Source of the DNA: an uncultured Candidatus Saccharibacteria bacterium
GTDB taxonomy: Bacteria > Patescibacteriota > UBA1384 > CAILIB01 > JAUSJZ01
NCBI GenBank assembly: GCA_964421635.1
Contig: CAYQWZ010000007.1
Span: forward strand, 1 to 61,131
Length of the DNA: 61,131 bases
Reading direction: 5' to 3'
Shown here: positions 1 to 61,131 of the stretch, piece by piece
Numbering within the stretch: position 1 is the stretch's first letter
Layout: every line of letters starts with the position of its first letter
Notes under the pieces: generated by a model
Seen by the model: only the letters and a program-made list of their open reading frames with translations
What the model was told of the DNA's origin: nothing
Databases searched by the model: none
Program-made: the position numbers and the translations under genes

Positions 1-110
1 CGTACAATAGAGGGCTAAATACAGTCACAAGGGTCTAGACCGGTTTACACTGCCAGAAAAATGATAGTGTCCGCAGGATGCTGTCATTTTTTTGTTAGAC
101 AAAGTACTCC

Positions 111-653
111 TTGGCAATGTTTGTTATGCTAAAACAAATGAATAAATACAAAAAGATTTGCGTCATTGGCAACTCAGGCAGTGGCAAATCAACTCTGACT
201 CACGCTTTAAGTAAAAAATATAATTTACCTACTTTTCATTTAGACAAAGAGTTACTGCATGGCCAGTTTGAACCGCATCCTTTAGAAAAACAAAAAAAGA
301 TTCACAACCAAATTATCTCTCAAGAAAAATGGATTATTGACGGCTCTTACAACAAACTAATTGAGGATAGAATCAAACGGGCAGATTTAGTGATTTATTT
401 AAATGTGTCTAGATTAATTATTATTCCCAGAGTAATTAAGCGATATATTCTCAATACCAATCGTGGAAAATCAGTTCCTAAAAATGCAAAGAATAAGCTT
501 AGTTTTAATTTTTTTCGAATATTGCTGCAACATTCTCGACGCCAACGACTTGCTCGTTACCTAGAAACAGTAAAGAAACACCCAAATACAAAATTTATCT
601 CTTTAACACCCGCGAGTATAGGAAAATGGCTTAAACAGATTGAAGAGCTATAA
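111..653 (+). CDS. P-loop NTPase, adenylate kinase / topology-modulation (FlaR)-like
   Basis: Walker A GNSGSGKST near the N-terminus; about 20 kDa. The track start is TTG; in-frame ATGs at 117/126/138 are alternative starts. Confidence 0.6.
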   Translation: MAMFVMLKQMNKYKKICVIGNSGSGKSTLTHALSKKYNLPTFHLDKELLHGQFEPHPLEKQKKIHNQIISQEKWIIDGSYNKLIEDRIKRADLVIYLNVSRLIIIPRVIKRYILNTNRGKSVPKNAKNKLSFNFFRILLQHSRRQRLARYLETVKKHPNTKFISLTPASIGKWLKQIEEL

Positions 654-687
654 AAAAACCCGAGCGGTCAAGCTCGGGTCGGAGGTA

Positions 688-2805
688 TCAATTCAGATCA
701 ATCACACCCCCCTCGAAGGATTGAACTGAATTGTCTGCGTTGCTGTTGGCTATCGGGAAACCATAGCGTCCACCAGGGCCACCGGCGTCTTGATGAATAC
801 GATGGATGCGGCCATGAACGAGCCAGATGCTGCCACCCAGCTCATAGGCACAGCCACCTTGGAAAAGCTGGCTCTCTCCCTTTCTGTGAGATACGCCAGA
901 TTCCATGTGGTACTGCTTCATTTGCTGCGGGAAGCCAATTCGCCGCAAGCCATCCCATTCGTCACTCCAGTACTTAGTGTTGAAGTAGGTGGTGATCTCG
1001 TACAGATTGACGTAGTGGAACATAGTCGCGCCCTCAAACAACTGGACTCGACCACGCGCTCCATTGATTCCAGACTCCCGATACTCAGCATTACTTATCG
1101 GAAATCCATTTTCACCAGCTTCCACACCTTTGACATGCCAATGAGAAGCAAAAGCCTCATTGACATAGCCGTATCCTCCACGGAAATGCGTTACATAACC
1201 GCCTTCCGTATGCAAGACATGACCTAGCTCACCACTTACACCTGAGCGCGCAAAGTCTCTCTGCGGCAAGATGGGGCAACCCATCATGCCAGTTGAGGCT
1301 CCGTAGCTCTGGTAGGCATCCCATAGACCTCCCTGAACACCAAAAACGTTGGTGCCAAGGTTGACCAAGATGCCACGAGCAAAGAGCTGGTAGTCATGCG
1401 GATAGTATGGAGTTATCTGCGAGACAATCGGGTCAGGATGATTATGCTGATGAACTGGGCCCAGAGCGTGTCCCAAACCACCAAGCCGTTGCCACTCTGC
1501 CCTGTACTTCACAGGATACGACCCACCTTCACCAGGTTGCCAATTGCCAGAATCAACTTGCGTTGAACCAGGCGTTGGGCTAGGACTAGACGGTGGGTCT
1601 GGAGTTGGGTTAGGAGTAGGCGGCAAATCATTCGCAGGCGGCGGATTTGGGCTTGGGTCAGGATTCGATGGCGGATCTGAAGGTTGCTCATTACTTAAGA
1701 TCTCTTTAACTTGATCAATAACCTTATCACTTTCTGACAGGCTTGTATGTGATTCACCAGTCATTTCATAATGTCGCCAATGACGACATTCATTTGCCAA
1801 GCCATTCCAGCTGGCATTAACAACTGCAACAATTCCATCACCGCCAGTATTTCTCCAATTGCCAGCAAGACTGTAGTAATCAGTGGAGGTTACAACCATA
1901 TTGCTTGGGCTGTTCAAGATATGAATGAAGGAGCTCGTGTGCAACATATCACGAGCAGCGTCCAAAATACCTTCTCTACTGAAAATGTTCATTATTGCCG
2001 ATATTTCAGGTACAGTATTTGTTATTAACAAAACTAAAGCTGAATATGTTGTTCCTGTGTGAGGTGTCCCTAGCGTAATAAGATTGTTCGTATGACGATA
2101 CATTCCATTACGCTCAACCAAATTCCGGCTTATTAAACCACCAAGGCTATGACCTATGATGTCAATGCCACCTGTCTCACCAGGAAAGTGGTCTGCAATT
2201 ACTTGAAGAACATCTCTCGTCATCGAATCAATCCCTTGCTTATAGTTGTACCCAATAGAAAGACATCTGTCGTAACGCCTAGTAGCTTTGAGAGCATCAC
2301 GCATTGTACTCATTCTATTTGCATTTGAAAGAATACCATGTAGGAGAACAACATTCTTACCGTGATAGTTGCGACCATTGTTGAAATCGAACAATTCAAC
2401 GGTCATTGGTCCATAAGGATCAACCTCAGCAGGATAAACCGAAAATGTTCGGTTGAGGTCTGCCCGTGAATTCGAGCCAACATTGAAGCTGATTTCCTGA
2501 TCACCTACCTCTGGCTGCAATAGACGACTATTTTCACCTTCAGTCATGATACCAACATACCAGCTACCTGGTTCAAGTTGGCTTATAGGTACAGAAACGA
2601 CTTCCTGTGTAACAACAGGGACTGTCACAGTCGGCTGTGATTCAACTATCTGAAGCTCGCCACTCTCATAGTTGTTGTTGGTATTGGAACTAGTATTCGA
2701 ATTGATGTTGGAATTAGTGTTGCTATTACTAGCACCACCTCCGCCACCACATGCTACAATCGAAAAAGTGAGCAGCAATAAAACTGCGCATAGCGTCCGT
2801 TTCAT
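688..2805 (-). CDS. secreted lipoprotein: alpha/beta-hydrolase (lipase/esterase) + Pro-rich linker + LGFP-like repeats
   Basis: Signal peptide with lipobox (FSIVAC), N/S/T-rich linker, nucleophile elbow GHSLGG, and linker PSDPPSNPDPSPNPPP. At least three C-terminal repeats of the form (I/Y)GFP...Q(L/S)F(E/Q)GG. Visibly GC-rich versus its neighbours. Confidence 0.7.
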   Translation of the reverse strand: MKRTLCAVLLLLTFSIVACGGGGGASNSNTNSNINSNTSSNTNNNYESGELQIVESQPTVTVPVVTQEVVSVPISQLEPGSWYVGIMTEGENSRLLQPEVGDQEISFNVGSNSRADLNRTFSVYPAEVDPYGPMTVELFDFNNGRNYHGKNVVLLHGILSNANRMSTMRDALKATRRYDRCLSIGYNYKQGIDSMTRDVLQVIADHFPGETGGIDIIGHSLGGLISRNLVERNGMYRHTNNLITLGTPHTGTTYSALVLLITNTVPEISAIMNIFSREGILDAARDMLHTSSFIHILNSPSNMVVTSTDYYSLAGNWRNTGGDGIVAVVNASWNGLANECRHWRHYEMTGESHTSLSESDKVIDQVKEILSNEQPSDPPSNPDPSPNPPPANDLPPTPNPTPDPPSSPSPTPGSTQVDSGNWQPGEGGSYPVKYRAEWQRLGGLGHALGPVHQHNHPDPIVSQITPYYPHDYQLFARGILVNLGTNVFGVQGGLWDAYQSYGASTGMMGCPILPQRDFARSGVSGELGHVLHTEGGYVTHFRGGYGYVNEAFASHWHVKGVEAGENGFPISNAEYRESGINGARGRVQLFEGATMFHYVNLYEITTYFNTKYWSDEWDGLRRIGFPQQMKQYHMESGVSHRKGESQLFQGGCAYELGGSIWLVHGRIHRIHQDAGGPGGRYGFPIANSNADNSVQSFEGGVIDLN

Positions 2806-2958
2806 GTGTGTTCTCCTCCTGTTCGGATTGCTCAGGTTCTAGCTCTAGTGAATTCAGAGCTTAACAAATTAGTAACAGATTTAGTCTGTTAAGTCAATTA
2901 TTGTGCTTGACAAATAAGTAAATTTATTGTAGAAGTGAAACAAGAAAGGAGACCGACA

Positions 2959-3273
2959 ATGGCCAGAGCCAAACGCAAAAGACATTTTGCTGGTGGCAAA
3001 ATCACGGACAGTCATTCCACTATCATTGATGCCGCTCGAGCTCCCGTTAGAGCCGCCGAAAAATCACCCCTCGTTAGCAAGATTTCCCTAAGAAGGATCA
3101 CTCGCTGTCGAGGAAGCGAGCGCCGAATTAAGTGCGTTCCCGTCAACGGAGGATTCCGAGCAACAATCGTTGGCTCTAGGAGTGTTCAAGACATCATGGT
3201 TTATCTCCACCAAGCCACCGAATCTAATCTGCGAGCCGTGCAAGCAATCATGGAAGAAGCTCTTGCCGCATAA
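2959..3273 (+). CDS. hypothetical basic protein (GC-rich cassette)
   Basis: ATG at 2959 lies 7 nt after AAGGAG; the track ORF starts at GTG 2935. A hairpin terminator follows. No recognisable motif. Confidence 0.45.
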   Translation: MARAKRKRHFAGGKITDSHSTIIDAARAPVRAAEKSPLVSKISLRRITRCRGSERRIKCVPVNGGFRATIVGSRSVQDIMVYLHQATESNLRAVQAIMEEALAA

Positions 3274-3279
3274 CCCCGT

Positions 3280-3312
3280 CTCATCTCAAACGCAATCGAG
3301 ATGAGGCTTTTT
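3280..3312 (+). terminator. intrinsic terminator
   Basis: ctcatctc / gagatgag 8-bp stem followed by TTTTT. Confidence 0.6.
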
Positions 3313-3314
3313 AT

Positions 3315-3542
3315 TTAAAGATGATCGTAAAAAGCGCCAGTTAACAACAGAACAACCACACCTGTGCCCAAAAGAAGCCAAGGCTGGTCAACCAAAAAAG
3401 TACTATCTAATATTTTTTCGAATCCGTACAGTGTAGCAACCAAACCAAAAGCCGCTAATAAAGGTGCCAGCAGAGGAACTTTTTTAATATCCTGCTGAAT
3501 TATATTCTGCTTTTTTTTCATCGCCTCAATCTCTTTCTTCAT
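3315..3542 (-). CDS. small membrane protein
   Basis: 75 aa with two hydrophobic segments after a K-rich N-terminus; AT-rich backbone codon usage. Confidence 0.45.
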   Translation of the reverse strand: MKKEIEAMKKKQNIIQQDIKKVPLLAPLLAAFGLVATLYGFEKILDSTFLVDQPWLLLGTGVVVLLLTGAFYDHL

Positions 3543-3569
3543 TTATTTCTAAATTATTAATTTTATTTT

Positions 3570-5591
3570 TCAAGACATTTCTTCGCAGACTTGAGCTATC
3601 GCCTGACTCACATTTACACCGTTATCTATTCTCCTTCTTATTTCTGGCCATACTTCTCTCGCTAAAAAAAGATCGTTCTGTTGAATTTGATCCATATGAA
3701 TTAATCCCAACTGTTGTAACTCAGCTAAGGAATATAAATCTAACCCATGAATATATGCTAAATCTTCAACACCATTTTCTTTCATAGCATTAAGTAGAAA
3801 TTCTTGTTCAGCATATTTCAGTTGATCTGTGTTAGTAATATAACCACTATTATCATTTATATCTACGCCACCTCTAAATATTCTCATTACTCTTTCGTAT
3901 ACATAGTCAACCGCATCCTGATATTGCTCACTATCTTCTATTAATTCCGCTATCGTCTTACCATAAGTTCTTCTGGAATATGCTTCTAAAAAAACCATAA
4001 AACAATCTTTAAAAGTTCCACCTCTCTGTTTTTCTCGTATTGCAATATAATAATATGGTTCTGCATCTCTAGTCACGCCGACCATAGATTCTCTAGCTTC
4101 ACTCTCTATTCCCATTGCACCGGCCTCAGCTAATATACTACTCCTGCCCGATTTTATATCAGAATTAACCCTCAAACCTGTCGACATTATATTTGCCTTA
4201 TTCTGATATTGAATCATATGAGTAACTTCGTGCTCTATAACTCCTAATACATCAATTAATCCTCGTTCTAAAGATGCGGGTATCTTAACAACTTTATCGC
4301 GATCACTCACAATAAATGTTTTCCTTGATTTATCAATTAAGCTACTCCACGGTTTTTCCACTTGATCATAACCATAATGTCTAATCACCAAATCTACCAA
4401 CATTTGTACTTCGTTTGGACCAATTAATTCTTGATTATAAAGTTCATAAGCCTCAGATGATTGTTGACCCTCTTGCTCAATGGCTTCATCTAACTTCTCT
4501 TCTGTTTGCTCAGTTATTTCTCGATAATCTCCAGTTTGAGCATCTATGCCAATTCCTTTTAAAAACCTATCAATTCTGTTTAAAGTTTTTGGTGTATTCT
4601 CTGTATTAAATCTCGGGTTTGGTACACTTTTTCTACTAGATCTCGAGGGTTTATGACGACCAGTCACGGCCTTTAAAGCAACAAGCTCTTCTTCCCCACC
4701 CGCTTGTTCAAGCATGCTCCCAAATTGGTAATAAAAAGCTATTCGCTCATTTATTCTTCGTCTATATAGATCAACTACTATACTTTTTGCCATTTCTAAA
4801 CCTTCTTCTCCCAATCCATCTTGCATAACTTTTAATTCTGTTTTCATAGCGCGAATTCTAGTAGCCATTTCAGCTAAAAGCTCTGGTTTGACTACTCGTT
4901 GAATTCGAGAAGGATTTTGCACAGCAGATATATCTCCTTTTCTTTGTTGTAACTGAGAGGTAAATTTCTTTTGAGCAATAGTATCACTAAACACTTTAAT
5001 AGCCTCCAACATTCTCGGACCAATGGCATCTAATTCAACTTCATATAGCAAAGTAGTCAATTCCTCATTATTTTGCGGCACTTGATCTGTCTGAGATTCT
5101 GGTTTGTAAAAAACTATTTTGCCTACTTCTTTGCTGAGCTCGGGTAATTCTGCGCCATTTTCTATGTAATCACGGAAGCTCTCTTCGCTCGAACAAATGG
5201 TCTGTAAATCAATAATCAAACTACTATAAAGCGCCTCAACCTGTTTTTTTCCTTTAATGCTTTCTGTTAAGATTCCCAATTCTTCTGTTATACCTTCTAC
5301 AAGAGTTCTTAATCCAAGATCTTTATAAAGTAATAAGACCAATCTTCTTCCCTCTTCTTCCTGAAAAGCTTCTGTGTAAACCTCATGTATTTCCACTTGA
5401 GTGTCAGTAATACCATGAAGTTGTTCAAAAAGAGGTCCTTCAAATTCTCTAAGCTGCTCCAATTCTTCAGGAGTAATTATTGGCTCAATCTCACCCGAAA
5501 AAACTCTTTCAGGGTCTCTTACTAATTCTGATGGTCTTAAAGGGTAAATATGACCCGAGCCTTTTTCTGGGTTTGACACAGAGATAATCAT
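3570..5591 (-). CDS. zinc metallopeptidase, DUF1704 / Tyr-Phe carboxypeptidase (MATCAP)-like C-terminal half
   Basis: HEVTHM (HExxH) followed by ILAEAGAMGIE, which resembles the QEGLA motif region of the DUF1704 family. Lies next to ATP-grasp ligases, as that family often does. The N-terminal half is unassigned. Confidence 0.55.
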   Translation of the reverse strand: MIISVSNPEKGSGHIYPLRPSELVRDPERVFSGEIEPIITPEELEQLREFEGPLFEQLHGITDTQVEIHEVYTEAFQEEEGRRLVLLLYKDLGLRTLVEGITEELGILTESIKGKKQVEALYSSLIIDLQTICSSEESFRDYIENGAELPELSKEVGKIVFYKPESQTDQVPQNNEELTTLLYEVELDAIGPRMLEAIKVFSDTIAQKKFTSQLQQRKGDISAVQNPSRIQRVVKPELLAEMATRIRAMKTELKVMQDGLGEEGLEMAKSIVVDLYRRRINERIAFYYQFGSMLEQAGGEEELVALKAVTGRHKPSRSSRKSVPNPRFNTENTPKTLNRIDRFLKGIGIDAQTGDYREITEQTEEKLDEAIEQEGQQSSEAYELYNQELIGPNEVQMLVDLVIRHYGYDQVEKPWSSLIDKSRKTFIVSDRDKVVKIPASLERGLIDVLGVIEHEVTHMIQYQNKANIMSTGLRVNSDIKSGRSSILAEAGAMGIESEARESMVGVTRDAEPYYYIAIREKQRGGTFKDCFMVFLEAYSRRTYGKTIAELIEDSEQYQDAVDYVYERVMRIFRGGVDINDNSGYITNTDQLKYAEQEFLLNAMKENGVEDLAYIHGLDLYSLAELQQLGLIHMDQIQQNDLFLAREVWPEIRRRIDNGVNVSQAIAQVCEEMS

Positions 5592-5618
5592 TACTTATTC
5601 AACTGCTATAATTGTAAC

Positions 5619-6575
5619 ATGAGATCATCAAGTAAAAATAATAATATGTTTGACACTATTGTGTGTTTAAATGTCAATCCTGATGCTTACGCCCCCACTA
5701 GGTTTAAGGAAGAAACACAAAAGATGGGTTTAAATTTCATTTCACTCAATATTCCAAATCTCTTGATTGAGATTGACAAAAATAATTTAAATTTATATGC
5801 GGATAATAAAAAAATTGATTTAAAAAAATCTGCCTTTATTATCAGAAGTTTATCTATTCAAGGACAAAGTGATACTCATTTTTTTAAATCCTTTATTAAT
5901 TTCTTAGTTCTTCATGAGGTACGTATACTCAATAAAAATAGTATTTTGAGTATGTTTTTTCAAGACAAATTGAGTCAAAATATCTTCTACGCTAAAAATG
6001 GTTTAGCTTCGCCTAGACCCAGCGTTTTTTCAGGTAATAGTAAGACCATTATTAATTACGATTTCAATTACCCAATTATTGCCAAACCAAAGGTTGGTAG
6101 TCACGGACGAGGAATTATTAAAATTGATAGTCAGCAAGATTTAGTAGGTTTTGTCGAAAAAGAAGAGGTAAGCCAATATATTTTTCAAAAGTACATAAAA
6201 GCTGATTTTGACATTAGAGCCTTCGTTTGTCCTTTTGGAATAATTGGTGCTATGAAAAGACAGGGTAAAAAAGGTTTTATTCACAATGTTTCTCAAGGAG
6301 CTAAAACTGAAATCATTGAGCTAGACCAAGAAGCAGAAAAAATTTGTCTCGACCTGCAAAAAATTACCAAATCAGATATTATTGGTGTCGATTTGATATT
6401 TAATGAAGATGATCAACAATATTATACACTAGAAGCCGATTATAGTAATCAGTTTACTGGTTTTGAGCAAGCAACAAAGTTTAATATGGCAAGGTTACAG
6501 CTAGACTTATTACTAGAAAAAGATATTAATCTTGACAGCAACGACTATCAATTCAAAAGTGCTAAACAGGATTAA
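5619..6575 (+). CDS. RimK-like ATP-grasp ligase
   Basis: About 300 aa with an ATP-grasp layout (IAKPKVGSHGRGI ... DIRAFV ... GVDLIF). Confidence 0.65.
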   Translation: MRSSSKNNNMFDTIVCLNVNPDAYAPTRFKEETQKMGLNFISLNIPNLLIEIDKNNLNLYADNKKIDLKKSAFIIRSLSIQGQSDTHFFKSFINFLVLHEVRILNKNSILSMFFQDKLSQNIFYAKNGLASPRPSVFSGNSKTIINYDFNYPIIAKPKVGSHGRGIIKIDSQQDLVGFVEKEEVSQYIFQKYIKADFDIRAFVCPFGIIGAMKRQGKKGFIHNVSQGAKTEIIELDQEAEKICLDLQKITKSDIIGVDLIFNEDDQQYYTLEADYSNQFTGFEQATKFNMARLQLDLLLEKDINLDSNDYQFKSAKQD

Positions 6576-7950
6576 TATAGAAACTTCCTAAATCTACTGC
6601 TCCAATAATAGCCGAATAAGCCAAATGAGAGCGATTTACTATTGAGACCTGAGTTTCAATTTCTCTTCTATGAATTTGAATTTTCACTGGTACATAAGCT
6701 CTAACCGTCCCACCAGAAGCAGATTTCACAGCCTTAAATTTTATACCCAGTTTTGTAAATGATTTTTCCGCTTCAACTTCTTTCAATCTCTGTCGAGCAT
6801 CTGAAATTTTTAGTATATGAAACATACCCTTAGATTGAAGTACATTTACCAGTTTAGAAAACCCCAATCTTCTAGCGGCTGTTATTCCAATAGAACTCGA
6901 GTCAGCTCCTGTATCAACTTTTGCCTTAACATGAAGTGATTTCTTTCCATCAATACTGCGAATAATGATTTTTTCTATACGCTTTAGAACTGGTTTTTTT
7001 GTTGTCTTTATTTTCATTCCGTCATATTCTGAGAACAACTCATTAGCCACTCTCATGCCATGCTCGACTGAGCGAACCTTCAAATTTCGCACTCTACTAA
7101 CTCTTTCGTTTAATCCTGCTAAATTAGCAATTTGAATATCTAAACCAGGCCGCGCATTAGCTTCTAAAATTAACACTCGTCCTTTTGAATCTATTACAAT
7201 ATCTACACCTGAGTACCCTAAACCAGAAATTCTTTGCGCTTCAATAGCAATTTGCAACACTTGATTCCATTTAGGTACCTTCAAGTCAGCCAATCTCATT
7301 GAGGTATCAGGATGCTGAGCAATTAAATTACTATTGTGAATGGTCAAGGTTGTTATACCAGAACCAATATCGATGCCTACTCCTAAGCCTCCAGCGTGCA
7401 AGTTGCTTCGCCCACCAGATTCAACTGTCGGTAAGCGCAACATCGCCATTATTGGCACACTGTTATAAACAATTACTCGAATATCTGGCAGTCCAGAGTT
7501 TGATAACTGGCGGAAAAACTGATGGGGTTTAATGCGTTCTTCAAAAAACGCTCTGTCGGGTAAATATCCTTTTGAATATTGGCCATCTAAAATATCTCGC
7601 AGGTGTCTAGCAATGTTTTCTCGAGTATATTCTCGCGATCCTTTCATCCATATTCTTCTTTTTTTACTCCAGTTAAGAACAATGATGCCATGCCCTCCGT
7701 ATCCTCTATCTGGCTTAATAACAAAGCTTTTTTCTTCTAACTTCTCCCAAGGAATTTCGGATAAATCTCTAAAGTTAGAAACAATGTCATAAATTTCTGG
7801 CGTGGCAACATCATTCTTCATCAACAGACTTTTAAACCGAATTTTAGAGTTAACCCGATTAATTGCAAACTGATAATTAACCACTTTTATTAAGCGGGAA
7901 TTACGAGTATTCATGCCCATAATTATTTGGGGCAGAGGTACTTTAGACAT
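6562..7950 (-). CDS. ATP-grasp (alpha-L-glutamate ligase-related) fused to retropepsin-like 'ATP-dependent zinc protease' domain
   Basis: N-terminal ATP-grasp (VIKPDRGYGGHGI, DIRVIVY, GVDIVID). C-terminal KVDTGADSSSI aspartic-protease-type motif. Confidence 0.65.
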   Translation of the reverse strand: MSKVPLPQIIMGMNTRNSRLIKVVNYQFAINRVNSKIRFKSLLMKNDVATPEIYDIVSNFRDLSEIPWEKLEEKSFVIKPDRGYGGHGIIVLNWSKKRRIWMKGSREYTRENIARHLRDILDGQYSKGYLPDRAFFEERIKPHQFFRQLSNSGLPDIRVIVYNSVPIMAMLRLPTVESGGRSNLHAGGLGVGIDIGSGITTLTIHNSNLIAQHPDTSMRLADLKVPKWNQVLQIAIEAQRISGLGYSGVDIVIDSKGRVLILEANARPGLDIQIANLAGLNERVSRVRNLKVRSVEHGMRVANELFSEYDGMKIKTTKKPVLKRIEKIIIRSIDGKKSLHVKAKVDTGADSSSIGITAARRLGFSKLVNVLQSKGMFHILKISDARQRLKEVEAEKSFTKLGIKFKAVKSASGGTVRAYVPVKIQIHRREIETQVSIVNRSHLAYSAIIGAVDLGSFYINPV

Positions 7951-7954
7951 AAGT

Positions 7955-8644
7955 TTATTCGTCTTTATCTACTATCAAGCGCTTGCGAACAAGGCGAAAG
8001 CGGTATAGTTCTGAAAGGCGTAATCCATTCCAACGGTTAAGAGCAATAGCTAATAGAGGTACTAATAAAGATAATTCAGGATAAGTATAGACCGCGTCTC
8101 GAGCTGCCTGCCAACGCAAAAATAATGCTCCAATAATAGCTATTAAAATAGTCTCACCCATTAAAGTCAGACTGTTTTTAGCTCCGCGCTCATTGGAAAC
8201 TCGTAAGAAATCTTCTGTAAATAGAAGCAAAACCACGAAAGATAAAATTGACATAGATTCAACTGGGCTTTTGTTAGAGATGGCAGAGATAAAAATTAAG
8301 GTCCAAAAAACTCCCATGGTAACAATTGAAATAACGAAAGCTGAACGCGGTAAATAAAGCATGCGGAATGGTCTGACAATCACTCTGCCAAAAATGGTAA
8401 ACAAAGCAACGAAGAAAATGAGGGCTAAACCGTAAGTGAAGCCAGAAACAGCAAAGATTACTGACAGCACAATTGGAAAGAATAATCCTATCGTTTTTAC
8501 CCCAATAATATGGCGTAAGAAAGCCAAAATTAAGGATACAAATGGAACTAACAGAAAGATGTCAATTACGGCTCTGGGTATATCTTGGGCAATGGCCAGC
8601 TCTGTCGTAATTGACAAAATAAAATTGTGTAAAGTATAGAACAT
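7955..8644 (-). CDS. polytopic (about 7TM) membrane protein of the type associated with these ATP-grasp ligases
   Basis: 229 aa, almost entirely hydrophobic helices; 4-nt gap to the upstream ATP-grasp gene. Confidence 0.55.
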   Translation of the reverse strand: MFYTLHNFILSITTELAIAQDIPRAVIDIFLLVPFVSLILAFLRHIIGVKTIGLFFPIVLSVIFAVSGFTYGLALIFFVALFTIFGRVIVRPFRMLYLPRSAFVISIVTMGVFWTLIFISAISNKSPVESMSILSFVVLLLFTEDFLRVSNERGAKNSLTLMGETILIAIIGALFLRWQAARDAVYTYPELSLLVPLLAIALNRWNGLRLSELYRFRLVRKRLIVDKDE

Positions 8645-8692
8645 AACTCAGAGTAAGAGTATGCTAATTCGGGTCAAAAGGCAAGTTAAATA

Positions 8693-9187
8693 CTATAGTT
8701 CGTTATAATCTAAAACTTCTTCACCTTCACCCTGATAACTAAATGACACCTCTTTAGAATCTACCTCTGTGTCATTAAAATAAACCGTTATCGTACCATT
8801 ATAATTACCTCCCTCTAAAGTATTTATCACCGTAGTAACTACGAGTGGAACGTCCATTTCAAATACATCTTGATTAATAGTCACACCAGCTTTATAGCTA
8901 GTCTCCGCACCATTTAATACTAACTCTGTAGTCAGCTCTCCATTTTGTGAATTTGACCATTTTTTAATTAACTCCTGATTGTAGGAAACGGTAAGTAAAG
9001 TTTGCCCGACCGCATTAAAATCCTCATCATTATCAACCGCTTGTTCTGTATCACTATTAGATATCTCCCGCTGTAGTGGATCGGCAGAACTTCCAGTCAT
9101 CAGCTTAAAGCAACAGACGTATCCCATCCCAAAAGACAACACCACAACTGCCACTATCGCTATAATTTTTATTACTAATTTTTTCAT
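8693..9187 (-). CDS. membrane-anchored hypothetical protein
   Basis: N-terminal TM helix followed by an acidic/polar domain; no motif recognised. Confidence 0.45.
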   Translation of the reverse strand: MKKLVIKIIAIVAVVVLSFGMGYVCCFKLMTGSSADPLQREISNSDTEQAVDNDEDFNAVGQTLLTVSYNQELIKKWSNSQNGELTTELVLNGAETSYKAGVTINQDVFEMDVPLVVTTVINTLEGGNYNGTITVYFNDTEVDSKEVSFSYQGEGEEVLDYNEL

Positions 9188-9462
9188 TATATGGGCGGTA
9201 AAATACTCGTTGAATAACTATATTGTTTATATGTTGAGCCCTCGGACTCCATTTCTGCTACGGCATCCCAGCGTTCCTGCCAAGAAACACCATCCCTAGA
9301 AGTAACATCTACATCGTTCTGCTTATTTTTTTTACTATTCATACCAGTCATATAAACCGCCAAAAGACTAAACATCAAAACTGATACAAAAAAACGAAGG
9401 TAGATTTTTCTAACGCGTTTCAAAGGGGCATTCACTCTCAGAGTTTTCATATACACAACCAA
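9187..9462 (-). CDS. small membrane-anchored hypothetical protein
   Basis: One TM segment. The start is uncertain (MKTLRV at 9450 is possible). Overlaps the end of the upstream ORF. Confidence 0.3.
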   Translation of the reverse strand: MVVYMKTLRVNAPLKRVRKIYLRFFVSVLMFSLLAVYMTGMNSKKNKQNDVDVTSRDGVSWQERWDAVAEMESEGSTYKQYSYSTSILPPI

Positions 9463-10009
9463 CTACTGTCCACCTAACTGGCCAAGAGGCTGCAACCTGC
9501 CAATGATTTTTATAAACACCAGCCGAAGCTTCAGTCTGCATGACGAGGGCTCCATACTCACCTGAAGGTCTAATTGACCAGTGCCAAATTCGCGTACCTG
9601 CTGGATCCCAATTTGTATCCCAACCTGTTGAATTTGCACATCCAGGAGTTGTAACATAATCATAATCAAAATCATCTCTCCACGGCTCAAATACACTTCT
9701 CCAGTCAGTCGCCCTCCAGCGTTCTGTGATCCCCTTTCCATTAGATAGCGTTCCTTTAACTTGCCATTCAGCTGGACCCAAACATACCAAACTTGACCAT
9801 CGACCTGCTGGAGTAGACATCAAACGTACATGTCGATAATATTCCTGTCTTTGAAAAGCACCAGAATCTGAATAAACCAGCCTGTTTGCATCCCAGGTCA
9901 ATGAATAATGATCAGCTGCAACCGCTGAAGAAGCAACCATTATTATGGAAATCGCAAAAAACAGGACGGATATTAAATTAATAACTATTAACACTCTCTT
10001 TGACTTCAT
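9410..10009 (-). CDS. secreted hypothetical protein (Trp-rich)
   Basis: N-terminal signal/anchor (VLIVINLISVLFFAISIIMVASSAVA); no motif recognised. Confidence 0.5.
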   Translation of the reverse strand: MKSKRVLIVINLISVLFFAISIIMVASSAVAADHYSLTWDANRLVYSDSGAFQRQEYYRHVRLMSTPAGRWSSLVCLGPAEWQVKGTLSNGKGITERWRATDWRSVFEPWRDDFDYDYVTTPGCANSTGWDTNWDPAGTRIWHWSIRPSGEYGALVMQTEASAGVYKNHWQVAASWPVRWTVVGCVYENSESECPFETR

Positions 10010-10087
10010 CTATCAAATTGTATCATAAAAAAAGTCGCCCTGCCGATAATGTCTACCGGCAAGGCTGAGCCCTTCTTGAAACCGACC

Positions 10088-10552
10088 TCACAGCTGCACA
10101 ACCTGGTTGACTGCGTTCTGGCCAGATACGACGACGGCGGTCAGGTACCAGCTGAAGACCTGCCCTTCCGGCTCCGTCGCTCCAACCTCGATCCAGGAGA
10201 TGAGTACATCCAGGCGGTAGTTGCCTCCTGGAAGTTCGCTCATTGTGAACCGAAGCTCGTTGTTTTCCTGGTCGAAAACGGGTTCGACTTCACGGCGGTA
10301 CTCAATGAAGTAATCACCGTTGGATCCCTGGAGAACAGCCGTTGCCACCACACCATCAGTGTGGATAGCTTCCGCGTTCAGCGCGGTAACATCAAGTACC
10401 ACGCATAGAACAGCATCGAACGGACCAACGCCGTCCGTTGTGCCACCATCCGCGGTCGTTCCACCAGCACCCTCAGCGAGTGGTCCGCTACCCCCACTAC
10501 CACAGGCCACCAGCGCGAACGCCGCCAACAGAGCCATCACGAAGATAGCCAT
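10088..10552 (-). CDS. GC-rich lipoprotein, hypothetical
   Basis: MAIFVMALLAAFALVACGSGG signal peptide and lipobox when started at ATG 10552; the track ORF extends to 10591. Strongly GC-rich. Confidence 0.5.
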   Translation of the reverse strand: MAIFVMALLAAFALVACGSGGSGPLAEGAGGTTADGGTTDGVGPFDAVLCVVLDVTALNAEAIHTDGVVATAVLQGSNGDYFIEYRREVEPVFDQENNELRFTMSELPGGNYRLDVLISWIEVGATEPEGQVFSWYLTAVVVSGQNAVNQVVQL

Positions 10553-10656
10553 CCGCGTATAAGCTCGCTGCACCACCATCTCCCACCCCATGGATTGGGG
10601 CTTCCTAACTTGCAGACTATACTATTTTACAGATTAGTACAACCCCTTTAAGGCTA

Positions 10657-11436
10657 TTACCTTTGATGGGTTTTTCTCTTCTCCCCCGCCTCTTTAACTA
10701 AATCTTCATACTCTTCATTATTCGTATCTAACTTCAAAGCACGCTTATAAGAGCTCTCGGCCTTAACAAACTGACGCAAAGACATATAGGCTAACCCCAA
10801 ATTAATATGCCGCGAGGCAATTGAGTTATCCACAGAGACGGCTTTTTCAAACTCCTTGCGGGCCGCCGAAAATTTGTCTTGATAGTACATTACTAATCCT
10901 AAATTATTATGTACAAAACCATTATTCTTGTCGTATTTTAGAGCTTGACGAAAGGATTTTTCAGCATCTTCCCAATTTTCCCCTTGCTCTAAATAAAGGA
11001 TGCCAATTTTTGAATACACCTTAGGATCTTTTGGCTCTAGCGTAGCGGCTTTTAATAAATGTTTTTCAGCTATATCGTAGCTGCCTTTCCGTTGAGCCAT
11101 TTCAGCTTTTAATAATAAATTGTCAAACTCAGACGATTCTTCAGATACAGAGTAATCATCACCAGTAAGAGGGATTTCTTTTTTCTTACCATTCAAACCA
11201 AAGACGGATACTACTGATTCATATACTTTAGTTACTGAAGTGACGACCAACTGCCAGATATTCACCTTATCTTTTTTTCCCCGCCCATCTCGTTTAGGTT
11301 TTTGTTCGCTCTCTTCTTGCGGTTTTCGAGCATTGAGCTGTTGAAATTTTGTAGCCTCTAGGGTTTCTGGCCAGTGTTTTAGTAAAATATAAAGCAATAT
11401 TGCCAGTACGACTATAATTATTATTTCTGGAATCAT
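10657..11436 (-). CDS. membrane-anchored TPR-repeat protein
   Basis: N-terminal TM, K/E-rich linker, then several 34-aa TPR-like repeats (A..Y...G......A...F..AL..D). Confidence 0.6.
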   Translation of the reverse strand: MIPEIIIIVVLAILLYILLKHWPETLEATKFQQLNARKPQEESEQKPKRDGRGKKDKVNIWQLVVTSVTKVYESVVSVFGLNGKKKEIPLTGDDYSVSEESSEFDNLLLKAEMAQRKGSYDIAEKHLLKAATLEPKDPKVYSKIGILYLEQGENWEDAEKSFRQALKYDKNNGFVHNNLGLVMYYQDKFSAARKEFEKAVSVDNSIASRHINLGLAYMSLRQFVKAESSYKRALKLDTNNEEYEDLVKEAGEKRKTHQR

Positions 11437-12095
11437 GGCTGCAATAAAATACTTTCAACTAATAATTTAATGTTTCTCCCACTCAAGTTTGTAGTTAAGG
11501 ATTTCTGAATTAGTCGTGCTCGAGCTACGCTCCCCTTTCCCTGCCGAATCAACGCTCGCTCTCGCACCAGAAGCTGCATTAAAGGTTTTTTTATATCCTT
11601 CTTACTACTAATTTCTTGGGCTACTTTTATAATACCAGAACTATCATTAGGTATCTGCAAAAGATCAACAGCAGAACCACTCTCTTTTATAGAAAAGATC
11701 TGTAAACGGGAACGGACTGTCGGTAAAAATGAATCGCTCTCGGCTAATAGTAGTAAAAAAGAATTAGGCGGCGGCTCTTCAAGCGTTTTTAATAAGGAAT
11801 TGGCAGAATCATTGCGTAACAAATTAGCTTGCCAAATTACGCCGAGCCGCCGCCCTGAACGCGAAGAATTGTACAAACTCCGTAACCACCGTTTCGTTTC
11901 TTTAATAGGAATATAATTTTTATCTGGCAGTGGTTCTAATAAGTTAATGTCAAATCTGTCTACTCCCATTAATGAACGGATCTCTTCAATGGTGCGAGCG
12001 AAATTCTCTTTATCGGCAATTATACCAATAGAAGTAGCGAGCACATTGGCCTGCTTTGCCTGTTTGAGACGAGTTATCAGATCATTGATATTCAT
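11433..12095 (-). CDS. holB: DNA polymerase III delta' subunit-like
   Basis: SANSLLKTLEEPPPNSFLLLLAE clamp-loader motif; short form; 4-nt overlap with the downstream gene. Confidence 0.65.
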   Translation of the reverse strand: MNINDLITRLKQAKQANVLATSIGIIADKENFARTIEEIRSLMGVDRFDINLLEPLPDKNYIPIKETKRWLRSLYNSSRSGRRLGVIWQANLLRNDSANSLLKTLEEPPPNSFLLLLAESDSFLPTVRSRLQIFSIKESGSAVDLLQIPNDSSGIIKVAQEISSKKDIKKPLMQLLVRERALIRQGKGSVARARLIQKSLTTNLSGRNIKLLVESILLQP

Positions 12096-12140
12096 GTCTC
12101 TATTGTACTAAAAACTGAATCTTCAAGCTTTTTTGCTACC

Positions 12141-12572
12141 ATGAAATTAATGAGCAATCGGGAGAATCAACAAGAGAGAAACTATAAAGATGTAGATTTA
12201 ATCTGCAAAGAGTGTGGAGAGTCATTTAAGTTTAGTGCTAAAGAACAGGCTTTTTATGTTAAACAAGGATTCGAACATGTACCAACCCGTTGTGATAAAT
12301 GCCGCCGAGATATGAGAGAGAAAAGAGATAAGGGAAAGACTTTTTTTCCTATTAAATGCAAAATCACTGGCAAAGTTGGTCGTATTCCAATTGAGCCAGA
12401 CAATATCAATGATGTTTATTCAGATGAAGCCTTTACACAGGAATTTGCTGCCAAAGGTCGCGAAGTTGATCCCTTAAAAGAGCCCGATAAAACAGAACTA
12501 CTAGCCGAAATAGAAAAAGCTAAAGCTCAAAAAACAGACGACAAAAAAGAGGATTCATTTAAACCCACCTAA
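12141..12572 (+). CDS. zinc-ribbon domain protein
   Basis: CKECGESFKFSAKEQAFYVKQGFEHVPTRCDKCRR, a CxxC...CxxC ribbon of the 'probable zinc-ribbon' type. Confidence 0.55.
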   Translation: MKLMSNRENQQERNYKDVDLICKECGESFKFSAKEQAFYVKQGFEHVPTRCDKCRRDMREKRDKGKTFFPIKCKITGKVGRIPIEPDNINDVYSDEAFTQEFAAKGREVDPLKEPDKTELLAEIEKAKAQKTDDKKEDSFKPT

Positions 12573-12584
12573 TGACCAAACGGT

Positions 12585-12806
12585 TTAAGCGGCTTTTTTT
12601 GTTTCCTCTTTTTTATTCTGTGCAGTAACAACTTTTGTCGCTTCGCTCTTTACTTTCTTTCGAAGTGTTCGCAAACAACGAGTACACAAAACCAATCCTC
12701 CAACCTTTTGAAGATTAGGTTTCATTTTGCGTCTGGTTCTTTGTAAGGAACGAGAAAGCTTGTTGCCAAACTTAGTTGTTGTTCCACATACTGTGCAATG
12801 TGCCAT
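12585..12806 (-). CDS. rpmB: ribosomal protein L28 with K-rich C-terminal tail
   Basis: MAHCTVCGTTTKFGNKLSRSLQRTRRKMKPNLQKV matches the L28 N-terminal pattern. Confidence 0.85.
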   Translation of the reverse strand: MAHCTVCGTTTKFGNKLSRSLQRTRRKMKPNLQKVGGLVLCTRCLRTLRKKVKSEATKVVTAQNKKEETKKAA

Positions 12807-12847
12807 ACAGTGTATGATACTATCAGGTTAATAAATAATTGTAAAGT

Positions 12848-13489
12848 ATGTCTTCACCCATTATAGAATGGATTCAATCTTTTGGGCTAGTCATGACTGT
12901 GGCAATTCTTTTGTTACTTGTTCTTGCCATTACTATTCACGAATGGGCGCACGCCGCCATGGCTAATCGTCTTGGTGATGACACTCCCAGACTAATGGGT
13001 CGACTGACCTTTGACCCTCGCTCTCATGTCGACCCAATTGGCGGACTTTTATTCCTGTTCTTCGGGTTTGGTTGGGGCCGGCCGGTTGTCTATAATCCTT
13101 TACGCTTAGAAAAACGAGTTTACGAATTATTCATTGCTTTAGCCGGCCCCATTGTAAACTTAATAGCTGCCCTTGTCTTCAACGGCCTCTTTTATTTATT
13201 AGGCAGCTTCGGTGGTGGCTCAGATCAAATTCAAATTATTCAGGTCTTTATGTACTTTGGCGCTCAAATGAATATCTGGCTAGCAGCATTTAATTTAATT
13301 CCTATTCCCCCACTAGATGGGTCAAATATTATCTCTTATTTCTTTCCTAAATATAAATCTGTCTTCGCTGGACAGCTAGGAATTTTTATTATCTTAATCT
13401 TGCTTTTCGGAACCGGAGGATTTCTATTCACACTGCTTAATCCTTTAATTAATTTTTTCAGCACTATTACCTTTTTCCCGACCCTTTAG
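12848..13489 (+). CDS. site-2 protease (peptidase M50) family membrane protein
   Basis: HEWAHA (HExxH) in TM1 and NLIPIPPLDGS (NxxPxxxLDG). Confidence 0.7.
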   Translation: MSSPIIEWIQSFGLVMTVAILLLLVLAITIHEWAHAAMANRLGDDTPRLMGRLTFDPRSHVDPIGGLLFLFFGFGWGRPVVYNPLRLEKRVYELFIALAGPIVNLIAALVFNGLFYLLGSFGGGSDQIQIIQVFMYFGAQMNIWLAAFNLIPIPPLDGSNIISYFFPKYKSVFAGQLGIFIILILLFGTGGFLFTLLNPLINFFSTITFFPTL

Positions 13490-13570
13490 GCCAGCCACTA
13501 AATTTTAGCGCTTGACAAAGCACAAGCACTAGTGTAGCTTGTTTTAAGTGCGAACGAAAAGTTCTCACGC

Positions 13571-13644
13571 GCTGGTGTAGCTCAGTCAGGTAGAGCAGCG
13601 GACCGAAAATCCGTGAGTCGTGGGTTCAATTCCCGTCACCAGCA
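13571..13644 (+). tRNA. tRNA-Phe (GAA)
   Basis: Hand-folded cloverleaf: acceptor GCTGGTG/CACCAGC, D stem GCTC/GAGC, anticodon stem GCGGA/TCCGT, loop CCGAAAA, T arm GTGGG-TTCAATT-CCCGT, discriminator A. CCA is not encoded. TTGACA at 13512-13517 lies upstream. Confidence 0.85.
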
Positions 13645-13645
13645 T

Positions 13646-13850
13646 GAGAGAGGGTCATGACCGCAGAGGGTGTAGTACAGGGCACTGTTTCACCGGCAGA
13701 TAAAAGCCCAGACTGCATGACAATAATCAGCTCCTCTTGTCCTCCGTCCCGGCACCGCTGATTATTGAGGTTAAAGTCCTCACCTCTCTCCTTAACCCGC
13801 AGGTCCTTCCCGGGTCTGCAAACTGCCTGGTTCGCTAGGCAGCAGCTGCA
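13646..13850 (+). ncRNA. candidate structured RNA of unknown class, co-transcribed with tRNA-Phe
   Basis: Nested complementary pairs: 13646-53 gagagagg / 13783-90 cctctctc; 13655-60 gtcatg / 13715-20 catgac; 13722-31 aataatcagc / 13757-66 gctgattatt. Local hairpin gagg-ttaaagt-cctc. GC-rich, with no RBS or plausible ORF. Confidence 0.35.
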
Positions 13851-13852
13851 CA

Positions 13853-13883
13853 CCGCCGCCCTTCGGGGCGGCGGTCTTTTTTA
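13853..13883 (+). terminator. intrinsic terminator
   Basis: ccgccgccc-ttcg-gggcggcgg stem followed by TCTTTTTT. Confidence 0.8.
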
Positions 13884-13891
13884 AGAAATAA

Positions 13892-14521
13892 TTAGAACAA
13901 ATATTTGACCGCGTAAAAACCAGCGATAATTAAGATAAACAAAACGATAGATAAAATGTTGAAGTAGCGCTCAATAAAATCTGCTACTTTCTTACCAAAA
14001 ATTCTGAGTAATCCGGCGACAATAAAGAACCGACCAAAACGACCAACTGCCGACGCGGCTAGCATTATTAAAACATTAACCTTAAATAATCCTGCCGAGA
14101 TAGTAATCACCTTGTACGGAATAGGAGTAAAGGCCGCTCCAAAAACCGCCAAAAAAGCGTTCTCATTATATTTAATGCCAATACTATTTACCGCATCTTG
14201 TAAATTATAAAACTCAACTAATGGTTGGCCAACAGATTTATACAGACCGTATCCTATGTAATAACCAGCAATTGCTCCGGTTAATGAGCCAAAAGTGGTA
14301 ACCAAAGTATAAAACCACCAACGATTCGGCCTAGAAACCGTCATGGCAATTAACAGAACATCTGGCGGAATAGGAAAGCATGAGCTCTCTGCAAAAGATA
14401 GCGCCAGCAACGCCCACACTGCTTGAGGAGTTTTTGACCAATTTAGTGTCCAATTATAGAGCCGTTTAAACCAGCCTATCCGAGCTTTTTCCACTTTAAT
14501 TGGCATTTCTTTTTTTAGCAC
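13892..14521 (-). CDS. YqaA/DedA (VTT domain) family membrane protein
   Basis: FAESSCFPIPPDVLLIAM motif and multiple TM helices. Confidence 0.7.
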   Translation of the reverse strand: MLKKEMPIKVEKARIGWFKRLYNWTLNWSKTPQAVWALLALSFAESSCFPIPPDVLLIAMTVSRPNRWWFYTLVTTFGSLTGAIAGYYIGYGLYKSVGQPLVEFYNLQDAVNSIGIKYNENAFLAVFGAAFTPIPYKVITISAGLFKVNVLIMLAASAVGRFGRFFIVAGLLRIFGKKVADFIERYFNILSIVLFILIIAGFYAVKYLF

Positions 14522-14552
14522 AATACTAGTATAGGTGAAAGATTACTTTTGC

Positions 14553-14586
14553 CAAAGAAAACAGGCTCCCCACGAGGGGAGCCTGT
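14553..14586 (-). terminator. intrinsic terminator of the ssrA-like transcript
   Basis: Minus strand ACAGGCTCCCC-TCGT-GGGGAGCCTGT followed by TTTTCTTT. Confidence 0.75.
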
Positions 14587-14716
14587 CGTGGCGCTAGACG
14601 CAGCGGTTCTGCATCCAGTTGCTCAGGCTTTTAACCCGAGTCTATTCCGATGCCGCGGGTGGAACGACATCGGAACTTGGTTTCGTTTGGAGCCCCCTTT
14701 GCGAAGGCGCTATAGA

Positions 14717-14812
14717 TGGAGGTGGCGGCCTGCCTGCCGGCAGGCAGGGAATTGAACCCGCGTCCGAAAGCATGTGAGTTGAGAATCACTTTCGTCGACA
14801 CCATACACCCCC
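14717..14812 (-). ncRNA. tmRNA-like tRNA-like domain (TLD) only, interrupted by a 20-nt palindrome
   Basis: Minus strand reads GGGGGTG-TATGGTGTCGAC-GAAAG...CTTTC-GGAC-GCGGG-TTCAATT-C[insert]CCGC-CACCTCC-A. It has G3:U70, A73, and the tmRNA-type D-loop analogue and T arm. There is no pseudoknot or tag region between the P2a strands. Confidence 0.6.
14729..14748. repeat. 20-nt perfect palindrome CCTGCCTGCCGGCAGGCAGG, copy 1 (in the T stem of the ssrA-like gene)
   Basis: Identical to 57647-57666. Deleting exactly these 20 nt restores GCGGG-TTCAATT-CCCGC. Confidence 0.9.
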
Positions 14813-14826
14813 CTTATGACTCCTTC

Positions 14827-14854
14827 AAAATAGCAGATTGAGCCAATTTGTCAA
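14827..14854 (-). promoter_or_regulatory. sigma70-like promoter of the ssrA-like gene
   Basis: Minus strand TTGACA-16 nt-TATTTT, ending about 14 nt upstream of the GGGGGTG 5' end. Confidence 0.45.
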
Positions 14855-14892
14855 CTATTAGAGGCCGACAAGAAGCAACTATGCAATCCTTA

Positions 14893-15144
14893 CTAATTCG
14901 GCAAATGTTGCTGATACTCCGCTGGCACCTGCGCCTTCTGCTCATCCGTTAAATTAATCCGAGAGGTCGGAATTAGATTCTGAATGTAATTCGACATCTC
15001 CCCCGTCTTATACGCCTGATACAGCTGCCAAGTAACAAACAACGATAAAATTCCAATAATCAGCCACACAATATGCGAAACTAATCTGACACTTTTAATT
15101 GCCTTATCTAAGAAGGATTCATACACCACTGGTTCTTGAGCCAT
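14893..15144 (-). CDS. small membrane protein
   Basis: 83 aa with one central TM helix (VWLIIGILSLFVTWQLY). Confidence 0.4.
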   Translation of the reverse strand: MAQEPVVYESFLDKAIKSVRLVSHIVWLIIGILSLFVTWQLYQAYKTGEMSNYIQNLIPTSRINLTDEQKAQVPAEYQQHLPN

Positions 15145-15199
15145 AATATTTGGTTAGTTTTAATCCATTATATCTAATTTTCAAAGCTGGCTTTGAGCC

Positions 15200-15228
15200 T
15201 TGACAAAAACCCTAAAATGTGCTACACT
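15200..15228 (+). promoter_or_regulatory. sigma70-like promoter of GC-rich island
   Basis: TTGACA-17 nt-TACACT. Confidence 0.55.
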
Positions 15229-15310
15229 TGCGCCGAGAATTAAGGATTGTTTTTGACCCTCTGCCAGGTCTTATCCCCTTCATTTAATACAAATCAAAGG
15301 AGGATTGGCA

Positions 15311-15430
15311 ATGAGACCTGATAGAGGAGCAAAAGCTCCACAATCTTCCTCTCACCAGAGAGGAGTCAACCACATCCCTGTTGGGATGGCCGGCCTCGGC
15401 CGGTTACGATTCCTGGAGGAATCACCATGA
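15311..15430 (+). CDS. 39-aa leader ORF, translationally coupled (ATGA) to the next gene
   Basis: AAAGGAGG lies 7 nt upstream of the ATG. Its stop TGA overlaps the ATG of the 15427 ORF. Found by hand; too short for the ORF track. Confidence 0.3.
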   Translation: MRPDRGAKAPQSSSHQRGVNHIPVGMAGLGRLRFLEESP

Positions 15431-16122
15431 GCGACAAACTGTACAGTGAACGTTTCAGTATAGCGCTTATCATGGCTGCCCGTGCGGCTGAGGTAGTCGC
15501 TAGGCAACTGATCGCCGAGTTCCCCAGTTTCAAAGGGATCTGGAGTCTCCCCTACCAGGTAGACGAGATCGGCAACGAGCTGAACTTGCGGTTCAACGGT
15601 GCCAATTTCATTGGTTTGACCTGGTGGGAGTTCCGTTATCGCGGTTCGATCCGGGTGACCATCGGTATCGCTAACCTGATGATGCTTCCTCGATGGTCCG
15701 GGTACAACTCTCCGGGTCCATGCAAGAGAGCCGTTGTAGGGTTTAAGGTCCAGATCGCCGACCAGGCGGTCATCGACCTTGACGCTCAAGGGCTCTTCAG
15801 ACGGGTCGCTGGCATCTGGGACGGAAAGAGTATTCCGACAGTAGTTGATCCTGTCCTGTTCAAGGGAAACGTCTACGTCGTTCCCTCGTGGGCTTACGGC
15901 CCGCGCGTCAGGCTGGATACCGAGGACGAACTCGACCTGATGAAGGAAATCTGCGGAGTCGAAGCCTTCCCCTTCGACCGGCTCAGCGCTGAGTCGTTGT
16001 GGGAAGCGGCGAGGCAGGCGCGAGAGCGCTGCGTCGAGCGGCGCGCCGAGTGGGAGGCGGCCGAGACGGCAAGGCGAGCGCGCGGCTGGGGCGCTGATGT
16101 CGCCTTCGAAGAAGAGGAGTAA
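15427..16122 (+). CDS. hypothetical protein (GC-rich)
   Basis: 231-aa ORF with GGAGG upstream and an E/R/A-rich C-terminal tail; no motif recognised. Confidence 0.55.
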   Translation: MSDKLYSERFSIALIMAARAAEVVARQLIAEFPSFKGIWSLPYQVDEIGNELNLRFNGANFIGLTWWEFRYRGSIRVTIGIANLMMLPRWSGYNSPGPCKRAVVGFKVQIADQAVIDLDAQGLFRRVAGIWDGKSIPTVVDPVLFKGNVYVVPSWAYGPRVRLDTEDELDLMKEICGVEAFPFDRLSAESLWEAARQARERCVERRAEWEAAETARRARGWGADVAFEEEE

Positions 16123-16309
16123 TACAGGAGGTCCGGGCTCGGCCCGGATCTCCCATCCTACCTCGGTTGAACCACGAACTAATGGTCCAACTGAGATAGG
16201 GTGAATAGCCCAACCTTACGACGGATAGCGCGGGGTAGCTACCGCTTCTATCTGTCATTTGAACAACTAAACGGCCTGAGAAGGCCTGCCTGAGAAAGGC
16301 AACAAGATC

Positions 16310-16609
16310 ATGCTCACCTGTTTGGACGCATTGCGTGAGGGCGCCGATGTTCTCGGCGCCCCCAGCCCCATCAACGCCGAGGCGTGCGCCCGACTGGCCG
16401 AAAGGCTGGAAGAGGCGTTCGACCGAAAGCAGGTCATCATCGGTCGCATCGACGATGCCGACCACCTCGGCTCAGTCAAGCTGATCGACACGAACTGCGT
16501 CAACGTTGACGTGGTCAGAGTCGATAAGCAGGGCCGCGAGCAGGGCGGAGCCATGTCCATCGCGGCCCGCCTGTTCAGCATCAGCGCCACGGTGCCGGCC
16601 GCCGTCTAG
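16310..16609 (+). CDS. hypothetical protein (GC-rich)
   Basis: 99-aa ORF on the same strand as its neighbours, followed by a terminator; no motif. Confidence 0.4.
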   Translation: MLTCLDALREGADVLGAPSPINAEACARLAERLEEAFDRKQVIIGRIDDADHLGSVKLIDTNCVNVDVVRVDKQGREQGGAMSIAARLFSISATVPAAV

Positions 16610-16681
16610 GCGCGCCGGCTCGACGACCCAAAAGCACCAAGGAGGTGCCGAAATGTTGTAGCTAGACTACGACAACCAACG

Positions 16682-16709
16682 GACCCGCCGCCAGGCGGGT
16701 CTTTGTTTT
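16682..16709 (+). terminator. intrinsic terminator
   Basis: gacccgcc-gcca-ggcgggtc followed by TTTGTTTT. Confidence 0.75.
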
Positions 16710-16874
16710 AATAAAAAAGTTATCAACTTGACTTATATCCTTTTTCGTTATATACAGATTGGGAAGGGTGTGTTGATCGTCGTCCTGATACCTACTCGTC
16801 CGATAATACCGATCAGCACACTTAGTCACTCGATCCTCGAGAGGTAGCACCCGCACGCTGCCTCTCTTTTTTTA

Positions 16875-16903
16875 TTGACACTAACAATCCTTTCTGATAA
16901 ATT
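16875..16903 (+). promoter_or_regulatory. sigma70-like promoter
   Basis: TTGACA-17 nt-TAAATT. The track ORF 'start' at 16875 is the -35 box itself. Confidence 0.5.
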
Positions 16904-16937
16904 AGTCTTTGTCGTGCAAAAAAGGAAGGAGCGTGAT

Positions 16938-17150
16938 TTGAGCAACGAAACAGTATACGCGCGTCACACTCGTACAGGTGAAGGCTGGCTAGAGAAGGAT
17001 GGTCAGATGCATAGTTGTATTGACGGTCGACCAACAGGTAGATCGTTGAGACAGATGCAAGCTGACCCCAACATCGGCCGCCATCTGGAGGTCTGTGACC
17101 CACCCCCCAACACCCTCGAGCTCTTTTCAGAAGCGCTCGCTCGGGTCTGA
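16938..17150 (+). CDS. small hypothetical protein (GC-rich)
   Basis: In-frame TTG lies 7 nt after AAGGAAGGAG and downstream of the promoter; no motif. Confidence 0.35.
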   Translation: MSNETVYARHTRTGEGWLEKDGQMHSCIDGRPTGRSLRQMQADPNIGRHLEVCDPPPNTLELFSEALARV

Positions 17151-17435
17151 CAACGACACACCTCAACGCTTCGGCTTTCAGTCGGGCGTTTTTTAATACA
17201 AAAAACCAATCGTCGTGGTGACATCCTGTTAGCTAAGTGGGTGGTCGCATTCAGAGGGCGAGCCGAGTCGATTCCCCCATCAGATATTGACCTCCCGTCG
17301 CAAATAGAATTGATAACTCACATATGACGATTGGTAATAATATTGTAGCAGATCTTCATTAAAAATAGATTAACAATTGTCCACCGAAAAAAACTGCCTT
17401 TTTCCCTCTCTCCTGCTATACTGAAAGGCAGAAAT

Positions 17436-19691
17436 ATGGATTCAAGCAAGCTAATTCCTCGCTTTGCTATTGTTGCCAGTACACAAAAACTGGTTGACCG
17501 TTTTTTGTTTACCGGCTCACAACCAACAAATCCTACTAAAAAGCTCAACTTGCTTTACGCCGTTGAAGTAACCCGCCCTTGGTTCCCCTCTTCTCGTTTA
17601 GTCCCCACTATTACCAATGTACTGTCTGAGCGCTTTAATACCTTGGCTAAATCTTCTAATCCGCTTAAAAGCTTCGAGGCTACTATCAAAAACATAAACG
17701 AAGAGCTCTACGCTATTACTGAACAGGGCGAAACAGATTGGCTCGGGCACTTAAACGCACTCTTAATTTTAGTCGATGGCAACGAAATTCACATCTCACA
17801 GACTGGCACCGCTCAGGCTTATTTATTTCGAGCTAGAAAAATTAGCCAGGTAACTGAAACATCAGTGGGCGATTCGGAGCCTCATCCTTTAAGCACTTTC
17901 TCGAACATTATTTCGGGCCAGCTAGCAGAGGGTGATCGTATGGTTTTCGCTAATCAAGATTTATTCTCAATAATTTCGCTAGATCAAATTCGGGGTGCAG
18001 TTAGCGAACAAACCCCATTTTTAGCCGCCAATCAAATAGTTAAATCTACTAAGCGCTCTAAAATAACCTCTATTTCCGCCATTATTTTAGCCATTGAAAA
18101 CGCCGCTACTTGGGAAACCGCCGGCGAGGAACCATTCGTCATTAACTTGGAAGAGACGGTGCAAGGATGGCATAAAATTGTTTGGAAAAATACTAAGCCA
18201 ATATTAAAGAAAGCCAGAAGTATTAGTAAAAAAGCTTGGAAGGCAAGTGTAGTTGGGGCTAAAAAAGCTCACAGTAAGTGGCAAGAAAGCTACGGACCAA
18301 AAACCCAATCGGCCCTAAAGTCTGGGGCTCGGTCTATTTCTCATTACGCTGCCAAAGCAAAAGGCTATACCAAAGATAAATTTTCAGACAAATCTGTTCA
18401 AGGCAAAACCCTGCAATCTTTCGTTAAAGCTGAGCAATGGTTGACTGACTTATTAAAACCTCTTAAAAAATCTGCCGCACCAATTTTGAAGAAATTAAAC
18501 CAAGTCGACAGAAAGCTAGGAGGATTGATTAAAAAACTCAGCCCTTATGTTACAGGGAAAAATTTTCGTTATGTTTTAATTTCAGCCGCTATTTTATTTG
18601 TGGCTATTACCGCCATTACGGTTCGTAATCGTCACAGCATTCAGGTAATCGCCAATACTCAATCAGAAAATTTGAGGCTTTTAGAAGAAACTAATTTGCT
18701 GGCTGGGCGCACAGATGAAGCTATTAAATTAAAGCAAACCATTGAAGCCCAAAAATTATTAGCTCAGGCAGAAGAGAAATTGAATCAGGTTAATCCTACT
18801 AACTCAGATGAAGAGACACGCAAAGACTCCCTTTTACAAATTATTCAAGAAAAAGGAGATAAACTAACTAACACTCAAAGAGTAAATGCGACTACTAGCT
18901 ATAAAGCGCCTGAAAACACAGATATCATAGCAGTTTCAAATAGAGGAATTTACGCTCTCAATTCTAAAAGTAACGCCGGTCGATTCTTATCTCGAGATTT
19001 GGCCCAATCGGAAATTCAGTTCACACTACCCTCGGCCGATGATAAACCAATTAGCGCTTTTTATTCATCAGAGCTAGACTCCGTCTTTATTACCACAGCT
19101 AATAAAAAAGTATTCACTGCTCGTTTGGAGAACGACAGCATCACCATTTCGCAAAAAGAAAATCCTTTAGGAGATTTCGCCGACAGTACAGATATCGCCA
19201 CTTTCGGTACCAACCTGTATCTTCTAGATTCAAACAGTGGATTACTCTGGAAGTATCCGCCATCTGGGGATAACTTTAGTCGCGGCATCAACCAAGTTGA
19301 GCCAACAGATATTAACTTAAAGACGGCTATTGATATTGCTATAGACGGATATATTTATTCTTTACATAGTGACGGATCACTTAAAAAACTATTGCGAGGC
19401 AAGCCTGAATCAGACTTTTCTGTTGCTGATATGCCAGAAACTTCCTACTCTAGAAAACTAATAGCTCTATCTACCAACGAGAATATTGAATCAATCTATC
19501 TTTTCGACGCAGGGGATAGTAGTAAATCTATTCCAACTGCCAAGGTAATTGTGCTCAACAAAGACGGATCCTTCTTAAAACAAATCGCTATTGACGAACA
19601 GTTGTCTAATATTAAAGCTTGGCAGATGCAAGCTGACGGTTCGCGTTTTTGGATATTGAACAGCAATGAGATTGTTGAATATAAAATCTAA
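17436..19691 (+). CDS. membrane protein with N-terminal PP2C/SpoIIE-like fold region and C-terminal beta-rich (propeller-like) domain
   Basis: LNALLILVDGNEIHISQTGTAQAYLFRA ... GDRMVFANQDLF resembles the PP2C core. Central TM (YVLISAAILFVAITAITV). Repetitive beta-strand-like C-terminus. Confidence 0.5.
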   Translation: MDSSKLIPRFAIVASTQKLVDRFLFTGSQPTNPTKKLNLLYAVEVTRPWFPSSRLVPTITNVLSERFNTLAKSSNPLKSFEATIKNINEELYAITEQGETDWLGHLNALLILVDGNEIHISQTGTAQAYLFRARKISQVTETSVGDSEPHPLSTFSNIISGQLAEGDRMVFANQDLFSIISLDQIRGAVSEQTPFLAANQIVKSTKRSKITSISAIILAIENAATWETAGEEPFVINLEETVQGWHKIVWKNTKPILKKARSISKKAWKASVVGAKKAHSKWQESYGPKTQSALKSGARSISHYAAKAKGYTKDKFSDKSVQGKTLQSFVKAEQWLTDLLKPLKKSAAPILKKLNQVDRKLGGLIKKLSPYVTGKNFRYVLISAAILFVAITAITVRNRHSIQVIANTQSENLRLLEETNLLAGRTDEAIKLKQTIEAQKLLAQAEEKLNQVNPTNSDEETRKDSLLQIIQEKGDKLTNTQRVNATTSYKAPENTDIIAVSNRGIYALNSKSNAGRFLSRDLAQSEIQFTLPSADDKPISAFYSSELDSVFITTANKKVFTARLENDSITISQKENPLGDFADSTDIATFGTNLYLLDSNSGLLWKYPPSGDNFSRGINQVEPTDINLKTAIDIAIDGYIYSLHSDGSLKKLLRGKPESDFSVADMPETSYSRKLIALSTNENIESIYLFDAGDSSKSIPTAKVIVLNKDGSFLKQIAIDEQLSNIKAWQMQADGSRFWILNSNEIVEYKI

Positions 19692-21364
19692 AGCTCTTCG
19701 AAAGTTTGAATGCCTAAATAGGCTAATCCTTCTTCAAGTACTGACGACACCATTTTTGTTAGGGTCAAGCGAGCATCACTTAGATCTTTATCTTCAGTAT
19801 TGATTTTGGTTTCACCGTAATAAGAATTGAATAATCGAGCAATTTGGTAAAGTTTTTCTGCTAACAAATTTGGCTCTGCATTAAAAGTGGCAATGTTGAT
19901 AATCTTTCTGCACAGAATGATTTCTAGCATCAGCTCCTCTTCTTTTTTTTCTTTCAAAAGGGGAGTCGCTAAAGTAAAATCTTCCTTAAACTTTTCTACT
20001 GATAAATATTTGCTTTGACGAAAAACTCCGTGAGCTCGAGCATTGGTGTAAACCAAATAAGGGGCTGAATTGCCTTCTAAATTGAGCGCTTTCCCCCACT
20101 CAAATATAATATCTTGAGCACGATTATGAGATAAATCGTTATATTTGATAGCCGATACAGCAATGCTTTGCGCTTTCTTTGGGTCATTAACTAGCTTTTT
20201 AGCTTCACTAATTCCGCGCTCTACCAAATCTTTAAGCTTAACTCCCCTACCAGCACGCGTTGACATCTTGCCATCTGCTAAACGGTAATGTCCGTGATGA
20301 GCTGCCAGTAGCACGACACCATTGAGCCAACCTAACTTTTTTGCGGCTGTGAATAATTGTTTTAAGTGCAAACTCTGTTCTACGCCAACATGATAGATAA
20401 CCTTTCTTGCCTTCCACTTCTCTAAACGATATTTCAAAGCAGCCAAATCGCGAAGTAAATAAACAGTCGTTCCGTCTTTTTTTATTAAAATTGTTTCAGG
20501 AATGTCTTCACCCAAATCTAAAATTTTGGCACCTTCACTGTCTTTGACTAGCTTTTTCTGCTCAAGTTCAATCATTATCTCCATCATCATTTCTTTGGTA
20601 TAGAAACTTTCACCTAACACTCCTGATTCTGACACTTCATCACTTTCAAACTCAACTCGTAATAGTTCATACATTGTATGATATTCTATGAGACTCCAGT
20701 CAACGATCTTTTTCCATATTTCTACCGCTTCTTTATCTTGATCTTCAAGTTTTTTGTACCAAGCCCTCGCTTCGTCATTTAGTTCAGGTTCTTTCTCAAC
20801 TTCTTCATGAAACTTTACATATAATTTTAATAGCTCTTCAGTAGGATTAGCAGCAATAATACCTTCATCTCCCCATTTCTTTAAAGCAACAATTAACTTT
20901 CCAAATTGAGTACCAAAGTCTCCTAAGTGATTAACTCTAATTACTTTAGCACCTAATGCTTGATACATATTAGCAACTGCATCACCAATAACTGTTGATC
21001 GAAGGTGACCCACTGAAAAAGGTTTTCCGACATTAGGGCCTGAGTAATCAACGACTACTGTTTCTCCTTTCCATTTATCACTCTTTAGAGGTAAGGCTTC
21101 TTGCAAACCAACCGAAAAGCCAGAAGGACTTAGAGTGTAGTTAATAAATCCACCGACCGCTTTTACTTCTGAGAATAAATGATTTTTTTGCTGCTTTATT
21201 TCTTTAATTAGCTGTTCTGCTTTTTCTTGCGGAGAGATGCCTTCTTTTTTGGCCAATTCAAAAGCTTCATTTGATGATAAATGTGCTCTAAACTTAGCCG
21301 GAGCCTTATTTAAATAAATAAAATTTTGTTCTGAGTTTACTTGGCTATCTTTATCTTGACCCAT
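19688..21364 (-). CDS. argS: arginine--tRNA ligase
   Basis: NVGKPFSVGHLRSTVIGD class I signature region; typical length and C-terminal anticodon-binding helices. Confidence 0.9.
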   Translation of the reverse strand: MGQDKDSQVNSEQNFIYLNKAPAKFRAHLSSNEAFELAKKEGISPQEKAEQLIKEIKQQKNHLFSEVKAVGGFINYTLSPSGFSVGLQEALPLKSDKWKGETVVVDYSGPNVGKPFSVGHLRSTVIGDAVANMYQALGAKVIRVNHLGDFGTQFGKLIVALKKWGDEGIIAANPTEELLKLYVKFHEEVEKEPELNDEARAWYKKLEDQDKEAVEIWKKIVDWSLIEYHTMYELLRVEFESDEVSESGVLGESFYTKEMMMEIMIELEQKKLVKDSEGAKILDLGEDIPETILIKKDGTTVYLLRDLAALKYRLEKWKARKVIYHVGVEQSLHLKQLFTAAKKLGWLNGVVLLAAHHGHYRLADGKMSTRAGRGVKLKDLVERGISEAKKLVNDPKKAQSIAVSAIKYNDLSHNRAQDIIFEWGKALNLEGNSAPYLVYTNARAHGVFRQSKYLSVEKFKEDFTLATPLLKEKKEEELMLEIILCRKIINIATFNAEPNLLAEKLYQIARLFNSYYGETKINTEDKDLSDARLTLTKMVSSVLEEGLAYLGIQTFEEL

Positions 21365-22542
21365 TTTCGCTTTCCTACATTAATTACCATTCCTTCATGA
21401 ACCCCAATTTTGGCTGTTGACTCATCTATTACTGCTTCATCAATTCTTACTCCTCCCTGCTCAACTAAACGACCGGCTGCAGATTTCGAACCAGCCAAAG
21501 ATGTTTTAACTAATAATTCTGTTATTAAAAGCTCCCCTTTTTCTAATTTAACTTCATCTATTTTTTCTGGCTTGCCTTTCTTCACAAAAACAGCTTCAAA
21601 TTCTTTGGCAGCTTGGTCAGCATCCTTGACAGAATGATACATTTTAACCATTTCATACGCTAACTTGGATTTGATTTCTTTAGGATTTTTCTTGTCAACT
21701 AAATCTTTCTCAAATTTCTCAACTTCTTCGAGAGGAATTCTAGTTAACATTTTAAAATAAGGAATAATCATTTCATCTGTGATAGACATAATGACCCCAA
21801 ACATCTCATTTGGCTCTGCATCAATAAAAATTGTATTGCCTTTTGAGGTACTCATTTTCTGACCATCTGTGCCATTTATCAGTTCAGTCATTACAATATC
21901 TTGTTTCGGCATTTTAGCTTGCTCAGTCAAAACGCGGCCGGCTAACATATTAAAACGCTGATCGGTACCGCCAATCTCTACATCTGCTTTGATAGCTACT
22001 GAATCGTAACCTTGCATAATTGGATACAACATTTCGCGCATATTGACTCGCGAGCCAGCATCTATGCGACGCTTGATAACATCTCGATTAGTAAACTCGT
22101 GAACTGAAAAAGCATCTGCCATTTTAGCAATTTCAATAAAAGATAATTTCTCTAGCCATTCACTGTTATAGTGCACTTCAACCTTTCCTAAATCTAAAAT
22201 TTGACCCACCTGTTCTAAATAATTAACCATATTCTCTTTAATTTGATCGGCGCTTAGCATTGGTCGTTCAGCATTCTTGTCTGAAGTATCCCCAACTTGG
22301 CCCGTAAAATCACCAACAATAAAAACAACTTGGTGCCCAAGTTCTTGAAAATCTTTCAATTTTAATAAGGTTATTGAACGGCCAATATGAATTCGTGGAC
22401 CAGTAGGATCGATACCTAATTTAACTCGTAATATTTTTCCACTTTGTAACTTTTTTGCCAAAGAATCTTTGTTGATTATTTCGGCTACACTACGCTCTAA
22501 AAGTTGTTTAATTTTGTTTTTGTCAGTCGATATATCTTTCAT
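21337..22542 (-). CDS. tyrS: tyrosine--tRNA ligase
   Basis: GIDPTGPRIHIGR (HIGH), KMSTSKGN (KMSKS), C-terminal S4-like GSKSAAGRLVEQGGVRID. Confidence 0.9.
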   Translation of the reverse strand: MKDISTDKNKIKQLLERSVAEIINKDSLAKKLQSGKILRVKLGIDPTGPRIHIGRSITLLKLKDFQELGHQVVFIVGDFTGQVGDTSDKNAERPMLSADQIKENMVNYLEQVGQILDLGKVEVHYNSEWLEKLSFIEIAKMADAFSVHEFTNRDVIKRRIDAGSRVNMREMLYPIMQGYDSVAIKADVEIGGTDQRFNMLAGRVLTEQAKMPKQDIVMTELINGTDGQKMSTSKGNTIFIDAEPNEMFGVIMSITDEMIIPYFKMLTRIPLEEVEKFEKDLVDKKNPKEIKSKLAYEMVKMYHSVKDADQAAKEFEAVFVKKGKPEKIDEVKLEKGELLITELLVKTSLAGSKSAAGRLVEQGGVRIDEAVIDESTAKIGVHEGMVINVGKRKWVKIKIAK

Positions 22543-22603
22543 ATATATTTTTTCTTTTGCTACTTAGTCAATGTAGCCTTTCAAATGGTATAATGCAAAC
22601 CAG

Positions 22604-25510
22604 ATGGGTTTAAGAAAAAGATCGCGTTGGAGTCTGTTCAGTAACCCTCTTATTCCACGCCCAACGCGCAATAGTAGACAATTTAGTCGTCAGCCAAATA
22701 GTCAATCACGCAGAAAAAAGTCTGGCCCTTCATTTTGGCAACTCGACAGACGCGAAAAAGGCCGCTTTCTATTAAAGTGGGCTGGTCTTTTTGCTGGAGG
22801 ATTTATTTTATTCTCCCTTCTTCTGTTTGCCGTTTATGCAAAAGATTTACCTAATCCTACTAATTTATCTTCCAGAGAAATTGCGGAGTCAACCAAAATT
22901 TTAGACCGCAACGGCAACATATTATATGAAATCTACAACGAGGAACGCCGTACTTTAGTCGCTTCAGATAGAATATCTAATTATGTCAAAGAGGCTACCG
23001 TAGCTTTAGAAGATGACGATTTTTATAATCACCACGGCATAGATTTAACCGGAATTATGAGTGCCGCTTTTGATAATATTACTGGTCGCACAACTTATAC
23101 TCGCGGTGGCTCAACCATTACCCAGCAGTTTATTAAAAATGCTCTACTGACTAAAGAAAAAACCATCTCTCGTAAGCTTAAAGAAGCAATCCTTTCAATT
23201 GAAATTGAGACTATTTACTCTAAAGATGAAATTTTGTCTGGTTATATCAACGAGATTCCTTACGGCAGCAACGCTTACGGCATTGAATCAGCCGCTCATA
23301 CTTATTTTAATAAGTCCGCAGCCGATTTGACTTTATCAGAATCAGCTTTTTTGGCCTCTATTCCACAGCGTCCATCTTACTTTTCTCCTTACGGAGACCA
23401 TTTAGACAAGCTTTTTGCTCGAAAAGATTACGCGCTAGATCAAATGGTAAAAAAAGATTTCATTACTAAAGAAGAAGCTGAGGAAGCTAAACTTGCTACA
23501 CCGACTCTTGAAAATCCTGGCCTAGCCGAGCGAAAAGAATCGATTCGCGCCCCTCACTTTGTTTTTCATGTGCGTGACCAACTGGTAGAATTACTCGGCG
23601 GTGAAGAAGAAGCTGAACAGAGATTAGCTAAAGAAGGATTTACAGTTACTACCACCCTAGATTTAGAAACTCAGGAATTAGCGGAACTTGCCCTTGAAGA
23701 GCAAGCTCCTTCCGTTTTTGAAAGACGGAACGCCTCAAACTCTGCTTTGGTAGCTATTGACCCAAATAGCGGTGATGTCTTAGCTATGGTTGGTAGCATT
23801 GATTTCTTTGAAGAAAAGTTCGGCAGCGTTAATGTAGCCACCAGTCTGCGTCAACCTGGTTCATCTTTCAAGCCTATTGTTTATGCTACCGGTTTTGAAG
23901 GCGCCTACAGTCCCGCCACCGTACTATTCGATTTAAAAACAGATTTCGGTGGCGGCTATAGTCCTTCTAACTATGATGGCTCCGAACATGGCCCTGTCAC
24001 TGCTCGCGAAGCGCTGGCTTGGTCGCTAAATATTCCAGCTGTAAAGATGCTTGAACTGGCTGGTTTAGATGAATCTTTGAAGATGGCACGCGATTTAGGT
24101 ATCAACAGTTTAAACGATAGAGATCGTTACGGATTAAGCTTAGTACTAGGCGCTGGTGAAGTGCAGCTACTTGAATTAGTCCACGCCTACAGTGTTTTTG
24201 CCAATGAAGGTGAAATAATGCCTCTAACTACAATTTTGAAGGTTACTGACAAGGAAGGAAAAACCATTGTTGATATCACTGAAGATGAGCGTAAGGGTAA
24301 ACAGGTGCTCAACAAACAAACCGCTTATTTGATGTCTGATATCTTATCTGACAATGCTACTCGCGCTAATGTTTTTGGTAACTCCCTAGTTATTGGTGGA
24401 CATCAAGTAGCCGCAAAGACAGGAACCACTCAGTCTTACCGAGATGCTTGGACTATTGGCTACACACCTCAAATTGCCGCTGGAGTCTGGGTAGGCAATA
24501 ACGATAATACGGAGATGCGTTCAGGCTCTTCAGGCTCCGTTACTGCTGCTCCAATTTGGCGCGCTTTTATGAACGCTTTCTTATCAGATAAAGAGAATAT
24601 GCAGTTCCCTCGCCCAGGAGAATTACAACAAGTTGAGGTTGATAAATTATCTGGCAAATTGCCGTCTGACAGCTGTTCAACCGAAAGAGTAAGCGACTGG
24701 TTTACCTCTTGGAATAAACCAACTGAGAAAGACGATGTCCACCAAGAAGTTAAAATAGATAAAGTCAGTTTGAAGTTAGCCACTGAAGATACTCCCGAAG
24801 AATTCATTGAGATTCGCTGCTACCGCCAGGTTCATTCTTTACGACCCGAAAAACCTAACTGGGAAGGACCAGTTTTAGCTTGGGCTGAAACAAACGGATA
24901 TTCTCAAACAGACCAACCACCTACTGAATTTGATGATGTTCACACTGAAGCTAAAAGGCCGACTATTCAAATTTCTACCCCAACAAATAATTCAAAGGTC
25001 GACAACAATTTCGAAATTAAATCTGCTACTTCTAGCAGCTTCTCTATAGATAAAGTTGAATACTACTTAAATGATGAGTTCATTGGTGATGCTAAAGACA
25101 ATCCTTACTCAATGTCTGTCAGTGGTAAAAATGCAGGCAAATATACTCTCAAAGCCAAAGTCACAGATAAAATTGGTAATGTGGGCGAAACTACAATTGA
25201 GATTGAAATTAAGGAAAAGAATGCGCCCGGTGCAGTTTCAAGTCCTAGTGGGTCAGCCAGTGGCGGTACTGTAACCTTGTCGTGGACTAACCCAACTGAT
25301 GGCGATTTAGCTTCTGTACGCATCTATGAATCGGGCACTAGTTCTACTATCGGTAATCTTGTAAAAACAGTCAGTACACTGCCAAACACTAACTCTTCAG
25401 CTAAATTATACGGAAAAGTGACGGGTACTTATTATTACACCTTGCGTCCAATTGATAATAACGGAAACGAAAATCAAAGCAGCAACCGCGTAAGTGTAAC
25501 TGTTCCATAG
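22604..25510 (+). CDS. ponA: class A penicillin-binding protein (glycosyltransferase + transpeptidase) with C-terminal Ig/FN3-like extension
   Basis: EDDDFYNHHGID and RGGSTITQQ (GT51); SSFKP and KTGTT (transpeptidase). C-terminal beta-rich repeats (TVTLSWTNPTDGD). Confidence 0.9.
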   Translation: MGLRKRSRWSLFSNPLIPRPTRNSRQFSRQPNSQSRRKKSGPSFWQLDRREKGRFLLKWAGLFAGGFILFSLLLFAVYAKDLPNPTNLSSREIAESTKILDRNGNILYEIYNEERRTLVASDRISNYVKEATVALEDDDFYNHHGIDLTGIMSAAFDNITGRTTYTRGGSTITQQFIKNALLTKEKTISRKLKEAILSIEIETIYSKDEILSGYINEIPYGSNAYGIESAAHTYFNKSAADLTLSESAFLASIPQRPSYFSPYGDHLDKLFARKDYALDQMVKKDFITKEEAEEAKLATPTLENPGLAERKESIRAPHFVFHVRDQLVELLGGEEEAEQRLAKEGFTVTTTLDLETQELAELALEEQAPSVFERRNASNSALVAIDPNSGDVLAMVGSIDFFEEKFGSVNVATSLRQPGSSFKPIVYATGFEGAYSPATVLFDLKTDFGGGYSPSNYDGSEHGPVTAREALAWSLNIPAVKMLELAGLDESLKMARDLGINSLNDRDRYGLSLVLGAGEVQLLELVHAYSVFANEGEIMPLTTILKVTDKEGKTIVDITEDERKGKQVLNKQTAYLMSDILSDNATRANVFGNSLVIGGHQVAAKTGTTQSYRDAWTIGYTPQIAAGVWVGNNDNTEMRSGSSGSVTAAPIWRAFMNAFLSDKENMQFPRPGELQQVEVDKLSGKLPSDSCSTERVSDWFTSWNKPTEKDDVHQEVKIDKVSLKLATEDTPEEFIEIRCYRQVHSLRPEKPNWEGPVLAWAETNGYSQTDQPPTEFDDVHTEAKRPTIQISTPTNNSKVDNNFEIKSATSSSFSIDKVEYYLNDEFIGDAKDNPYSMSVSGKNAGKYTLKAKVTDKIGNVGETTIEIEIKEKNAPGAVSSPSGSASGGTVTLSWTNPTDGDLASVRIYESGTSSTIGNLVKTVSTLPNTNSSAKLYGKVTGTYYYTLRPIDNNGNENQSSNRVSVTVP

Positions 25511-25590
25511 TACTTTCGTGACTGTGCCATAGCACTTTTTAGCCGTTTTTTTGTACTGTTTGAAGCTCTTTTTGAAGCTCCTACAACACC

Positions 25591-25619
25591 TTGACAAAAG
25601 GCCAATTTTTTGCTATAAT
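25591..25619 (+). promoter_or_regulatory. consensus sigma70 promoter
   Basis: TTGACA-17 nt-TATAAT exactly. Confidence 0.7.
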
Positions 25620-25701
25620 CACTCTGACAATAAGGTGGTAAGCCTAATGTCCTACTGGGCATCGGGCCCGGAAGAGGTTTAAGTCCCACGGAGGGCAAAC
25701 G

Positions 25702-26034
25702 ATGTTTGCGCACGTGATTATGCTAGCCGGTTCTCGGCTAAGCAGAAGCGCACCCGAGTGTGTTCTCGGGTATCAGGGTGAGGGCGAGAGCATGGAGGCC
25801 TGTTACCTTCGGGTTTTGGCCACCATCAGCCAGGCGCAAAAGGGAGGGTACATGCCCTCCATCCACCTGCTCTTCCCTGAGCAGGTGACCCCTGAGCTGC
25901 TCGAGGAATTCAAACGCCTCGAGGCAAGTCTTGATCGGCCGCCCAAGATAGCGGCCGACCCCGAGCAACGCGGGTTCATGAGTCTCTTCAGCTCTGAGGA
26001 GTTCGAAGAGATTCTAGCATCCATCGACGCTTAA
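25702..26034 (+). CDS. hypothetical protein (GC-rich cassette)
   Basis: ATG lies 7 nt after GGAGGG, with an 80-nt GC-rich leader. Acidic C-terminal half; no motif. Confidence 0.5.
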   Translation: MFAHVIMLAGSRLSRSAPECVLGYQGEGESMEACYLRVLATISQAQKGGYMPSIHLLFPEQVTPELLEEFKRLEASLDRPPKIAADPEQRGFMSLFSSEEFEEILASIDA

Positions 26035-26042
26035 CAACCAAC

Positions 26043-26068
26043 GGGGCGGCGCGCAAGCGCCGCCCTTT
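26043..26068 (+). terminator. intrinsic terminator
   Basis: ggggcggcgc-gcaa-gcgccgccc followed by TTTGCTATTT. Confidence 0.7.
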
Positions 26069-26069
26069 G

Positions 26070-27383
26070 CTATTTAAAAACTTTTTTGAGCATATCTGAC
26101 AAAGATGCAGAGAAGCTGACTGTTTGATAACCCAGCCGTTCAACTGCCTTAATGCGTTGGTCAAAACCAAAGACCTTTCTTACTTCACCGGTTAAGCCAA
26201 CCTCACCAAATAAACAGAGTTTGTCGGGCAAGGCCTGACCCTTAATTGAACTAATAACTGCCGCACAAACCGCTAGGTCCACCGAAGGCTCTCTAACTTT
26301 CAAACCACCCACAATATTAACATAGACATCGACTGAACTAACATCTATATTTAAATGCCGCTCAATAATTGCCAACATTAATTGTAATCTATTAGGATCA
26401 AAACCCGAAGCTGTTCGTTTCGGGTAACCAAAAACAGATTTATTAGCCAACGCCTGCACCTCTAAAATTATTGGTCGTCGCCCTTCAAGTACTACCGTTA
26501 AACAAGAACCCGGCGCTACATTACGCTCACTTAAGAAATATGAAGAAGGATCACTAACAGATTCAAAACCATTAGCATGCATAGCAAACACGCCAACTTC
26601 TGAAGTGTCACCAAAACGGTTTTTATCTGCCCGCAACAGTCTGTAAGCTTGGTCACTTTTTGAATCAAAAGTTAAGACAGTATCTACAATATGTTCTAAC
26701 ACCTTTGGCCCAGCAATTGTCCCCTGCTTGGTAATATGTCCAACAAGAAATATAGCAATGTTGTTTCGTTTGGCAACAGTCTGTAACACCAAAGCTGACT
26801 CTCTTAACTGCACCACACTACCTGGGCTAGAAGGATAATCGTCATTTACTAAAGACTGAATAGAATCAATTATTAAAACATCTGGTTTAAGCTTGGTAGC
26901 CACAGAAGCGATGCTTTTTACCTCATTAATTGTAGTTATTACCATGTCATCATTTGTGTGAGGTATTCTATTGGCACGCGATTTTATCTGTGACTCACTC
27001 TCTTCTCCACTTACATATAAAACTGACTTTTTGTTACTCGTTAACTCAAAACCCATTTGCAATAGCAGTGTACTTTTGCCAACTCCGGGTTCTCCACCAA
27101 TTAAAATTAAGGAGCCCCTAACAATTCCTCCACCTAAAACTCTATCTAATTCAGAAATACTAGTGACTATCTTCTCTTCGCTGCCATATGTTATTTCAGA
27201 TAATTTTTTTGATACTAAGTCTATATCTGAAGCACCAATGGTAGTGGTACTAGCTTTAAGTGAATGATTTAAACGCTTCAGTGTTCCCCACTCTGAACAA
27301 GAATCACATTTACCTTGCCACTGTAAATGCTCGTGTCCACAAACATCACAAACATAAAATGTACTAATCTTTGTTTTTTTCAT
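26070..27383 (-). CDS. radA: DNA repair protein RadA/Sms
   Basis: N-terminal CxxC...CxxC zinc finger, Walker A GGEPGVGKST, KNRFG motif, Lon-like C-terminal domain. Confidence 0.9.
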   Translation of the reverse strand: MKKTKISTFYVCDVCGHEHLQWQGKCDSCSEWGTLKRLNHSLKASTTTIGASDIDLVSKKLSEITYGSEEKIVTSISELDRVLGGGIVRGSLILIGGEPGVGKSTLLLQMGFELTSNKKSVLYVSGEESESQIKSRANRIPHTNDDMVITTINEVKSIASVATKLKPDVLIIDSIQSLVNDDYPSSPGSVVQLRESALVLQTVAKRNNIAIFLVGHITKQGTIAGPKVLEHIVDTVLTFDSKSDQAYRLLRADKNRFGDTSEVGVFAMHANGFESVSDPSSYFLSERNVAPGSCLTVVLEGRRPIILEVQALANKSVFGYPKRTASGFDPNRLQLMLAIIERHLNIDVSSVDVYVNIVGGLKVREPSVDLAVCAAVISSIKGQALPDKLCLFGEVGLTGEVRKVFGFDQRIKAVERLGYQTVSFSASLSDMLKKVFK

Positions 27384-29061
27384 TAACTTTTACTAAATCT
27401 TGTATATTCAATTGCGCTATCTCCCCTCTAAAATTATTAACTTCTAAATATACTGCTGCTATAATCTTTTCACCAACAGCAAGTCTTAAAGACAAATCTG
27501 CATTAAACCAAACCATTTCAGGATAATTATCGGAAGAAAATATTTTAATATGATTTCTCTCTTGGCCCATATACACTACAGAATCAATTATTGTTTCTAC
27601 TAAAAATAAGGGTTTTTCGTTGTCGACTCCAAATGGTTCTAGTTGAGATAAAAATTTAGCATTCTCTAGACTGCCTTCGTGGTCAAACAACACTGTGTTA
27701 ATATTTAAATAATTTTTTTTAGGATATTTCTCAGTCTGCTGTTGGAGATCTTTGTTGATTAATCTGCAAAACTGACCAACATTGTTTTGACTGACTGTCC
27801 AACCAGCTGCTTGTTTATGGCCACCAAACTTAACTAACAGTTTTGAGTGTTTTTCTATTAGAGATAATAATGATAGATCTGTTGGTGAACGACCTGAACC
27901 CCTTAAATCTTCGCCAACTGGAGTCATTACTAAACAAGGCCAACCAGAATTTTGTGATAGATATGAAGCAATAAGACCAATTACTCCCACCGGAACATTT
28001 TGTATTACAAAAGCAGCGCCACCCTTTGGCACTTTTGTCTCTTTCATAATCTGTTCGGCCTCATTGGCAACAATTTGTTTTCTAACAGAATTTAATTGGT
28101 TCACAATAGCAGCGCTTTCAAAAGCCTGCGAATAGTCATCTGATATTAACATAGTCAAAGCAATGTTTTCAGATTGCATTGTACTGCTATCTACTCGCTC
28201 TTTTTGTAGTCTCGAAGGAGCGTTAATGCGTGGAGCAATACCAAAGGCAATAGAATATGTATTTAGCTTAGATTGTTCTAGGTTAGCCAACTTCATTAAA
28301 GAAGCTAAACCACTATTTTTACTCTTTCTTAAAACTTGTATACCAAAATGTGTCAGCACCCTATTTTCACCAACCAAAGGCATTAGATCTGCTACCGTAG
28401 CCACTGCTACTAAATCTATATTCCATTTTAAGTAAGTATTGTCTAGCTTCATTTCTTCATACAGTGCCCACAATAATTTAAAGGCTACGGCTGTACCAGA
28501 AAGATCACAAAAACCATACTTGGAGTCTTTTCTTTTCGGGTCAATAACCGCTAATGCATCTTTTGGAATATCGTCAATTACTTCGTGATGATCGGTAACA
28601 ATGATATCTACTCCTTGATTTTTAATATATTTAATTTCATCTTTAGCTGTAACGCCTGTATCAACCGTTATCAGCAGCTGGTAATTATTAATATTTATCT
28701 TTATTTTTTCAATGTTAATGCCGTATCCTTCTTCACGAGTAGGAATAATAGCATCTATATTTTTAAAACCAGCATGAGTCAAACCCTTTAATAGCAAGGC
28801 CACACCTGGAATGCCATCGGCATCGTAGTCACCATATATTAATATTTTTTCATTCTTATCTTTCGCTTCGACAAGTCTTTTGACGGCCTTTTTCATATCT
28901 GGCAATTGCCAAGGATCTAAAAAGCCTTTTTCAAAATCAATGTTAATGAAATCTTCCCATTCACTTTTTTTTAAACCATAAGAACTCATTAACCTTGCAG
29001 CAAAGCCTTTTGACTGACTATCAACTTTTAGCTTCCAATTTTTTGGGAGATTATTAAACAT
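27364..29061 (-). CDS. recJ: single-stranded-DNA-specific exonuclease RecJ
   Basis: DHH family motifs (GDYDADG, VDTG, IVTDHH) and DHHA1-like GGHKQAAG. Confidence 0.85.
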   Translation of the reverse strand: MFNNLPKNWKLKVDSQSKGFAARLMSSYGLKKSEWEDFINIDFEKGFLDPWQLPDMKKAVKRLVEAKDKNEKILIYGDYDADGIPGVALLLKGLTHAGFKNIDAIIPTREEGYGINIEKIKININNYQLLITVDTGVTAKDEIKYIKNQGVDIIVTDHHEVIDDIPKDALAVIDPKRKDSKYGFCDLSGTAVAFKLLWALYEEMKLDNTYLKWNIDLVAVATVADLMPLVGENRVLTHFGIQVLRKSKNSGLASLMKLANLEQSKLNTYSIAFGIAPRINAPSRLQKERVDSSTMQSENIALTMLISDDYSQAFESAAIVNQLNSVRKQIVANEAEQIMKETKVPKGGAAFVIQNVPVGVIGLIASYLSQNSGWPCLVMTPVGEDLRGSGRSPTDLSLLSLIEKHSKLLVKFGGHKQAAGWTVSQNNVGQFCRLINKDLQQQTEKYPKKNYLNINTVLFDHEGSLENAKFLSQLEPFGVDNEKPLFLVETIIDSVVYMGQERNHIKIFSSDNYPEMVWFNADLSLRLAVGEKIIAAVYLEVNNFRGEIAQLNIQDLVKVNEKNKD

Positions 29062-29100
29062 GCTCTAAATCTATTATAACAACCAAATATTAACAGAAGA

Positions 29101-29889
29101 TTATCTAATGTAAGCCCATCTATCTACTCTCAAATCTATAAAGGTTCTATCGAAAAGATCAGGACGTAATTGAGAAATTTTTTTTAGTTCTTCAATTTGA
29201 TTAGCCACATCTGACAAAATATTAAAACGAACGCGCGTGCCATTATTTAAAATTAAATCTAAATCATATACCGTTTCTTCAACTTCAAAAAAATCTATTC
29301 TTCCTTCGTATATTTCAGATAACTTCTCTTGCATAATCATAAAGGATCTTAAGAAACTTCTAGGCACCACTGGTTCACCCACCTGAACATCTAATGCTGC
29401 TACATCCACTACTCGGTATATATCAGACTTGACTTCACCATTTGTTTTTTTATACGCAATGCCCGACTGGTTAACATAAAACTTTCTATTTTCAGATTGC
29501 CAAACAAGAACTGGTTTATGTTCAGTTACTATGATGCGAACAATGTTTGGCAAAACTCGCACCAGCCGAACATCATAAATTTCATTATTGCTTTTCATTT
29601 TTGACACAATCTCTGATGTTTCAATGAGAAAAATGTTTTTGCCTTCGATATCTACATCCTCTAAAATTTCTTTTTCAGACAGCTCAACATTATTCTCAAC
29701 ACTCACTACTGTAACTGTAAAGATGTTAGAAAAAAATACATACCAAACAGCAACGATAAAAACTAAAAATAACATTACAATTAACAGCTGCTGCCACCAA
29801 CGCAACCTTGAGCCTACAGCTTCAATTTGTGATGAATAGAAACTATTCTGTTTGCGAAAAAAACTATTTCTCCGTCGACGATTTATCAT
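29101..29889 (-). CDS. ftsQ: cell division protein FtsQ-like (POTRA)
   Basis: Basic N-terminus, single TM, POTRA-like domain; sits at the end of the mur cluster. Confidence 0.6.
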   Translation of the reverse strand: MINRRRRNSFFRKQNSFYSSQIEAVGSRLRWWQQLLIVMLFLVFIVAVWYVFFSNIFTVTVVSVENNVELSEKEILEDVDIEGKNIFLIETSEIVSKMKSNNEIYDVRLVRVLPNIVRIIVTEHKPVLVWQSENRKFYVNQSGIAYKKTNGEVKSDIYRVVDVAALDVQVGEPVVPRSFLRSFMIMQEKLSEIYEGRIDFFEVEETVYDLDLILNNGTRVRFNILSDVANQIEELKKISQLRPDLFDRTFIDLRVDRWAYIR

Positions 29890-30847
29890 TAAATTCCCCT
29901 ACTAATTCAACTTCTAAAGTTAGCTCTTCGCCAAACTTTTCTTTAACCTGCTCTTGAGCTTGCTTAATTAATTTATAGATATCTGAAGCTTTAGCATTGT
30001 CTTTATTATAAATATAATTGGCATGTTTACGCGATACTGCTGCTCCTCCTTCTTTTATTTTTTTAACTCCTGCTTCATCTAATAGTTTTCCGGCTGCTCG
30101 CTCTGGGTCGTCTGAAGGATTCTTAAAGATACAACCAGCACAATTTAACCCTGTTGGCTGCCAACCATGCTTGGTAGTAGTTCCTTTTATCACTCCCCCT
30201 CTTCTGTGTCCTAAAAATTCTTTCGTCCGCTCCATTATTACTTCTCGCCTAGCTGGGTAGAGCTGCAATCTAATAGAAATTAAAACAGGAGGATACTGCT
30301 CATTTTTTTTATCTCTTTTTAATTTTGATTGACGATACCGATATTCGAACCAATCCTTCTTTTTACGAACTACTACCGGTCTTGAGCCGTCCTTGACCAT
30401 TAACAAAATGACATCTTTGATAATTTCTTTCGTTTCGTACCCCCTCAAGCCTGCGTTACCGTAAACTGCGCCACCAATTGTTCCTGGTATACCGAATAAA
30501 TATTCAGCCCCCGAAAGAGAATTAGAGGCAGCCACAGACGCAACTTTACCACTTTTTACACCACTATCTGTTTGAATTATGGAATGGCTCTCATCAACTA
30601 AAATCTCCTTAGATTCATTTTTAACTACTAATCCGTCAAACCCAGTGTCGCTAATAATTATGTTGCTTCCACCACCTAAAATAAAATACGATATTTTTTC
30701 TTCTACAGCTTGGCTAACAGCCTGTACCAACTCAACTGCGCTTTTTGCCACATAATAATATTTTGCAACTCCACCAACTTTCATAGTTGTTTTATCTTTT
30801 AATATAACATTGCGCTCGAACTCAATTTTTTCTGTTTTTTTATTCAA
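29864..30847 (-). CDS. murB: UDP-N-acetylenolpyruvoylglucosamine reductase
   Basis: TMKVGGVAKYY ... ILGGGSNIIISD FAD-binding pattern, with cluster context. Confidence 0.85.
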   Translation of the reverse strand: MNKKTEKIEFERNVILKDKTTMKVGGVAKYYYVAKSAVELVQAVSQAVEEKISYFILGGGSNIIISDTGFDGLVVKNESKEILVDESHSIIQTDSGVKSGKVASVAASNSLSGAEYLFGIPGTIGGAVYGNAGLRGYETKEIIKDVILLMVKDGSRPVVVRKKKDWFEYRYRQSKLKRDKKNEQYPPVLISIRLQLYPARREVIMERTKEFLGHRRGGVIKGTTTKHGWQPTGLNCAGCIFKNPSDDPERAAGKLLDEAGVKKIKEGGAAVSRKHANYIYNKDNAKASDIYKLIKQAQEQVKEKFGEELTLEVELVGEFNDKSSTEK

Positions 30848-32114
30848 GAGCTTTTTTTACTTTTTCGTTGATGTCTCCTGCCCCCACCACCAATAAAGCT
30901 TTGTAATCTTTAAGCTGGTCAACAAATTCTTTAATCTTTGGCTCCTTAATTAAGCTTATCTTCACACTTAAATCGGCAATATCGTCACTTTGAATGTCAA
31001 TATCTTCTTCTCTTCCAACAACCTCATATATTGGCATTACTGCTGCTTTGTCTGCTAAATCTAACGCTGAGGCAAAATCAGATATGAACTGTTTGGTACG
31101 CACCCGTTGATGAGGCTGAAATATGACAGCAATTTTGCCTTGATGTTTTTTTTGGGCTGCTTTTATGACCGCTCTTATTTCTGTAGGATGATGAGCAAAA
31201 TCGTCATATATTCTCATACCATTGTAATCCATCATAAATTCAAAGCGACGCCCCACTCCTTGAAAATTTTTAAGCGCTTTTTTTATTAACTTTTTTTCAA
31301 CACCAAGTGAATGACAAACATGAAAAGCGGCTTGAGCGTTGAGCTGCATATGAACACCCGGAATTGAGACTTCAATACCTGGTACTAAATTATCTTCGGA
31401 ATAGTATTTGATATCTGTTTTTAATTGTTTCAAGGCCAGACGAATGTTTTTATCTTTTCCGTAAGCAATTATTTTTCCATTACGGCTTTTAGAAAGCTTG
31501 GCGAATTTACGAAATCCTTTTATATATAAATCTAGATTTTTATAGGTGTCAGGATGATCGAAGTCAATATTGGTAATAACAGAAATTGTCGGTCGGCTAG
31601 CATGAAAGGCCTTATCATACTCATCGGCCTCTAACACCACAACATCTTTTGAGCCAACGCGCACTGTTCCTTTAAAATCTGGAACAAATCCACCGATCAT
31701 TACTGTCGGGTCAAGCCCAGCCTCAGCTAACACATAGCCAATCATTGCGGTAGTTGAAGTTTTACCATGTGAGCCGGCCACAGCCACAGCCCGTTTGGCT
31801 TCTCCCATTATTCTTTTCCACCAGACTGTTCTTTTATAAACAGGAATTTTGAGTTTCTTGGCCGCTTCAATTTCAGCCGCGCCTGGCCCATTCATTACAG
31901 CTGAGCTAATAACAACTTCATCAATTTCAGCGCTAATGTTACTGCCTTTTTGACCAATATTAATTTTAATACCTAGCTTTCGTAGCTTCTTAGTGATCTT
32001 TGTCTCAACTACATCACTACCCGTTACATTGAAACCACGGGCTAGTAATATTTGAGCTATACCATTAAGTGAACCTCCATTAATACCTATAAAATAAATA
32101 TTTTTAGCGGGCAT
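30840..32114 (-). CDS. murC: UDP-N-acetylmuramate--L-alanine ligase
   Basis: IGINGGSLNGIAQILLARGFNVTGSD, AVAGSHGKTSTTAM (Mur ligase P-loop). Confidence 0.85.
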   Translation of the reverse strand: MPAKNIYFIGINGGSLNGIAQILLARGFNVTGSDVVETKITKKLRKLGIKINIGQKGSNISAEIDEVVISSAVMNGPGAAEIEAAKKLKIPVYKRTVWWKRIMGEAKRAVAVAGSHGKTSTTAMIGYVLAEAGLDPTVMIGGFVPDFKGTVRVGSKDVVVLEADEYDKAFHASRPTISVITNIDFDHPDTYKNLDLYIKGFRKFAKLSKSRNGKIIAYGKDKNIRLALKQLKTDIKYYSEDNLVPGIEVSIPGVHMQLNAQAAFHVCHSLGVEKKLIKKALKNFQGVGRRFEFMMDYNGMRIYDDFAHHPTEIRAVIKAAQKKHQGKIAVIFQPHQRVRTKQFISDFASALDLADKAAVMPIYEVVGREEDIDIQSDDIADLSVKISLIKEPKIKEFVDQLKDYKALLVVGAGDINEKVKKALE

Positions 32115-33246
32115 TTTTGATAATTATTTTGGCAACTTTTTTTGCTCCTTTAGAATCTCGCATCTTCTTCATTCCAGCTTCCATTTTGGCTAGGATTTTA
32201 GGGCTGTTATGCAGCTTGACTATTAAATCCAACAATTTCTTTGAAGTTAAGCTCTCTTCTTTTAAAATTTTTACTCCGCCCTTTTCCTCGAACACTCTGG
32301 CATTTCTTAATTGATGACCACCAGCGCTTGAAGCTAGGGGAATAAGGATTGTCGGTTTTTTGAATAGGGCAATTTCACTAACAATAGAGCCTGCTCGACT
32401 AATAACTAACTCTGACATTTTTAACACAGCTGCTAACTGATTTACATTTAAAAGGTCAATAGGGAAGTACCTCTTTTGTTCTTTTAAACTCATTTCCAGC
32501 CGTTTACCATTTAGCCATTCAATATCTCCTGCTCCAGTTTGATGTACGACAACATATTCTTCTGCTAGCACCCCAAGTAGAGAAACGATAATTTCATTAA
32601 TTCTATGAGAGCCCTGACTCCCCCCTAGCACTAATAATACTGGTTTGTCTACTATTAATTCGCGACCTCCCAATTTGATATCTTGCTTCACAGTTTTTTG
32701 TAAAGCCTTATAAATTAATTCTTCACGAATCAAATTGCCTGTTTGTACTAATTTGGTTTTATTTATTCCTCTGTAATATTCAGCTGGATAAGCCGTACAG
32801 ATCTTGACTGCTTTTTTGGAATTCATTTTATTAGCTAGGCCCATTACTACATCTGACTCATGAGTAACAATTGGAATTCTTTTTGCTCTAGCAGCCATCA
32901 CTACAGGAACGCTGACGAATCCTCCTTTAGCAAAAATTATATCTGCCTCAAATTCATTAAAAAATCTCTTGGCCTGATAGTATCCTTTAAAAACCTTCAC
33001 GACATCTTTAAAATTATCTACTGACCAGTAGCGTCGCAATTTTCCAGCTTCAATGGTTTTAGTTTTAACTTCATACTTTTTAAGAGTTTTTATGTCCTTG
33101 CTTTCAATATCTTCTTTAGTACCTAAATAGTATGCCTCAACTGCAACTTGCTGCGCCAACGCTTGGTGAACAGCAATAAGTGGCGCTCTATGACCACTGG
33201 TACCACCTCCTGTATAAACAATTTTTAGTTTCTTTGTCTTAACCAT
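32104..33246 (-). CDS. murG: undecaprenyldiphospho-muramoylpentapeptide beta-N-acetylglucosaminyltransferase
   Basis: TGGGTSGHRAPLIAV N-terminal motif; GT28 layout; cluster context. Confidence 0.85.
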   Translation of the reverse strand: MVKTKKLKIVYTGGGTSGHRAPLIAVHQALAQQVAVEAYYLGTKEDIESKDIKTLKKYEVKTKTIEAGKLRRYWSVDNFKDVVKVFKGYYQAKRFFNEFEADIIFAKGGFVSVPVVMAARAKRIPIVTHESDVVMGLANKMNSKKAVKICTAYPAEYYRGINKTKLVQTGNLIREELIYKALQKTVKQDIKLGGRELIVDKPVLLVLGGSQGSHRINEIIVSLLGVLAEEYVVVHQTGAGDIEWLNGKRLEMSLKEQKRYFPIDLLNVNQLAAVLKMSELVISRAGSIVSEIALFKKPTILIPLASSAGGHQLRNARVFEEKGGVKILKEESLTSKKLLDLIVKLHNSPKILAKMEAGMKKMRDSKGAKKVAKIIIKNAR

Positions 33247-34345
33247 TCTTGTATTTACTAATATTTAGTACCACTCCAATTGCAGTCATTAATACTAACA
33301 AACTGGTTCCTCCATAGCTAATAAATGGAAGGGGAACTCCGGTTAGCGGAACCATACCAATCATAGCACCTATATTTAATAATGACTGCCAAAATAGCCA
33401 GCCCATTATGCCCACTAAAACTAGTCTGGCGTATTTATCTTCAATTTTGGCAGCAATAGAAAGCCCACGCCAAATAAAGTAGAAGATGGCTATTAAAATT
33501 ATAGCGGCTCTAATAAAACCTAGCTCTTCGACTATTACAGCAAAAATGGAGTCGTTATGAGGCGCGGGTAGAAACAACCTTTTTTGGCGGGAATTACCAA
33601 GACCCAGACCCCACCAAGAGCCCGAGCCGACCGTAATAGCGATGTTTCGAAGGTGATATCCGGCACCTTCAATATCTGAGTTAGGATTCAAAAATGTTAA
33701 AATTCGTTGCACTCGATATGATTCGGCTGAAATATAATAGAAAGCCGCTAATCCTCCCATACCCATAAAGGATAATAAATGGGTCATACTCATGCCAGCC
33801 ACAAAGTACATTGTAAAAGCAATAGCCACAATAATACTTAGTGTTCCAAAGTCAGGCTGAAGCATAATTAAAACAGCTAAAATGCCCACAATAAACAAGA
33901 ATGTAACAAAAGTAGTATAGTGCTTGATTACTTTCTCCCGTTTCTCTAGCCAAGCCGCAAAGAAAAGAATAAATGTCAGCTTAGCCAGTTCTGAGGTCTG
34001 AAAAGAGAATAATCCTAAATCAACCCAGCTTTTTACTCCTTCGGAGTTAGGAAAGACTAGAGGCATAAACAATAATAAAATAGTTGCATAAAACAGGAGG
34101 GCTGCCAGTTTACGCCAACGCTCGTAGTGAAATCCGGAGAAGACAATCATTGAAATCAAACCAAGCGCAAACCATAAAGCCTGTTTCTTTACATAATGAT
34201 TAGGATCACCAAACTCTTCAATGCCAATATTGACAGAAGCTGAGTGCACCATAATAATGCCAATAAAAGCCAGCAAAATTGTTAAATAAAGCAATCTTGT
34301 GTCTGGCTGCCGAATAGCAAAGAATTTGCGTTTATTCTCCATCAA
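33239..34345 (-). CDS. ftsW: SEDS family lipid II polymerase/flippase FtsW
   Basis: About 10 TM; QPDFGT, PAPHNDSIFAV, PFISYGGTS motifs. Confidence 0.85.
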   Translation of the reverse strand: MMENKRKFFAIRQPDTRLLYLTILLAFIGIIMVHSASVNIGIEEFGDPNHYVKKQALWFALGLISMIVFSGFHYERWRKLAALLFYATILLLFMPLVFPNSEGVKSWVDLGLFSFQTSELAKLTFILFFAAWLEKREKVIKHYTTFVTFLFIVGILAVLIMLQPDFGTLSIIVAIAFTMYFVAGMSMTHLLSFMGMGGLAAFYYISAESYRVQRILTFLNPNSDIEGAGYHLRNIAITVGSGSWWGLGLGNSRQKRLFLPAPHNDSIFAVIVEELGFIRAAIILIAIFYFIWRGLSIAAKIEDKYARLVLVGIMGWLFWQSLLNIGAMIGMVPLTGVPLPFISYGGTSLLVLMTAIGVVLNISKYKNG

Positions 34346-35717
34346 TCATTTTTTTATTTTTTAAAACCCGATTTTTAAAATCTTCTCCCCGTTCAGCATA
34401 ATTTTTGTACATATCAAAACTGGCCGTAGCAGGTGATAGCAACACTACATCTCCCGCTTTTACTTGAGGCAAAATTGATCGAATAGCCTCTTCCATATTG
34501 ACTGCTATTTTTTTTCTTTTTTTAATGTGTTTAGCAATCTGCTTCGCGTCTCGCCCCAAAAGCGTGACACTCTGACATTTGTTATCTATTGTTTTGCCTA
34601 ACTGCTTATAATCTGCACCTTTAGACGCACCACCAACAATTAGGTGAATGGGTGAGTTTGCGAAGGATTCAATAGCAGCCATGGTGGATTCGGGCGTAGT
34701 CGCAATAGAATCATCAATGAATTTAACCCCCTTGATTTCAGCCACCTTCTGTAGTCGATGGGGAAGTCCAGAGAAAGACTTGGCACCAGCACTGATAGCT
34801 TTGCGCGAAGCACCAAGTAAATAGGCGGCCAAAGCGGCGGCGGCGGCATTCTCAATGTTATGATCTCCGGGAATTGCTAAATCCTTTGATTTCAAAAGAG
34901 GTTCACTCTCGCCTGTTATATAAATATTCTTATCATTTTGCGACACATAAGCTCCTCGATCAACTTGCGAAGTTCTGGAAAATGTATAAAGCTCGGCCTT
35001 AGTTAAAGATTTGAAGGATTGCAAATGTTTGCTCTCATGGTGCAAGATTGCGATATCCTTCTTCGTTTGATTACGCATTAAATAGCTCTTGGCGGCCACA
35101 TATTCATGAATGTTCTTATGATAATCGAGATGGTCAGGCGATAAAGAAAGAATAATGGCTACTTTGGGTCGAATTTTGCTTAAAAATAATTGAAAACTTG
35201 AAAGCTCTAAAATGACTAAATCGCCTTTCGTAATTTTTTCTAAAAATTCGAACGGATCTTTGCCAATATTTCCCGCTAAAAAAATAGTTTCAAATGGGTG
35301 AGTGCTACTCCCCTCTTTCATCATCGAAAAAAGTAAGCTCGCCGTGGTGCCCTTCCCTTTGGTGCCCGTGATGCCCACAATGGGCGCCGGACACAGTGAA
35401 AAGAATAATTCAGTCTGCGAAGTTAAGATTGCCCCACCCTTCGTCTGGGCCTCTACTATTGCCGGATGGTCTGGTCGAATACCTGGCGTTCTGAAAATAT
35501 AATGAAAATCGACTAAATTAGAAAACGCCTCTTTGCCCAACCTCCACTCAACTTTTTTCTTCAATTTAGGTGCTGCCTCAATCGCCTTTTCGTTCTCATC
35601 ACAAACAGTCACTTCTATTCCTTTGGAAACCAACCAATAGGTTAAAGATTGATTATTTACTCCAAAGCCTAAAATCGCAACCTTTTTATCTTTCAGGTCA
35701 CTTAAATTAATCGACAT
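34332..35717 (-). CDS. murD: UDP-N-acetylmuramoylalanine--D-glutamate ligase
   Basis: N-terminal Rossmann ILGFGVNN; GITGTKGKGTTASL P-loop; cluster context. Confidence 0.85.
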   Translation of the reverse strand: MSINLSDLKDKKVAILGFGVNNQSLTYWLVSKGIEVTVCDENEKAIEAAPKLKKKVEWRLGKEAFSNLVDFHYIFRTPGIRPDHPAIVEAQTKGGAILTSQTELFFSLCPAPIVGITGTKGKGTTASLLFSMMKEGSSTHPFETIFLAGNIGKDPFEFLEKITKGDLVILELSSFQLFLSKIRPKVAIILSLSPDHLDYHKNIHEYVAAKSYLMRNQTKKDIAILHHESKHLQSFKSLTKAELYTFSRTSQVDRGAYVSQNDKNIYITGESEPLLKSKDLAIPGDHNIENAAAAALAAYLLGASRKAISAGAKSFSGLPHRLQKVAEIKGVKFIDDSIATTPESTMAAIESFANSPIHLIVGGASKGADYKQLGKTIDNKCQSVTLLGRDAKQIAKHIKKRKKIAVNMEEAIRSILPQVKAGDVVLLSPATASFDMYKNYAERGEDFKNRVLKNKKMIDGE

Positions 35718-35750
35718 AACTCTATTTTAGATCAATTTCCCTCTTTTGGC

Positions 35751-35779
35751 TTGCACATAACTATATTAGCTTCTAGAAT
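35751..35779 (+). promoter_or_regulatory. sigma70-like promoter
   Basis: TTGCAC-17 nt-TAGAAT. The track ORF 'start' at 35751 is this -35 box. Confidence 0.5.
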
Positions 35780-35816
35780 ACATTTAGCTCATACGACAAC
35801 GAACAAGGAGGACCGA

Positions 35817-36947
35817 ATGAGCCCTGCACCTGAAAATGCCACCGAGTATGACCCCCAGCTTCACCGTTGGCCTCACTGTGTTTCAGCTCATCAGATTACA
35901 CGCAGCGTTTTTGAGTTAATTCAAAAACGAGCTGCTCAAATGCTAGACCAGCTTGAAAAACGCGACTGGTCACGAATGCATGGAGAGCTATTTGATAATA
36001 TTCCGCGGCAATCTCTAGCCAACACCATTACTGCTGGTCTTATCTTAGAGCCTTCAACTCGTACACAAACCAGCTTTAATGTTGCCGCGGCCAGACTGGG
36101 TTCCTCCCCTCAAGTACAGATGATTGACCCTGCTAGAACTTCAATGGGTAAAGCTGAGCGCTGGGATACGACCGTTAGAGTTCTGTGCCAATATCACCCT
36201 GATGCTTTTGTGTTGAGAACTCCCCATGTCGAACAGGCTTATCAGGCTGCTGCCCTGTTTGGTGACTATACAGGCAGCCACCATCCGAATACCGATAAGA
36301 GCTGGGGAGTATTCATTAACGCCGGCAATGGGTCTGATCAGCACCCCACTCAAGCTCTGCTAGATATGTTTGCCATACACAAAGTGTGCGGTACCATTAA
36401 TGGCTTGCGTATTTTGATTGCTGGCGACATTGGTCGTGCCAGAACAGTCAATTCACTACTGATTGCCCTAGCTCAAGCAGCCATTGACTCCACCATTGTC
36501 ATAGTCGCCCCCGTCATTGACGGCTATGAACTATCGCCTCCCGCGCATGTAATGCACAAGCTTGACGAGGCAAACCTAAACGTTCAGGTTGCTCAAGTAA
36601 GAACCAGAGATGAGTTTGTTGACTTAGCGAGACAGGCTGACGTTGGCTACTGGACCAGACTGCAAGTTGAGCGTTATAGAGACGAATTGCCACCCAGCTT
36701 CGCTGCAGCCAATGCAAGTCTAATACAGCTTTCACCCGAACTGCTTGACCAAACTGAAATCTTGGCTTTTCATCCTATGCCCTATACAGATGAGGTCTGC
36801 CGAGAAGTCGAAGGGCACCACCAAGTCATGTTTCTGAAACAGGCCGGATGGGGCGTTCCCGTTCGCATGGCTCTACTAGAGCTTGCTATCTTACACCCGA
36901 AACAATTACGAGATGCCTTCGAACAAGATACGAGAGAGTCAGCGTAA
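35817..36947 (+). CDS. aspartate/ornithine carbamoyltransferase family protein (ATCase-like)
   Basis: STRTQTSF (STRTR motif), HPTQALLD, FHPMPYTDEV (compare HPLPRvdEI of ATCase). ATG lies 6 nt after AAGGAGG. Higher GC than the flanking mur genes. Confidence 0.65.
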   Translation: MSPAPENATEYDPQLHRWPHCVSAHQITRSVFELIQKRAAQMLDQLEKRDWSRMHGELFDNIPRQSLANTITAGLILEPSTRTQTSFNVAAARLGSSPQVQMIDPARTSMGKAERWDTTVRVLCQYHPDAFVLRTPHVEQAYQAAALFGDYTGSHHPNTDKSWGVFINAGNGSDQHPTQALLDMFAIHKVCGTINGLRILIAGDIGRARTVNSLLIALAQAAIDSTIVIVAPVIDGYELSPPAHVMHKLDEANLNVQVAQVRTRDEFVDLARQADVGYWTRLQVERYRDELPPSFAAANASLIQLSPELLDQTEILAFHPMPYTDEVCREVEGHHQVMFLKQAGWGVPVRMALLELAILHPKQLRDAFEQDTRESA

Positions 36948-36974
36948 ACAAACGCTTGTCTGCAATCTTCTCTA

Positions 36975-37002
36975 CCGCACCCATACTGGGGGCGGTTTTT
37001 TT
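36975..37002 (+). terminator. intrinsic terminator
   Basis: ccgcaccc-atact-gggggcgg (one mismatch) followed by TTTTTTT. Confidence 0.5.
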
Positions 37003-37052
37003 ATTGACTGTTAAAAATAATCAATGTAACCTGTACCTAGAGGAGAACACTA

Positions 37053-37649
37053 ATGGCAAGTCTAGCGGCTGGTATCGAAAGTGGGCTCAAAGGTGAGCTA
37101 CTTGTTAAAGAGTTATTGATAAGGTTTTTGTCAGACTTTATTGCTTGTTTACAACAAAAACGACCTCTAGCACAACAAATAGCAAGCATGCAAGGAACGC
37201 TTAGACAATTCGCTAGCTCTGTTGATAATTCTCTTTCCACATTCACTGAAAGCATTCCTGGCTCTTTGGTTGAACGCGATGTTTTGGCCGACCTCGAAGA
37301 GCTAAGAGCGAAGAACATTGATACTTGGCTTTACTACCTAGGACTAGCCATTGAGGCTGACTTACTTGACAGACTTCAGCCACTATCACCCTTCCCAATC
37401 TGTGCCCACATCATAATCTTGGTCGATTACGGTCCCGTCGACCATAAACTGGGCAAGCCGTTTGAAAATATGCTAGCAGAAGGCTTACCTAGATATTCCT
37501 GGAACAACGATTTTCTGGCACAGAACTCGAGACTTTACGTAATCGTTCTGCCAGATTTTGTCTATTTAGATGTCGGCAGAGGTACATATTCCCTAAGCCG
37601 CCCAAATGAACTCAGAAGAAACAACCGGCCAATCCCACCGCCCTCTTAA
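37053..37649 (+). CDS. hypothetical protein
   Basis: 198-aa ORF preceded by TTGACT-17-TAACCT (37005-37033) and GAGGAG; no motif. Confidence 0.45.
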   Translation: MASLAAGIESGLKGELLVKELLIRFLSDFIACLQQKRPLAQQIASMQGTLRQFASSVDNSLSTFTESIPGSLVERDVLADLEELRAKNIDTWLYYLGLAIEADLLDRLQPLSPFPICAHIIILVDYGPVDHKLGKPFENMLAEGLPRYSWNNDFLAQNSRLYVIVLPDFVYLDVGRGTYSLSRPNELRRNNRPIPPPS

Positions 37650-37664
37650 ATGAGGGCGTTTTTT
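37639..37664 (+). terminator. intrinsic terminator
   Basis: cgccctc-ttaaat-gagggcg followed by TTTTTT; the stop codon lies in the loop. Confidence 0.6.
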
Positions 37665-37672
37665 AAAGCGGA

Positions 37673-38737
37673 TTAGCCCAAGAAATCGCCGCGGCCAATT
37701 AGTGCTAGAATAATTCCAATATTAGCAGCCAAGGCCGAGATTAACCAAAACCGTTGTGTCACTTTCGTTTCAGGCCATCCTTTCGCTTGAAAATGATGAT
37801 GGATTGGCGCAGACAAAAATACCTTTTTGCCATTTCTCAGTTTTTTAGAAGTAAGTTGAATAATTACAGATAACGCTTCAATAATAAATATCAACGAAAT
37901 GACAGCAAAAATAACCAGCGTATTAGTCAAAAAAGCAATAACTGCAATAGTCATACCTAAAGCCATAGAGCCCGTGTCTCCCATAAAGAAGCGCGCCGGA
38001 TAAATATTGAACCACAAGAAAGCCAGAATGGCTCCTAAAACAGTAGCGCAGAAAGCAGCTAATGAAGTCATACCTAAAGTTAGCGCTATAAAAGTATAGG
38101 CAGCGTACATAGTGGCTAAAACCCCACCTGCTAGACCATCTAGTCCGTCAGTTAAGTTGGAAGCTTGAGCAGAGAAAACGACCACCAAAATAAATAGTGG
38201 AATATACCACCAACCAATGACAAAATCTCCAATAGCAGGAATATGCATTGGCCTGCTAATCCAATCGAGCTTATAAGCAAACCAGTAAGCGCCGACTGCT
38301 GCGATAACGGTATAAAGGATTATCTTGTATTTGAATTCTAACCCACCACGATGTTTGCCCGCACCTTTGACATTCATAAAATCATCAATACCGCCCACCA
38401 CTCCGGTGGCCACCAAAACGGCCAATGGCAGCCAAGTCCCCGCACGATCTAAGTTTAATAATAGTGTAATTACGGCTACGGTTATCCAAATTAGTAATCC
38501 TCCCATAGTCGGCGTCTTCTCTTTTTTCTTATGCAGTTTAAAAAATATTGGCGCTTTTTTTTCATCATGCCCAGTATCGCGAATGCGTTTGCCAATTTTA
38601 TTGCGATACAAAAAATCGGTGAATAATGGCGTTAGTAAAATTGAAACAACAAAAGCCAAGGCCATTAGTATAAATACATTTATTAGTGCCGGCACAGATA
38701 AAGTGAACTGTTCTGTGCCAAAAATGAAATCTTGCAT
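37673..38737 (-). CDS. mraY: phospho-N-acetylmuramoyl-pentapeptide transferase
   Basis: KxxTPTMGG, NLTDGLDGLA, GDTGS, HHHF motifs; 10 TM. Confidence 0.9.
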   Translation of the reverse strand: MQDFIFGTEQFTLSVPALINVFILMALAFVVSILLTPLFTDFLYRNKIGKRIRDTGHDEKKAPIFFKLHKKKEKTPTMGGLLIWITVAVITLLLNLDRAGTWLPLAVLVATGVVGGIDDFMNVKGAGKHRGGLEFKYKIILYTVIAAVGAYWFAYKLDWISRPMHIPAIGDFVIGWWYIPLFILVVVFSAQASNLTDGLDGLAGGVLATMYAAYTFIALTLGMTSLAAFCATVLGAILAFLWFNIYPARFFMGDTGSMALGMTIAVIAFLTNTLVIFAVISLIFIIEALSVIIQLTSKKLRNGKKVFLSAPIHHHFQAKGWPETKVTQRFWLISALAANIGIILALIGRGDFLG

Positions 38738-38761
38738 ACCTCCTTGTTACTTTTTTATATT

Positions 38762-40012
38762 CTACCTTTTGTAATCTTGCCGAACTAGTAATTCTGCCGC
38801 CTTATCAGGATTAACCATTAGGGCTTTGACAATTCTTTCAAAAAACATTCCCCCTTGAGAGGCCTTTACTAAAATAATATCTTTGGCCTGCACAATACCA
38901 TCGAGCCTGGTAATTAAGGATTCAGCCGAATCGAAAGAGATTAAGTGCTGATCTTGCATACCGTTTTCACGAGCTCCACGAATAATGCGTTTCGAATTTG
39001 GCCCCACTGCTACCAAATAATCAATTTTATTCTCTGCCACCTGTCTGCCTAATTTTAAATGGGCCGACACCGTATTATCACCTAGCTCATTCATGTTGCC
39101 AAAAATTACCACTTTCCGTCGGCTCTTACCAGCTACAGATGACAAAGTTTTAAGCGCCTCCTGGGCCGCAATTGGCGATGAATTATATGAATCATCAATA
39201 ATAAGCATCTCTTTTCTACCTTTTATTAGTCGCATGCGGCCAGGAGGCGCCATAAAAGTGGCCGCTCTTTTAGCTAACTGCGATAAATTTTTTCCTCGAG
39301 ATACTGCTACCGCCAAAGCAGCCATAACAGAACTTAGCTGATGTAATCCTAAAAGTTGGGTTTTAAAGCGACGCGACTCGCTTTTATAGCGCACTGTAAC
39401 ACTGCTGCCAAACTGTTCTTGCGTAATTTTTGAGTATTCAATATCGGCTTTGTCCTGACCGTAAGTTATAGCTCGTCTATCTTTTTTTATAGCTGTTTGC
39501 CATTTGTCATCGGCATTTACTACCAACACTCCGTCTTTAGATAATCCTTTAATAATATCTAGCTTTTCGGCCGTAATGGCTTTCAAGTTAGGCCCCGCGT
39601 GCGAGATTGCAAATTTGGTCAGCACTGCCATATCTAGAGGAATTTTTTCAGCCAAAAAAGCGATATCTCCCTTTTTTTCAGAAGCAAACTCTAACACCAA
39701 AGTATAGCCTTTTGACCCACCACTTTTAGTTAACATTAGTTTAAAAAAGGCATTGAGATAATCGAAGAAGCCACGGGGTACCTTTTTCTGCCCCGCGATG
39801 ACTAGCGGAATAGTAAACTCCGTATTCATATTGCCAAAACTGCCACGGATATTTTTTGAGGGACCACCCAACAGATGAACGATGGCATCTTTAGTGGTGG
39901 TTTTGCCGACACTTCCCGTAACGGCAATTATAAATGGTTCGTCGAACACCAAAATTTTCTGTGCTTTTGCCCAAACTTTTTTCAAGTACCAGTTTTTGGC
40001 GAATTTTTTCAT
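38762..40012 (-). CDS. murF: Mur ligase, MurF-like (short form lacking the N-terminal domain)
   Basis: AVTGSVGKTTTKD P-loop, DDSYNSSP, position between ftsI and mraY. MurE cannot be excluded by eye. Confidence 0.65.
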   Translation of the reverse strand: MKKFAKNWYLKKVWAKAQKILVFDEPFIIAVTGSVGKTTTKDAIVHLLGGPSKNIRGSFGNMNTEFTIPLVIAGQKKVPRGFFDYLNAFFKLMLTKSGGSKGYTLVLEFASEKKGDIAFLAEKIPLDMAVLTKFAISHAGPNLKAITAEKLDIIKGLSKDGVLVVNADDKWQTAIKKDRRAITYGQDKADIEYSKITQEQFGSSVTVRYKSESRRFKTQLLGLHQLSSVMAALAVAVSRGKNLSQLAKRAATFMAPPGRMRLIKGRKEMLIIDDSYNSSPIAAQEALKTLSSVAGKSRRKVVIFGNMNELGDNTVSAHLKLGRQVAENKIDYLVAVGPNSKRIIRGARENGMQDQHLISFDSAESLITRLDGIVQAKDIILVKASQGGMFFERIVKALMVNPDKAAELLVRQDYKR

Positions 40013-40032
40013 TTCAAAATTTGGTTATCAAT

Positions 40033-41820
40033 TTATTTATTGGTTGGCGGTATCTGATAATAATTTAGCAGATACTTGGTAATTTCCCCAGAAGCAGGAG
40101 CGGCCGAAGCGGCAGAGAACTCCGCATTAGCCGGATTTTCCAGAGTGATAAAAACTACAAACTCTGGCTCATCTGACGGCGCTAAAGCAATGAAGGAGTG
40201 TCTGAAACGATTATCATAATATCCACCAGCCGGATCAGAAATTTGAGCCGTACCAGTTTTACCTGCAATCTTGTAGCCACGCACAGCCGCTTGACGAGCA
40301 TGACCAGAAACCACCACCGAAACCATCATATTACGAATCTGACGAGTAGTATCTTCAGTAAATACCCGACCAACTTCTTTTGGCTCAATTGTTGTTCGAC
40401 TACCATCTGGCGCAATAATTTCAGAAATTAAATTTGGCTGCATCATTATTCCGTTATTAGCGATAGCAGTATAGGCAGTAGCTAGATGCAAAGCAGTGGT
40501 GTCTATTCCCTGCCCAAAAGAAATCGTTGAGCGCTGAATATCCTTCATTTTTTCGCGCGGTAGTAAATAGCCCGATTCTTCACCTGCCAGCTGTATACCT
40601 GTAATTTGGCCAAATTTAAGCTTCTCTAAATAGTCATACATATTGTCACTGCCAAGAAGATTGCCAACTGCCACCATAGCGGTATTGACCGAGTTCTCTA
40701 AAACCTCTGTCATGGTGATATTTTGGTAGGCCTTTTTCTCAACATTAGAAATAGTGTGTTGACCAATTTTAATTGATCCTTCGTAACTACCCGTCTCATC
40801 AGGATTAGTTAATTGTTTATCTATAGCCATAGCCATTATTAGAGGCTTTACAACAGAACCGAATTCAAAACGCGAAGATACTATCGGGTTAACAAACACG
40901 GAATGATTCTCTTTCTCAACCTCGAAAAATTTATTGGGGTCGAAAGTTGGATTAGATGTCATAGCCAGTACCGCGCCCGTTTTAGCATTTAAAATAACCA
41001 TACTGCCACTTTCCGCGCCGTACTTCTCTACTGCATCAGCTATCACCTCTTCAGCTTTGTACTGAATATTTCTATCTATAGTCAGAACATAGCTGTACCC
41101 GTTACGGCCAGAAACTGAACCGACCTGCGTTAGTAATCGGCCACGGCTATCTCGCTCAACCGCCACATTACCCGCGCTCCCTTGCAGGTCGCGCGCCATA
41201 AACTGTTCAAATCCGTACTGCCCTTCTCCTTCGAAATTAACATAACCCAAAATATGTGCTGCCAGCTGCCCTTCTGGGTATACTCGCTGAAACTCTTTAA
41301 TAAAAAATAATCCGTTAGTGAAATAAATTAAGTCGCCTTGGGCTACATCGAAGTTGATTTTAATATCTGGGTCAATGTCATTAGCAATAGCTTCAATCTG
41401 TTCTTTAGTTAGGCCGTGAGCAAAAGGCGAAGTATAGTATCCTTCATCATCTGGCCAATTGGTTGACCCCTCATAAGTAAGCTTATTCCAAAGTGTCTGC
41501 TCTTCTTCTGGCTCTAGCTGTAAATGGCGCATTAAAGACGGAACTATGACATCAGGATTATCAACATGACGAGGAGTAGCTGAGACGGCGTAGCGCTGAA
41601 TACTGTCAGCCAAAATTATTGGCTGTCCACTTTCGGTATCAGCCGCGTAAATAATGCCTCTTTGAGCCTGTATTTCTTGAGTAGCAAACTGTTGGCGCTC
41701 AGCTGACGCTATATAATAAGAGTGCATGCCAACCGATTGCTGCCACAGTTTGCCCAACATTAAAAGACCCGTTAGCAACACTACGGCAATAAAAAACGAA
41801 AGAGGAGTTTTGCTATCCAT
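40033..41820 (-). CDS. ftsI: penicillin-binding transpeptidase (class B PBP, FtsI-like)
   Basis: N-terminal TM, SVVKP (SxxK), SNV(SxN)-like region, KTGTAQ (KTG). Confidence 0.85.
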   Translation of the reverse strand: MDSKTPLSFFIAVVLLTGLLMLGKLWQQSVGMHSYYIASAERQQFATQEIQAQRGIIYAADTESGQPIILADSIQRYAVSATPRHVDNPDVIVPSLMRHLQLEPEEEQTLWNKLTYEGSTNWPDDEGYYTSPFAHGLTKEQIEAIANDIDPDIKINFDVAQGDLIYFTNGLFFIKEFQRVYPEGQLAAHILGYVNFEGEGQYGFEQFMARDLQGSAGNVAVERDSRGRLLTQVGSVSGRNGYSYVLTIDRNIQYKAEEVIADAVEKYGAESGSMVILNAKTGAVLAMTSNPTFDPNKFFEVEKENHSVFVNPIVSSRFEFGSVVKPLIMAMAIDKQLTNPDETGSYEGSIKIGQHTISNVEKKAYQNITMTEVLENSVNTAMVAVGNLLGSDNMYDYLEKLKFGQITGIQLAGEESGYLLPREKMKDIQRSTISFGQGIDTTALHLATAYTAIANNGIMMQPNLISEIIAPDGSRTTIEPKEVGRVFTEDTTRQIRNMMVSVVVSGHARQAAVRGYKIAGKTGTAQISDPAGGYYDNRFRHSFIALAPSDEPEFVVFITLENPANAEFSAASAAPASGEITKYLLNYYQIPPTNK

Positions 41821-41843
41821 ATTACTTATCAGTGTATCTTATG

Positions 41844-42200
41844 TTACTGTGTTGTGCTGGTTCCAGCCACCGCCTCTTGTTCATCTAAGTACTCGACATC
41901 ATCACCAATAGAGACCATCTCTTCTCGCACTTCACTCTTGGCGATACGATCTAGCGTTTTAGCTCGCGCTTCTAATAGTTTCAGTTCATTTATCTCTTGT
42001 TCGACACTGCCCTTTTCTTCTCGCAATTCAGTTGATTCATAAATAGCAGTCTCTCGGCCAATGCTTTGCGTTAAGCTCACTAAGGCCAAAACTGCCACTG
42101 CTGAGATCGCTAAAACCTTTCCAATTGTAGGCCCAATTTTAACCCGTCGTCTGACTGTGCGACGACGCCTGCGTCTATTTACTTTATATCGACTCATCAT
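41844..42200 (-). CDS. FtsL/DivIC-like small division protein
   Basis: R-rich N-terminus, single TM, short coiled coil; position between mraZ and ftsI. Confidence 0.5.
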   Translation of the reverse strand: MMSRYKVNRRRRRRTVRRRVKIGPTIGKVLAISAVAVLALVSLTQSIGRETAIYESTELREEKGSVEQEINELKLLEARAKTLDRIAKSEVREEMVSIGDDVEYLDEQEAVAGTSTTQ

Positions 42201-42203
42201 AGT

Positions 42204-42635
42204 TTATAATCCTAAATCATTTAAATCTTCAGCTATAGTTGCTACATTCTTCTCCATTTTTTTCTGATAATTACGCCATCTGTTCTCGTCCCATATTTCT
42301 ACTCGGCTATAAAGGCCGGCAAAAACCACATTCTTTTTTATGCCACCAAACTGCCGAAGGTATTTTGGTAGCATCATGCGGCCCTGTTTATCTATCTCTA
42401 TATCCATTGCTCCAGCTAGCATTAAACGGGCAAAACTTCGAGCACTGCTTTTACTTAACGGCAAAGCGGCAATGCGCTCCGCAATTTTGGCCCACTCATC
42501 TTTGGTGTAAAAGAACAGTGAATCGTCTAGTCCACGGGTTACAACCGCACCTTGACTAAACTGTTTACGAAACTTGGCTGGCACCTGCACCCTCCCTTTC
42601 TCATCTACGGTATGTTGAAACTCTCCTATAAACAC
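42204..42635 (-). CDS. mraZ: transcriptional regulator MraZ
   Basis: MFIGEFQHTVDEKGRVQVPAKFR and a second DKQGRMMLP SpoVT/AbrB-like repeat. Confidence 0.9.
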   Translation of the reverse strand: MFIGEFQHTVDEKGRVQVPAKFRKQFSQGAVVTRGLDDSLFFYTKDEWAKIAERIAALPLSKSSARSFARLMLAGAMDIEIDKQGRMMLPKYLRQFGGIKKNVVFAGLYSRVEIWDENRWRNYQKKMEKNVATIAEDLNDLGL

Positions 42636-42652
42636 CTTTGATTGTTAGTTAT

Positions 42653-42698
42653 CCACAAAGTTATCCACTTTTCCCCACTTTTCCCCACTACCTGCCAC
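42653..42698 (-). promoter_or_regulatory. putative MraZ operator: five GTGG(G) direct repeats at about 10-nt phasing
   Basis: Plus-strand CCAC at 42653, 42665, 42675, 42685 and 42695 (spacing 12, 10, 10, 10), between the promoter and the mraZ start. Confidence 0.55.
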
Positions 42699-42706
42699 TG
42701 ACTCCC

Positions 42707-42735
42707 ATTTTACGGATACTTTAGCCCACGGTCAA
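42707..42735 (-). promoter_or_regulatory. dcw (mra) promoter
   Basis: Minus strand TTGACC-17 nt-TAAAAT. Confidence 0.6.
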
Positions 42736-42830
42736 CGCCATTTATGGGGATAAATATTTTTTTAAATTAAGCCGTTTTGTCATCTGTTTTTTGTATAATA
42801 ATAAAGAGGGAGAGATATTGGCTCTACCTC

Positions 42831-42859
42831 TTGACATTGGCACCATTTTATGCTAAGGT
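42831..42859 (+). promoter_or_regulatory. sigma70-like promoter of GC-rich cassette
   Basis: TTGACA-17 nt-TAAGGT, followed by an approximately 170-nt hairpin-rich leader. Confidence 0.5.
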
Positions 42860-43037
42860 AAACGCGCCAATCAAGGTTGGTGCCCAAACACATAAGGGGC
42901 GCACCTTAACAACTGAGCCTGTACAGGTAGGCCTGTTGCAGGATTGTTCAAGACTGTCCGCATTTGTTACGCCGCGGACAAACCTGTAGCCCCAACCTGG
43001 GGCAAACCCCCTTCGTGGGGTAAGAAGACGTGCAAGA

Positions 43038-45119
43038 ATGAGTAGCATCAGCATCGAGTTCGGTGGTAAGGTCTATGACCTCGCCGAACTTCAACGAGAT
43101 GTCATCAGCCGCAGCACCGCCGAGCTGCGTGCAGGAGGTCTCAGCCGTAGCGATGCCGTCGAGCATCGCCATGAACTGTTCACCCTTCGACAAACTCTGC
43201 GCGACCCGCACGACGAGCTAGTCGCGCAGATCAACGCCAAGAAGGTCGAGATCGAAGCCAAGAAGGCTGCGGTCAGGCGCGCCAGCACTAACAAGCCGGT
43301 TCGCCAACAGGAGCTGGCCGGTTTGGTCGCCGAGAAGCAGCTGATCGAGCAGGACATGGCCGCCATCACGGCGGTCATCGACCAGCTCGAGGAAGCTCTC
43401 CGTGAGCTGGCCATCGTCGACGACAAGGGCGACTACCTCAGCACCGTCCCCGACGACCAGTTCTCCACCAGTGACGGCGAGAACAGTGACGACGACGAGT
43501 TGCTGGACAGGCGTGAGTATCGGGAGCTCAACGAGCACCTGACCGTTCTGCGCTTCCCCAAAAGCGGCGTCGTTTACGCTCTGTATTTCCCCAGCTACAT
43601 GGGGAACCCTCACGAGTTCAACTCCCAGCAAGGTCAGAGTCTGATCATGATCGGTCAGAAGCAGGATAACGGTGAGCTTCCGCTTACCGCTGCCCATGAC
43701 CTGGTGGTGTTGCTGCTGCACCACACGGAAGATGAGCAAGACGGGGGCATCGCGGAGAACGTCGCCGAAGCCATCGTCGGCTACCTCATCGACGGTATTG
43801 ACCTGACCATGGACACGGTCGGGTTGGACACCGCCACACAGATGAGCCCTCGAGTGCAACAGTGGTGTGTCGCGCACGAGGAAGATCTCGAGGTCACGCA
43901 CACATCGGAGCGCTTCCGTCGTGTGTTGGTGCCCGAAGGGTACCGAGCCATCGAGTCGACCGAGCGTATTTGCGAGCCTCGGTACGGTTTCTTGGTCTGG
44001 CTGCTCAGCCCCGAAGACCAGGAAGATCTGCTCGCGAGCCTCGGGCTCAACGAGTGGCCTGAGGACGGCCTCTGGCCGGATTCGCCTCAGCAGTCGCCGC
44101 AGCGAGACAGTCGCCGCGACGAGCAGGTCAACAGCAACCGCTCGCACACTCGTGACGAGTGGCCGTCGCGACCCGCTGCTACCCACCCGGCTCAGCCGGT
44201 TCCGGTGAGCAGCAACGACAGCAGTAGCGACGACGAGAAACCCGACGAGATCCCCCCCGAAGAGCTGATCGTCGACATCACCAACACGGTGGTCGTGACA
44301 CACAGAGACCCGAGCTACAAGTTCACCGCGAGGGTCTTCAAGCTGGAACCTGGAGCGCGAGTGGTTGCTGACTACCATGTCAACTCGCTGGCGCGCTATG
44401 GAACGAGTCGGCCCAACCCGGATGTCCGAGGCACACGATGCATCAGCATCGCCGAGCCCTGCGTCATCGTGGTCGACGAGGTCAAGGGGTTCGATCCGGC
44501 AGAGGGTATGTTGGATGTTGCCAACATCATCTGGACCCTCGACTGGCAGGATGGAGACCACCACCTCATCAGCGGTCCCATCGCACTCAGCCCCGAAGGA
44601 ATGGAGCGGGCGACCGTATCGCTCAACAGCTCCTGCTTCCCCCGCTGGCCTCAGTACTTGGGTGATGAGTCTAGCATCACCCCGGTGATTCGCTGGGATA
44701 ACCAGCTCGTGGCATGTCTGGAGAGGCATGTCAAGAACACTCTTCGGGAGGGTGTTCCCAGCGCGAAGTTCCTGGTCGGTTGGGTGAACCCCGAGCAGGC
44801 GAAGCTCCACCCGCCACCGCCGCGTGACGAGCAGTACGACGATCGTCCGCAACCCACCACCCGTGGGCAGCGTGACGAGCAGCTGAGCCCCCCCGACGAG
44901 ATGACTCCCGCGGAAGCCGACGCGATCATTCGCGCGGCCGCCGTTCGTGAGAGTCATCGACAGGCCACCCAGCGGCAGCAGCCGCACGACGACGGTGGTC
45001 GCTACCAGCGCCGCGATGAGCCCAACGGTGGCAACGGTGGCTTCCGCGGCAGCAACGACAACAGCGGTCGCCCCCAGCGCCGGGGCGCCCGCCCCCGCCC
45101 CACCGACCGGTCGCGCTAG
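43038..45119 (+). CDS. large hypothetical protein (very GC-rich): coiled-coil N-terminus, acidic segments, R/G/D/Q-rich tail
   Basis: 693-aa ORF with the promoter upstream and a terminator downstream on the same strand. GC3-dominated codons. Tail is ...GGNGGFRGSNDNSGRPQRRGARPRP. No catalytic motif recognised. The start is uncertain (weak SD). Confidence 0.55.
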   Translation: MSSISIEFGGKVYDLAELQRDVISRSTAELRAGGLSRSDAVEHRHELFTLRQTLRDPHDELVAQINAKKVEIEAKKAAVRRASTNKPVRQQELAGLVAEKQLIEQDMAAITAVIDQLEEALRELAIVDDKGDYLSTVPDDQFSTSDGENSDDDELLDRREYRELNEHLTVLRFPKSGVVYALYFPSYMGNPHEFNSQQGQSLIMIGQKQDNGELPLTAAHDLVVLLLHHTEDEQDGGIAENVAEAIVGYLIDGIDLTMDTVGLDTATQMSPRVQQWCVAHEEDLEVTHTSERFRRVLVPEGYRAIESTERICEPRYGFLVWLLSPEDQEDLLASLGLNEWPEDGLWPDSPQQSPQRDSRRDEQVNSNRSHTRDEWPSRPAATHPAQPVPVSSNDSSSDDEKPDEIPPEELIVDITNTVVVTHRDPSYKFTARVFKLEPGARVVADYHVNSLARYGTSRPNPDVRGTRCISIAEPCVIVVDEVKGFDPAEGMLDVANIIWTLDWQDGDHHLISGPIALSPEGMERATVSLNSSCFPRWPQYLGDESSITPVIRWDNQLVACLERHVKNTLREGVPSAKFLVGWVNPEQAKLHPPPPRDEQYDDRPQPTTRGQRDEQLSPPDEMTPAEADAIIRAAAVRESHRQATQRQQPHDDGGRYQRRDEPNGGNGGFRGSNDNSGRPQRRGARPRPTDRSR

Positions 45120-45176
45120 CAAGCAACACTAGTCAACACCCCCTTCGAACGCGGATCCAAACCGCGTTCAACCAAA

Positions 45177-45206
45177 AGTCCCCCAGCTCCGGCCGGGGGA
45201 CTTTTC
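45177..45206 (+). terminator. intrinsic terminator
   Basis: agtccccc ... gggggact stem followed by TTTT. Confidence 0.65.
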
Positions 45207-45224
45207 ATTTACTCTAAATAACTG

Positions 45225-46631
45225 CTAGGGAACTAACTTCTTAATAAAAAACTCTTCTAATTTATTTATTTCTACTCGCTCCTGTTTGAGCGTATCGCGA
45301 TCGCGCACCGTAACCGCTTTATCGTCTAAAGATTCAAAATCGACTGTCACACAAAAAGGAGTACCAATTTCATCTTGCCTTCTGTAGCGTCGTCCAATTG
45401 AGCCGGCTGCATCGTACTGAACGGCCCAGCGCTTGAGCAACACTTTATAAATATCACCCGCAATCTCGGGCAGTTGATCTTTCTTCACTAAAGGCAAAAC
45501 AGCTACTTTTATAGGGGCAATAGAAGGATGCAAACGCAATACCTTCTCCCCTTTCTTACGGCCATCCTTCTCATCTTCAGGAATCTCTTCGTAAGCGTCT
45601 ATTAAGAAAGTCAGAAAGGCTCGTTCAACTCCCATTGATGGTTCAACTACTTCAGGCAGATAGCGCTCATTGATTACTTCATCAAAATAAGTTAAATCTT
45701 TCTTACTATGCTTTTGGTGCTGCTTCAAGTCGTAATCTCCACGACGGGCAATTCCCTGCAATTCAGACCAACCAAAAGGATAATTATATTCAATATCGGT
45801 GGCGGCAATTGCATAATGAGCTAGCTCATCTTTATCATGCTCGCGCAACCGTAGATTCTCTTTTTTCACTCCATGATTTTGAAACCAAGTCATGCTTTCT
45901 TGAATAAAGTAATCGTACCATTCAGATGCAGAGCGCAGATGCCCTTCAATAGAATTAGTTTTTTTAGATAAGATATTGTCTGGCTCGATAAACCACTCAA
46001 TTTCACACTGTTCAAACTCTCGAGTGCGAAAGATAAAGTTCCCTGGCGTTACTTCATTTCTAAAAGCTTTACCAATTTGGGCAATGCCAAACGGCAACTT
46101 CTGCCGCGTAGTATCAACTACATTTCTAAAGTTAGTAAAAATTCCTTGCGCCGTTTCTGGCCGCAAATAAGCCAATGACCCTTCATCTTCAACTGGCCCT
46201 ATAAAAGTCTTGAACATTAAATTAAACTGCTTGGGCTCCGTCAAAACTCCACCACAGTTTGGACACTGTGTTTGGTCGGCTTTATTCTTTTTGACTTCAC
46301 CATACTGCCCTTCTAGTAAGTGATCGTAACGAAAACGGGTGTGACAATCTTTACATTCTACCAGCGGATCGGTAAAACCAGATTCATGCCCCGAGGCCTG
46401 CAATACTTCGCGTCGAGTAATAATAGCCGAATCTAGTGGCACAACAGATGGTTCAGAATGTACAAACCGGCTCCACCAAGCATTCTTAATATTTCGTTTC
46501 ATCTCAGCTCCCAGTGGACCGTAATCCCAAATAGCGCCCGTTCCTCCATAAATTTCGGCTGAAGGATAAACAAAACCTCGCCGCTTAGCCAGCGATACTA
46601 TTGGTTCTAAATTACGCAAAGTTGGTGCCAT
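45225..46631 (-). CDS. glyQS: glycine--tRNA ligase (dimeric class II type)
   Basis: RRGFVYPSAEIYGGTGAIWDYGPLGAEMKRNIKNAWW N-terminal signature; class II motifs; about 460 aa. Confidence 0.9.
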   Translation of the reverse strand: MAPTLRNLEPIVSLAKRRGFVYPSAEIYGGTGAIWDYGPLGAEMKRNIKNAWWSRFVHSEPSVVPLDSAIITRREVLQASGHESGFTDPLVECKDCHTRFRYDHLLEGQYGEVKKNKADQTQCPNCGGVLTEPKQFNLMFKTFIGPVEDEGSLAYLRPETAQGIFTNFRNVVDTTRQKLPFGIAQIGKAFRNEVTPGNFIFRTREFEQCEIEWFIEPDNILSKKTNSIEGHLRSASEWYDYFIQESMTWFQNHGVKKENLRLREHDKDELAHYAIAATDIEYNYPFGWSELQGIARRGDYDLKQHQKHSKKDLTYFDEVINERYLPEVVEPSMGVERAFLTFLIDAYEEIPEDEKDGRKKGEKVLRLHPSIAPIKVAVLPLVKKDQLPEIAGDIYKVLLKRWAVQYDAAGSIGRRYRRQDEIGTPFCVTVDFESLDDKAVTVRDRDTLKQERVEINKLEEFFIKKLVP

Positions 46632-46669
46632 ACAGCACTTATCCTACCTTAATAATCAGGTTATATCAA

Positions 46670-46810
46670 TTAAGAAATGTATTGTAATACTACGAAAAGC
46701 CCTGTAACAACGAATAAGGCAATCAACAGCCTAGGTGTTACAATTCTATCTACCTCTTCGGCTAAGAGCGGGTTTTTGTCGTAAAAATTCTTCTTTCTCC
46801 TTTTTGCCAT
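46670..46810 (-). CDS. 46-aa tail-anchored membrane peptide (hypothetical)
   Basis: Hand-found ORF MAKRRKKNFYDKNPLLAEEVDRIVTPRLLIALFVVTGLFVVLQYIS; too short for the ORF track. Confidence 0.3.
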   Translation of the reverse strand: MAKRRKKNFYDKNPLLAEEVDRIVTPRLLIALFVVTGLFVVLQYIS

Positions 46811-46831
46811 TACATAAAACTTATCACAAAT

Positions 46832-47584
46832 TCATACACTCTGGTTGTGGAGAAAGGGTAAGGCCCTCATCTTAGTTTGCACTGCCATTTGAATGTAGTT
46901 AATTAATAGTTCTTGTGCTTCGTTCAAAACTTCGTTTGAGGCTTTCAATCTATGGGCTACTTCAATATCTTGCGATAACAGGTGAAGCAGCTTCAGCGAA
47001 TCTGTGTTTTTTATAGGCTCTAAGTTTAATCCTCGTTCCGTTTTTTCGTTTAGCATTTTCAATACTAGCCCACCCGAAATAGACGACCAGTAGGCGTTAT
47101 CTCCATTTTTTATTTTCTCTCCGCTAATTACACATTTTATTGTGCTAGGAGCAATACCTAAAGCCGACAGCACCTTCGCTAGCGCCTCCAAAAAAGAGAG
47201 TTGCCAATGACAATCTTGAACCACTAATTTATTAGCAAAACGGATGGCATCAAATAGCCGCTCATCTGGCTCGTAAAGCTCTGTAAAACCCTGAATTAAT
47301 TCGGTCACTAAATGAAGCCTGGCCACCTGTTCAAAACTAGTATCAAAGTAGCGCTCAGAAGTTCGCGTGTCTACTATGGTGTAGTGTCCATTTCGCTCAC
47401 TCAAAAGTAACTCGTTCATTAAATAAGGCTCTAAATGACCCGACACTAAGTTCTTCATACGGCGCGCGCCGTAGGCGCGCGCTAAAACTTTGCCCAAACC
47501 TTTGGTATAGAGCAAATAAAGTTTGTCGTACTCTTTAATATTGTAAGATCTTAAAACTAATCCAACAGTTTTAATTTGATTCAT
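46832..47584 (-). CDS. recO: DNA repair protein RecO
   Basis: MNQIKTVGLVLRSYNIKEYDKLYLLYTKGLGKV OB-fold N-terminus typical of RecO. The start was moved to ATG 47584; the track ORF extends into the upstream gene. Confidence 0.75.
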   Translation of the reverse strand: MNQIKTVGLVLRSYNIKEYDKLYLLYTKGLGKVLARAYGARRMKNLVSGHLEPYLMNELLLSERNGHYTIVDTRTSERYFDTSFEQVARLHLVTELIQGFTELYEPDERLFDAIRFANKLVVQDCHWQLSFLEALAKVLSALGIAPSTIKCVISGEKIKNGDNAYWSSISGGLVLKMLNEKTERGLNLEPIKNTDSLKLLHLLSQDIEVAHRLKASNEVLNEAQELLINYIQMAVQTKMRALPFLHNQSV

Positions 47585-48506
47585 TGATATTTTGCCGCAT
47601 CCATTCAACCGTCTGCTGCATGCCTTCTTCAAAAGTAACGGATGGCTGCCAGCCCATTCCCTGCAATTTGGTTGAATCTAGCACAACGCGTTGAATCTCG
47701 CCCACTCGCTCATCGGCGTAGATAGCGTCTTTTTTATATCCGGTGGCTTTTTTGGTAGCATCAAAAACTTCCTGTGTGGTTACTCCTCGCCCCGTGCCAA
47801 CATTATATGCGCCACTCATTTTATTTTCTAAAGCTAATATATTGGCTGCCACTACATCTTTAACAAAAACATAATCTCTCTCTTGGCTGCCATCACCAAA
47901 AATTGTACAGTCGCCGTTTTTAAGCATCTGATGAGTAAAGATGGCACAGACTCCCGCTTCACCAAAAGTTTGGCGCGGCCCATAAATGTTGCCGTAGCGC
48001 AAAGCTACATAATCTACTCCACCTGTATTTTTGCGTGAAAAAAGGTATCTCTCGACGGTCATCTTAGAAACTCCATACGGCGACAGCGGAGCAATTGGCG
48101 TCTCTTCAGTGCAAGGAATATTTTCTGGCTTTGGGTCACCGTATCCTGCTCCACCACTATTAGAATAGATTATCTTTTTCACTCCGTTTTTCTCCGCCGC
48201 CAAGATTATATTTAGGGAACCGACAATATTGGTGTTGACATCGAATAAAGGATCTTCGACAGATTTTCGCACATCTATTTGGGCAGCGTGATGATCAATT
48301 ATCTCTGGCTTGAATTCAGCCATCGCTTTGTCTACCGCCGCCTTATCTGAAATGTCTATGTTATAATGTTTGGCTTTTGGATTTAGATACTCTTTAAAAC
48401 CAGTTGAGAGATTGTCTATTATGGCAACCTCGTGCCCCGCCTCAATAAAAGCGTCTGCGACCTGTGAGCCAATAAATCCGGCACCGCCTGTGACTAAAAT
48501 TTTCAT
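47571..48506 (-). CDS. NAD-dependent epimerase/dehydratase (UDP-glucose 4-epimerase-like)
   Basis: TGGAGFIGS Rossmann motif and YGVSK (YxxxK). Confidence 0.8.
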   Translation of the reverse strand: MKILVTGGAGFIGSQVADAFIEAGHEVAIIDNLSTGFKEYLNPKAKHYNIDISDKAAVDKAMAEFKPEIIDHHAAQIDVRKSVEDPLFDVNTNIVGSLNIILAAEKNGVKKIIYSNSGGAGYGDPKPENIPCTEETPIAPLSPYGVSKMTVERYLFSRKNTGGVDYVALRYGNIYGPRQTFGEAGVCAIFTHQMLKNGDCTIFGDGSQERDYVFVKDVVAANILALENKMSGAYNVGTGRGVTTQEVFDATKKATGYKKDAIYADERVGEIQRVVLDSTKLQGMGWQPSVTFEEGMQQTVEWMRQNINESN

Positions 48507-48515
48507 TCTCTAAAC

Positions 48516-48800
48516 TTAGTTATCTAATAATAATTCTACAGCGTTTGAGTCTTGAATTGAACCAGGATCTTGAATTTGACCCCGTGTGTCAGAGCCCTGT
48601 AAATCTATGCCTGAAGCGGAACCCTGAATAGCCTGTCCGCCAGCCGCTCCAGTCGCATCTGTCGCCCCTTGAGAGCCGCCCGAATAATTAGCTGCTCCAC
48701 TTATTGAAGTAGTATTTTGGCCAGATAAAGTAATAAAAAGCCCAAAGCCTAAAACCACTACCCAGAAAGCTGATATTACCCATAAAATTCTTTGTCTCAT
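48516..48800 (-). CDS. small secreted/anchored G/S/A-rich protein
   Basis: N-terminal TM (ILWVISAFWVVVLGFGLFI) followed by a low-complexity region. Confidence 0.4.
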   Translation of the reverse strand: MRQRILWVISAFWVVVLGFGLFITLSGQNTTSISGAANYSGGSQGATDATGAAGGQAIQGSASGIDLQGSDTRGQIQDPGSIQDSNAVELLLDN

Positions 48801-48882
48801 TTGAAAAATTTATTTATGACTGCTAGATTGATTATATCATTACCTCGACCATCACTATAATTTATGATATAACTATTTAGTA

Positions 48883-49236
48883 ATGTCTAAAAGATATAAT
48901 CCAATTTACGAAGAGTATTGGCACTCCCTAATAAACCAAAGCGCTATCCGTTTTTTTATTCTACGCGTTTTGTGGAATAAGGATACCTACGGATACATTT
49001 TAAGCAAAGAAGTCAAAGAAATGAGCTGGGGTTTTTGTGAACCAACCGAAAGTACTCTCTACCCCGCCCTAGCCAAAATGGAGAAAGAGAAATTAATTTT
49101 TTCTACTAGAGTTGAAGCTCAGGCTCGTACTCGTAAAATGTATTCTATTACAGAAAAAGGTAAGGATGCTTTTCGTATCGCCGCTAAAGTGTGGAATAAA
49201 ATTATTCCTGCGCTGCGCGAAAGCACTACCTTATAA
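48883..49236 (+). CDS. PadR family transcriptional regulator
   Basis: Winged-helix pattern YGYILSKEV ... STLYPALAKMEKEKLI. Confidence 0.8.
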   Translation: MSKRYNPIYEEYWHSLINQSAIRFFILRVLWNKDTYGYILSKEVKEMSWGFCEPTESTLYPALAKMEKEKLIFSTRVEAQARTRKMYSITEKGKDAFRIAAKVWNKIIPALRESTTL

Positions 49237-49338
49237 TAAATTCTATATAATAAGTTCTATTCAGCTACTATAGCTAGTTATCAACCAGCTATTTTTTATC
49301 CTCAAAATTTCAGATGATTTCTAGATTATAATAGAGAC

Positions 49339-51486
49339 ATGGAAAATCAAAATCCTTCGGAAACTGAGGCGCCAGTTGAGGTGAAGTCAATTTCTAGTCC
49401 GCCTGACCCAAACGCTCCAGTAACAGTCGAACCAGCACCCCTAGCTCCGCCAACACCAGAACCAGCTCCTCCTGCTCCACCAACTCCACTGGCAACTACG
49501 GTTGACGAAGTACCAGTTGAACCGGCTGCGCCAGTCGAGCCTGTTCCGCCAACCCCGCCAACTGGAATAGACAATGTCACTCTGACCGAAAATCTAAAAC
49601 CACCACGCAGTGTCAAACATATCGCTAAAATATTTGGGCTAGGATTACTTATTTTTCTTGTACTATTTGCAGTTACGGCCGCTGCCGCCGAATTAGGATT
49701 TGTAAACACGGGTATAGACAAACTTTACGGCCGCACCAAATTAGCCGCTCTTTGGGGTGGAATTCCGGCCAACAACGAAACAGCACTAACTTTATTGCTT
49801 ACTCATCCTTCAAAAACTCCCAAAAACTTCAGCGGCCAACTTAACTTGAATATAGACGGTGAATTCCGCAGCCTTTTCAACTACTCTGCTTTGACCCCAA
49901 CCGACGGTGTCGAAATACCTGGACTAAGTGAAGATAATCCATCAAATTCACCTGACACCATTAGATTCAATAGCTTTCCTAAAGCCGCTGGTCCAATTAA
50001 TCAGCCGTTCGCTTTAAAAAATTATGCTCAAATGACCGAGAGTGAACTCGATCCACAAGTCTTTCCCTTCAATTACCAGCTGGGCGTTGAGTTTGCATTT
50101 TTAAATGATTTCAATGAAGCCAAAGTGAATATTGGCCTAACCTCAGAAGGATTTCTGAAAGATGAACTGGGTATTAATGATGTAGCCACAGAAATAATCT
50201 TTAAAAATAGAGCCTTCTATATTAAGGTTCCGCAAAACATTCCACAGGAAGCAGCCGCTACATATAATTTTGACCCAAGCTGGGCGGGCAAGTACTACAA
50301 AATTGAAGTTCCCGAAGAACAGTGGCAAAAATTTAAAGATGTATACGCCGAAGCCGAAAACTCCGATTTATTTGCAGAATACAGCGATGAGCAGAAAAAA
50401 GCCCTAATTAAACTGACTGCTAAATATACCGATCGCGTAGGCATTGAAAGAGTTAACGGAAAACCAGCTGTGCATTATCGCATAGAGATGGATACCGAAA
50501 AATTAGTTGAGTCTGCTAACGAGGCTATTGAGATTTTTAGTAGTAACACCACTAAGCAGGATATCGAAGAAATTAAAGAAGGTATTGGCGATGTTAATAT
50601 AGTTTATGATTTTTGGATTCAGTACGGCAGTTATTTGACCGTCAAAACAGATGTAGATTTTTCAATTGCCTCCCCAATGATTACCCTAAACGCCGATTTG
50701 GGCAGCACCAACCAATCTATTGCTTACGACAGCATCACCATAAATGCACCTGATACTGCAGATGTAATAGACTTTGAAAGTAATCCTACTTATAACCCCC
50801 AAGCTCAGGCCAGAGATGCAACTAGAAAATCTGATTTACGCCAAATTGCTTCTCTAATAGAAGCCTACGGTGCCGACAATAAACAATATCCTATTTCAAC
50901 AGAAAAAGTGATTATTACTGAAACAGACGTATTAGATTCTGTGTTTGGATTAGATTCTGTTTCTGAACAAGAAAGAAGAATCGTTTCAACAATAGGCCCA
51001 AATGTTACCAACGATTACTATACCTACCAGACAGATGCTGAGGGTAATGTTTATTCCTTAACAGCCATACTTGAAGCCTGCGATACAGATTGCGTTTATT
51101 CCTATCCTGAAGGAGTAAGCTTGAGTGATGAAGAGACAAAGGCCACAGCAGTGAATGATTTAGGCACGACCAAAGGACGAGATCAGAAACGCAAAGATGA
51201 TCTCTCGGCTGTTGGTGATGCGCTGGCAATTTATCAGCGAGAGAACAAAAAATATCCGGTAGCCAATAAAATTATCAAGTTAAGTGACGATGGCAACGCT
51301 GTGCAGAAAGCTATCAAAGATATTTTAAGTCCTTTGCCTAATGACCCGACGCCAGATACTTTCTATTACGGATACTCCTCTAACGGCACTACTGCCACAC
51401 TAACAGCCGTGATGGAAGATTCAAACGAAGTTAACTGCACAGTATCAGGAAATTATTGCATCTATCAGTATAAGCTCGGCAATTAA
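49339..51486 (+). CDS. membrane-anchored protein with Pro-rich N-terminus and two pilin/pseudopilin-like head modules
   Basis: PAPPAPPTP repeats and TM (IFGLGLLIFLVLFAVTAAAA). Two modules begin ARDATRKSDLRQIASLIEAYGADNKQYP and GRDQKRKDDLSAVGDALAIYQRENKKYP. Confidence 0.55.
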   Translation: MENQNPSETEAPVEVKSISSPPDPNAPVTVEPAPLAPPTPEPAPPAPPTPLATTVDEVPVEPAAPVEPVPPTPPTGIDNVTLTENLKPPRSVKHIAKIFGLGLLIFLVLFAVTAAAAELGFVNTGIDKLYGRTKLAALWGGIPANNETALTLLLTHPSKTPKNFSGQLNLNIDGEFRSLFNYSALTPTDGVEIPGLSEDNPSNSPDTIRFNSFPKAAGPINQPFALKNYAQMTESELDPQVFPFNYQLGVEFAFLNDFNEAKVNIGLTSEGFLKDELGINDVATEIIFKNRAFYIKVPQNIPQEAAATYNFDPSWAGKYYKIEVPEEQWQKFKDVYAEAENSDLFAEYSDEQKKALIKLTAKYTDRVGIERVNGKPAVHYRIEMDTEKLVESANEAIEIFSSNTTKQDIEEIKEGIGDVNIVYDFWIQYGSYLTVKTDVDFSIASPMITLNADLGSTNQSIAYDSITINAPDTADVIDFESNPTYNPQAQARDATRKSDLRQIASLIEAYGADNKQYPISTEKVIITETDVLDSVFGLDSVSEQERRIVSTIGPNVTNDYYTYQTDAEGNVYSLTAILEACDTDCVYSYPEGVSLSDEETKATAVNDLGTTKGRDQKRKDDLSAVGDALAIYQRENKKYPVANKIIKLSDDGNAVQKAIKDILSPLPNDPTPDTFYYGYSSNGTTATLTAVMEDSNEVNCTVSGNYCIYQYKLGN

Positions 51487-52289
51487 TCAAGCAGCTTCTC
51501 TGCCAGTTTGAGCTGCTCTAGGGTGTTGACTCCGAGCGCTTCACGCCAGTCGCCGACTAGGCTAGTGACAACTTTTTGTCGCTCGTCAATGGCAATCTTT
51601 AACAAATCTGTTAAATAATACTCTTTTTGAGAATTGTTATTTTTGACTTTTTTTAAAGCTTCAAAAAGCCATTTCGTCTCGAATAAATATAACGAAGGAT
51701 TACACTCGTTGATCTCTAATTCTTCAGCTTTCGCATCGCGCTGCTCCACAATTTTTTTCAAACCATTTTTTTCGTCTCGCACTATGCGACCGTATGCAAA
51801 AAATTTAGCGCTGTATTTTGAATCATTAAATTCTACTGTGGCTAAAGTTAGGACTGGCAAAGTTTGGGCATGCTTTATTATTAAACCAATAATTGTTTTA
51901 GCGCTCCAAGCAGGCATGTCACCGTTTAGTGCTAGTACAACGCCGGCGCCGCTTTTTTTCACCGCGTCACAGCAGACCTGCACCGCGTGCCCCGTCCCCA
52001 GCGGCGCCGGCTTCTGCTCAACATAAGTAACTTTGTCTTTTAGATGATTTCGCACAACTGACTGCATAAAATTAACTACCGCAATTGGTTTTTTAAGCTC
52101 AATTTCGACGGGCAAACCTTTTTTAACTGCTACTAGCGTTTCTAAAACATAGTCAATTAAAGGCTTATTCTTCAGCGGATACAAAACTTTAGGCATTTCT
52201 CCTAATCCTTCTTCTTTAGCTTCTTTTAAAATTCGTTTACCTTTTCCGGCGGCTAAAATTACAGGTTGAATAATGAGCTTTTTTGACAT
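51483..52289 (-). CDS. sugar-phosphate nucleotidyltransferase (GlmU N-terminal-like)
   Basis: VILAAGKGKRI signature, GTGHAV, about 270 aa with no acetyltransferase domain. Confidence 0.7.
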   Translation of the reverse strand: MSKKLIIQPVILAAGKGKRILKEAKEEGLGEMPKVLYPLKNKPLIDYVLETLVAVKKGLPVEIELKKPIAVVNFMQSVVRNHLKDKVTYVEQKPAPLGTGHAVQVCCDAVKKSGAGVVLALNGDMPAWSAKTIIGLIIKHAQTLPVLTLATVEFNDSKYSAKFFAYGRIVRDEKNGLKKIVEQRDAKAEELEINECNPSLYLFETKWLFEALKKVKNNNSQKEYYLTDLLKIAIDERQKVVTSLVGDWREALGVNTLEQLKLAEKLLD

Positions 52290-52308
52290 AAGAGATTATT
52301 GTAGCATG

Positions 52309-52337
52309 TTGACATTCGCTACTTTAAAAGTTAATCT
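52309..52337 (+). promoter_or_regulatory. sigma70-like promoter
   Basis: TTGACA-17 nt-TAATCT. Confidence 0.5.
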
Positions 52338-52359
52338 ACAAGCGCGGAAGGAGAAACGG

Positions 52360-53100
52360 ATGTGCACCTCTGACGCACCCAAACCGAAACAAGGGTTTTT
52401 GGTCTATGTACTGGTAGCTCATATATCAACAGAAGCTGATATCAGATTCGGCAGCTGTTGGTCAAAAAAGCTCGGTGCAAGATATAGAGACCCGCAAGCG
52501 TTAGTTGGTTTTATGAGTCAACCAAGACTCGTTTTTGGTGTTGGCCACTGCGACACTCCAATGGAGTTTTTTCCTCCAGCTAATATCGTCGAAGACTTCA
52601 GTTCATCTCGCGGTTGGGCCCGCGATTGCGAACTGCGTGAAGTAACTGCCGAGAGAGCTGCTACGCTGCCTGCTTGGGGCACTTCACCCGAATGGGAAGA
52701 GTGGGAACGAAACAGAAGCCAAGCAGATGAAGGGACTGGCGAAGACATTCCGGATGATGAGGCTGATAGAGTTGTTATTACCGACACCAATGGCGAACAA
52801 CATAGAGTTAACTTGCGCGCAGTTGCTAATTTCAGATGGTCTGAATGTACTACATATTGTATACTGCCAATCAACTCCCTAGGTGGGAAGATTACTGTAG
52901 CAATAGCCAAAGACCAAATAGGAAGAGAAGGGGTTAGTATCATTGTCTTCGACATTCTAAGAATGTACGGCTACAACCCAGACAGCGTTTCATTTGTTTC
53001 TTGTTTCCGACATGAATTAGAAGAACTTATTATGCAACTTCAAGATCATTTTAAGCACAATGATGACAACCCCGATGAGCCCCCTCAAGAAATCGAGTAG
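52360..53100 (+). CDS. hypothetical protein (GC-enriched cassette)
   Basis: ATG lies 6 nt after GGAAGGAG and downstream of the promoter; the track ORF start at 52273 precedes the promoter. No motif. Confidence 0.5.
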   Translation: MCTSDAPKPKQGFLVYVLVAHISTEADIRFGSCWSKKLGARYRDPQALVGFMSQPRLVFGVGHCDTPMEFFPPANIVEDFSSSRGWARDCELREVTAERAATLPAWGTSPEWEEWERNRSQADEGTGEDIPDDEADRVVITDTNGEQHRVNLRAVANFRWSECTTYCILPINSLGGKITVAIAKDQIGREGVSIIVFDILRMYGYNPDSVSFVSCFRHELEELIMQLQDHFKHNDDNPDEPPQEIE

Positions 53101-53120
53101 ACGCTCAATTCGCAAACCCC

Positions 53121-53165
53121 AGACCGCTACCACCTGCCAACTGGCAAACCGGCGGTCTTTTTTTA
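53121..53165 (+). terminator. intrinsic terminator
   Basis: agaccgc ... gcggtct stem enclosing tgccaactggca, followed by TTTTTTT. Confidence 0.5.
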
Positions 53166-54512
53166 TTCCTTTTCGTTGAATTTAAAACCAAAAGCATGGG
53201 CAGGTGGGGTTTGCTTGTCGCGTATAGCCATAGCTGAAGCGCGAAGAGCTACTCCTTCACCGAACTTATCGTTAATTAAATCTAGAGCATCTAAGAGAAG
53301 GTCTGAGCGCCGTTCGAGCAGCAGCAATGGTCTGGTCAGCTGATTATCTGCCCCCAACAGCGAAACCGCTACACCGACCATGCGTACTGGTTTGAAAAAT
53401 TTAAAACTGTCCACAATCTGCTCCGCGTAAAAATAGATTTCTTGACCATCACGCACATAATTTTTTAAAGTGATGTGACCGCCGCGACCCGTTAAATCGG
53501 AGAAACGGAAGAAAACACCAATTTGGCGGGCGGCGAAACCTTTGGCCCTCATGCGTCTGCCCACTCGCTCGCACTGATGATACAAAAATCTTTTCGCGTC
53601 TTTGAGAGTGTAAAACTGAGCCGGCATAGTAATTGAGTGTGAAAAACTTTTTTCTTTTGGCTGTGCATAATGCACTACCACTTCTCTGTCGTCGCGCCCC
53701 CAAGCGTAGTCTTGCAGTCGCTCCCCCACAACGCCAAAAATCTTTTTTATCATAGTTCGGTCAGCCGCTCTGAGCTCAGCCACGGTGTTAATTCCTAACT
53801 GCTTCAAATGTTTTTTAATGCGCTGGCCAATGCCACAGAATTCATCAAGCTCAACCTTTAATACCAGCCCATCAATAGTTTTAATTTTTAGTCGCGATCT
53901 ATTCTCCCCGTATTGCGGCACCGCGACCAGAAACATTCCGCGCCGCACTGTTTGGGCAAAACTGTTGGGCACTACTATTTGTAATCCGTCTGGCTTGAAA
54001 GTATCGCCCGCTAATTTGGCCAAAAATTTATTCGGCGCCAGCCCAATTGAGCAAGTTATGTAATCCCCAATTTCACGACGGATATCTGCTTTAATTTGGC
54101 AAGCAATATTGGCTGCCGCCTGCAACTCGTTTTCGCATCCTGCTACCCGACTAGTCACATCGGCGAAACACTCGTCTAAACTAAAGACCTCAACTTGGGG
54201 CGTCTGACGGATTACAATCTCTACCACTCGTCTGGCCACATCGTGATATTTCTCGTTGTTGCCCGAAACCAATAAAAGATTAGGACAGATTGCGGCGGCC
54301 TCCGTCGTAGCCATAGCGGTCTTCACTCCGGCCGCCTTGGCCTCTATTGAACAGGCTGCTATTACAGAACGAGAACCGGGCCGGCCGCCAACGCCAATTG
54401 GTCGCCCTCGCAAAAAAGGATTAGCCTGCTGCTCCACCGTGGCAAAAAAAGAGTTCATATCGATATGAAAGATAAAGCGATTTTGATGTTCGGTTTTTGT
54501 TTGGTTTTGCAC
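53163..54512 (-). CDS. dinB: Y-family DNA polymerase IV
   Basis: HIDMNSFFATVEQ, SLDECF, little-finger region; about 450 aa. Confidence 0.85.
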   Translation of the reverse strand: MQNQTKTEHQNRFIFHIDMNSFFATVEQQANPFLRGRPIGVGGRPGSRSVIAACSIEAKAAGVKTAMATTEAAAICPNLLLVSGNNEKYHDVARRVVEIVIRQTPQVEVFSLDECFADVTSRVAGCENELQAAANIACQIKADIRREIGDYITCSIGLAPNKFLAKLAGDTFKPDGLQIVVPNSFAQTVRRGMFLVAVPQYGENRSRLKIKTIDGLVLKVELDEFCGIGQRIKKHLKQLGINTVAELRAADRTMIKKIFGVVGERLQDYAWGRDDREVVVHYAQPKEKSFSHSITMPAQFYTLKDAKRFLYHQCERVGRRMRAKGFAARQIGVFFRFSDLTGRGGHITLKNYVRDGQEIYFYAEQIVDSFKFFKPVRMVGVAVSLLGADNQLTRPLLLLERRSDLLLDALDLINDKFGEGVALRASAMAIRDKQTPPAHAFGFKFNEKE

Positions 54513-54664
54513 AGATTTATTGTAACAAATGGTTAGACTGAAGTGATCCTTTTCACCTCAGCCGAATGCTATCGCGTGCGGCATATCGGCTTTTTTAATA
54601 TAAAAAAGGGGCCCCGAGCAACGCGCTGTGCGTTATCCGAAGCCCAAATTGGTGCGAACCGAGG

Positions 54665-55126
54665 TTACGGCGCGGTAGGGGCAGGTACCGGATATGTCGA
54701 TCCGCCCTCCTTCAACTCCTCCAAGCTGATCGCCGGAAGAAGCTGAAGATCGTAGTCCTCCCGATTGACCGGAGGGACCGGCGGCTCGCTGATAACAATC
54801 AGCTCGACACCTTCGACGGGATTGCCATCGGCGTCGACCACTTCGGCCTTCGTCGGCGGAACCGACGAACTGACGACGATCACCGGTACATCGGACGCCG
54901 GCTGATACGGCATCATCGTCGACGATGTCGGCGATGTGTAGTATCCTGCCAGCGCTTCCTCGACGGCCGCCTTATAGGTGGCGTCCGCGGCGATCTCTTC
55001 CCGCTCCAAGCGGGCGGCCTCAGCCGCATTGCGCTCGTAGATGGCATCCCTCTCGAGACCCACCCAGAAAGCGCCGACAACCGCCATAATAACAACGACC
55101 GCACAGAACTCAGGCTTCCGGATCAT
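54665..55126 (-). CDS. membrane-anchored hypothetical protein (GC-rich cassette)
   Basis: N-terminal TM (FCAVVVIMAVVGAFWV), A/E-rich helix, P/V-rich region. Consensus promoter upstream and GGGGCCCC-TTTTTT downstream. Confidence 0.5.
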   Translation of the reverse strand: MIRKPEFCAVVVIMAVVGAFWVGLERDAIYERNAAEAARLEREEIAADATYKAAVEEALAGYYTSPTSSTMMPYQPASDVPVIVVSSSVPPTKAEVVDADGNPVEGVELIVISEPPVPPVNREDYDLQLLPAISLEELKEGGSTYPVPAPTAP

Positions 55127-55193
55127 TGTATCTCACCCTTTCTCGCCCCTTTGGGGCGAACAGAAAAACTTGTCTCCATCTGGAAACAGCGTT

Positions 55194-55222
55194 ATTATAG
55201 CAAATTCTGCCCTCTTTGTCAA
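55194..55222 (-). promoter_or_regulatory. consensus sigma70 promoter
   Basis: Minus strand TTGACA-17 nt-TATAAT exactly. Confidence 0.7.
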
Positions 55223-55536
55223 TCTGTAAATATATTAACCAAACTCAGTTAAACAAAAAAACTCCGCAACCTTAGCTACGGAGCCGGAAACATCTTCATC
55301 TATTTTCCAGCACCTCGACTTGCGCACTCGGCTGACTGATTACCCAAGCTTCAATCTCGTCTACCTTAGTCCTAATATTGTTTATCCAAACCACCATCGT
55401 TACGGTAAGACAAAGCTGCAACATAAGCAGTCCGAAAATAGACCCATTAGAGTGAGAATCATTCCTAGATACCTGCAGTGTAAACCAACCAAAGACTGCT
55501 ACAAATGCCCAACCAACAAAGGGGTCAAATTTGGCA

Positions 55537-55749
55537 TTATTGTTCTCCTTCCTCGACCGTGGTCGTCTGCTGCGTGGCCACCATTTCTCGAATGGCGGCT
55601 ATGTTATTCATTGTCACATAGCAATCAGCAGAGATGATAATCAAAAAAACCAGAAAACTCATGCGCCAAAACTGATCAATTCTTTTTCCGATGCCAAAAA
55701 AACCCATAAGTCCAGCAATCACAATCGCAAAAATCTGATGTTCCATCAC
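55537..55749 (-). CDS. small membrane protein
   Basis: 70 aa with two TM segments. A further open frame continues to about 55300 in another frame (possible frameshift). A minus-strand terminator lies at about 55262-55290. Confidence 0.4.
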   Translation of the reverse strand: MMEHQIFAIVIAGLMGFFGIGKRIDQFWRMSFLVFLIIISADCYVTMNNIAAIREMVATQQTTTVEEGEQ

Positions 55750-55893
55750 CGCTCTTCTTTCTGGCTGTTCGTTTCACCCGAACGCCACCCGCAATCTACC
55801 AAAATTACCCTAAACAGTCAATATTTAGCTTACCTGGTGTAAAATTAGTATAGAAGTAGTAATCTCCCGAACCTGAACAAAAGGAGAAACCGC

Positions 55894-57450
55894 ATGCAGC
55901 TATTCCCCATGGACGACGCCTATATCCATCTGGTGTACGCTCGCAATATAGCCAATTACGGCCAGCTGACTTTCAACTATCCCACACTCGACACTGGCAT
56001 TGGCACCAGCAGCATTCTGTGGACACTCTTGTTGGCTGGCAGCATTGAGTTAGGCTTATCACCTATATTGGCCGCCCAAATGTTGGGCGCGCTGGCCTAC
56101 TTTTTGACCATCGCGCTATCTTACTGGCTAGCCAAATCGGCATACGAAAAGATACAAAGAAAACCCGTTGTTTGGCAGCCCATTTTGATTGCCATGCTGG
56201 TGGCTTGTTCTGGCAATCTCATTTGGTTTAGTGCCAGTGGCATGGAGACAATGCTCTGGCTCGCTCTTGGGTTATGCGTAATAAAGAGCTATCTCAACCG
56301 GCGCTTCACTTTGCTAGGAGTTTTTGGCGGTCTTCTGCTTCTCACTCGTATTGAAGGATTACTCTTGCTAGCAACAATTAGTCTTGTCGATGTTTGGCAA
56401 CGAAAAGGCGTTAATGCGCAATTGATTGGCTCATTGGCATTGGCTGGTTTAATCTTAACTCCATGGCTTGGCTATACTTTTGCCCATACCGGCCACCTGT
56501 TGCCCACTACTTTTGCTGGCAAAAGTCAGGCTCACATTCAGGCCGCTCAAACAATTAGCGGTGGATTTGCTCGATGGCTGATTTATCCGTCCGTTAGTCT
56601 TGGCTACTTCATCGCTTTCGTTTTTGGTGGCGTTTATCTGCCCGGCCCAAAACTGGCAATTCCTGGGCAGCTAGGGGCGCAAATAGGTGGTCTAGCAATC
56701 CTTGCATTCATAGCGCTGGCTTTAACACTTTTTGTTAGTTGGGCTGCTGTTAGGAAAATCAAATCCGAGTCGAAATATTTTCAAGAGTTTTGGTTGATAA
56801 TCGCTGGTTGGTTAATTTTTCATAATCTTGCTTACTGGATTGCTCTGCCCACTCCTGGCACTGCTAGCCGGTATCAGGTTTTGAATCACTGGGCGCTTTG
56901 GGTCCTAGTAGGATTCGGACTGACCTGCATCGCTAAAACAAAACAACGCCTGTTTATTCCTTTGTTTGTGGCGGCGGCACTCGTAAACTCGTTTTACTGG
57001 CAACAGGTTTACAATAGTAACCTGCGGCATATGAGCCAAGTCCGCTTAACCGCCGCCACTTGGGTAAACAAAGACCTGCCCCGAGATGCAGTGGTGGCTG
57101 TTCATGATATCGGTGCTACTGGCTGGATAATGCGGCAATCTTGTTTCGATTTAGGAGGATTGATTGACGAGGCTTTCAACGAATATCGGCAAGCTGGCAG
57201 ACTAACCGACTTGCTACGAGAACGCCAAGTTCAATTCATAGTTTTGCCGACCAAGCACAGTAGTGAGAACCAAGCCATCTTCGACTACCGCCAATCGCTT
57301 GGTCTAATCGATCAATCCTTCATTCTCAAACCAATCAAACATTTTGAAAATGACTACGACGATTGGCGATTCGGCGCTCTGCCAACTTGGAACGCTCTGC
57401 CCGCCGTTACTATCTATAAGCTTCAATTTCTGGAGCCCACCCCACCCTGA
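55894..57450 (+). CDS. polytopic membrane protein, GT-C-type glycosyltransferase-like
   Basis: N-terminal MDDAYIHLVYARNIANYG motif, as in GT-C/ArnT-like or arabinofuranosyltransferase-like proteins. About 12 TM plus a soluble C-terminal domain. Confidence 0.5.
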   Translation: MQLFPMDDAYIHLVYARNIANYGQLTFNYPTLDTGIGTSSILWTLLLAGSIELGLSPILAAQMLGALAYFLTIALSYWLAKSAYEKIQRKPVVWQPILIAMLVACSGNLIWFSASGMETMLWLALGLCVIKSYLNRRFTLLGVFGGLLLLTRIEGLLLLATISLVDVWQRKGVNAQLIGSLALAGLILTPWLGYTFAHTGHLLPTTFAGKSQAHIQAAQTISGGFARWLIYPSVSLGYFIAFVFGGVYLPGPKLAIPGQLGAQIGGLAILAFIALALTLFVSWAAVRKIKSESKYFQEFWLIIAGWLIFHNLAYWIALPTPGTASRYQVLNHWALWVLVGFGLTCIAKTKQRLFIPLFVAAALVNSFYWQQVYNSNLRHMSQVRLTAATWVNKDLPRDAVVAVHDIGATGWIMRQSCFDLGGLIDEAFNEYRQAGRLTDLLRERQVQFIVLPTKHSSENQAIFDYRQSLGLIDQSFILKPIKHFENDYDDWRFGALPTWNALPAVTIYKLQFLEPTPP

Positions 57451-57487
57451 CTTGCTGAAAGTTAGGGTTTTTTACTTCTACAAAACC

Positions 57488-57522
57488 AAAAGGTCAGGCA
57501 ACCTATGGCAGCCTGACCTTTT
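57488..57522. terminator. bidirectional hairpin terminator
   Basis: AAAAggtcaggc ... gcctgaccTTTT between the convergent GT-C-like gene and tRNA-Ile. Confidence 0.7.
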
Positions 57523-57598
57523 GGTGGGTGCGGATGGACTTGAACCATCGACCTCTACATTATCAGTGTAGTGCTCTAACCAGCTGAGCTACGCACCC
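57522..57598 (-). tRNA. tRNA-Ile (GAT), CCA encoded
   Basis: Minus strand GGGTGCG-TA-GCTC-AGCTGGTTA-GAGC-A-CTACA-CTGATAA-TGTAG-AGGTC-GATGG-TTCAAGT-CCATC-CGCACCC-A-CCA. Confidence 0.9.
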
Positions 57599-57629
57599 AA
57601 AATTTTCTTATTTTTTTATATTTGCGTAG

Positions 57630-57688
57630 TTATCAGTGTAGTGCTCCCTGCCTGCCGGCAGGCAGGTAACCAGCTGAGCTACGCACCC
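57630..57688 (-). pseudogene. duplicated 5' half of tRNA-Ile (positions 1-38) carrying the 20-nt palindrome in the D loop
   Basis: Identical to the intact gene from G1 through the anticodon loop, except for the insert between GGTTA and GAGC. Diverges immediately after CTGATAA. Confidence 0.7.
57647..57666. repeat. 20-nt perfect palindrome CCTGCCTGCCGGCAGGCAGG, copy 2
   Basis: Identical to 14729-14748. Removing it restores the tRNA-Ile D-loop sequence exactly. Confidence 0.9.
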
Positions 57689-57713
57689 CTAATACGCATT
57701 ATAGCTTAGCAAA

Positions 57714-58774
57714 TCAAATTCGACCTGTCCACAAAAACATCCGCATTTTTATCTTTAGCCTAAATGTATTAGCCCAAGCCGCTTGCGCATGATAAGAGCT
57801 TAACACTTGTTGTTTTTTGGGACCATTGGGCAGGTTTTTAACTTTCCAACGCCACTCGCTTATTGTGCGGCGACGCAATAAAACATACTCTGGCCGAACA
57901 ATAAAACCCACAAAATCAATGCCATCTGCTACCGGCCGAATAAGCTGTTTTTGGGGGTGAACATGCATCTGAAGTTGGGCAGCGACAAATTTAGTGATAG
58001 TACGACGGATAGTTTCCAGATATGAATAACTTTTGCCCAAAATCACAAAATCGTCCACATAACGAATATAGTACTTTATTTTTAGAGTATGCTTAATAAA
58101 TTGATCGAGCCGGTCCAGGTATACATTGGCGAAAAATTGGGATGTAAGATTGCCAATAGGCAAGCCTTTACCTTTGGCTACTGTAAACAGCGATTTATCC
58201 GCTGGCAATTGAGCAAAGAGACTAGGGCAACTTTGAATTTTGGGTGGGATATCGCGGGCACAGTCGTGAAAAATGATTGTTTTAGTTAACCATAAAATTT
58301 CGGCATTTTTAGTCTTTTTGGCTACTAAATTATACAAAATATATTGGTCAATGGAAGTGAAGAAGCTCTTAATATCCATTTGTAGATAATACGCGTCGTG
58401 GTGCCCCCTACTCTCTCTATCTCTCTCGATTTGGTTGGTGAATTGTTGCAAACGCCGCATAGCGTGGTGGGTGCCTTTGTTTTTACGACAGGCCCACGAA
58501 TCGTAGATAGATGGTGAACTACTCGATCACGAAAATCGGCGGCAAAGATTTCGCGTACTTTTGGTTTTCGGACAATAAAAGCAATTGAACGACCCGGCCG
58601 ATAGGTTCGATCGCGTAATTGCTTCTCCAAAGTAAGCAGGTTTTTTTCTAGATTTTCCGCAAACTGCAGATGATAAAACGACCGGCTTTTGCGTTTCCGA
58701 CAGTTAATATAGGCGCGGTATAAATTAGCAAAATCAAAATAGGTGGGTGACGAAATATGATCAGAAAGAGACAT
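57714..58774 (-). pseudogene. DGR-type reverse transcriptase, split by a frameshift with a short deletion near 58510
   Basis: The N-terminal frame reads MSLSDH...PKVREIFAADFRDRVVHHL. The second frame reads IYDSWACRKNKGTHHAMRRL ... LPIGNLTSQFFANVYL ... YIRYVDDFVILG (IGxxxSQ and YxDD). About 12 residues normally found between HH(A)L and (F/Y)DSYA are missing. Confidence 0.75.
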
Positions 58775-58787
58775 TTGTACCTTGTTG

Positions 58788-58915
58788 CCTGACACAGCGT
58801 ATGTAGTTAGTATTGGAATACTTGGTGTTGTTGTTCGTGTTGCCGTCATTCAGGTTCACATAGTACGCGTTTGTACTATTGTTGCTCGTGGCCGACCAAA
58901 AGTTGTTGGAGGGCT
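58788..58915 (-). repeat. DGR template repeat (TR)
   Basis: Lies directly upstream of the RT start. AAC/AAT-rich; conceptual reading is PSNNFWSATSNNSTNAYYVNLNDGNTNNNTKYSNTNYIRCVR. Homologous to 59463-59587. Confidence 0.7.
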
Positions 58916-59051
58916 AAATGCTACCGACTTCAATCACTCCACCAACCAGCCACGTCAGGCGTGGTAGGTTGATCTGAAACTATCCTCTCAATAATTGTCT
59001 GACCTGAGGGCGGTAGCCGTAACAAGGCAGATAGCATTCCCGATTATTAGC

Positions 59052-59426
59052 TTAAGCAAGATAATCGGCTCTTACACAAATGCCTTTTTCTGACCACTGA
59101 CACCATTTCTCAAATTGTTTTGATATATCTACTAATTGGGTAAAGAAATGTTGATAACTCTTCAAACTCATAACTTTTAAGTCTTTTAACATTCTCGCTT
59201 TGAATTTTACTTTTTCCACCAACATAAAACCGTCTTTTAGCAAAAGTGTTTTGTTTAGACTGCTATTGGCTTCAATAACCACATCTAGCATGGAGTTAAG
59301 TAATTGTTCTATTTGCATGGCCAACCCATATTTATAATCTTTAGGAAACCCTCTGGCAAGCTGAAAGAAATATATATTTAGGTCGTAGACGCTTTTATAA
59401 ATTGGCAAATGTTCGTAACGAGCCAT
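59052..59426 (-). CDS. avd: four-helix-bundle protein, DGR accessory variability determinant (Avd)-like
   Basis: 124 aa; MARYEHLPIYKSVYDLNIYFFQLARGFPKDYKYGLAMQIEQ pattern of the 23S-rRNA-IVS/Avd family. Sits between the target gene and TR. Confidence 0.75.
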   Translation of the reverse strand: MARYEHLPIYKSVYDLNIYFFQLARGFPKDYKYGLAMQIEQLLNSMLDVVIEANSSLNKTLLLKDGFMLVEKVKFKARMLKDLKVMSLKSYQHFFTQLVDISKQFEKWCQWSEKGICVRADYLA

Positions 59427-59459
59427 ACATAATAATTTAATAATTAAATAACCAAATTG

Positions 59460-61131
59460 TTACCTGACACAACGAACGTAGTCCGCAACCGTCATAGCGC
59501 TGTGGTTCGTGTAGCCACCACCTAAGTAGACGCCGTACGCACCCGTGCCACCGTTCTGCGTCAACGACCAGAAGTAGTAGGAGGGCTGGGTCAGATTCCA
59601 GTAAGCGCCGTCAATATAGGCTTGCTGAAGCTCTGTTTGGCTCGGCAGACGCCAACCATCACCCCGCTCAGAGCAGAGCTCGCTGGCAGTCTTACCACCC
59701 ACCGCCACGCTATTAGTATTGGTAGTAGAAGTAAAGGTAATAGTATCGTCACCCGTGCCGCTGGTTTTAGTAAGGGTACCACTCGCTTCAGGACTACCCG
59801 TACCCGTAGCGTATATATAACTACTGCTACTGTGGTCAATTGTCACAGTAAAAGTTTGGCCGTTATTGGTATAGGTGGCACCCGCCGAAGCGCTAGCTGA
59901 TGGTGAGAGATTAAACTTCATACTGCCGTCCCATGTCCATGTCGAACCACTAGAGGCGGCAAACTCCACCGTACCGGCGTTGTTTTTCAGGTAGTTGCTC
60001 CAAGTCAAACCGGTTCTGGGGTCGTAGCCGCCTCGCCCCGCTAGCGCGTCATCACCTGTCACTGGCGTGTCGTTGGCCGTCCAAGTTAGAGAGCAGTTAT
60101 CTGTTTCGTTCGCCGAGCCACTGCCAGCGTACCAGTCTTGCGTAGCGCAGGCGCCGGCCGGCGTTAGGTCGGTTACCGTGCCGCTGCCTGTAATTTGGCT
60201 GCCGTCATTGCTCCAGGCTACCTTGCTTGTCGCCACGTCGGCTGCGCTCGCTACTGTACCGGCTCCTGCTAAGGGATAGCTTGCCGAGGGGTACTCTCCT
60301 GTTAAACCAACTCCGAAAGCCGTTCCACTTTTGACTGTGCCAACGGAAAGATTAGTAGCGTTGTAGGTGCCGGAACTAGTGGCAGTGGTTAGTACAAAAC
60401 TTTGGTCTTCATCACCGTAGGTGTAGCCAACCACAGCATTGCCGGCAATACCGAAAATGGTTACTCCACTAACAATGTTGCCCGCGATAAGGTCGGTATC
60501 TACGACAGATAAGGTTGTAGCGGCGTAGTAGCCGGCTGCTACTGTTGTGCTACTTGCAGACAAAGTCTGGGTATCCATAGTTCCTGTAACAGAAGAGCCA
60601 TCTACCCAAGCCACTAGACCTGAGAGCAAATCACCGGCGGTAGCGGTACCGGTACTGGTATTAACCACATTGCTGTTGCCCACTACACCAAATATAGTTT
60701 TGCCAGAAAGAATGTTGCCTGTAACTAAGTCGGTGTCAACTGTTGCCAGAGTGGTAGCAGCGTAGTAACCAGCAGAGACGGTGTCGTTGGCAGCCGAGAG
60801 AGTATTAGTAGAGATAGTACCGGTAATTTCAGAACCATCTACCCAAGCCACTAGACCTGAGAGCAAATCACCCGCGGTCGCGGTACCGGTTGAAGTATTA
60901 ACCACATTTGAGTCACCCACTACTCCAAAGATGGTAGCACCACTTAAAATATTACCCGTAATAAGATCTGAATCCACCGCTGTTAGCGTAGTCGCGACGT
61001 AGTAACCAGCCGAGACTGTTGTGCTGTCTGCTGAAAGAGTGTTGGTAGAGATGGTGCCGGTAACGGCCGAGCCATCTACCCAGGCGATCTTGCCAGATAG
61101 CAGGTCACTGGCTGTAGCTGTTCCTGTTGAA
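59460..61131 (-). CDS. DGR target protein (5'-truncated by window end): tandem 79-aa repeats + C-terminal CLec/FGE-like VR domain
   Basis: The frame is open to the window edge; the track start at 60977 is an internal GTG. The C-terminus is ...GWRLPSQTELQQAYIDGAYWN...YVRCVR. Confidence 0.75.
   Translation of the reverse strand, partial: STGTATASDLLSGKIAWVDGSAVTGTISTNTLSADSTTVSAGYYVATTLTAVDSDLITGNILSGATIFGVVGDSNVVNTSTGTATAGDLLSGLVAWVDGSEITGTISTNTLSAANDTVSAGYYAATTLATVDTDLVTGNILSGKTIFGVVGNSNVVNTSTGTATAGDLLSGLVAWVDGSSVTGTMDTQTLSASSTTVAAGYYAATTLSVVDTDLIAGNIVSGVTIFGIAGNAVVGYTYGDEDQSFVLTTATSSGTYNATNLSVGTVKSGTAFGVGLTGEYPSASYPLAGAGTVASAADVATSKVAWSNDGSQITGSGTVTDLTPAGACATQDWYAGSGSANETDNCSLTWTANDTPVTGDDALAGRGGYDPRTGLTWSNYLKNNAGTVEFAASSGSTWTWDGSMKFNLSPSASASAGATYTNNGQTFTVTIDHSSSSYIYATGTGSPEASGTLTKTSGTGDDTITFTSTTNTNSVAVGGKTASELCSERGDGWRLPSQTELQQAYIDGAYWNLTQPSYYFWSLTQNGGTGAYGVYLGGGYTNHSAMTVADYVRCVR
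59463..59587 (-). repeat. DGR variable region (VR) at the 3' end of the target gene
   Basis: Encodes PSYYFWSLTQNGGTGAYGVYLGGGYTNHSAMTVADYVRCVR-stop. Aligns with TR apart from one codon indel. Confidence 0.7.
60504..61131 (-). repeat. in-frame tandem coding repeats, 237-nt (79-aa) period, at least 2.6 copies in the window
   Basis: Units are VD(S/T)DL(I/V)TGNILSG.TIFGVVG.SNVVNTSTGTATAGDLLSGLVAWVDGS..TGT..T.TLSA...TV.AGYYAATTL. Nearly identical nucleotide blocks occur at 60547-60765 and 60781-61002. Confidence 0.85.

Follow-up and report, generated by a model that had tools for sequence, protein, structure and literature searches.

Under the Lawrence-Ochman model, genomic islets are acquired horizontally and then undergo amelioration. 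Integron cassettes are short, discrete modules, mostly of one gene and many of unknown function. In AT-rich genomes, genes for structured RNAs stand out by their high GC content, a property on which screens for non-coding RNAs by GC content and intergenic regions are based. Morons, described in HK97/HK022-type phages, have by definition a promoter and a terminator of their own and a deviant GC content (PMC3594210). They consist of one or a few genes that form an independent unit, are wedged between conserved genes, are present or absent between related genomes, and often encode envelope or host-interaction proteins.

The window analyzed here (the whole stretch of 61,131 nt) belongs to the chromosome of an uncultured lake-water Patescibacterium, where about 12 short insulated units are scattered among conserved operons (Table 1). 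These units share the moron traits listed above. However, they reside in the chromosome, among the dcw cluster, aminoacyl-tRNA synthetase genes and PBP1a, and not in a prophage; they have no PHROG match; their GC content lies 15-25 points above that of the surroundings; and one of them persists across species without ameliorating. As in the islets of Lawrence and Ochman, composition deviates most strongly at third codon positions, the units form a graded series with GC3 changing ahead of protein composition, and they are located at synteny breakpoints. Acquired genes usually have a lower GC content than the genome that receives them (PMC4450053); the units, in contrast, are GC-richer, and neither a donor nor a mobility gene or integration site was found for them. 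The units resemble integron cassettes in the respects named above but are dispersed over the chromosome, each with its own promoter; the window, when searched, yielded no integrase, no array and no attC-like end repeats.

Table 1. Units, open reading frames and RNA genes in the window (positions in nt; "strong outlier" refers to GC3)
Feature	Position	Strand	Remarks
Lipase-like lipoprotein	688-2805	-	Signal peptide with lipobox IVAC, alpha/beta hydrolase GHSLGG, Pro-rich linker
Small ORF, 112 aa as longest ORF	2935-3273	+	Mild GC enrichment; no family
Strong unit	10037-10642	-	Weak promoter-like TTGTAC-15-TATAGT; terminator 10037-10065
167-aa lipoprotein ORF	10088-10591	-	Strong outlier, GC3 0.63, z 5.2; lipobox LVAC, Gly-rich linker
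RNA operon	13512-13875	+	Promoter, tRNA-Phe, structured RNA, terminator
RNA operon promoter	13512-13540	+	
tRNA-Phe	13571-13644	+	
Unclassified structured RNA, ~210 nt (block 13645-13885)	between tRNA-Phe and terminator	+	Fold z -3.98
RNA operon terminator	13852-13875	+	
tmRNA-like RNA gene	14553-14854	-	Promoter 14827-14854, terminator 14560-14587
Strong operon	15200-16702	+	Promoter 15200-15228, terminator 16681-16702
39-aa upstream ORF	15311-15430	+	Stop overlaps ATG of next ORF
231-aa ORF	15427-16122	+	Strong outlier, GC3 0.71; family-less in every library
99-aa ORF	16310-16609	+	Strong outlier, GC3 0.84; family-less in every library
Two small units	16727-17186	+	Downstream of the 15200-16702 operon
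Small unit 1		+	TTGACT-type promoter, ~110-nt transcript, terminator 16839-16866
Small unit 2		+	Promoter 16875-16903, terminator 17170-17186
70-aa ORF of small unit 2	16938-17150	+	TTG start, GC3 0.54
Strong unit	25591-26068	+	Perfect TTGACA-17-TATAAT, GGAGGG Shine-Dalgarno, GC hairpin terminator
110-aa ORF	25702-26034	+	Strong outlier, GC3 0.68
Mild unit	35751-37003	+	Between murD and mraY; TTGCAC-17-TAGAAT promoter, terminator
Divergent aspartate-carbamoyltransferase-like ORF	35817-36947	+	Pfam OTCace_N/OTCace
Mild unit	37004-37664	+	TTGACT-17-TAACCT promoter
198-aa orphan ORF	37053-37649	+	In unit 37004-37664
Largest and strongest unit	42831-45206	+	Between mraZ and proS; promoter 42831-42859, hairpin terminator 45181-45206
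693-aa orphan ORF	43038-45119	+	Strong outlier, GC3 0.78, z 7.7; coiled-coil N-terminus, two conserved globular regions, basic RGG-like tail
Mild unit	52309-53165	+	Promoter 52309-52337; GC3 0.39, not significant
Orphan ORF, 246 aa	probably 52360-53100	+	In unit 52309-53165
Strong unit	54600-55222	-	Perfect TTGACA-17-TATAAT at 55222-55194; upstream terminator 55285-55260
153-aa ORF	54665-55126	-	Strong outlier, GC3 0.72; N-terminal membrane anchor, Pro-rich ectodomain

Overall, the GC content of the window is 42.6%. Scanning in 500-nt windows detected values of up to 0.55 (10001-10750), 0.53-0.62 (15251-17000), 0.53 (25501-26250), 0.60-0.65 (43001-45250) and 0.57 (54501-55250), and the change at the block edges is complete in less than 100 nt. 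When GC at third codon positions was compared with that of 41 backbone genes of the window (GC3 0.336 ± 0.057), six ORFs in five units appeared as strong outliers (GC3 0.63-0.84, z 5.2-8.8). Hence, the compositional mosaic announced in the original prediction is real and sharp. Its list of cassettes is borne out for these five units, while the blocks described there as milder, together with 688-3312, reach z values of only 1.0-1.9 and are therefore not significantly GC-rich at third codon positions. Their proteins are Lys-poor and Arg-rich, as in the strong outliers: R/(K+R) is 0.68-1.0 in the mild units and in some orphans counted as backbone, compared with 0.41 in the backbone, and GC3 in this same set is already down to 0.28-0.44.

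Untranslated regions of the units are likewise GC-rich (0.49-0.74), and the GC-rich stretch begins about 0-80 nt past the -10 box and stops at the terminator. The composition of the units is foreign to this genome. Codons and untranslated regions are rich in GC and the proteins poor in Lys but rich in Arg, which shows that a GC-rich regime shaped the units. Outside the RNA blocks, the units have long ORFs, a coding pattern (GC3 > GC1 > GC2) and conservation at the protein level, which identify them as mRNAs.

Eight exact TTGACA-N16-18-TAnnnT promoters are present in the window against 2.3 expected (none of 100 shuffles reached eight), and all of them stand in front of a listed block or an RNA gene. 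They belong mostly to strong units, and those at 25591 and 55222(-) match the consensus at 12 of 12 positions. In the layout of a unit, an upstream terminator is followed by a sigma-70 promoter, near-consensus and with an extended -10, then by a Shine-Dalgarno sequence, between one and three ORFs and finally a hairpin terminator. The view that nearly every block carries its own signals is mostly right; hairpin terminators were seen at the majority of units, and terminators lie upstream as well as downstream of units. The interpretation that the blocks are discrete autonomous transcription units between conserved backbone genes, even inside the dcw cluster, is supported. The block 15200-17200, however, had been taken for a single-gene cassette and contains no fewer than three units and four ORFs.

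Comparison with relatives placed the units at synteny breakpoints. The junctions proS|mraZ, mraY|murD and PBP1a|radA are uninterrupted in the relatives compared: proS adjoins mraZ in distant relatives, mraY adjoins murD in loci L022, L023, L082 and L095, and in the sister-species locus L101 the radA stop adjoins the PBP1a stop without an intervening unit, while unit 25591-26068 lies between the converging ends of these two genes in the window. The 10088 unit is missing at the matching junction of sister locus L102, where a different GC-rich lipoprotein unit is found nearby. Searches for an integrase, for recombination sites and for repeats at the unit borders were all negative. A survey covered 79 loci, each 6 kb or longer; GC-rich segments exceeding a single 300-nt scan window were seen only in the window, in its own duplicate loci (L017 and L018) and in sister-species loci; among the loci compared, the pattern is confined to this small clade.

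Two blocks that had been listed as acquired cassettes, 13645-13885 and 14553-14812, are ordinary GC-rich structural RNAs and not cassettes. They are non-coding, fold strongly and each have a promoter and a terminator, and their GC-richness is that of structured RNAs in AT-rich genomes; the remaining units, in contrast, carry long ORFs with a coding pattern. Block 13645-13885 has no Rfam family match, and the RNA operon is missing between the M50 and VTT genes in sister locus L102. In the other RNA gene, positions 14714-14812(-) match the tRNA-like domain of tmRNA only (Rfam, 43 bits, E 1.8e-15, below the cut-off of 47), with the interior cut to 14 nt and a 20-nt palindrome inserted in the T-loop; ARAGORN called no tmRNA. 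This gene has a conserved 3' tail, and its 3' part is kept at positions 1-180 of L102.

Most products are family-less, as had been claimed: the orphan cassette products had no match in Pfam, NCBIfam, PHROGs or PADLOC. Two other products resemble known families. The lipoprotein 688-2805 matches Pfam DUF676/Palm_thioest/PGAP1, and its lipase motif matches PDB 1qge; its GC enrichment is mild (GC3 0.42; 0.52 GC in the C-terminal half). The carbamoyltransferase-like ORF 35817-36947 scores 179 bits against TIGR00670, below the cut-off of 237.

The 5' leader of the largest unit, about 180 nt long with a GC content of 0.55, shows no unusual folding (z -1.9). Searches of 5.8 billion clusters and 1.84 billion representative proteins returned no homologue of the unit's 693-aa product outside a sister species from groundwater, where a syntenic, colinear orthologue is present (loci L020/L103; 41% identity, E 2e-104). 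GC3 of the orthologue is 0.88, and the excess over the backbone is nearly equal in both species (+0.44 and +0.43). In the genes that flank the pair, synonymous sites are saturated (4-fold identity 0.29-0.41, dS not computable), so that the deviant composition of one ancient import would be expected to have faded by amelioration. Recent acquisition fails for this cassette, and its persisting GC-richness, seen in this one orthologous pair, points to repeated re-import or active maintenance.

A tentative interpretation, to which we assign somewhat less than an even chance, is that moron-like, lineage-restricted accessory units have been imported repeatedly from a GC-rich pool outside the databases searched and are now at different stages of amelioration. 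Each unit would have been added at a gene boundary as an autonomous piece and would work like a phage moron, albeit within a chromosome: driven by a strong promoter of its own, not dependent on neighboring genes for expression, evolving fast, and in several cases encoding an envelope protein. The high R/(K+R) of mild units and orphans with low GC3 suggests an amelioration series that may lead from strong units through mild units to fully ameliorated orphans. The pool would most likely be other Patescibacteria or their mobile elements, and not recognizably Actinobacteria. Against this interpretation, no donor was found, the 693-aa protein lacking any homologue outside the sister species among the 1.84 billion representatives, and acquired genes are normally AT-richer than the host genome, not GC-richer (PMC4450053).

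The sharpness of the GC boundaries, and a reduced depth at some cassettes in the two runs with the least coverage, might suggest that GC-rich fragments of other organisms were joined chimerically into an AT-rich contig. However, contigs of independent runs cross every junction tested. Per-run contigs from the four runs X1-X4 bridge the junctions on either side of the 43-45 kb unit, and single contigs of 3.4-3.5 kb from X1 and X2 cover the entire 54.6-55.2 kb unit, with 0 differences and even depth in either case; a 39-kb ENA contig equals the window sequence over 88-26122, the Logan assembly is also identical across the units there, and Logan contig L019 crosses both junctions of unit 10037-10642. 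Furthermore, the GC boundaries coincide with promoters and terminators, and independent assembly of three metagenomes recovered this architecture for the sister species as well. The mosaic is therefore not a chimera, and an assembly or binning artefact, effectively refuted by these contigs, retains hardly any probability. Capture from high-GC actinobacterial hosts of an episymbiont, with later addition of recipient-type promoters, was the origin first envisaged. The GC content of 58-63% and the GC3 of the strong outliers would fit many Actinobacteria, two lipoproteins and a membrane-anchored protein make up three envelope proteins among the products, and five xG[FC]P repeats, spaced about 58 aa apart and weakly similar to LGFP, occur in the lipase-like lipoprotein; the esterase-plus-repeat layout of this protein is, we assume, reminiscent of corynebacterial PS1-type proteins. 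A sequence search found no literal LGFP motif, the Pfam LGFP score of 13 bits (E 0.13, cut-off 22) is sub-threshold, and the gene is only mildly GC-rich. Actinobacteria are expected to be well represented in the databases searched, yet the 693-aa protein has no homologue there, and the unit products matched neither phages (including actinophages) nor plasmids. The named relatives of the organism are unclassified Patescibacteria, the named matches of ArgRS are Woesebacteria, Berkelbacteria and WWE3 (41-43% identity), and Saccharibacteria are absent among the named matches. The orthologue in the groundwater species argues against a recent, habitat-specific capture. In 125 Patescibacteria genomes, other Patescibacteria were the main source of transfers (109 events), while Actinomycetota gave 1 of about 130 (PMC12455944). 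An actinobacterial donor is, in our opinion, improbable.

One may also consider that the units are old, vertically inherited and fast-evolving, and that a force confined to transcription units keeps GC high although mutation drives the genome toward AT. Such a force could be selection at the RNA or DNA level, for transcript stability or for evasion of AT-binding proteins or AU-specific RNases; it could also be a GC bias in repair or conversion tied to very strong transcription or frequent recombination. The 693-aa pair, equally GC-rich between saturated flanks, speaks for this explanation, as do the span of GC-richness from promoter to terminator, the exact promoters of strong units and the restriction to one clade; the different habitats (lake water and groundwater) make parallel import from related donors less likely. 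On the other hand, ribosomal protein L28 has a GC3 of only 0.28, and high expression as such does not, therefore, favor GC codons; unit 52309-53165 combines an exact -35 box with a low GC3; a 94-aa orphan (48516-48800), common to the sister species and fast-evolving, is nonetheless AT-adapted (GC3 0.28); the leader of the largest unit does not fold unusually; and the cross-species argument involves one pair. To our knowledge, no bacterial mechanism of such magnitude has been described: the GC3 excess here is +0.3 to +0.5, whereas a study of GC-biased gene conversion in bacteria reportedly found an effect of a few percentage points. Such conversion is a known force that counteracts an AT bias of mutation by pushing up GC3 locally where genes recombine, and recombination-linked GC3 differences exist in most bacterial species tested (PMC4450053). 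Maintenance in place is, in our judgment, unlikely, albeit with appreciable weight, and repeated import of moron-like units is the reading that we prefer.

An additional GC-rich stretch was detected at 59.5-60.5 kb. It corresponds to a DGR target gene in which GC is high at second codon positions, not at third ones.

The window has an overall GC content of 42.6%, and its composition is bimodal. When scanned in 500-nt windows, GC rises to 0.52–0.65 at 10.0–10.75, 15.25–17.0, 25.5–26.25, 43.0–45.25 and 54.5–55.25 kb, and on either side of these peaks it drops to 0.32–0.45 inside 100 nt. At the gene level, six ORFs stand out from the backbone (GC3 of 0.336 ± 0.057, n = 41 genes) with GC3 values of 0.63–0.84 and z scores of 5.2–8.8. 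The compositional mosaic put forward in the original prediction is thus real by both measures, and it holds for six protein-coding units and two RNA genes. The blocks described as milder (35751–37664 and 52309–53165) are slightly raised but are not significant outliers at GC3 (z 1.0–1.9), and the same is true of 688–3312. The segment at 59.5–60.5 kb is also GC-rich; it belongs to a gene rich in Gly, Thr and Ala, the putative target of a diversity-generating retroelement (DGR), and its excess resides at codon position 2, not 3.

The six outlier ORFs show the pattern GC3 > GC1 > GC2, and the untranslated regions of their units are GC-rich too (0.49–0.74), which indicates that the bias affects whole regions and goes beyond codon choice. 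Translational selection for GC codons is ruled out by these untranslated regions and by the L28 gene, whose GC3 of 0.28 indicates that GC codons are not favoured by high expression in itself. That the strong units are purely non-coding RNAs is ruled out by ORF length, by the codon-position pattern and by protein conservation in the sister species; the calculated chance expectation for an open frame of 693 codons at a GC content of 63% is ~4e-9. DGR-type adenine mutagenesis was also discarded as a cause because, on the sense strand, A is no scarcer than T (AT skew of +0.1 to +0.24).

A chimeric assembly, in which GC-rich fragments were wrongly joined into the contig, has a practically negligible probability. 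In Logan contigs from four independent lake-water runs, both junctions of the 43–45 kb unit are crossed with zero differences and with a depth like that of the flanks. The whole 54.6–55.2 kb unit lies within single 3.4–3.5 kb contigs in two runs, one Logan contig spans the 10088 unit, and a 39-kb ENA contig is 100% identical to window positions 88–26122. The original prediction had envisaged junctions unsupported by reads as a possible flaw; run contigs cross the junctions tested, so these are not chimeric.

Exact TTGACA-N16-18-TAnnnT sites number 8 in the window against 2.3 expected, and none of 100 shuffles gets to 8. All eight stand before blocks of the mosaic; a TG extension of the −10 box is present in most, and for two of them the agreement with the consensus is 12/12 positions. 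Upstream of each unit lies the terminator or T-tract of the preceding gene, and the downstream end carries a GC hairpin and a T-run. Judged by these signals, the units are predicted to be independent transcription units with promoter and terminator of their own, in agreement with the autonomy proposed originally. The cassette is present in none of the RNA sequencing runs. The block at 15200–17200 had been taken for a single gene; instead, it holds one operon and two further units. The 39-codon upstream ORF of the operon has a strong Shine-Dalgarno site and ends in a stop that overlaps the start codon of the 231-aa ORF (ATGA), an arrangement that suggests translational coupling.

Coordinates and predicted nature of features in the window
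Feature	Position	Strand	Remarks
Outlier ORF	10088–10591	−	GC3 within 0.63–0.84; lipoprotein (lipobox LVAC)
Outlier ORF	15427–16122	+	GC3 within 0.63–0.84
Outlier ORF	16310–16609	+	GC3 within 0.63–0.84
Outlier ORF	25702–26034	+	GC3 within 0.63–0.84
Outlier ORF	43038–45119	+	GC3 within 0.63–0.84; 693 aa
Outlier ORF	54665–55126	−	GC3 within 0.63–0.84; N-terminal membrane anchor, Pro-rich ectodomain
Mild gene	688–2805		Lipoprotein: lipase-type GHSLGG hydrolase domain, Pro-rich linker, five xG[FC]P repeats
Mild gene	35817–36947		Divergent aspartate-carbamoyltransferase-like protein (179 bits, cut-off 237)
Upstream ORF	15311–15430	+	39 codons
15200–17200, part 1			Operon of 39-aa upstream ORF, 231-aa ORF and 99-aa ORF
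15200–17200, part 2			Unit of ~110 nt
15200–17200, part 3			Unit carrying a 70-aa ORF
Exact promoter			Before tRNA-Phe and its RNA
Exact promoter			Before tmRNA-like RNA
Exact promoter	15200
Exact promoter	16875
Exact promoter	25591
Exact promoter	42831
Exact promoter	52309
Exact promoter	55222	−
Near-consensus promoter			TTGCAC-17-TAGAAT, upstream of carbamoyltransferase-like gene
Near-consensus promoter			TTGACT-17-TAACCT, upstream of 198-aa ORF
Reverse transcriptase (RVT_1)	57714–58460	−	Possibly extending into ORF 58325–58849
bAvd	59052–59426	−
Putative DGR target protein		−	505 aa, Lcl_C/lectin-like C-terminus, 237-nt internal tandem repeat

None of the ten cassette ORFs tested matched NCBIfam (above cut-off), PHROGs or PADLOC, and Pfam domains were found in the two mild enzyme genes only. 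AlphaFold2 single-sequence models reached a pLDDT of 32 for the C-terminal region of the 693-aa protein and of 47 for the 231-aa ORF. The LGFP repeats reported in one product have at best a weak match: the mild lipoprotein has five LGFP-like repeats with a spacing of ~58 aa, but the literal LGFP motif is absent in every frame, and Pfam LGFP (PF08310) scores 13 bits (E 0.13), below the cut-off of 22.

Both blocks listed as RNA are indeed RNAs. The RNA at 13645–13885(+), of ~210–240 nt, is predicted to be co-transcribed with tRNA-Phe, has a fold z of −4.0 and has no counterpart in Rfam; the entire unit, tRNA-Phe included, is missing at the equivalent site of the sister locus L102. In the block at 14553–14812(−), the tRNA-like domain alone matches tmRNA (RF00023, E 1.8e-15). 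A full tmRNA is rejected there because the score of 43 lies below the gathering cut-off of 47 and 14 nt stand in for the 308-position interior of the model; ARAGORN detected no tmRNA within the window. On the 3′ side of the tRNA-like domain, a ~150-nt tail of hairpins is conserved in the sister species (L102 1–180). A 20-nt GC palindrome, CCTGCCTGCCGGCAGGCAGG, is present twice. One copy (14724–14743) lies within the T-loop of the tmRNA-like RNA, whose sister-species version has no insert; the other (57650–57669) lies in the D-loop of a truncated 5′-half duplicate of tRNA-Ile, with the intact gene following closely downstream. The palindrome resembles a minute hairpin insertion element aimed at tRNA-like loops.

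Loci of the sister species (L020/L104, L103, L105, L102 and L101) were recovered by a ProRS scan and cluster look-ups, and come from three groundwater or aquifer data sets. Their backbone proteins are 62–94% identical to those of the window, with a backbone GC3 of ~0.39–0.51. Of the cluster members considered as pieces of the sister genome, P0158 and P0165 proved to be short fragments of no relation, and another (P0156) contains murD and ftsW only. Beside proS in the sister species lies a gene orthologous to, and colinear with, the 693-aa gene (41% identity over window residues 120–608, E 2e-104; GC 0.68, GC3 0.88), and one independent run backs this location. Recent acquisition of this gene does not withstand the existence of a syntenic orthologue that is also GC-rich. 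Compensating 1-nt indels at positions 5397 and 5523 distinguish the JGI contig L020 from Logan contigs (two runs) and from L103; they sit in the 3′ part of the orthologue and alter its predicted C-terminus, and the L103 version aligns with the window protein.

In L101, radA lies directly against the PBP1a gene, and the 25591 unit is therefore absent. L102 lacks the 10088 unit, and unrelated genes fill the junction; 1.5 kb away lies another lipoprotein unit, likewise GC-rich (GC3 0.67) and equipped with a promoter and a terminator. Homology between both lipoproteins (window 10088, L102 8147) is not claimed, as the BLASTP match (E 0.038) involves the signal peptide and linker only, and the small ORFs around them show no orthology. 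In distant relatives proS adjoins mraZ and mraY adjoins murD (contiguous in L022, L023 and L082), so both window insertions are derived; in other lineages, the same two junctions are occupied by different genes of native GC. In a set of 79 loci, each 6 kb or longer, GC-rich stretches exceeding a single 300-nt scan window are confined to the window, its own duplicates (L017/L018) and the loci of the sister species; three further loci have one 300-nt segment each. The mosaic of orphan, self-promoted genes is real, clade-specific and unusual.

An actinobacterial origin, proposed at first, is very improbable: the 693-aa ORF found its self-match alone, both in 5.8 billion clusters and in a scan of 1.84 billion representatives that used no word filter, and nothing points to Actinobacteria. 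For the five small cassette proteins, this argument is weaker. Nothing points to Saccharibacteria either, and the named relatives are unclassified Patescibacteria. Named ArgRS matches (41–43% identity) belong to Woesebacteria, Berkelbacteria and WWE3, and the contig of one relative is labelled CAILIB01. The best FtsI match among species representatives is 40% identical, which indicates that this collection lacks a sister genome. A relative with a ProRS 69% identical and a genome of ~56% GC (L021) has no cassette homologue. When all cassette proteins were pooled, tblastn gave no matches in 50,697 phage records and 72,556 plasmids.

Compositional deviation is the usual clock and flag for horizontal transfer. 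Our most likely explanation, to which we grant slightly less than an even chance, is that units were repeatedly imported out of a GC-rich gene pool, unsampled so far, and would then have undergone amelioration toward backbone composition. Repeated import fits the graded composition series, the presence or absence of units between species, and the published observation that transfers into Patescibacteria occur mostly among Patescibacteria themselves (PMC12455944). Decay of GC3 does occur in this genome: mild units and orphans are Lys-poor and Arg-rich (R/(K+R) of 0.68–1.0 vs 0.41) with GC3 already at 0.28–0.44, and the orphan 48516–48800, common to the sister species (48% identity), is Lys-poor and Arg-rich yet ameliorated at GC3. 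Repeated import is at odds, however, with the AT-richness that acquired genes show as a rule (PMC4450053). The 693-aa gene is also puzzling. Backbone genes of both species show dN values of 0.03–0.24, dS is not computable or >2 (except 0.89 in L28, with 72 codons), and 4-fold identity in the longer genes is 0.29–0.41; synonymous sites are saturated. The 693-aa pair has a dN of 0.54, and the GC3 of its aligned part is 0.77 in the window and 0.87 in the sister species, an offset over the backbone of about +0.43 to +0.44, equal in both. One import predating the species split should have decayed to backbone GC3, and a non-ameliorated orthologue in two habitats is not easily accommodated by import.

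The main rival is that GC-richness is kept in place at the transcription-unit level, which would be new and which we consider rather unlikely. To our knowledge, no bacterial case of GC maintenance confined to transcription units has been described. A more specific version is quite improbable: a clade-specific, unit-confined process would keep strongly promoted, fast-evolving orphans at GC3 ~0.7–0.9 in a genome with a neutral equilibrium of ~0.3–0.45. Selection on transcript or DNA might be involved, or else GC-biased repair or conversion tied to transcription or recombination. If maintenance were true, composition would mark a functional gene class, not recency of transfer.

The units bear a likeness to phage morons, which consist of promoter, gene and terminator as an autonomous unit, deviate in composition and are inserted between conserved genes (PMC3594210). 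They have predicted promoters and terminators of their own, the composition of the six outlier ORFs is unlike that of flanking genes (the mild units do not differ significantly), and they are extra DNA with respect to relatives, as 25591 has no counterpart in L101 nor 10088 in L102. The 42831 unit, however, is common to the sister species. In contrast with morons, the units are chromosomal, flanked by dcw-cluster, aminoacyl-tRNA synthetase, PBP, radA and recJ genes. Phage context is lacking: PHROGs gave no matches, nor did IMG/VR, scanned with two cassette proteins, or INPHARED. Unlike integron cassettes, which end in attC-type recombination sites and have an integrase nearby, the units have no repeat family in common at their borders, and no scanned ORF contains an integrase or recombinase domain.

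A reduced, AT-rich genome of symbiont type hosts family-less, GC-rich, self-promoted genes, against the usual expectation that acquired genes are AT-rich. At least one of the genes hosted has withstood amelioration even though the two species have separated and live in different habitats. Should these genes be imports, Patescibacteria would draw on a GC-rich gene pool still unsampled, and two lipoproteins (one of them the lipase with LGFP-like repeats) and the anchored Pro-rich protein become candidate host-interaction proteins. Were GC-richness instead kept up in situ, base composition would have a local determinant of a new kind, and composition-based transfer calls would be misleading in such genomes.

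Additional observations were made outside the units. The sister species has a ~50-nt repeat with core CTCCGGGAATTTGGGCA in three copies between a SIS-domain gene and proS (L103 2520–2750, equivalent to L020 4230–4380); Logan unitig depth is 23–83 at the repeat vs 11–12 in the flanks, which identifies it as a dispersed multi-copy element, and it was not found in the window. A 715-aa protein (49339–51486, +), encoded downstream of a PadR regulator gene, has a C-terminal T2SSG (pseudopilin-like) match as its sole domain. RimK-like ATP-grasp, ATPgrasp_ST and 7TM transglutaminase-like genes form a conserved cluster (5619–8644; 81–90% identity to the sister species), possibly a peptide-modification system. 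Putative DGR components occupy 57714–60977(−); the candidate VR (59457–59587) and TR (58782–58915) are just 64% identical, and 25 of the 45 mismatches fall at TR adenines.

Follow-up and report, generated by a model that had tools for sequence, protein, structure and literature searches.

The Rickettsia palindromic elements (RPEs) are reportedly inserted in frame in protein genes as well as in RNA genes, that of tmRNA included, and are said to be about 100-150 bp long and confined to Rickettsia; to our knowledge, no partner enzyme has been described for them. REP/RAYT and IS200/IS605 systems depend on HUH tyrosine transposases and imperfect hairpins of species-specific sequence, with hundreds of extragenic copies per genome. 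The free-standing GIY-YIG homing endonuclease SegB of phage T4, a protein of ~220 aa with a DNA-binding domain, is encoded beside tRNA genes and spreads selfishly, accompanied by local duplication/amplification (PMC2330249, PMC13096335). The SLX1/UPF0213 branch of GIY-YIG proteins has been regarded as a group of non-selfish, vertically inherited repair factors (Dunin-Horkawicz et al. 2006, PMC1564403). Integrase islands in tRNA/tmRNA genes are 9-120 kb long, encode an integrase and mostly repeat the tRNA's 3′ part (bioRxiv 10.1101/2022.07.05.498093), and the target hairpin of DGRs has an 8-bp G+C-rich stem and a 4-nt GRNA loop, located 4-34 bp downstream of the variable repeat (PMC3240598).

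The window, that is, the whole stretch of 61,131 nucleotides analysed here, contains two exact copies of the 20-nt perfect palindrome CCTGCCTGCCGGCAGGCAGG, at 14729-14748 (copy 1) and 57647-57666 (copy 2), and in other genomes the same 20-mer accompanies a small GIY-YIG nuclease gene in a cassette at tRNA genes. Like RPEs, it is palindromic, free of stop codons and found in frame in conserved proteins and in tRNA-like RNA genes, its copies being non-coding themselves, whereas it is only 20 nt long, identical across many phyla and provided with a candidate partner gene. With REP/RAYT and IS200/IS605 it shares the combination of short hairpin DNA with one small enzyme gene, the excess of non-autonomous copies, the lack of target duplication and the orientation next to a fixed base, but its palindrome is perfect, is present in only a few copies in each genome and has the same sequence across phyla, and the associated gene is of the GIY-YIG type. 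SegB resembles the cassette in its place beside tRNA genes, its selfish spread and its local amplification; the cassette protein, however, has only ~80 aa, consists of the nuclease domain alone and belongs to the SLX1/UPF0213 branch, and Seg genes have neither a conserved palindrome nor a partial tRNA duplication, both of which are found in the cassette. A partial tRNA beside an intact one, with mobile DNA between them, is also the layout of integrase islands, but the cassette is ~0.3 kb long, lacks an integrase, usually repeats the 5′ tRNA part and has its partial copy split by the palindrome; in the window only 31 nt separate the two tRNA-Ile copies and the repeated part is the 5′ one. Our main reading, to which we give a probability of about 0.72, is that the palindrome is a conserved cis element of a very small selfish GIY-YIG/tRNA cassette family, from which the window copies derive as solo copies.

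The two copies in the window and the minigene at copy 1

The sequence-only reading of this DNA had reported the 20-mer twice in the window and nowhere else, which holds even at up to three mismatches (0 further copies). As that reading had also stated, neither copy is flanked by a target-site duplication, and no homology was seen between the flanks of the two sites. In both cases exactly 20 nt are inserted. The suggestion of a palindromic insertion at the DNA level is supported. The palindrome folds into an 8-bp stem with a CCGG loop (-13.9 kcal/mol). The copy 1 locus is 100% identical in contigs from other samples and assemblers (L156, L157 and Logan contigs of four lake-water runs), and in the Logan contigs of these four runs the insert is present with no variants at contig level. 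Because independent assemblies are identical there, the copy 1 insert is not an assembly artefact, and the suspicion of such an artefact is refuted. A phage origin of the window was considered and rejected, as a search of the phage collection with the window returned no match.

Copy 1 (14729..14748, an exact match) is a solo copy in the T loop/3′ T stem of a tmRNA-like minigene of 99 nt on the minus strand (14714..14812), which comprises the tRNA-like domain only. On the minus strand the immediate flanks read GCGGGTTCAATTC[pal]CCGCCACCTCCA and the wider context GGGGGTGTATGGTGTCGACGAAAGTG...TGCTTTCGGACGCGGGTTCAATTC[pal]CCGCCACCTCCA, where [pal] stands for the palindrome, and the insertion point is ambiguous by 2 nt (CC). 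Both ends of the minigene align to the Rfam tmRNA model RF00023, but at 43 bits the alignment falls short of the gathering score of 47. The match covers model positions 1-374, with 308 internal positions reduced to 14 nt and 21 extra nt placed in the T arm. Taking out the 20 nt leaves an RNA whose fold shows an acceptor stem of 7 bp with G3:U70, a single hairpin and a T arm of 5 bp closing a 7-nt loop; with the 20 nt present, the T stem is down to 3 bp and a new hairpin stands alongside. This bears out the earlier claim that copy 1 splits the T arm of an ssrA-like gene and that 20-nt removal restores this arm.

Of the two parts of a tmRNA, the minigene has the tRNA-like domain (acceptor stem, G3:U70 and T arm) and lacks the mRNA-like domain (tag frame and pseudoknots), in addition to scoring below the gathering threshold. 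ARAGORN called no tmRNA on it, with or without the insert, and no tag-like frame was seen by eye in the three frames of its trailer. A promoter-like site on the minus strand (14827..14854; TTGACA-16-TATTTT with an upstream TG, 10/12 matches), assigned by consensus match only, ends ~15 nt upstream and would place the start of transcription a few bases before the minigene. The 3′ trailer (14545..14713, minus strand) includes a terminator-like hairpin (14560-14587; a 12-bp stem, then a T run) ~125 nt downstream of the minigene. Rfam gave no match for the trailer, which also lacks a GIY-YIG remnant and any similarity to other palindrome loci, and the ORFs adjoining copy 1 showed no Pfam domain; neither an intact tmRNA gene nor a remnant of a nuclease gene could be shown for this copy.

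In the nearest relatives of the copy 1 locus, the neighbouring proteins are 58-79% identical and the same two flanking genes are found, namely an 83-aa gene (58% identical) and a VTT/DedA gene (62-79% identical). In the place of the minigene these relatives have two genes, one of them pyruvate kinase-like (Pfam PK) and the other of 194 aa, so that the minigene unit is not conserved among them and no clean empty site is available at copy 1. The comparison with orthologous loci, which had been proposed for sites lacking the insert, could therefore be made at copy 1 only against loci where the minigene itself is absent. Copy 1 looks like a solo copy inserted into the T loop of a tRNA-like minigene that derives from tmRNA and is probably disabled by it; T-loop palindromes similar to copy 1 occur in L029, within a 3′ tRNA fragment, and in L182.

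Spread and contexts of the 20-mer

The cross-genome search that had been suggested for the 20-mer gave at least 155 public loci with the exact sequence, in many phyla and viral contigs, for which the contexts were tabulated. At least 120 of them come from a scan of a 596 Gb collection with one genome per species, and viral contigs contributed 35 further stretches. The listed genome loci belong to many lineages of Patescibacteria and to Omnitrophota, Bacteroidota, Planctomycetota, Gamma- and Deltaproteobacteria, Bdellovibrionales, Thermodesulfovibrio and Chloroflexi; many are in low-G+C genomes, and a few cultured isolates and one complete long-read chromosome are among them. For non-coding DNA, it is very unusual that 20 bases are the same in Patescibacteria, Omnitrophota, Bacteroidota, Planctomycetota, several proteobacterial groups and phage contigs.

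The shortness and high G+C content of the sequence, together with the fact that most matches are metagenome-assembled genomes, might raise the thought of chance, of a generic REP-like repeat or of an assembly or adapter artefact, but the probability of such an origin is virtually negligible. Around 0.5 matches would be expected in 596 Gb (an estimate assuming equal base use) against the at least 120 found, and 100 shuffles of the window gave 0 matches to the 20-mer, so that the earlier judgement that the pattern is not due to chance is upheld. The presence in isolates and in a complete long-read chromosome, the identity of independent assemblies, the bias towards in-frame positions in genes and the fixed position in the cassette are all unexpected for an artefact. 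A generic repeat in arbitrary contexts had been named as the finding that would overturn the sequence-only reading; contexts are indeed arbitrary across genomes, but the small number of copies in each genome (2 in the 61 kb of the window), the copies within genes, the same sequence across phyla and the lack of a recurrent transposase gene nearby are unlike REP.

No flank homology was found among the palindrome loci. At 73 of 127 sites there is no flanking direct repeat and at the rest it is 1-2 nt, as by chance; a target-site duplication was thus rejected, the few 7-nt cases all lying in tandem-repeat arrays. Variants with one or two mismatches occur near exact copies, and the palindrome therefore forms a family that decays. 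The possibility that the palindromes are the tips of the inverted repeats of a larger transposon was also rejected, since the half-sites in the 155 loci are almost all degenerate whole palindromes rather than bracketing pairs.

A GIY-YIG gene lies within 450 nt at only 7 of 169 sites found via the 20-mer, and because the other 162 (96%), like the window, are without it, most palindrome copies are solo. This excess resembles the relation of an autonomous element to many non-autonomous copies. A tRNA gene is found within 400 nt at 10% of 167 sites, compared with 2.6% expected from the same loci, and at about 15 sites the palindrome lies in the D, anticodon, variable or T loop of a tRNA fragment. 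Stems of at least 6 bp flank 12% of sites but 2.7% of control positions, and tandem repeats of 5-9 nt adjoin 10% of sites but 0.8% of controls; a palindrome nested within a palindrome was seen in L018, L042 and L185. A hairpin loop as universal target was rejected, because the enrichment, although real, accounts for no more than 12-20% of sites.

None of the frames of the 20-mer contains a stop codon, and within protein genes the palindrome stands in frame, mostly read as LPAGRQ, for example in FtsK (L013), GatB (L104), ribosomal protein S6 (L047) and RfbB/dTDP-glucose dehydratase (L021). Alignment to solved GatB and RfbB structures places the extra residues in loops.

The frequent lack of a nuclease gene, the enrichment of solo sites at the tips of unrelated hairpins and beside tandem repeats, and the nested palindromes would fit an independent miniature mobile hairpin, which is moved by some other enzyme and builds up where DNA is rich in hairpins and can be dispensed with, for instance in dead copies of tRNA beside the nuclease genes. 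The clustering of neighbouring ORFs, however, showed no other recurrent enzyme family, parts of DGRs being found in a few loci only, and the gene that did recur led to the cassette described below.

The GIY-YIG cassette at tRNA genes and copy 2

ORF clustering near the sites revealed a small ORF that recurs directly downstream of the palindrome and encodes a protein of ~80 aa with the GIY-YIG domain (Pfam PF01541, E about 1e-15), comprising the nuclease domain only, without a DNA-binding domain. The nearest solved structures are UPF0213 BH0048 and EF2693, followed by SLX1. Similarity to this protein was the sole criterion by which we collected 80 metagenome loci, and the palindrome was found 11-83 nt upstream of the nuclease ORF in 54 of them (41 exact, 13 with 1-4 mismatches), a rate of 68% that is valid for this subfamily only, because the query proteins themselves came from palindrome sites. 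About 7 more of the 80 loci have versions of the palindrome with an insertion, a deletion, nesting or an enlarged loop. In about 58 of the 80 a tRNA gene on the same strand starts 0-100 nt after the ORF, and in most such loci the palindrome is flanked by positions 1..N and N+1.. of this downstream tRNA, as a precise 20-nt insertion without target duplication, arranged as in window copy 2. In most tRNAs N is 20-24, but it is 14-15 or 23-24 in tRNA-Leu and 32 in tRNA-Arg(TCG), and the base before the palindrome is A in 22/22 cassettes printed.

The order in the cassette is tRNA promoter, tRNA positions 1..N, palindrome, tRNA positions N+1.. (6-36 nt or more), ~80-aa GIY-YIG gene and intact tRNA, with a TATAAT box before the first tRNA fragment and the stop codon of the nuclease gene abutting position 1 of the tRNA. 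Cassettes of this build are spread over different phyla. The nuclease-linked palindromes are nearly all in tRNA loops, and the nuclease proteins cluster by tRNA type. Besides this common form, L182 shows a mirror form (the tRNA comes first, followed by the gene and by a 3′ fragment whose T loop contains two palindromes), L186 carries the palindrome in a full-length upstream tRNA, tandem arrays of cassettes occur in L164, L178 and L219, and in L060 a cassette is fused in frame inside an hsdS gene. In L205, L231, L235 and L240, relatives of the gene are accompanied by no palindrome or by a different palindrome at the same tRNA position; their proteins did not form a separate clade, and co-evolution of palindrome type with protein clade was not seen. 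Among 36 proteins beside the exact palindrome the median identity is 52% and the loci range from 32 to 69% G+C, the 20-mer being identical in all.

These observations bear on the mobile hairpin moved by another enzyme. The different palindromes at the same tRNA position in some cassettes would agree with it. In two thirds of the loci selected by protein, however, the palindrome takes a fixed place upstream of the nuclease gene, preceded by an A and on the sense side of the tRNA, and a single exact sequence beside such divergent proteins is unexpected under passive accumulation; both speak against this explanation, which we consider unlikely. The earlier proposal of a tiny hairpin element with a preference for tRNA-shaped genes can be kept as far as the tRNA link is concerned, given the excess of tRNA genes near the sites and the tRNA-loop positions of nuclease-linked copies. 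It does not hold for a free-standing, tRNA-specific element: the palindrome appears as the tag of a GIY-YIG cassette, and solo copies are also found at hairpin tips, at tandem repeats and in protein genes.

Copy 2 (57647..57666, exact and solo) can be read directly against the cassette as a conserved element of the GIY-YIG/tRNA family. On the minus strand its context is GGGGTGCGTAGCTCAGCTGGTTA[pal]GAGCACTACACTGATAA, with an unambiguous insertion point. Segment A (57667..57689, minus strand), ending in the D loop before the palindrome, corresponds to tRNA-Ile positions 1-21 with one extra G (direct repeat D2, 93% identity), and segment B (57630..57646, minus strand), directly after the palindrome, to positions 22-38, the last of which are in the anticodon loop (100% identity, direct repeat D6). 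When the 20 nt are left out, the host is equal to positions 1-38 of the intact tRNA-Ile(GAT) gene, which confirms the earlier statement that copy 2 sits in the D loop of a 5′-half copy of tRNA-Ile and that its excision restores this half. The host is a 38-nt 5′ pseudo-copy, located 31 nt upstream of the intact, undisturbed tRNA-Ile(GAT) (57522..57598, minus strand; ARAGORN, Rfam tRNA 76.4 bits). A TATAAT -10-like box, read from the sequence, lies ~9 nt upstream of segment A (57698..57703, minus strand), a placement also seen in other cassettes, and is probably the original tRNA promoter; the promoter scan found no full two-hexamer promoter upstream of segment A.

Placed in a partial tRNA beside an intact one, without target duplication, copy 2 has the same geometry as in L161-L236. 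Between the partial and the intact tRNA, where complete cassettes have ~250-290 nt with the GIY-YIG gene included, there is an A+T-rich spacer of 31 nt (57599..57629, minus strand). No GIY-YIG gene was detected in the window: a profile HMM of 73 family proteins, run in six frames, gave no match better than E = 2, and a remnant of the nuclease gene was rejected as well. The spacer and trailer of the window sites showed no similarity to other loci, and the 518-aa protein beside copy 2 has no close orthologues, the best being 47% identical. Because the cassette geometry is exact and 31 nt remain where the gene belongs, copy 2 looks like a decayed cassette at tRNA-Ile that would have lost its nuclease gene. 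Both window copies are solo derivatives.

It had also been suggested that the hairpin might act at the RNA level, as an extra arm or mini-intron of a working tRNA or tmRNA that is tolerated or removed. A hairpin in a loop leaves the remaining cloverleaf foldable, and a phage tRNA-Met (L145), otherwise complete, carries the palindrome in its variable loop. Copy 2 and most cassette copies, however, are in truncated tRNAs that are unable to make a tRNA and lie next to an intact copy; a self-splicing intron would need more than 20 nt, a perfect hairpin does not have the form of a bulge-helix-bulge, and the same 20-mer is translated in frame in proteins. A search for RNA runs that contain the locus found none. 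Neither a functional tRNA host nor a ribozyme fold or bulge-helix-bulge is seen, and since the host of copy 2 is a dead pseudo-copy, the suggestion is unnecessary and hardly tenable.

A DGR reverse transcriptase gene ends 48 nt before copy 2, which raises the question of whether the palindrome could be the target hairpin or cruciform of a neighbouring DGR, or a by-product of the reverse transcriptase. Reverse transcriptase or Avd genes also lie near the palindrome in L010, L038 and L125/L147, and in L038 a one-mismatch variant follows, at a distance of 2 nt, a genuine variable repeat in which 17/24 differences fall at template adenines; the 8-bp G+C-rich stem and 4-nt loop fit the published shape (PMC3240598). 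In the window, however, copy 2 is 1.8 kb away from the end of the variable repeat (near 59457), and no G+C-rich hairpin follows this repeat; the DGR looks decayed, and there is none near copy 1. The loop is CCGG as opposed to the published GRNA consensus (PMC3240598), stems of DGR hairpins differ between elements whereas the present palindrome is invariant, and a reverse transcriptase gene is present in only 4 of the ~155 loci listed. The L038 variant is the only copy with the location of a DGR target hairpin, and an origin of the palindrome from DGRs is very improbable.

A possible mechanism and its bearing on the GIY-YIG family

Under the reading as a cis element of the cassette, the nuclease gene would ride in the leader of the tRNA and be transcribed from the tRNA promoter, with cleavage by RNase P freeing the tRNA. 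Entry might take place by recombination within the conserved tRNA sequence, which could serve as portable homology between species and would leave one copy of the tRNA intact and another partial. A circle or fragment with the gene and A-pal-B would, by crossover in A, give A-pal-B-gene-A-B-C, and crossover on the other side would give the mirror form as in L182. Recombination of this kind within tRNA sequence would have protein lineages keep to one tRNA type. Points against the reading are the small size of the protein and its lack of a DNA-binding domain, the many sites that are without the gene, the relatives of the gene that are without this palindrome and, in any simple homing model, the intact downstream tRNA, which stays a potential target.

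The palindrome, as hairpin or cruciform, would be the site bound or cut by the structure-selective nuclease. While the proteins have drifted to ~50% identity, the 20-mer is unchanged, and therefore something reads the sequence base by base. The palindrome is probably the recognition or cutting site of the nuclease, since only such reading explains identity over these distances and since SLX1-type enzymes act on branched and hairpin DNA (PMC1564403). It might also split the direct repeat into pieces too short for recombining the gene away. Breaks at the palindrome could initiate the transfer of copies, gene included or not, into tRNA-like DNA and, less often, into other sites that tend to form hairpins, where solo copies would result. 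In a more specific form, which we put forward as tentative, the ~80-aa nuclease-only SLX1-like GIY-YIG protein would mobilise the 20-bp palindrome as a two-part system, with insertion precisely after A in DNA hairpin loops and with preference for tRNA genes.

Full-text literature searches, including the 20-mer sequence and the LPAGRQ peptide, found no published description, and the palindrome/GIY-YIG/tRNA mobile element is apparently undescribed so far. The present GIY-YIG family looks selfish, unlike the published view of bacterial SLX1-like proteins (PMC1564403). If the two-part system is true, it would be the smallest known transposable unit, and the 'ancestral, housekeeping' bacterial SLX1 branch would be a family of selfish elements crossing phyla. 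It would also show how a selfish gene can pass from one phylum to another with tRNA genes as universal homology, and it would explain how essential proteins came by precise insertions of 7-8 residues and how tRNA-like genes came to be broken. If the adjacent minimal GIY-YIG protein is the reader of the palindrome, a role would be gained for the large UPF0213/bacterial SLX1 family, and the enzyme and its site are small enough for direct testing and might serve as a compact site-specific DNA tool. Solved structures of UPF0213/bacterial SLX1 proteins (1zg2, 1ywl) were deposited as hypothetical proteins. In addition, the 20-mer marks tRNA pseudo-copies that tRNA finders may miss or mis-call.

Diversity-generating retroelements beside the palindrome

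The second window copy of the 20-nt palindrome (57647-57666) is adjoined by a diversity-generating retroelement (DGR) that occupies window positions 57714-60977 on the minus strand. Its components, all on that strand, are the target gene (59460-60977), whose C terminus gives a weak, below-threshold match to Pfam Lcl_C, the Avd gene (59052-59426), the template repeat (about 58780-58915), and a reverse transcriptase whose coding sequence is divided between two frames that overlap (58849-58325 and 58460-57714). This split is a sign of decay in the window DGR, and so is the finding that, of the 45 positions where the variable repeat differs from the template repeat, no more than 25 are template adenines. 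Inside the target gene, a 237-nt unit is present twice in tandem (60439-60912), the two units being 70% identical.

DGRs were also found close to the palindrome or to GIY-YIG genes at public loci outside the window, which were retrieved by the 20-mer or by GIY-YIG protein similarity and are given L-numbers here. L038 (3167-3781) holds a genuine DGR variable/template repeat pair. The variable repeat is followed at a distance of 2 nt by the palindrome with one mismatch, and beyond this, after another 160 nt, by an exact copy. In L010 (2942-3500), a longer GIY-YIG gene directly follows a DGR reverse transcriptase gene and is broken by an insert of ~130 nt, which has inverted ends (TTAAGGGGACTGTTTTC ... 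GAAAACAGTCCCTTAAG) and resembles a miniature transposon.

Variant cassettes and a possible second gene family

The cassette consists of a partial tRNA split by the palindrome, a GIY-YIG nuclease gene of ~80 aa, and an intact tRNA gene. Upstream of related GIY-YIG genes, the D-loop position is taken by other, longer palindromes (for example, CCCGCCCGAACGTACCGTTCGGTACGGGCGGG) in L231/L235 (tRNA-Val), L205 (tRNA-Arg), and L240 (tRNA-Leu). In the viral contig L152 (about 830-1000), the cassette is followed by an intact tRNA copy that carries a long, structured-looking insert past the anticodon stem; this insert may be an intron. At L060 (3720-4300), an hsdS-like gene, for type I restriction specificity, carries the palindrome and the GIY-YIG domain as an in-frame fusion in its linker, and a degenerate 21-nt copy of the palindrome lies 140 nt upstream in that frame.

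L050 (3400-3797) has the palindrome 26 nt upstream of a gene for a four-helix-bundle protein of TIGR02436, the family to which 23S rRNA intervening-sequence proteins and Avd belong, and another gene of this type stands on the other side of the palindrome. Such genes may represent a second small-gene family tied to the palindrome.

Solo palindromes and tandem repeats

Solo palindromes, those with no GIY-YIG gene nearby, often lie within or adjoin arrays of 7-8-nt tandem repeats, as in L101, L082, L121/L150, L142, L069, L058, and others, with a repeat unit that differs from locus to locus; tandem repeats were enriched 12-fold at solo palindromes relative to control positions. The viral contig L154 (3916-4125) contains ten head-to-tail copies of a 21-nt unit, which is a two-mismatch variant of the palindrome (CATGCCTACCGGCAGGCAGG) plus C. 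In L022, one copy of a ~70-nt repeat (at 5271 and 7279) ends with the full palindrome and the other with the left half only, a hint that the palindrome may break or be exchanged at its centre.

The reduced tmRNA gene and its surroundings

The tRNA-like domain is all that remains of the tmRNA gene at window 14545-14854 (minus strand), which has its own promoter-like site and terminator-like hairpin and is similar to the reduced tmRNAs found in jakobid mitochondria. Relatives have in its place a pyruvate kinase-like gene (Pfam PK) together with another gene of 194 aa. Window 14813-17435 has a raised G+C content of 48-51%, compared with ~40% in the surrounding DNA. The ORFs of this segment had no Pfam match, and window 16122-17436 yielded neither a called gene nor an Rfam match. 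The sole part of the segment common to relatives is an 83-aa gene (14893-15144).

Follow-up and report, generated by a model that had tools for sequence, protein, structure and literature searches.

Introduction

In the diversity-generating retroelement (DGR) of Bordetella phage BPP-1 (mtd-avd-TR-brt), the components stand in the order target, avd, TR and RT. The accessory protein belongs to the bAvd family, the variable region (VR) forms the C-terminal end of a C-type-lectin-fold domain, the end of the template repeat (TR) nearly copies the end of the VR with one base changed, and the reverse transcriptase (RT) carries motif 4 IGxxxSQ and YxDD. The locus described here shares these features, and bRT (8ub7 and related entries) is the best solved relative of its RT. 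It lies in a stretch of 61,131 nucleotides from an uncultured Candidatus Saccharibacteria bacterium (GCA_964421635.1, CAYQWZ010000007.1; hereafter the window). Unlike BPP-1, it has an RT interrupted by a deletion and a resident TR that is non-cognate to the VR, it lacks a hairpin after the VR, and it is chromosomal in a CPR bacterium rather than carried by a phage. The TR-to-RT spacer is also only 14 nt, so that a spacer RNA element, if there is one, has to extend into the RT coding sequence.

Degenerate DGR loci served in trans have been described in Thiohalocapsa PB-PSB1 (Doré et al., 2024, PMC10907252). There, as in the present case, one complete locus is found beside loci with missing or pseudogenised machinery, although the Thiohalocapsa loci come from a single closed MAG, whereas here residence in one genome is plausible. 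The VRs of the degenerate Thiohalocapsa loci match the TR of the complete locus at non-adenine sites, as does the VR of the window, and they vary in natural populations (PMC10907252). The Thiohalocapsa host is a 7.95-Mb purple sulfur bacterium, in contrast to the small-genome CPR bacterium studied here, and the window differs further in showing no transposons and in retaining, besides a non-cognate TR of its own, an RT that is nearly intact. Experiments in which Avd, TR and brt act in trans are cited in PMC5758913.

The DGRs of CPR bacteria (clade 2 of Roux et al., 2021, PMC8144416; Wu et al., 2018, PMC5758913) resemble the present locus in being cellular and chromosomal, in the DUF1566/Lcl_C-type C-terminus of the target and in having a single adjacent target per cassette. 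Surveys of these elements score the adjacent TR/VR pair, whereas the adjacent TR of the window is the wrong template. Wu et al. (2018) left out VRs belonging to another DGR when calling non-adjacent targets, and explained the non-A changes of the CPR elements by a lower fidelity (PMC5758913).

Judged by the homology of all four parts (RT, Avd, Lcl_C target and TR-like repeat), the locus is a member of the DGR family. It is not a canonical working DGR.

Results

Locus layout, target gene and Avd

The window is an entire contig, and the target gene extends past the contig end. On the minus strand the order is target–avd–TR–RT, as proposed in an initial annotation made from the sequence, and every sequence quoted in that annotation was located in the window. 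It had also read the locus as a canonical, self-sufficient cassette. This was not borne out, because the RT is a pseudogene and the VR was not templated by the adjacent TR (see below). The proposed CPR context was supported by the named relatives of ArgRS, all of which are Patescibacteria. DGRs of CPR/Patescibacteria were reportedly treated by Paul et al. in 2017.

The 3' part of the target gene (59460..>61131, minus strand, 556 codons) is open to the contig end. Repeats of ∼79 aa (237 nt) are followed by a beta-rich domain and by a C-terminal Lcl_C/DUF1566 C-type-lectin-like domain, and the gene closes with ...GWRLPSQTELQ...YVRCVR-stop, in agreement with the repeat-containing target first annotated. 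The C-terminus had been called CLec/FGE-type; its C-type-lectin-like nature was upheld (Lcl_C/DUF1566 by Pfam, homologues and an AF2 model), but it is not FGE-type. Pfam Lcl_C scored 31.1 bits against the target tip, under the cutoff of 34.9, and PF07603 is carried by 93 of the 93 target homologues. The predicted CLec fold was recovered in the AF2 model of the tip (pLDDT 93), for which the best structural match by Foldseek against PDB was the C-terminal domain of Legionella pneumophila Lcl (PF07603, 8q4e; probability 1.00, TM 0.47 over the target). The Lcl domain differs in its N-terminal architecture, and its sequence similarity is low (23% over 70 columns). Further Foldseek matches were Bd2740 and many C-type lectin-like domains. 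The target is 75–77% identical in amino acids to the 751–754-aa targets of two related loci on other contigs, L095 and L001, which begin with a hydrophobic N-terminal segment. The target of the window is probably a repeat-rich, surface-exposed protein.

The VR of the window (VR2; 59463..59585, minus strand) was delimited by TR alignments and by a variant contig, L090. Its 41 codons (PSYYFWSLTQ...YVRCVR), followed by a TAA stop, encode the C-terminal part of the C-type-lectin-fold domain according to the AF2 model, Foldseek and the PF07603 homologues. The IMH-like end of the VR, GTGTCAGG-TAACAA, and the end of the TR, GTGTCAGG-CAACAA, are one base apart. Folding detected no hairpin above chance downstream of the VR (z=0.10), unlike the Bordetella-type cis element. 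An Rfam scan of 57000..61131 returned tRNA-Ile only, with no intron or msr-msd RNA, and folding of the partial tRNA copy gave no significant structure (z=-1.7). A 751-aa ORF at 17436..19691, equal in length to the target of L095, was considered as a second target and rejected; it is unrelated and without a Pfam match.

The Avd-like gene of 124 aa annotated after the target is present at 59052..59426 (minus strand). Its product, Avd2, is borderline for Pfam bAvd PF22296 (40.2 bits, cutoff 40) and falls under the cutoff of NCBIfam DivGenRetAVD (48.6 bits vs. 80). Avd2 is 63% identical to the Avd of L095 and 48% to that of L001, and the position of avd adjoining the TR is conserved in both. An identical Avd2 protein was found on four other contigs.

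The RT gene is a pseudogene

The RT gene had been annotated as a single gene next to the TR. An ATG does lie at 58774, 14 nt after the TR, and both RT motifs are present, but the coding sequence is split between two ORFs in different frames. The N-terminal part (58509..58774, minus strand, 88 codons), placed by ORFs and alignments with relatives, covers motifs 1–2 up to ...FRDRVVHH, and its frame then stays open, out of register, as far as a stop at 58325. The C-terminal part (57714..58508, minus strand, 264 codons plus stop), which begins IYDSWACRKNKGTH..., contains motif 4 (LPIGNLTSQ, 58163..58137), YVDD (58061..58050) and the thumb; it matches Pfam RVT_1 (E=3.8e-13) and aligns to bRT 8ub7.

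When RT2 was aligned by MAFFT with the RT genes of L001 and L095, one single gap of exactly 40 nt was seen, at a junction (58508..58509) with the microhomology ATCT. The deletion takes out 13 codons (LYNYLSPIFExxF) and shifts the frame. The same 13 aa are missing in a protein alignment with bRT and nine close homologues; three of these residues are at least 95% conserved among homologues. Outside the deletion, RT2 keeps all columns conserved at that level except two, which are common to L001; the lesion is therefore recent. It was found 100% identical in contigs from other assemblies (L088/L098 and L094). RT2 is a pseudogene that lost its function recently, through the 40-nt deletion and the frameshift.

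A functional split RT re-initiating at the Met of MDIKSFF was also considered and rejected. Outside the sub-clade this Met is not retained (M in 62, L in 37, A in 3 and G in 1 of 103 homologues), and the lesion of the window deletes core fingers residues.

The RT was confirmed as a member of the DGR clade, as distinct from group II intron and retron RTs. The joined RT2 matched Bordetella bRT 8ub7 with E=1.8e-35 (126 bits), far closer than group II and retron RTs (∼1e-9, 40 bits), and IGxxxSQ and YVDD are both present. The NCBIfam models for group II and retron RTs all scored under their cutoffs (group II, 84.6 bits vs. 300). No NCBIfam DGR-RT model fires, and the clade call rests on PDB and homologue searches. 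The GTDB species genomes yielded only distant RTs, with identities no higher than 49% apart from a single fragment at 63%.

VR2 does not derive from the adjacent TR

A template repeat adjoining the RT was found as annotated, with exactly the translation given there. TR2 (58788..58913, minus strand) comprises 42 A-rich codons (PSNNFWSATSNN...YIRCVR), placed by translation and alignments; the triplet after it is CAA, against TAA after the VR. A pairwise TR2/VR2 alignment does exist and spans 131 nt, but it is not adenine-specific: mismatches occur at 25 of 43 A sites and at 19 (19–20) of 80 non-A sites, and there is a 3-nt indel. The initial annotation had taken the change of TR Asn codons to Y/G/H in the VR for adenine mutagenesis from the adjacent TR, a claim that does not hold given these non-A mismatches and the indel.

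By comparison, the TR of the unrelated relative L001 gave 17 of 77 non-A mismatches against VR2, and TR2 therefore fits VR2 no better than an unrelated template. TR1, the template on L095, showed mismatches to VR2 at only 2 of 80 non-A sites against 22 of 43 A sites, at equal length (Fisher p=1.6e-10); one of the two remaining non-A mismatches is at the 5' edge. The resident TR and VR of each of 16 sister loci differed at 0–2 non-A sites. When the whole window and all fetched loci were searched for a VR that agrees with TR2 at its non-A positions, TR2 itself was the only sequence found. VR2, although adjacent, was not templated by TR2. As read from these alignments, VR2 bears the adenine-mutagenesis footprint of TR1, which belongs to a second, complete DGR (locus 1, on L095/L005) with an in-frame 360-aa RT.

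It could be argued that the window locus (locus 2) is a canonical autonomous DGR, in which the adjacent RT and TR diversify the VR and the non-A differences come from a low-fidelity CPR RT. The gene order and all motifs are present, the TR2/VR2 mismatches carry a weak A-bias (p=2e-4), and frequent non-A substitutions have been reported for CPR DGRs (PMC5758913). However, the frameshifting 40-nt RT deletion occurs in three assemblies, any A-rich homologous TR yields an equally weak A-bias (p=1e-4 for that of L001), the sister loci of the clade show next to no non-A mismatches, and VR2 is almost perfectly explained by TR1. We regard autonomous function as refuted, with hardly any probability left to it. 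On the same alignments, the non-adenine differences of the window are read as templating by another locus and not as low RT fidelity.

A patch shared with locus 1

Sliding identity revealed an L095-like patch at 59376..59579 (minus strand), which takes in the VR and its end (GTGTCAGG TAACAA), crosses the intergenic spacer and extends ∼17 codons into avd. Identity to L095 is 0.91–0.99 within the patch and 0.6–0.7 on either side. When the diversified sites are set aside, the ∼204 nt (59579..59376) are ∼99% identical to L095, and the 87 nt downstream of the VR (59462 to 59376) contain one mismatch. The identity of this 3' flank to L095 requires a separate recombination step, since retrohoming does not explain it.

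Such a mosaic might be produced in assembly, either by the joining of two co-occurring strains or cassettes into a chimeric contig or by an assembly error that mimics the deletion. Both cassette types do share samples, the contig end falls inside the repeat-rich target, and the ERZ27248922 assemblies break near the TR and VR. Against an artefact, the mosaic and the deletion are 100% identical in the separate contigs L088/L098 (ERZ27248897, JGI Ga0268279), L089, L091 and L094, and the flanks of the patch, 60–70% identical to L095, offer no long shared k-mers for a double switch. An assembly artefact is very improbable, and a chimeric assembly was rejected on the strength of the separately recovered identical contigs.

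We consider it rather probable that locus 2 is a degenerate DGR locus with a broken RT2, whose VR2 is diversified in trans from locus 1. Gene conversion between the paralogous cassettes would have copied a segment into locus 2, running from the VR end through the spacer to about codon 17 of avd, and would have supplied VR2 with the 3' recognition sequence of locus 1. Afterwards, the machinery of Avd1, RT1 and TR1 RNA would reverse-transcribe TR1 with errors at adenines, and the TR1 cDNA would retrohome into VR2 in trans and also into its own VR1, with a 5' crossover no more than a few bases into the TR homology. As a result, the C-type-lectin-like tip of a second repeat-rich protein could keep diversifying without a working RT at locus 2.

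Variation of VR2 and co-residence of locus 1

Over 1279 nt, L090, a contig recovered from another sample, shows six differences from the window; every one falls inside the VR, and there is none in the other ∼1150 nt. Five of the six coincide with TR1 adenines and three with TR2 adenines; one is a non-A site. L090 is the sole alternative VR2 sequence recovered, and the VR of three of the four other contigs is identical to that of the window; the contigs were recovered by exact-sequence look-ups, which biases which of them appear. A homologue search with the target C-terminus returned no window-type VR variants. It is possible, from these sequence comparisons, that VR2 diversification is ongoing.

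The intact RT1 (P0001) and markers of the window were both detected in ERZ27248922, ERZ27248936 and SRR8437277. The tetranucleotide correlation between the L095 flanks and the window was 0.96–0.97, equal to that within the window, whereas controls reached at most 0.91. The L095 contig and the window have no genes in common outside the cassette, and among the contigs recovered none links locus 1 and locus 2. Residence of both loci in one genome is plausible, on the basis of the three-sample co-occurrence, the composition and the lack of conflicting marker genes. VR1 was identical in two samples, and turnover is therefore not fast.

The same observations bear on another reading, namely that the locus is an inactive relic which received VR2 and the 3' flank from an L095-type DGR of another co-occurring organism, through recombination or HGT on one or two occasions, so that VR2 is static today. 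The broken RT and mismatched TR2 agree with it, as do the unchanged repetition of the window VR, the constancy of VR1 and the fact that co-residence of locus 1 rests on co-occurrence and composition. On the other side, the L090 differences are confined to the VR and fall mostly on TR1 adenines, and the composition of the L095 flanks agrees with that of the window. VR2 is also not a copy of VR1 from the same sample, so that a relic would require two independent transfers with identical boundaries. We consider a static relic unlikely, although well ahead of the artefact.

The mismatch between the resident TR2 and VR2 has consequences for DGR annotation, in which the right gene order with an adjacent TR and VR can still give the wrong pair. 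Surveys that score adjacent pairs, or exclude the VRs of other DGRs, would misclassify such loci and may overstate non-A mutagenesis in CPR DGRs. A very small CPR genome seems to run two large DGR-diversified surface proteins on one working RT, which would fit the idea that surface variability is important to epibiont CPR.

A (GA)n tract in the sister RT genes

Simple-sequence-repeat contingency loci are known from the CT repeats of H. pylori oipA and from phase-variable genes of Neisseria and Haemophilus. The sister RT genes, as opposed to the window copy, resemble them in having a long, perfect dinucleotide tract inside the ORF that is length-variable and found in mixed frame states. These tracts are 11–50 nt long, with reading-frame states of ∼1:1:1; the tract puts 37 of 63 sister RT genes out of frame (14 ON vs. 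37 OFF). Otherwise identical sister contigs differ in tract length only, and sister loci with an out-of-frame RT retain clean TR/VR pairs. A conserved GC hairpin and a T-run follow the tract; the hairpin was seen in individual folds only, as the MAFFT alignment takes too little account of structure to support a formal count of covariation.

The sister-RT tract looks like a phase-variation switch. It would differ from the known contingency loci in governing a mutator RT and not a surface or restriction-modification gene, in preceding a conserved GC hairpin and T-run, and in belonging to uncultured CPR bacteria. In the searchable literature, a hypermutable switch controlling a DGR hypermutator was not found reported. 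If true in vivo, the tract would make DGR mutagenesis itself phase-variable, which may outweigh the finding in the window.

We give an even chance to the broader proposal that a CPR sub-clade carries a conserved hypermutable (GA)n tract between motifs 2 and 3, with a covarying GC hairpin and T-run, that stochastically switches the mutator. In the window, the switch would have become fixed (tract interrupted, hairpin lost) before the RT deletion, and the VR would have stayed evolvable through a sister DGR in the ON frame. The long, uninterrupted, frame-toggling tract of the sister loci is absent from the window RT. Comparison with the sister RTs placed an interrupted, in-frame remnant at 58411..58427 (minus strand), which reads GAGAGAGA-T-AGAGAGAG, i.e., (GA)4-T-(AG)4; the hairpin found after the tract of relatives is missing.

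Cassette organization and genomic setting

The minus strand carries the gene order target, avd, TR, and RT between 57714 and 61131, as had been proposed in the initial annotation. The 3' part of the target gene (59460..>61131, minus strand) is open up to the window end, the window being a complete contig of 61,131 nt, and its product terminates in ...GDGWRLPSQTELQ...PSYYFWSLTQNGGTGAYGVYLGGGYTNHSAMTVADYVRCVR-stop. The proposed 124-aa Avd was found as an ORF at 59052..59426 (minus strand), which reached the Pfam bAvd threshold (40.2 vs. 40 bits) and matched NCBIfam DivGenRetAVD under the cutoff. The A-rich resident template repeat (TR2; 58788..58913, minus strand) has exactly the translation reported earlier. 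The ATG start of the RT gene was also found where it had been described, at 58774 (minus strand), 14 nt past TR2, together with the motifs LPIGNLTSQ (58163..58137) and YVDD (58061..58050) on the same strand.

A tRNA-Ile(GAT) gene (57522..57598, minus strand) lies downstream of the cassette, and the remaining contig is ordinary chromosome encoding PBPs, ArgRS, RecJ, and a class II aaRS. The named relatives of the ArgRS are all Patescibacteria (Woesebacteria, Berkelbacteria, and WWE3) at only 42–43% identity, which supports the CPR context and a deep lineage. The stretch from the RT stop codon to the intact tRNA gene contains a partial copy of the tRNA-Ile(GAT) 5' half through the anticodon loop (57630-57693, minus strand), broken by a perfect 21-nt palindrome, CCTGCCTGCCGGCAGGCAGGG; the copy is identical in L094, a contig of this locus from another assembly. 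The partial copy gave no Rfam match and no significant fold, and it may be a remnant of integration or rearrangement. Elsewhere, the region 42000-46000 has a GC content of 52–55% vs. ∼40% background and contains long ORFs on both strands (43038-45119, plus strand, 693 aa; 43218-45122, minus strand, 634 aa), the first of them with no Pfam match.

A 40-nt deletion in the RT gene

A single RT gene had been assumed; the ORF listing shows that the RT of this cassette (RT2) consists of two ORFs in different frames. The best solved relative of the joined RT2 was the Bordetella DGR RT 8ub7 (E=1.8e-35) vs. about 1e-9 for group II and retron RTs, so the enzyme does not group with group II intron or retron RTs. 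Alignments with 8ub7 and with nine close homologues show the loss of 13 residues, LYNYLSPIFExxF, from the segment that joins ...RDRVVHH to IYDSWACRKxKGTH. In the DNA the gap is exactly 40 nt, and its junction (58509|58508) falls in ATCT microhomology. The deletion shifts the frame and removes three residues that are each conserved in ≥95% of 103 full-length homologues, and RT2 is dead. All other columns conserved at ≥95% are kept except two, which are common to the nearest relative; because everything else in RT2 is intact, the lesion looks recent. Contigs from other assemblies, L088/L098 (ERZ27248897, JGI Ga0268279) and L094 (ERZ27248922), are 100% identical across the deletion. An assembly slip as the source of the deletion is excluded by these contigs, and the same identity makes it most improbable that the cassette is an assembly chimera.

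Template repeats and variable region

TR2 and the variable region of the window (VR2; 59463..59585) can be aligned locally over 131 nt with 45 mismatches, TR2 being one codon longer. The TR/VR alignment reported earlier is thus real, and the adenine specificity ascribed to the resident pair is not: the changes affect 25/43 adenine positions of the template (A-sites) and 19/80 non-A positions. The A-bias is uninformative since any A-rich homologous TR yields a weak one; the unrelated TR of L001, a contig of the nearest-relative cassette, gave 26/46 and 17/77 against VR2. Own pairs looked different, with 15/46 A-site and 0/77 non-A changes in L001, and 18/43 and 0/80 for TR1 and VR1 of a second, complete DGR (locus 1, on contigs L095/L005). 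The own pairs of sixteen sister loci with both repeats callable showed 0–2 non-A mismatches. Strict adenine specificity is the norm in this clade, which makes the window an outlier. TR2 is not the template of the adjacent VR2, and a search of the window and of all fetched loci found no other sequence that matches TR2 at its non-A positions. We consider it very doubtful that this locus, with its complete gene order, dead RT, and non-cognate TR, is a canonical autonomous DGR. VR2 bears the footprint of TR1: the two are of equal length and differ at 22/43 A-sites and 2/80 non-A positions (Fisher p=1.6e-10). Locus 1 encodes an intact 360-aa RT (P0001), 68% identical to the window RT.

A badly mismatched TR/VR pair (about 24 A-site and 24 non-A changes) was also seen in L150 (JGI Ga0172362_10129776, 1-1875), where the RT frame break lies away from the (GA)n tract described below. 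No TR matching the L150 VR was present among the fetched loci, and L150 may be another degenerate locus.

A patch shared with the second DGR

In the target body and RT, the window is ∼75–85% identical to L001 and ∼60–75% to L095. From 59579 to ∼59376, identity to L095 climbs to 91–99%. The patch starts at the first diversified VR codons, takes in the VR end (GTGTCAGG TAACAA) together with the intergenic spacer, and ends ∼17 codons into avd; this common 3' flank has a single mismatch to L095 in the 87 nt from 59462 to 59376. Retrohoming of TR1 cDNA would account for the VR itself and the 5' boundary, and the 3' flank would require a separate recombination between the two cassettes.

The exact Avd of the window occurs on four other contigs, three of which are identical to the window over the overlap. 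Differences between samples are restricted to the VR: L090, from the same sample as L095 (ERZ27248922), has six differences to the window over 1279 nt, every one inside 59482..59534, of which five fall at TR1 adenines and only three at TR2 adenines. This pattern points to possible continued rewriting of VR2. VR2 is not a copy of VR1 from that sample.

P0001 and the window markers (Avd2, the C-terminal part of RT2, and ArgRS) co-occur in ERZ27248922, ERZ27248936, and SRR8437277. The tetranucleotide correlation between L095 flanks and window segments was 0.96–0.97, as high as within the window, vs. ≤0.91 for other CPR contigs. The two contigs have no common genes outside the cassette, so there is no duplicated single-copy marker. 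The L095 cassette is flanked by a methyltransferase/hypothetical cluster on one side and by a Fic gene on the other, and the window cassette adjoins tRNA-Ile; these different positions indicate two loci, not alleles. Both plausibly reside in one genome. The main rival is a fully dead relic that obtained VR and flank alike from another organism through recombination, which we regard as rather unlikely. We favor, with some confidence, a degenerate DGR locus whose VR2 is served in trans by the complete sister DGR, which would involve co-residence, retrohoming in trans, and gene conversion. The initial annotation was partly right in both its observations and its interpretation: the DGR cassette is real and defunct, and it is probably diversified in trans.

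DGRs in CPR genomes are well known, e.g., clade 2 (PMC8144416), as is trans action on non-adjacent targets (PMC5758913). The same specific situation as in the window was described in Thiohalocapsa PB-PSB1, where the VRs at loci with pseudogenised machinery agree with the TR of another locus at all non-A sites (PMC10907252). The window apparently represents the first such degenerate, trans-served locus noted in a CPR genome. Wu et al. invoked lower fidelity to explain why non-A changes are frequent in CPR DGRs, and they left VRs belonging to another DGR out of their trans assignment (PMC5758913). In the window, the non-A changes result from matching the VR to a TR that is not its template.

The target protein

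The AF2 model of the last 209 target residues (pLDDT 93) predicts a C-type-lectin-like tip preceded by a beta-rich domain. In the PDB, the modelled tip was most similar to the C-terminal domain of Legionella Lcl (8q4e); Bd2740 and classical C-type lectin-like domains ranked next. Since PF07603 is carried by 93/93 target homologues, the CLec part of the earlier CLec/FGE-type assignment was correct and the FGE-type part wrong. Repeats of ∼79 aa lie upstream of the C-terminal domains. Full-length relatives (751–754 aa) start with a hydrophobic N-terminal segment, which suggests from sequence that the target is surface-located.

A (GA)n tract in sister RT genes

The RT of the nearest relative (L001-L004, four samples) is split elsewhere than RT2, with a stop right after a 21-nt (GA)n run encoding ERERERE (7213-7233 in L001; the L095 tract lies at ∼10364-10386), and loss of one repeat unit would bring the halves back into frame. 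In all four samples the frame of this RT is broken at the tract, yet its TR/VR pair is perfectly adenine-specific (15 A-site, 0 non-A changes). A protein database search for an in-frame version found none.

We fetched 70 further loci of the RT clade from JGI metagenomes. The tract has a fixed position between KGTH and MDI[KR]SFF, ∼nt 364 from the RT start, and ranges from 6 to 50 nt, although these lengths are consensus values from short-read assemblies and should be read with care. Anchor-to-anchor distances place 26 of 63 RTs in frame, including 14 whose tracts are ≥11 nt; of the 37 out-of-frame RTs, 18 are shifted by +1 and 19 by +2, so the three states are about equally common. Both RT halves remain open: almost all out-of-frame loci gave just two tblastn HSPs, one per RT half, with the frame change at the tract. 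The TR/VR pairs of the out-of-frame loci are no less clean than those of in-frame loci. A single indel, located at the tract, separates near-identical contigs recovered from different samples: 26 vs. 28 nt in L109/L135 (2170 nt aligned, 0 mismatches), 33 vs. 41 nt in L114/L142 (2109 nt, 0 mismatches), 46 vs. 30 nt in L147/L148 (7557 nt, 1 mismatch), and 36 vs. 46 nt in L115/L138 (9161 nt, 4 mismatches). Among 80 more distant DGR RT loci from GTDB genomes, used as a control, none had a GA tract ≥10 nt and one had a frame break. The tract looks like simple sequence repeat (SSR) phase variation, a putative contingency switch on a mutator RT. Our literature search found no paper tying DGR RTs to SSR phase variation.

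The tract is usually followed on its 3' side by a 4–6-bp GC hairpin and a T-run, inside the RT ORF and before the ATG of MDIKSFF (L111, 2260-2283, where a simple terminator scan flags the site; directly 3' of the tract in L109, L114, L123, L132, and L149). The stem shows compensatory changes (GGCGC/GCGCC, GGGGC/GCCCC, GGCC/GGCC, CGGC/GCCG). The hairpin is conserved despite variation in the amino acids it encodes, which suggests selection on the nucleic acid. The window retains an interrupted, in-frame remnant of the tract (58427..58411, minus strand), and the hairpin is absent.

Extra in-frame insertions of ∼90–150 nt were observed in the same KGTH-MDIKSFF linker of several RTs (L100, L105, L106, L115, L116, L126-L130, L133, L137, L138, L144, L151, L156, and L159). 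Some contain inverted repeats, e.g., ...TGTCATTCCGAGC...GAGGAATC... and ...TTGTTCGAG...GAGAACTAC...GTTCTCG..., and this linker seems particularly prone to small insertions.
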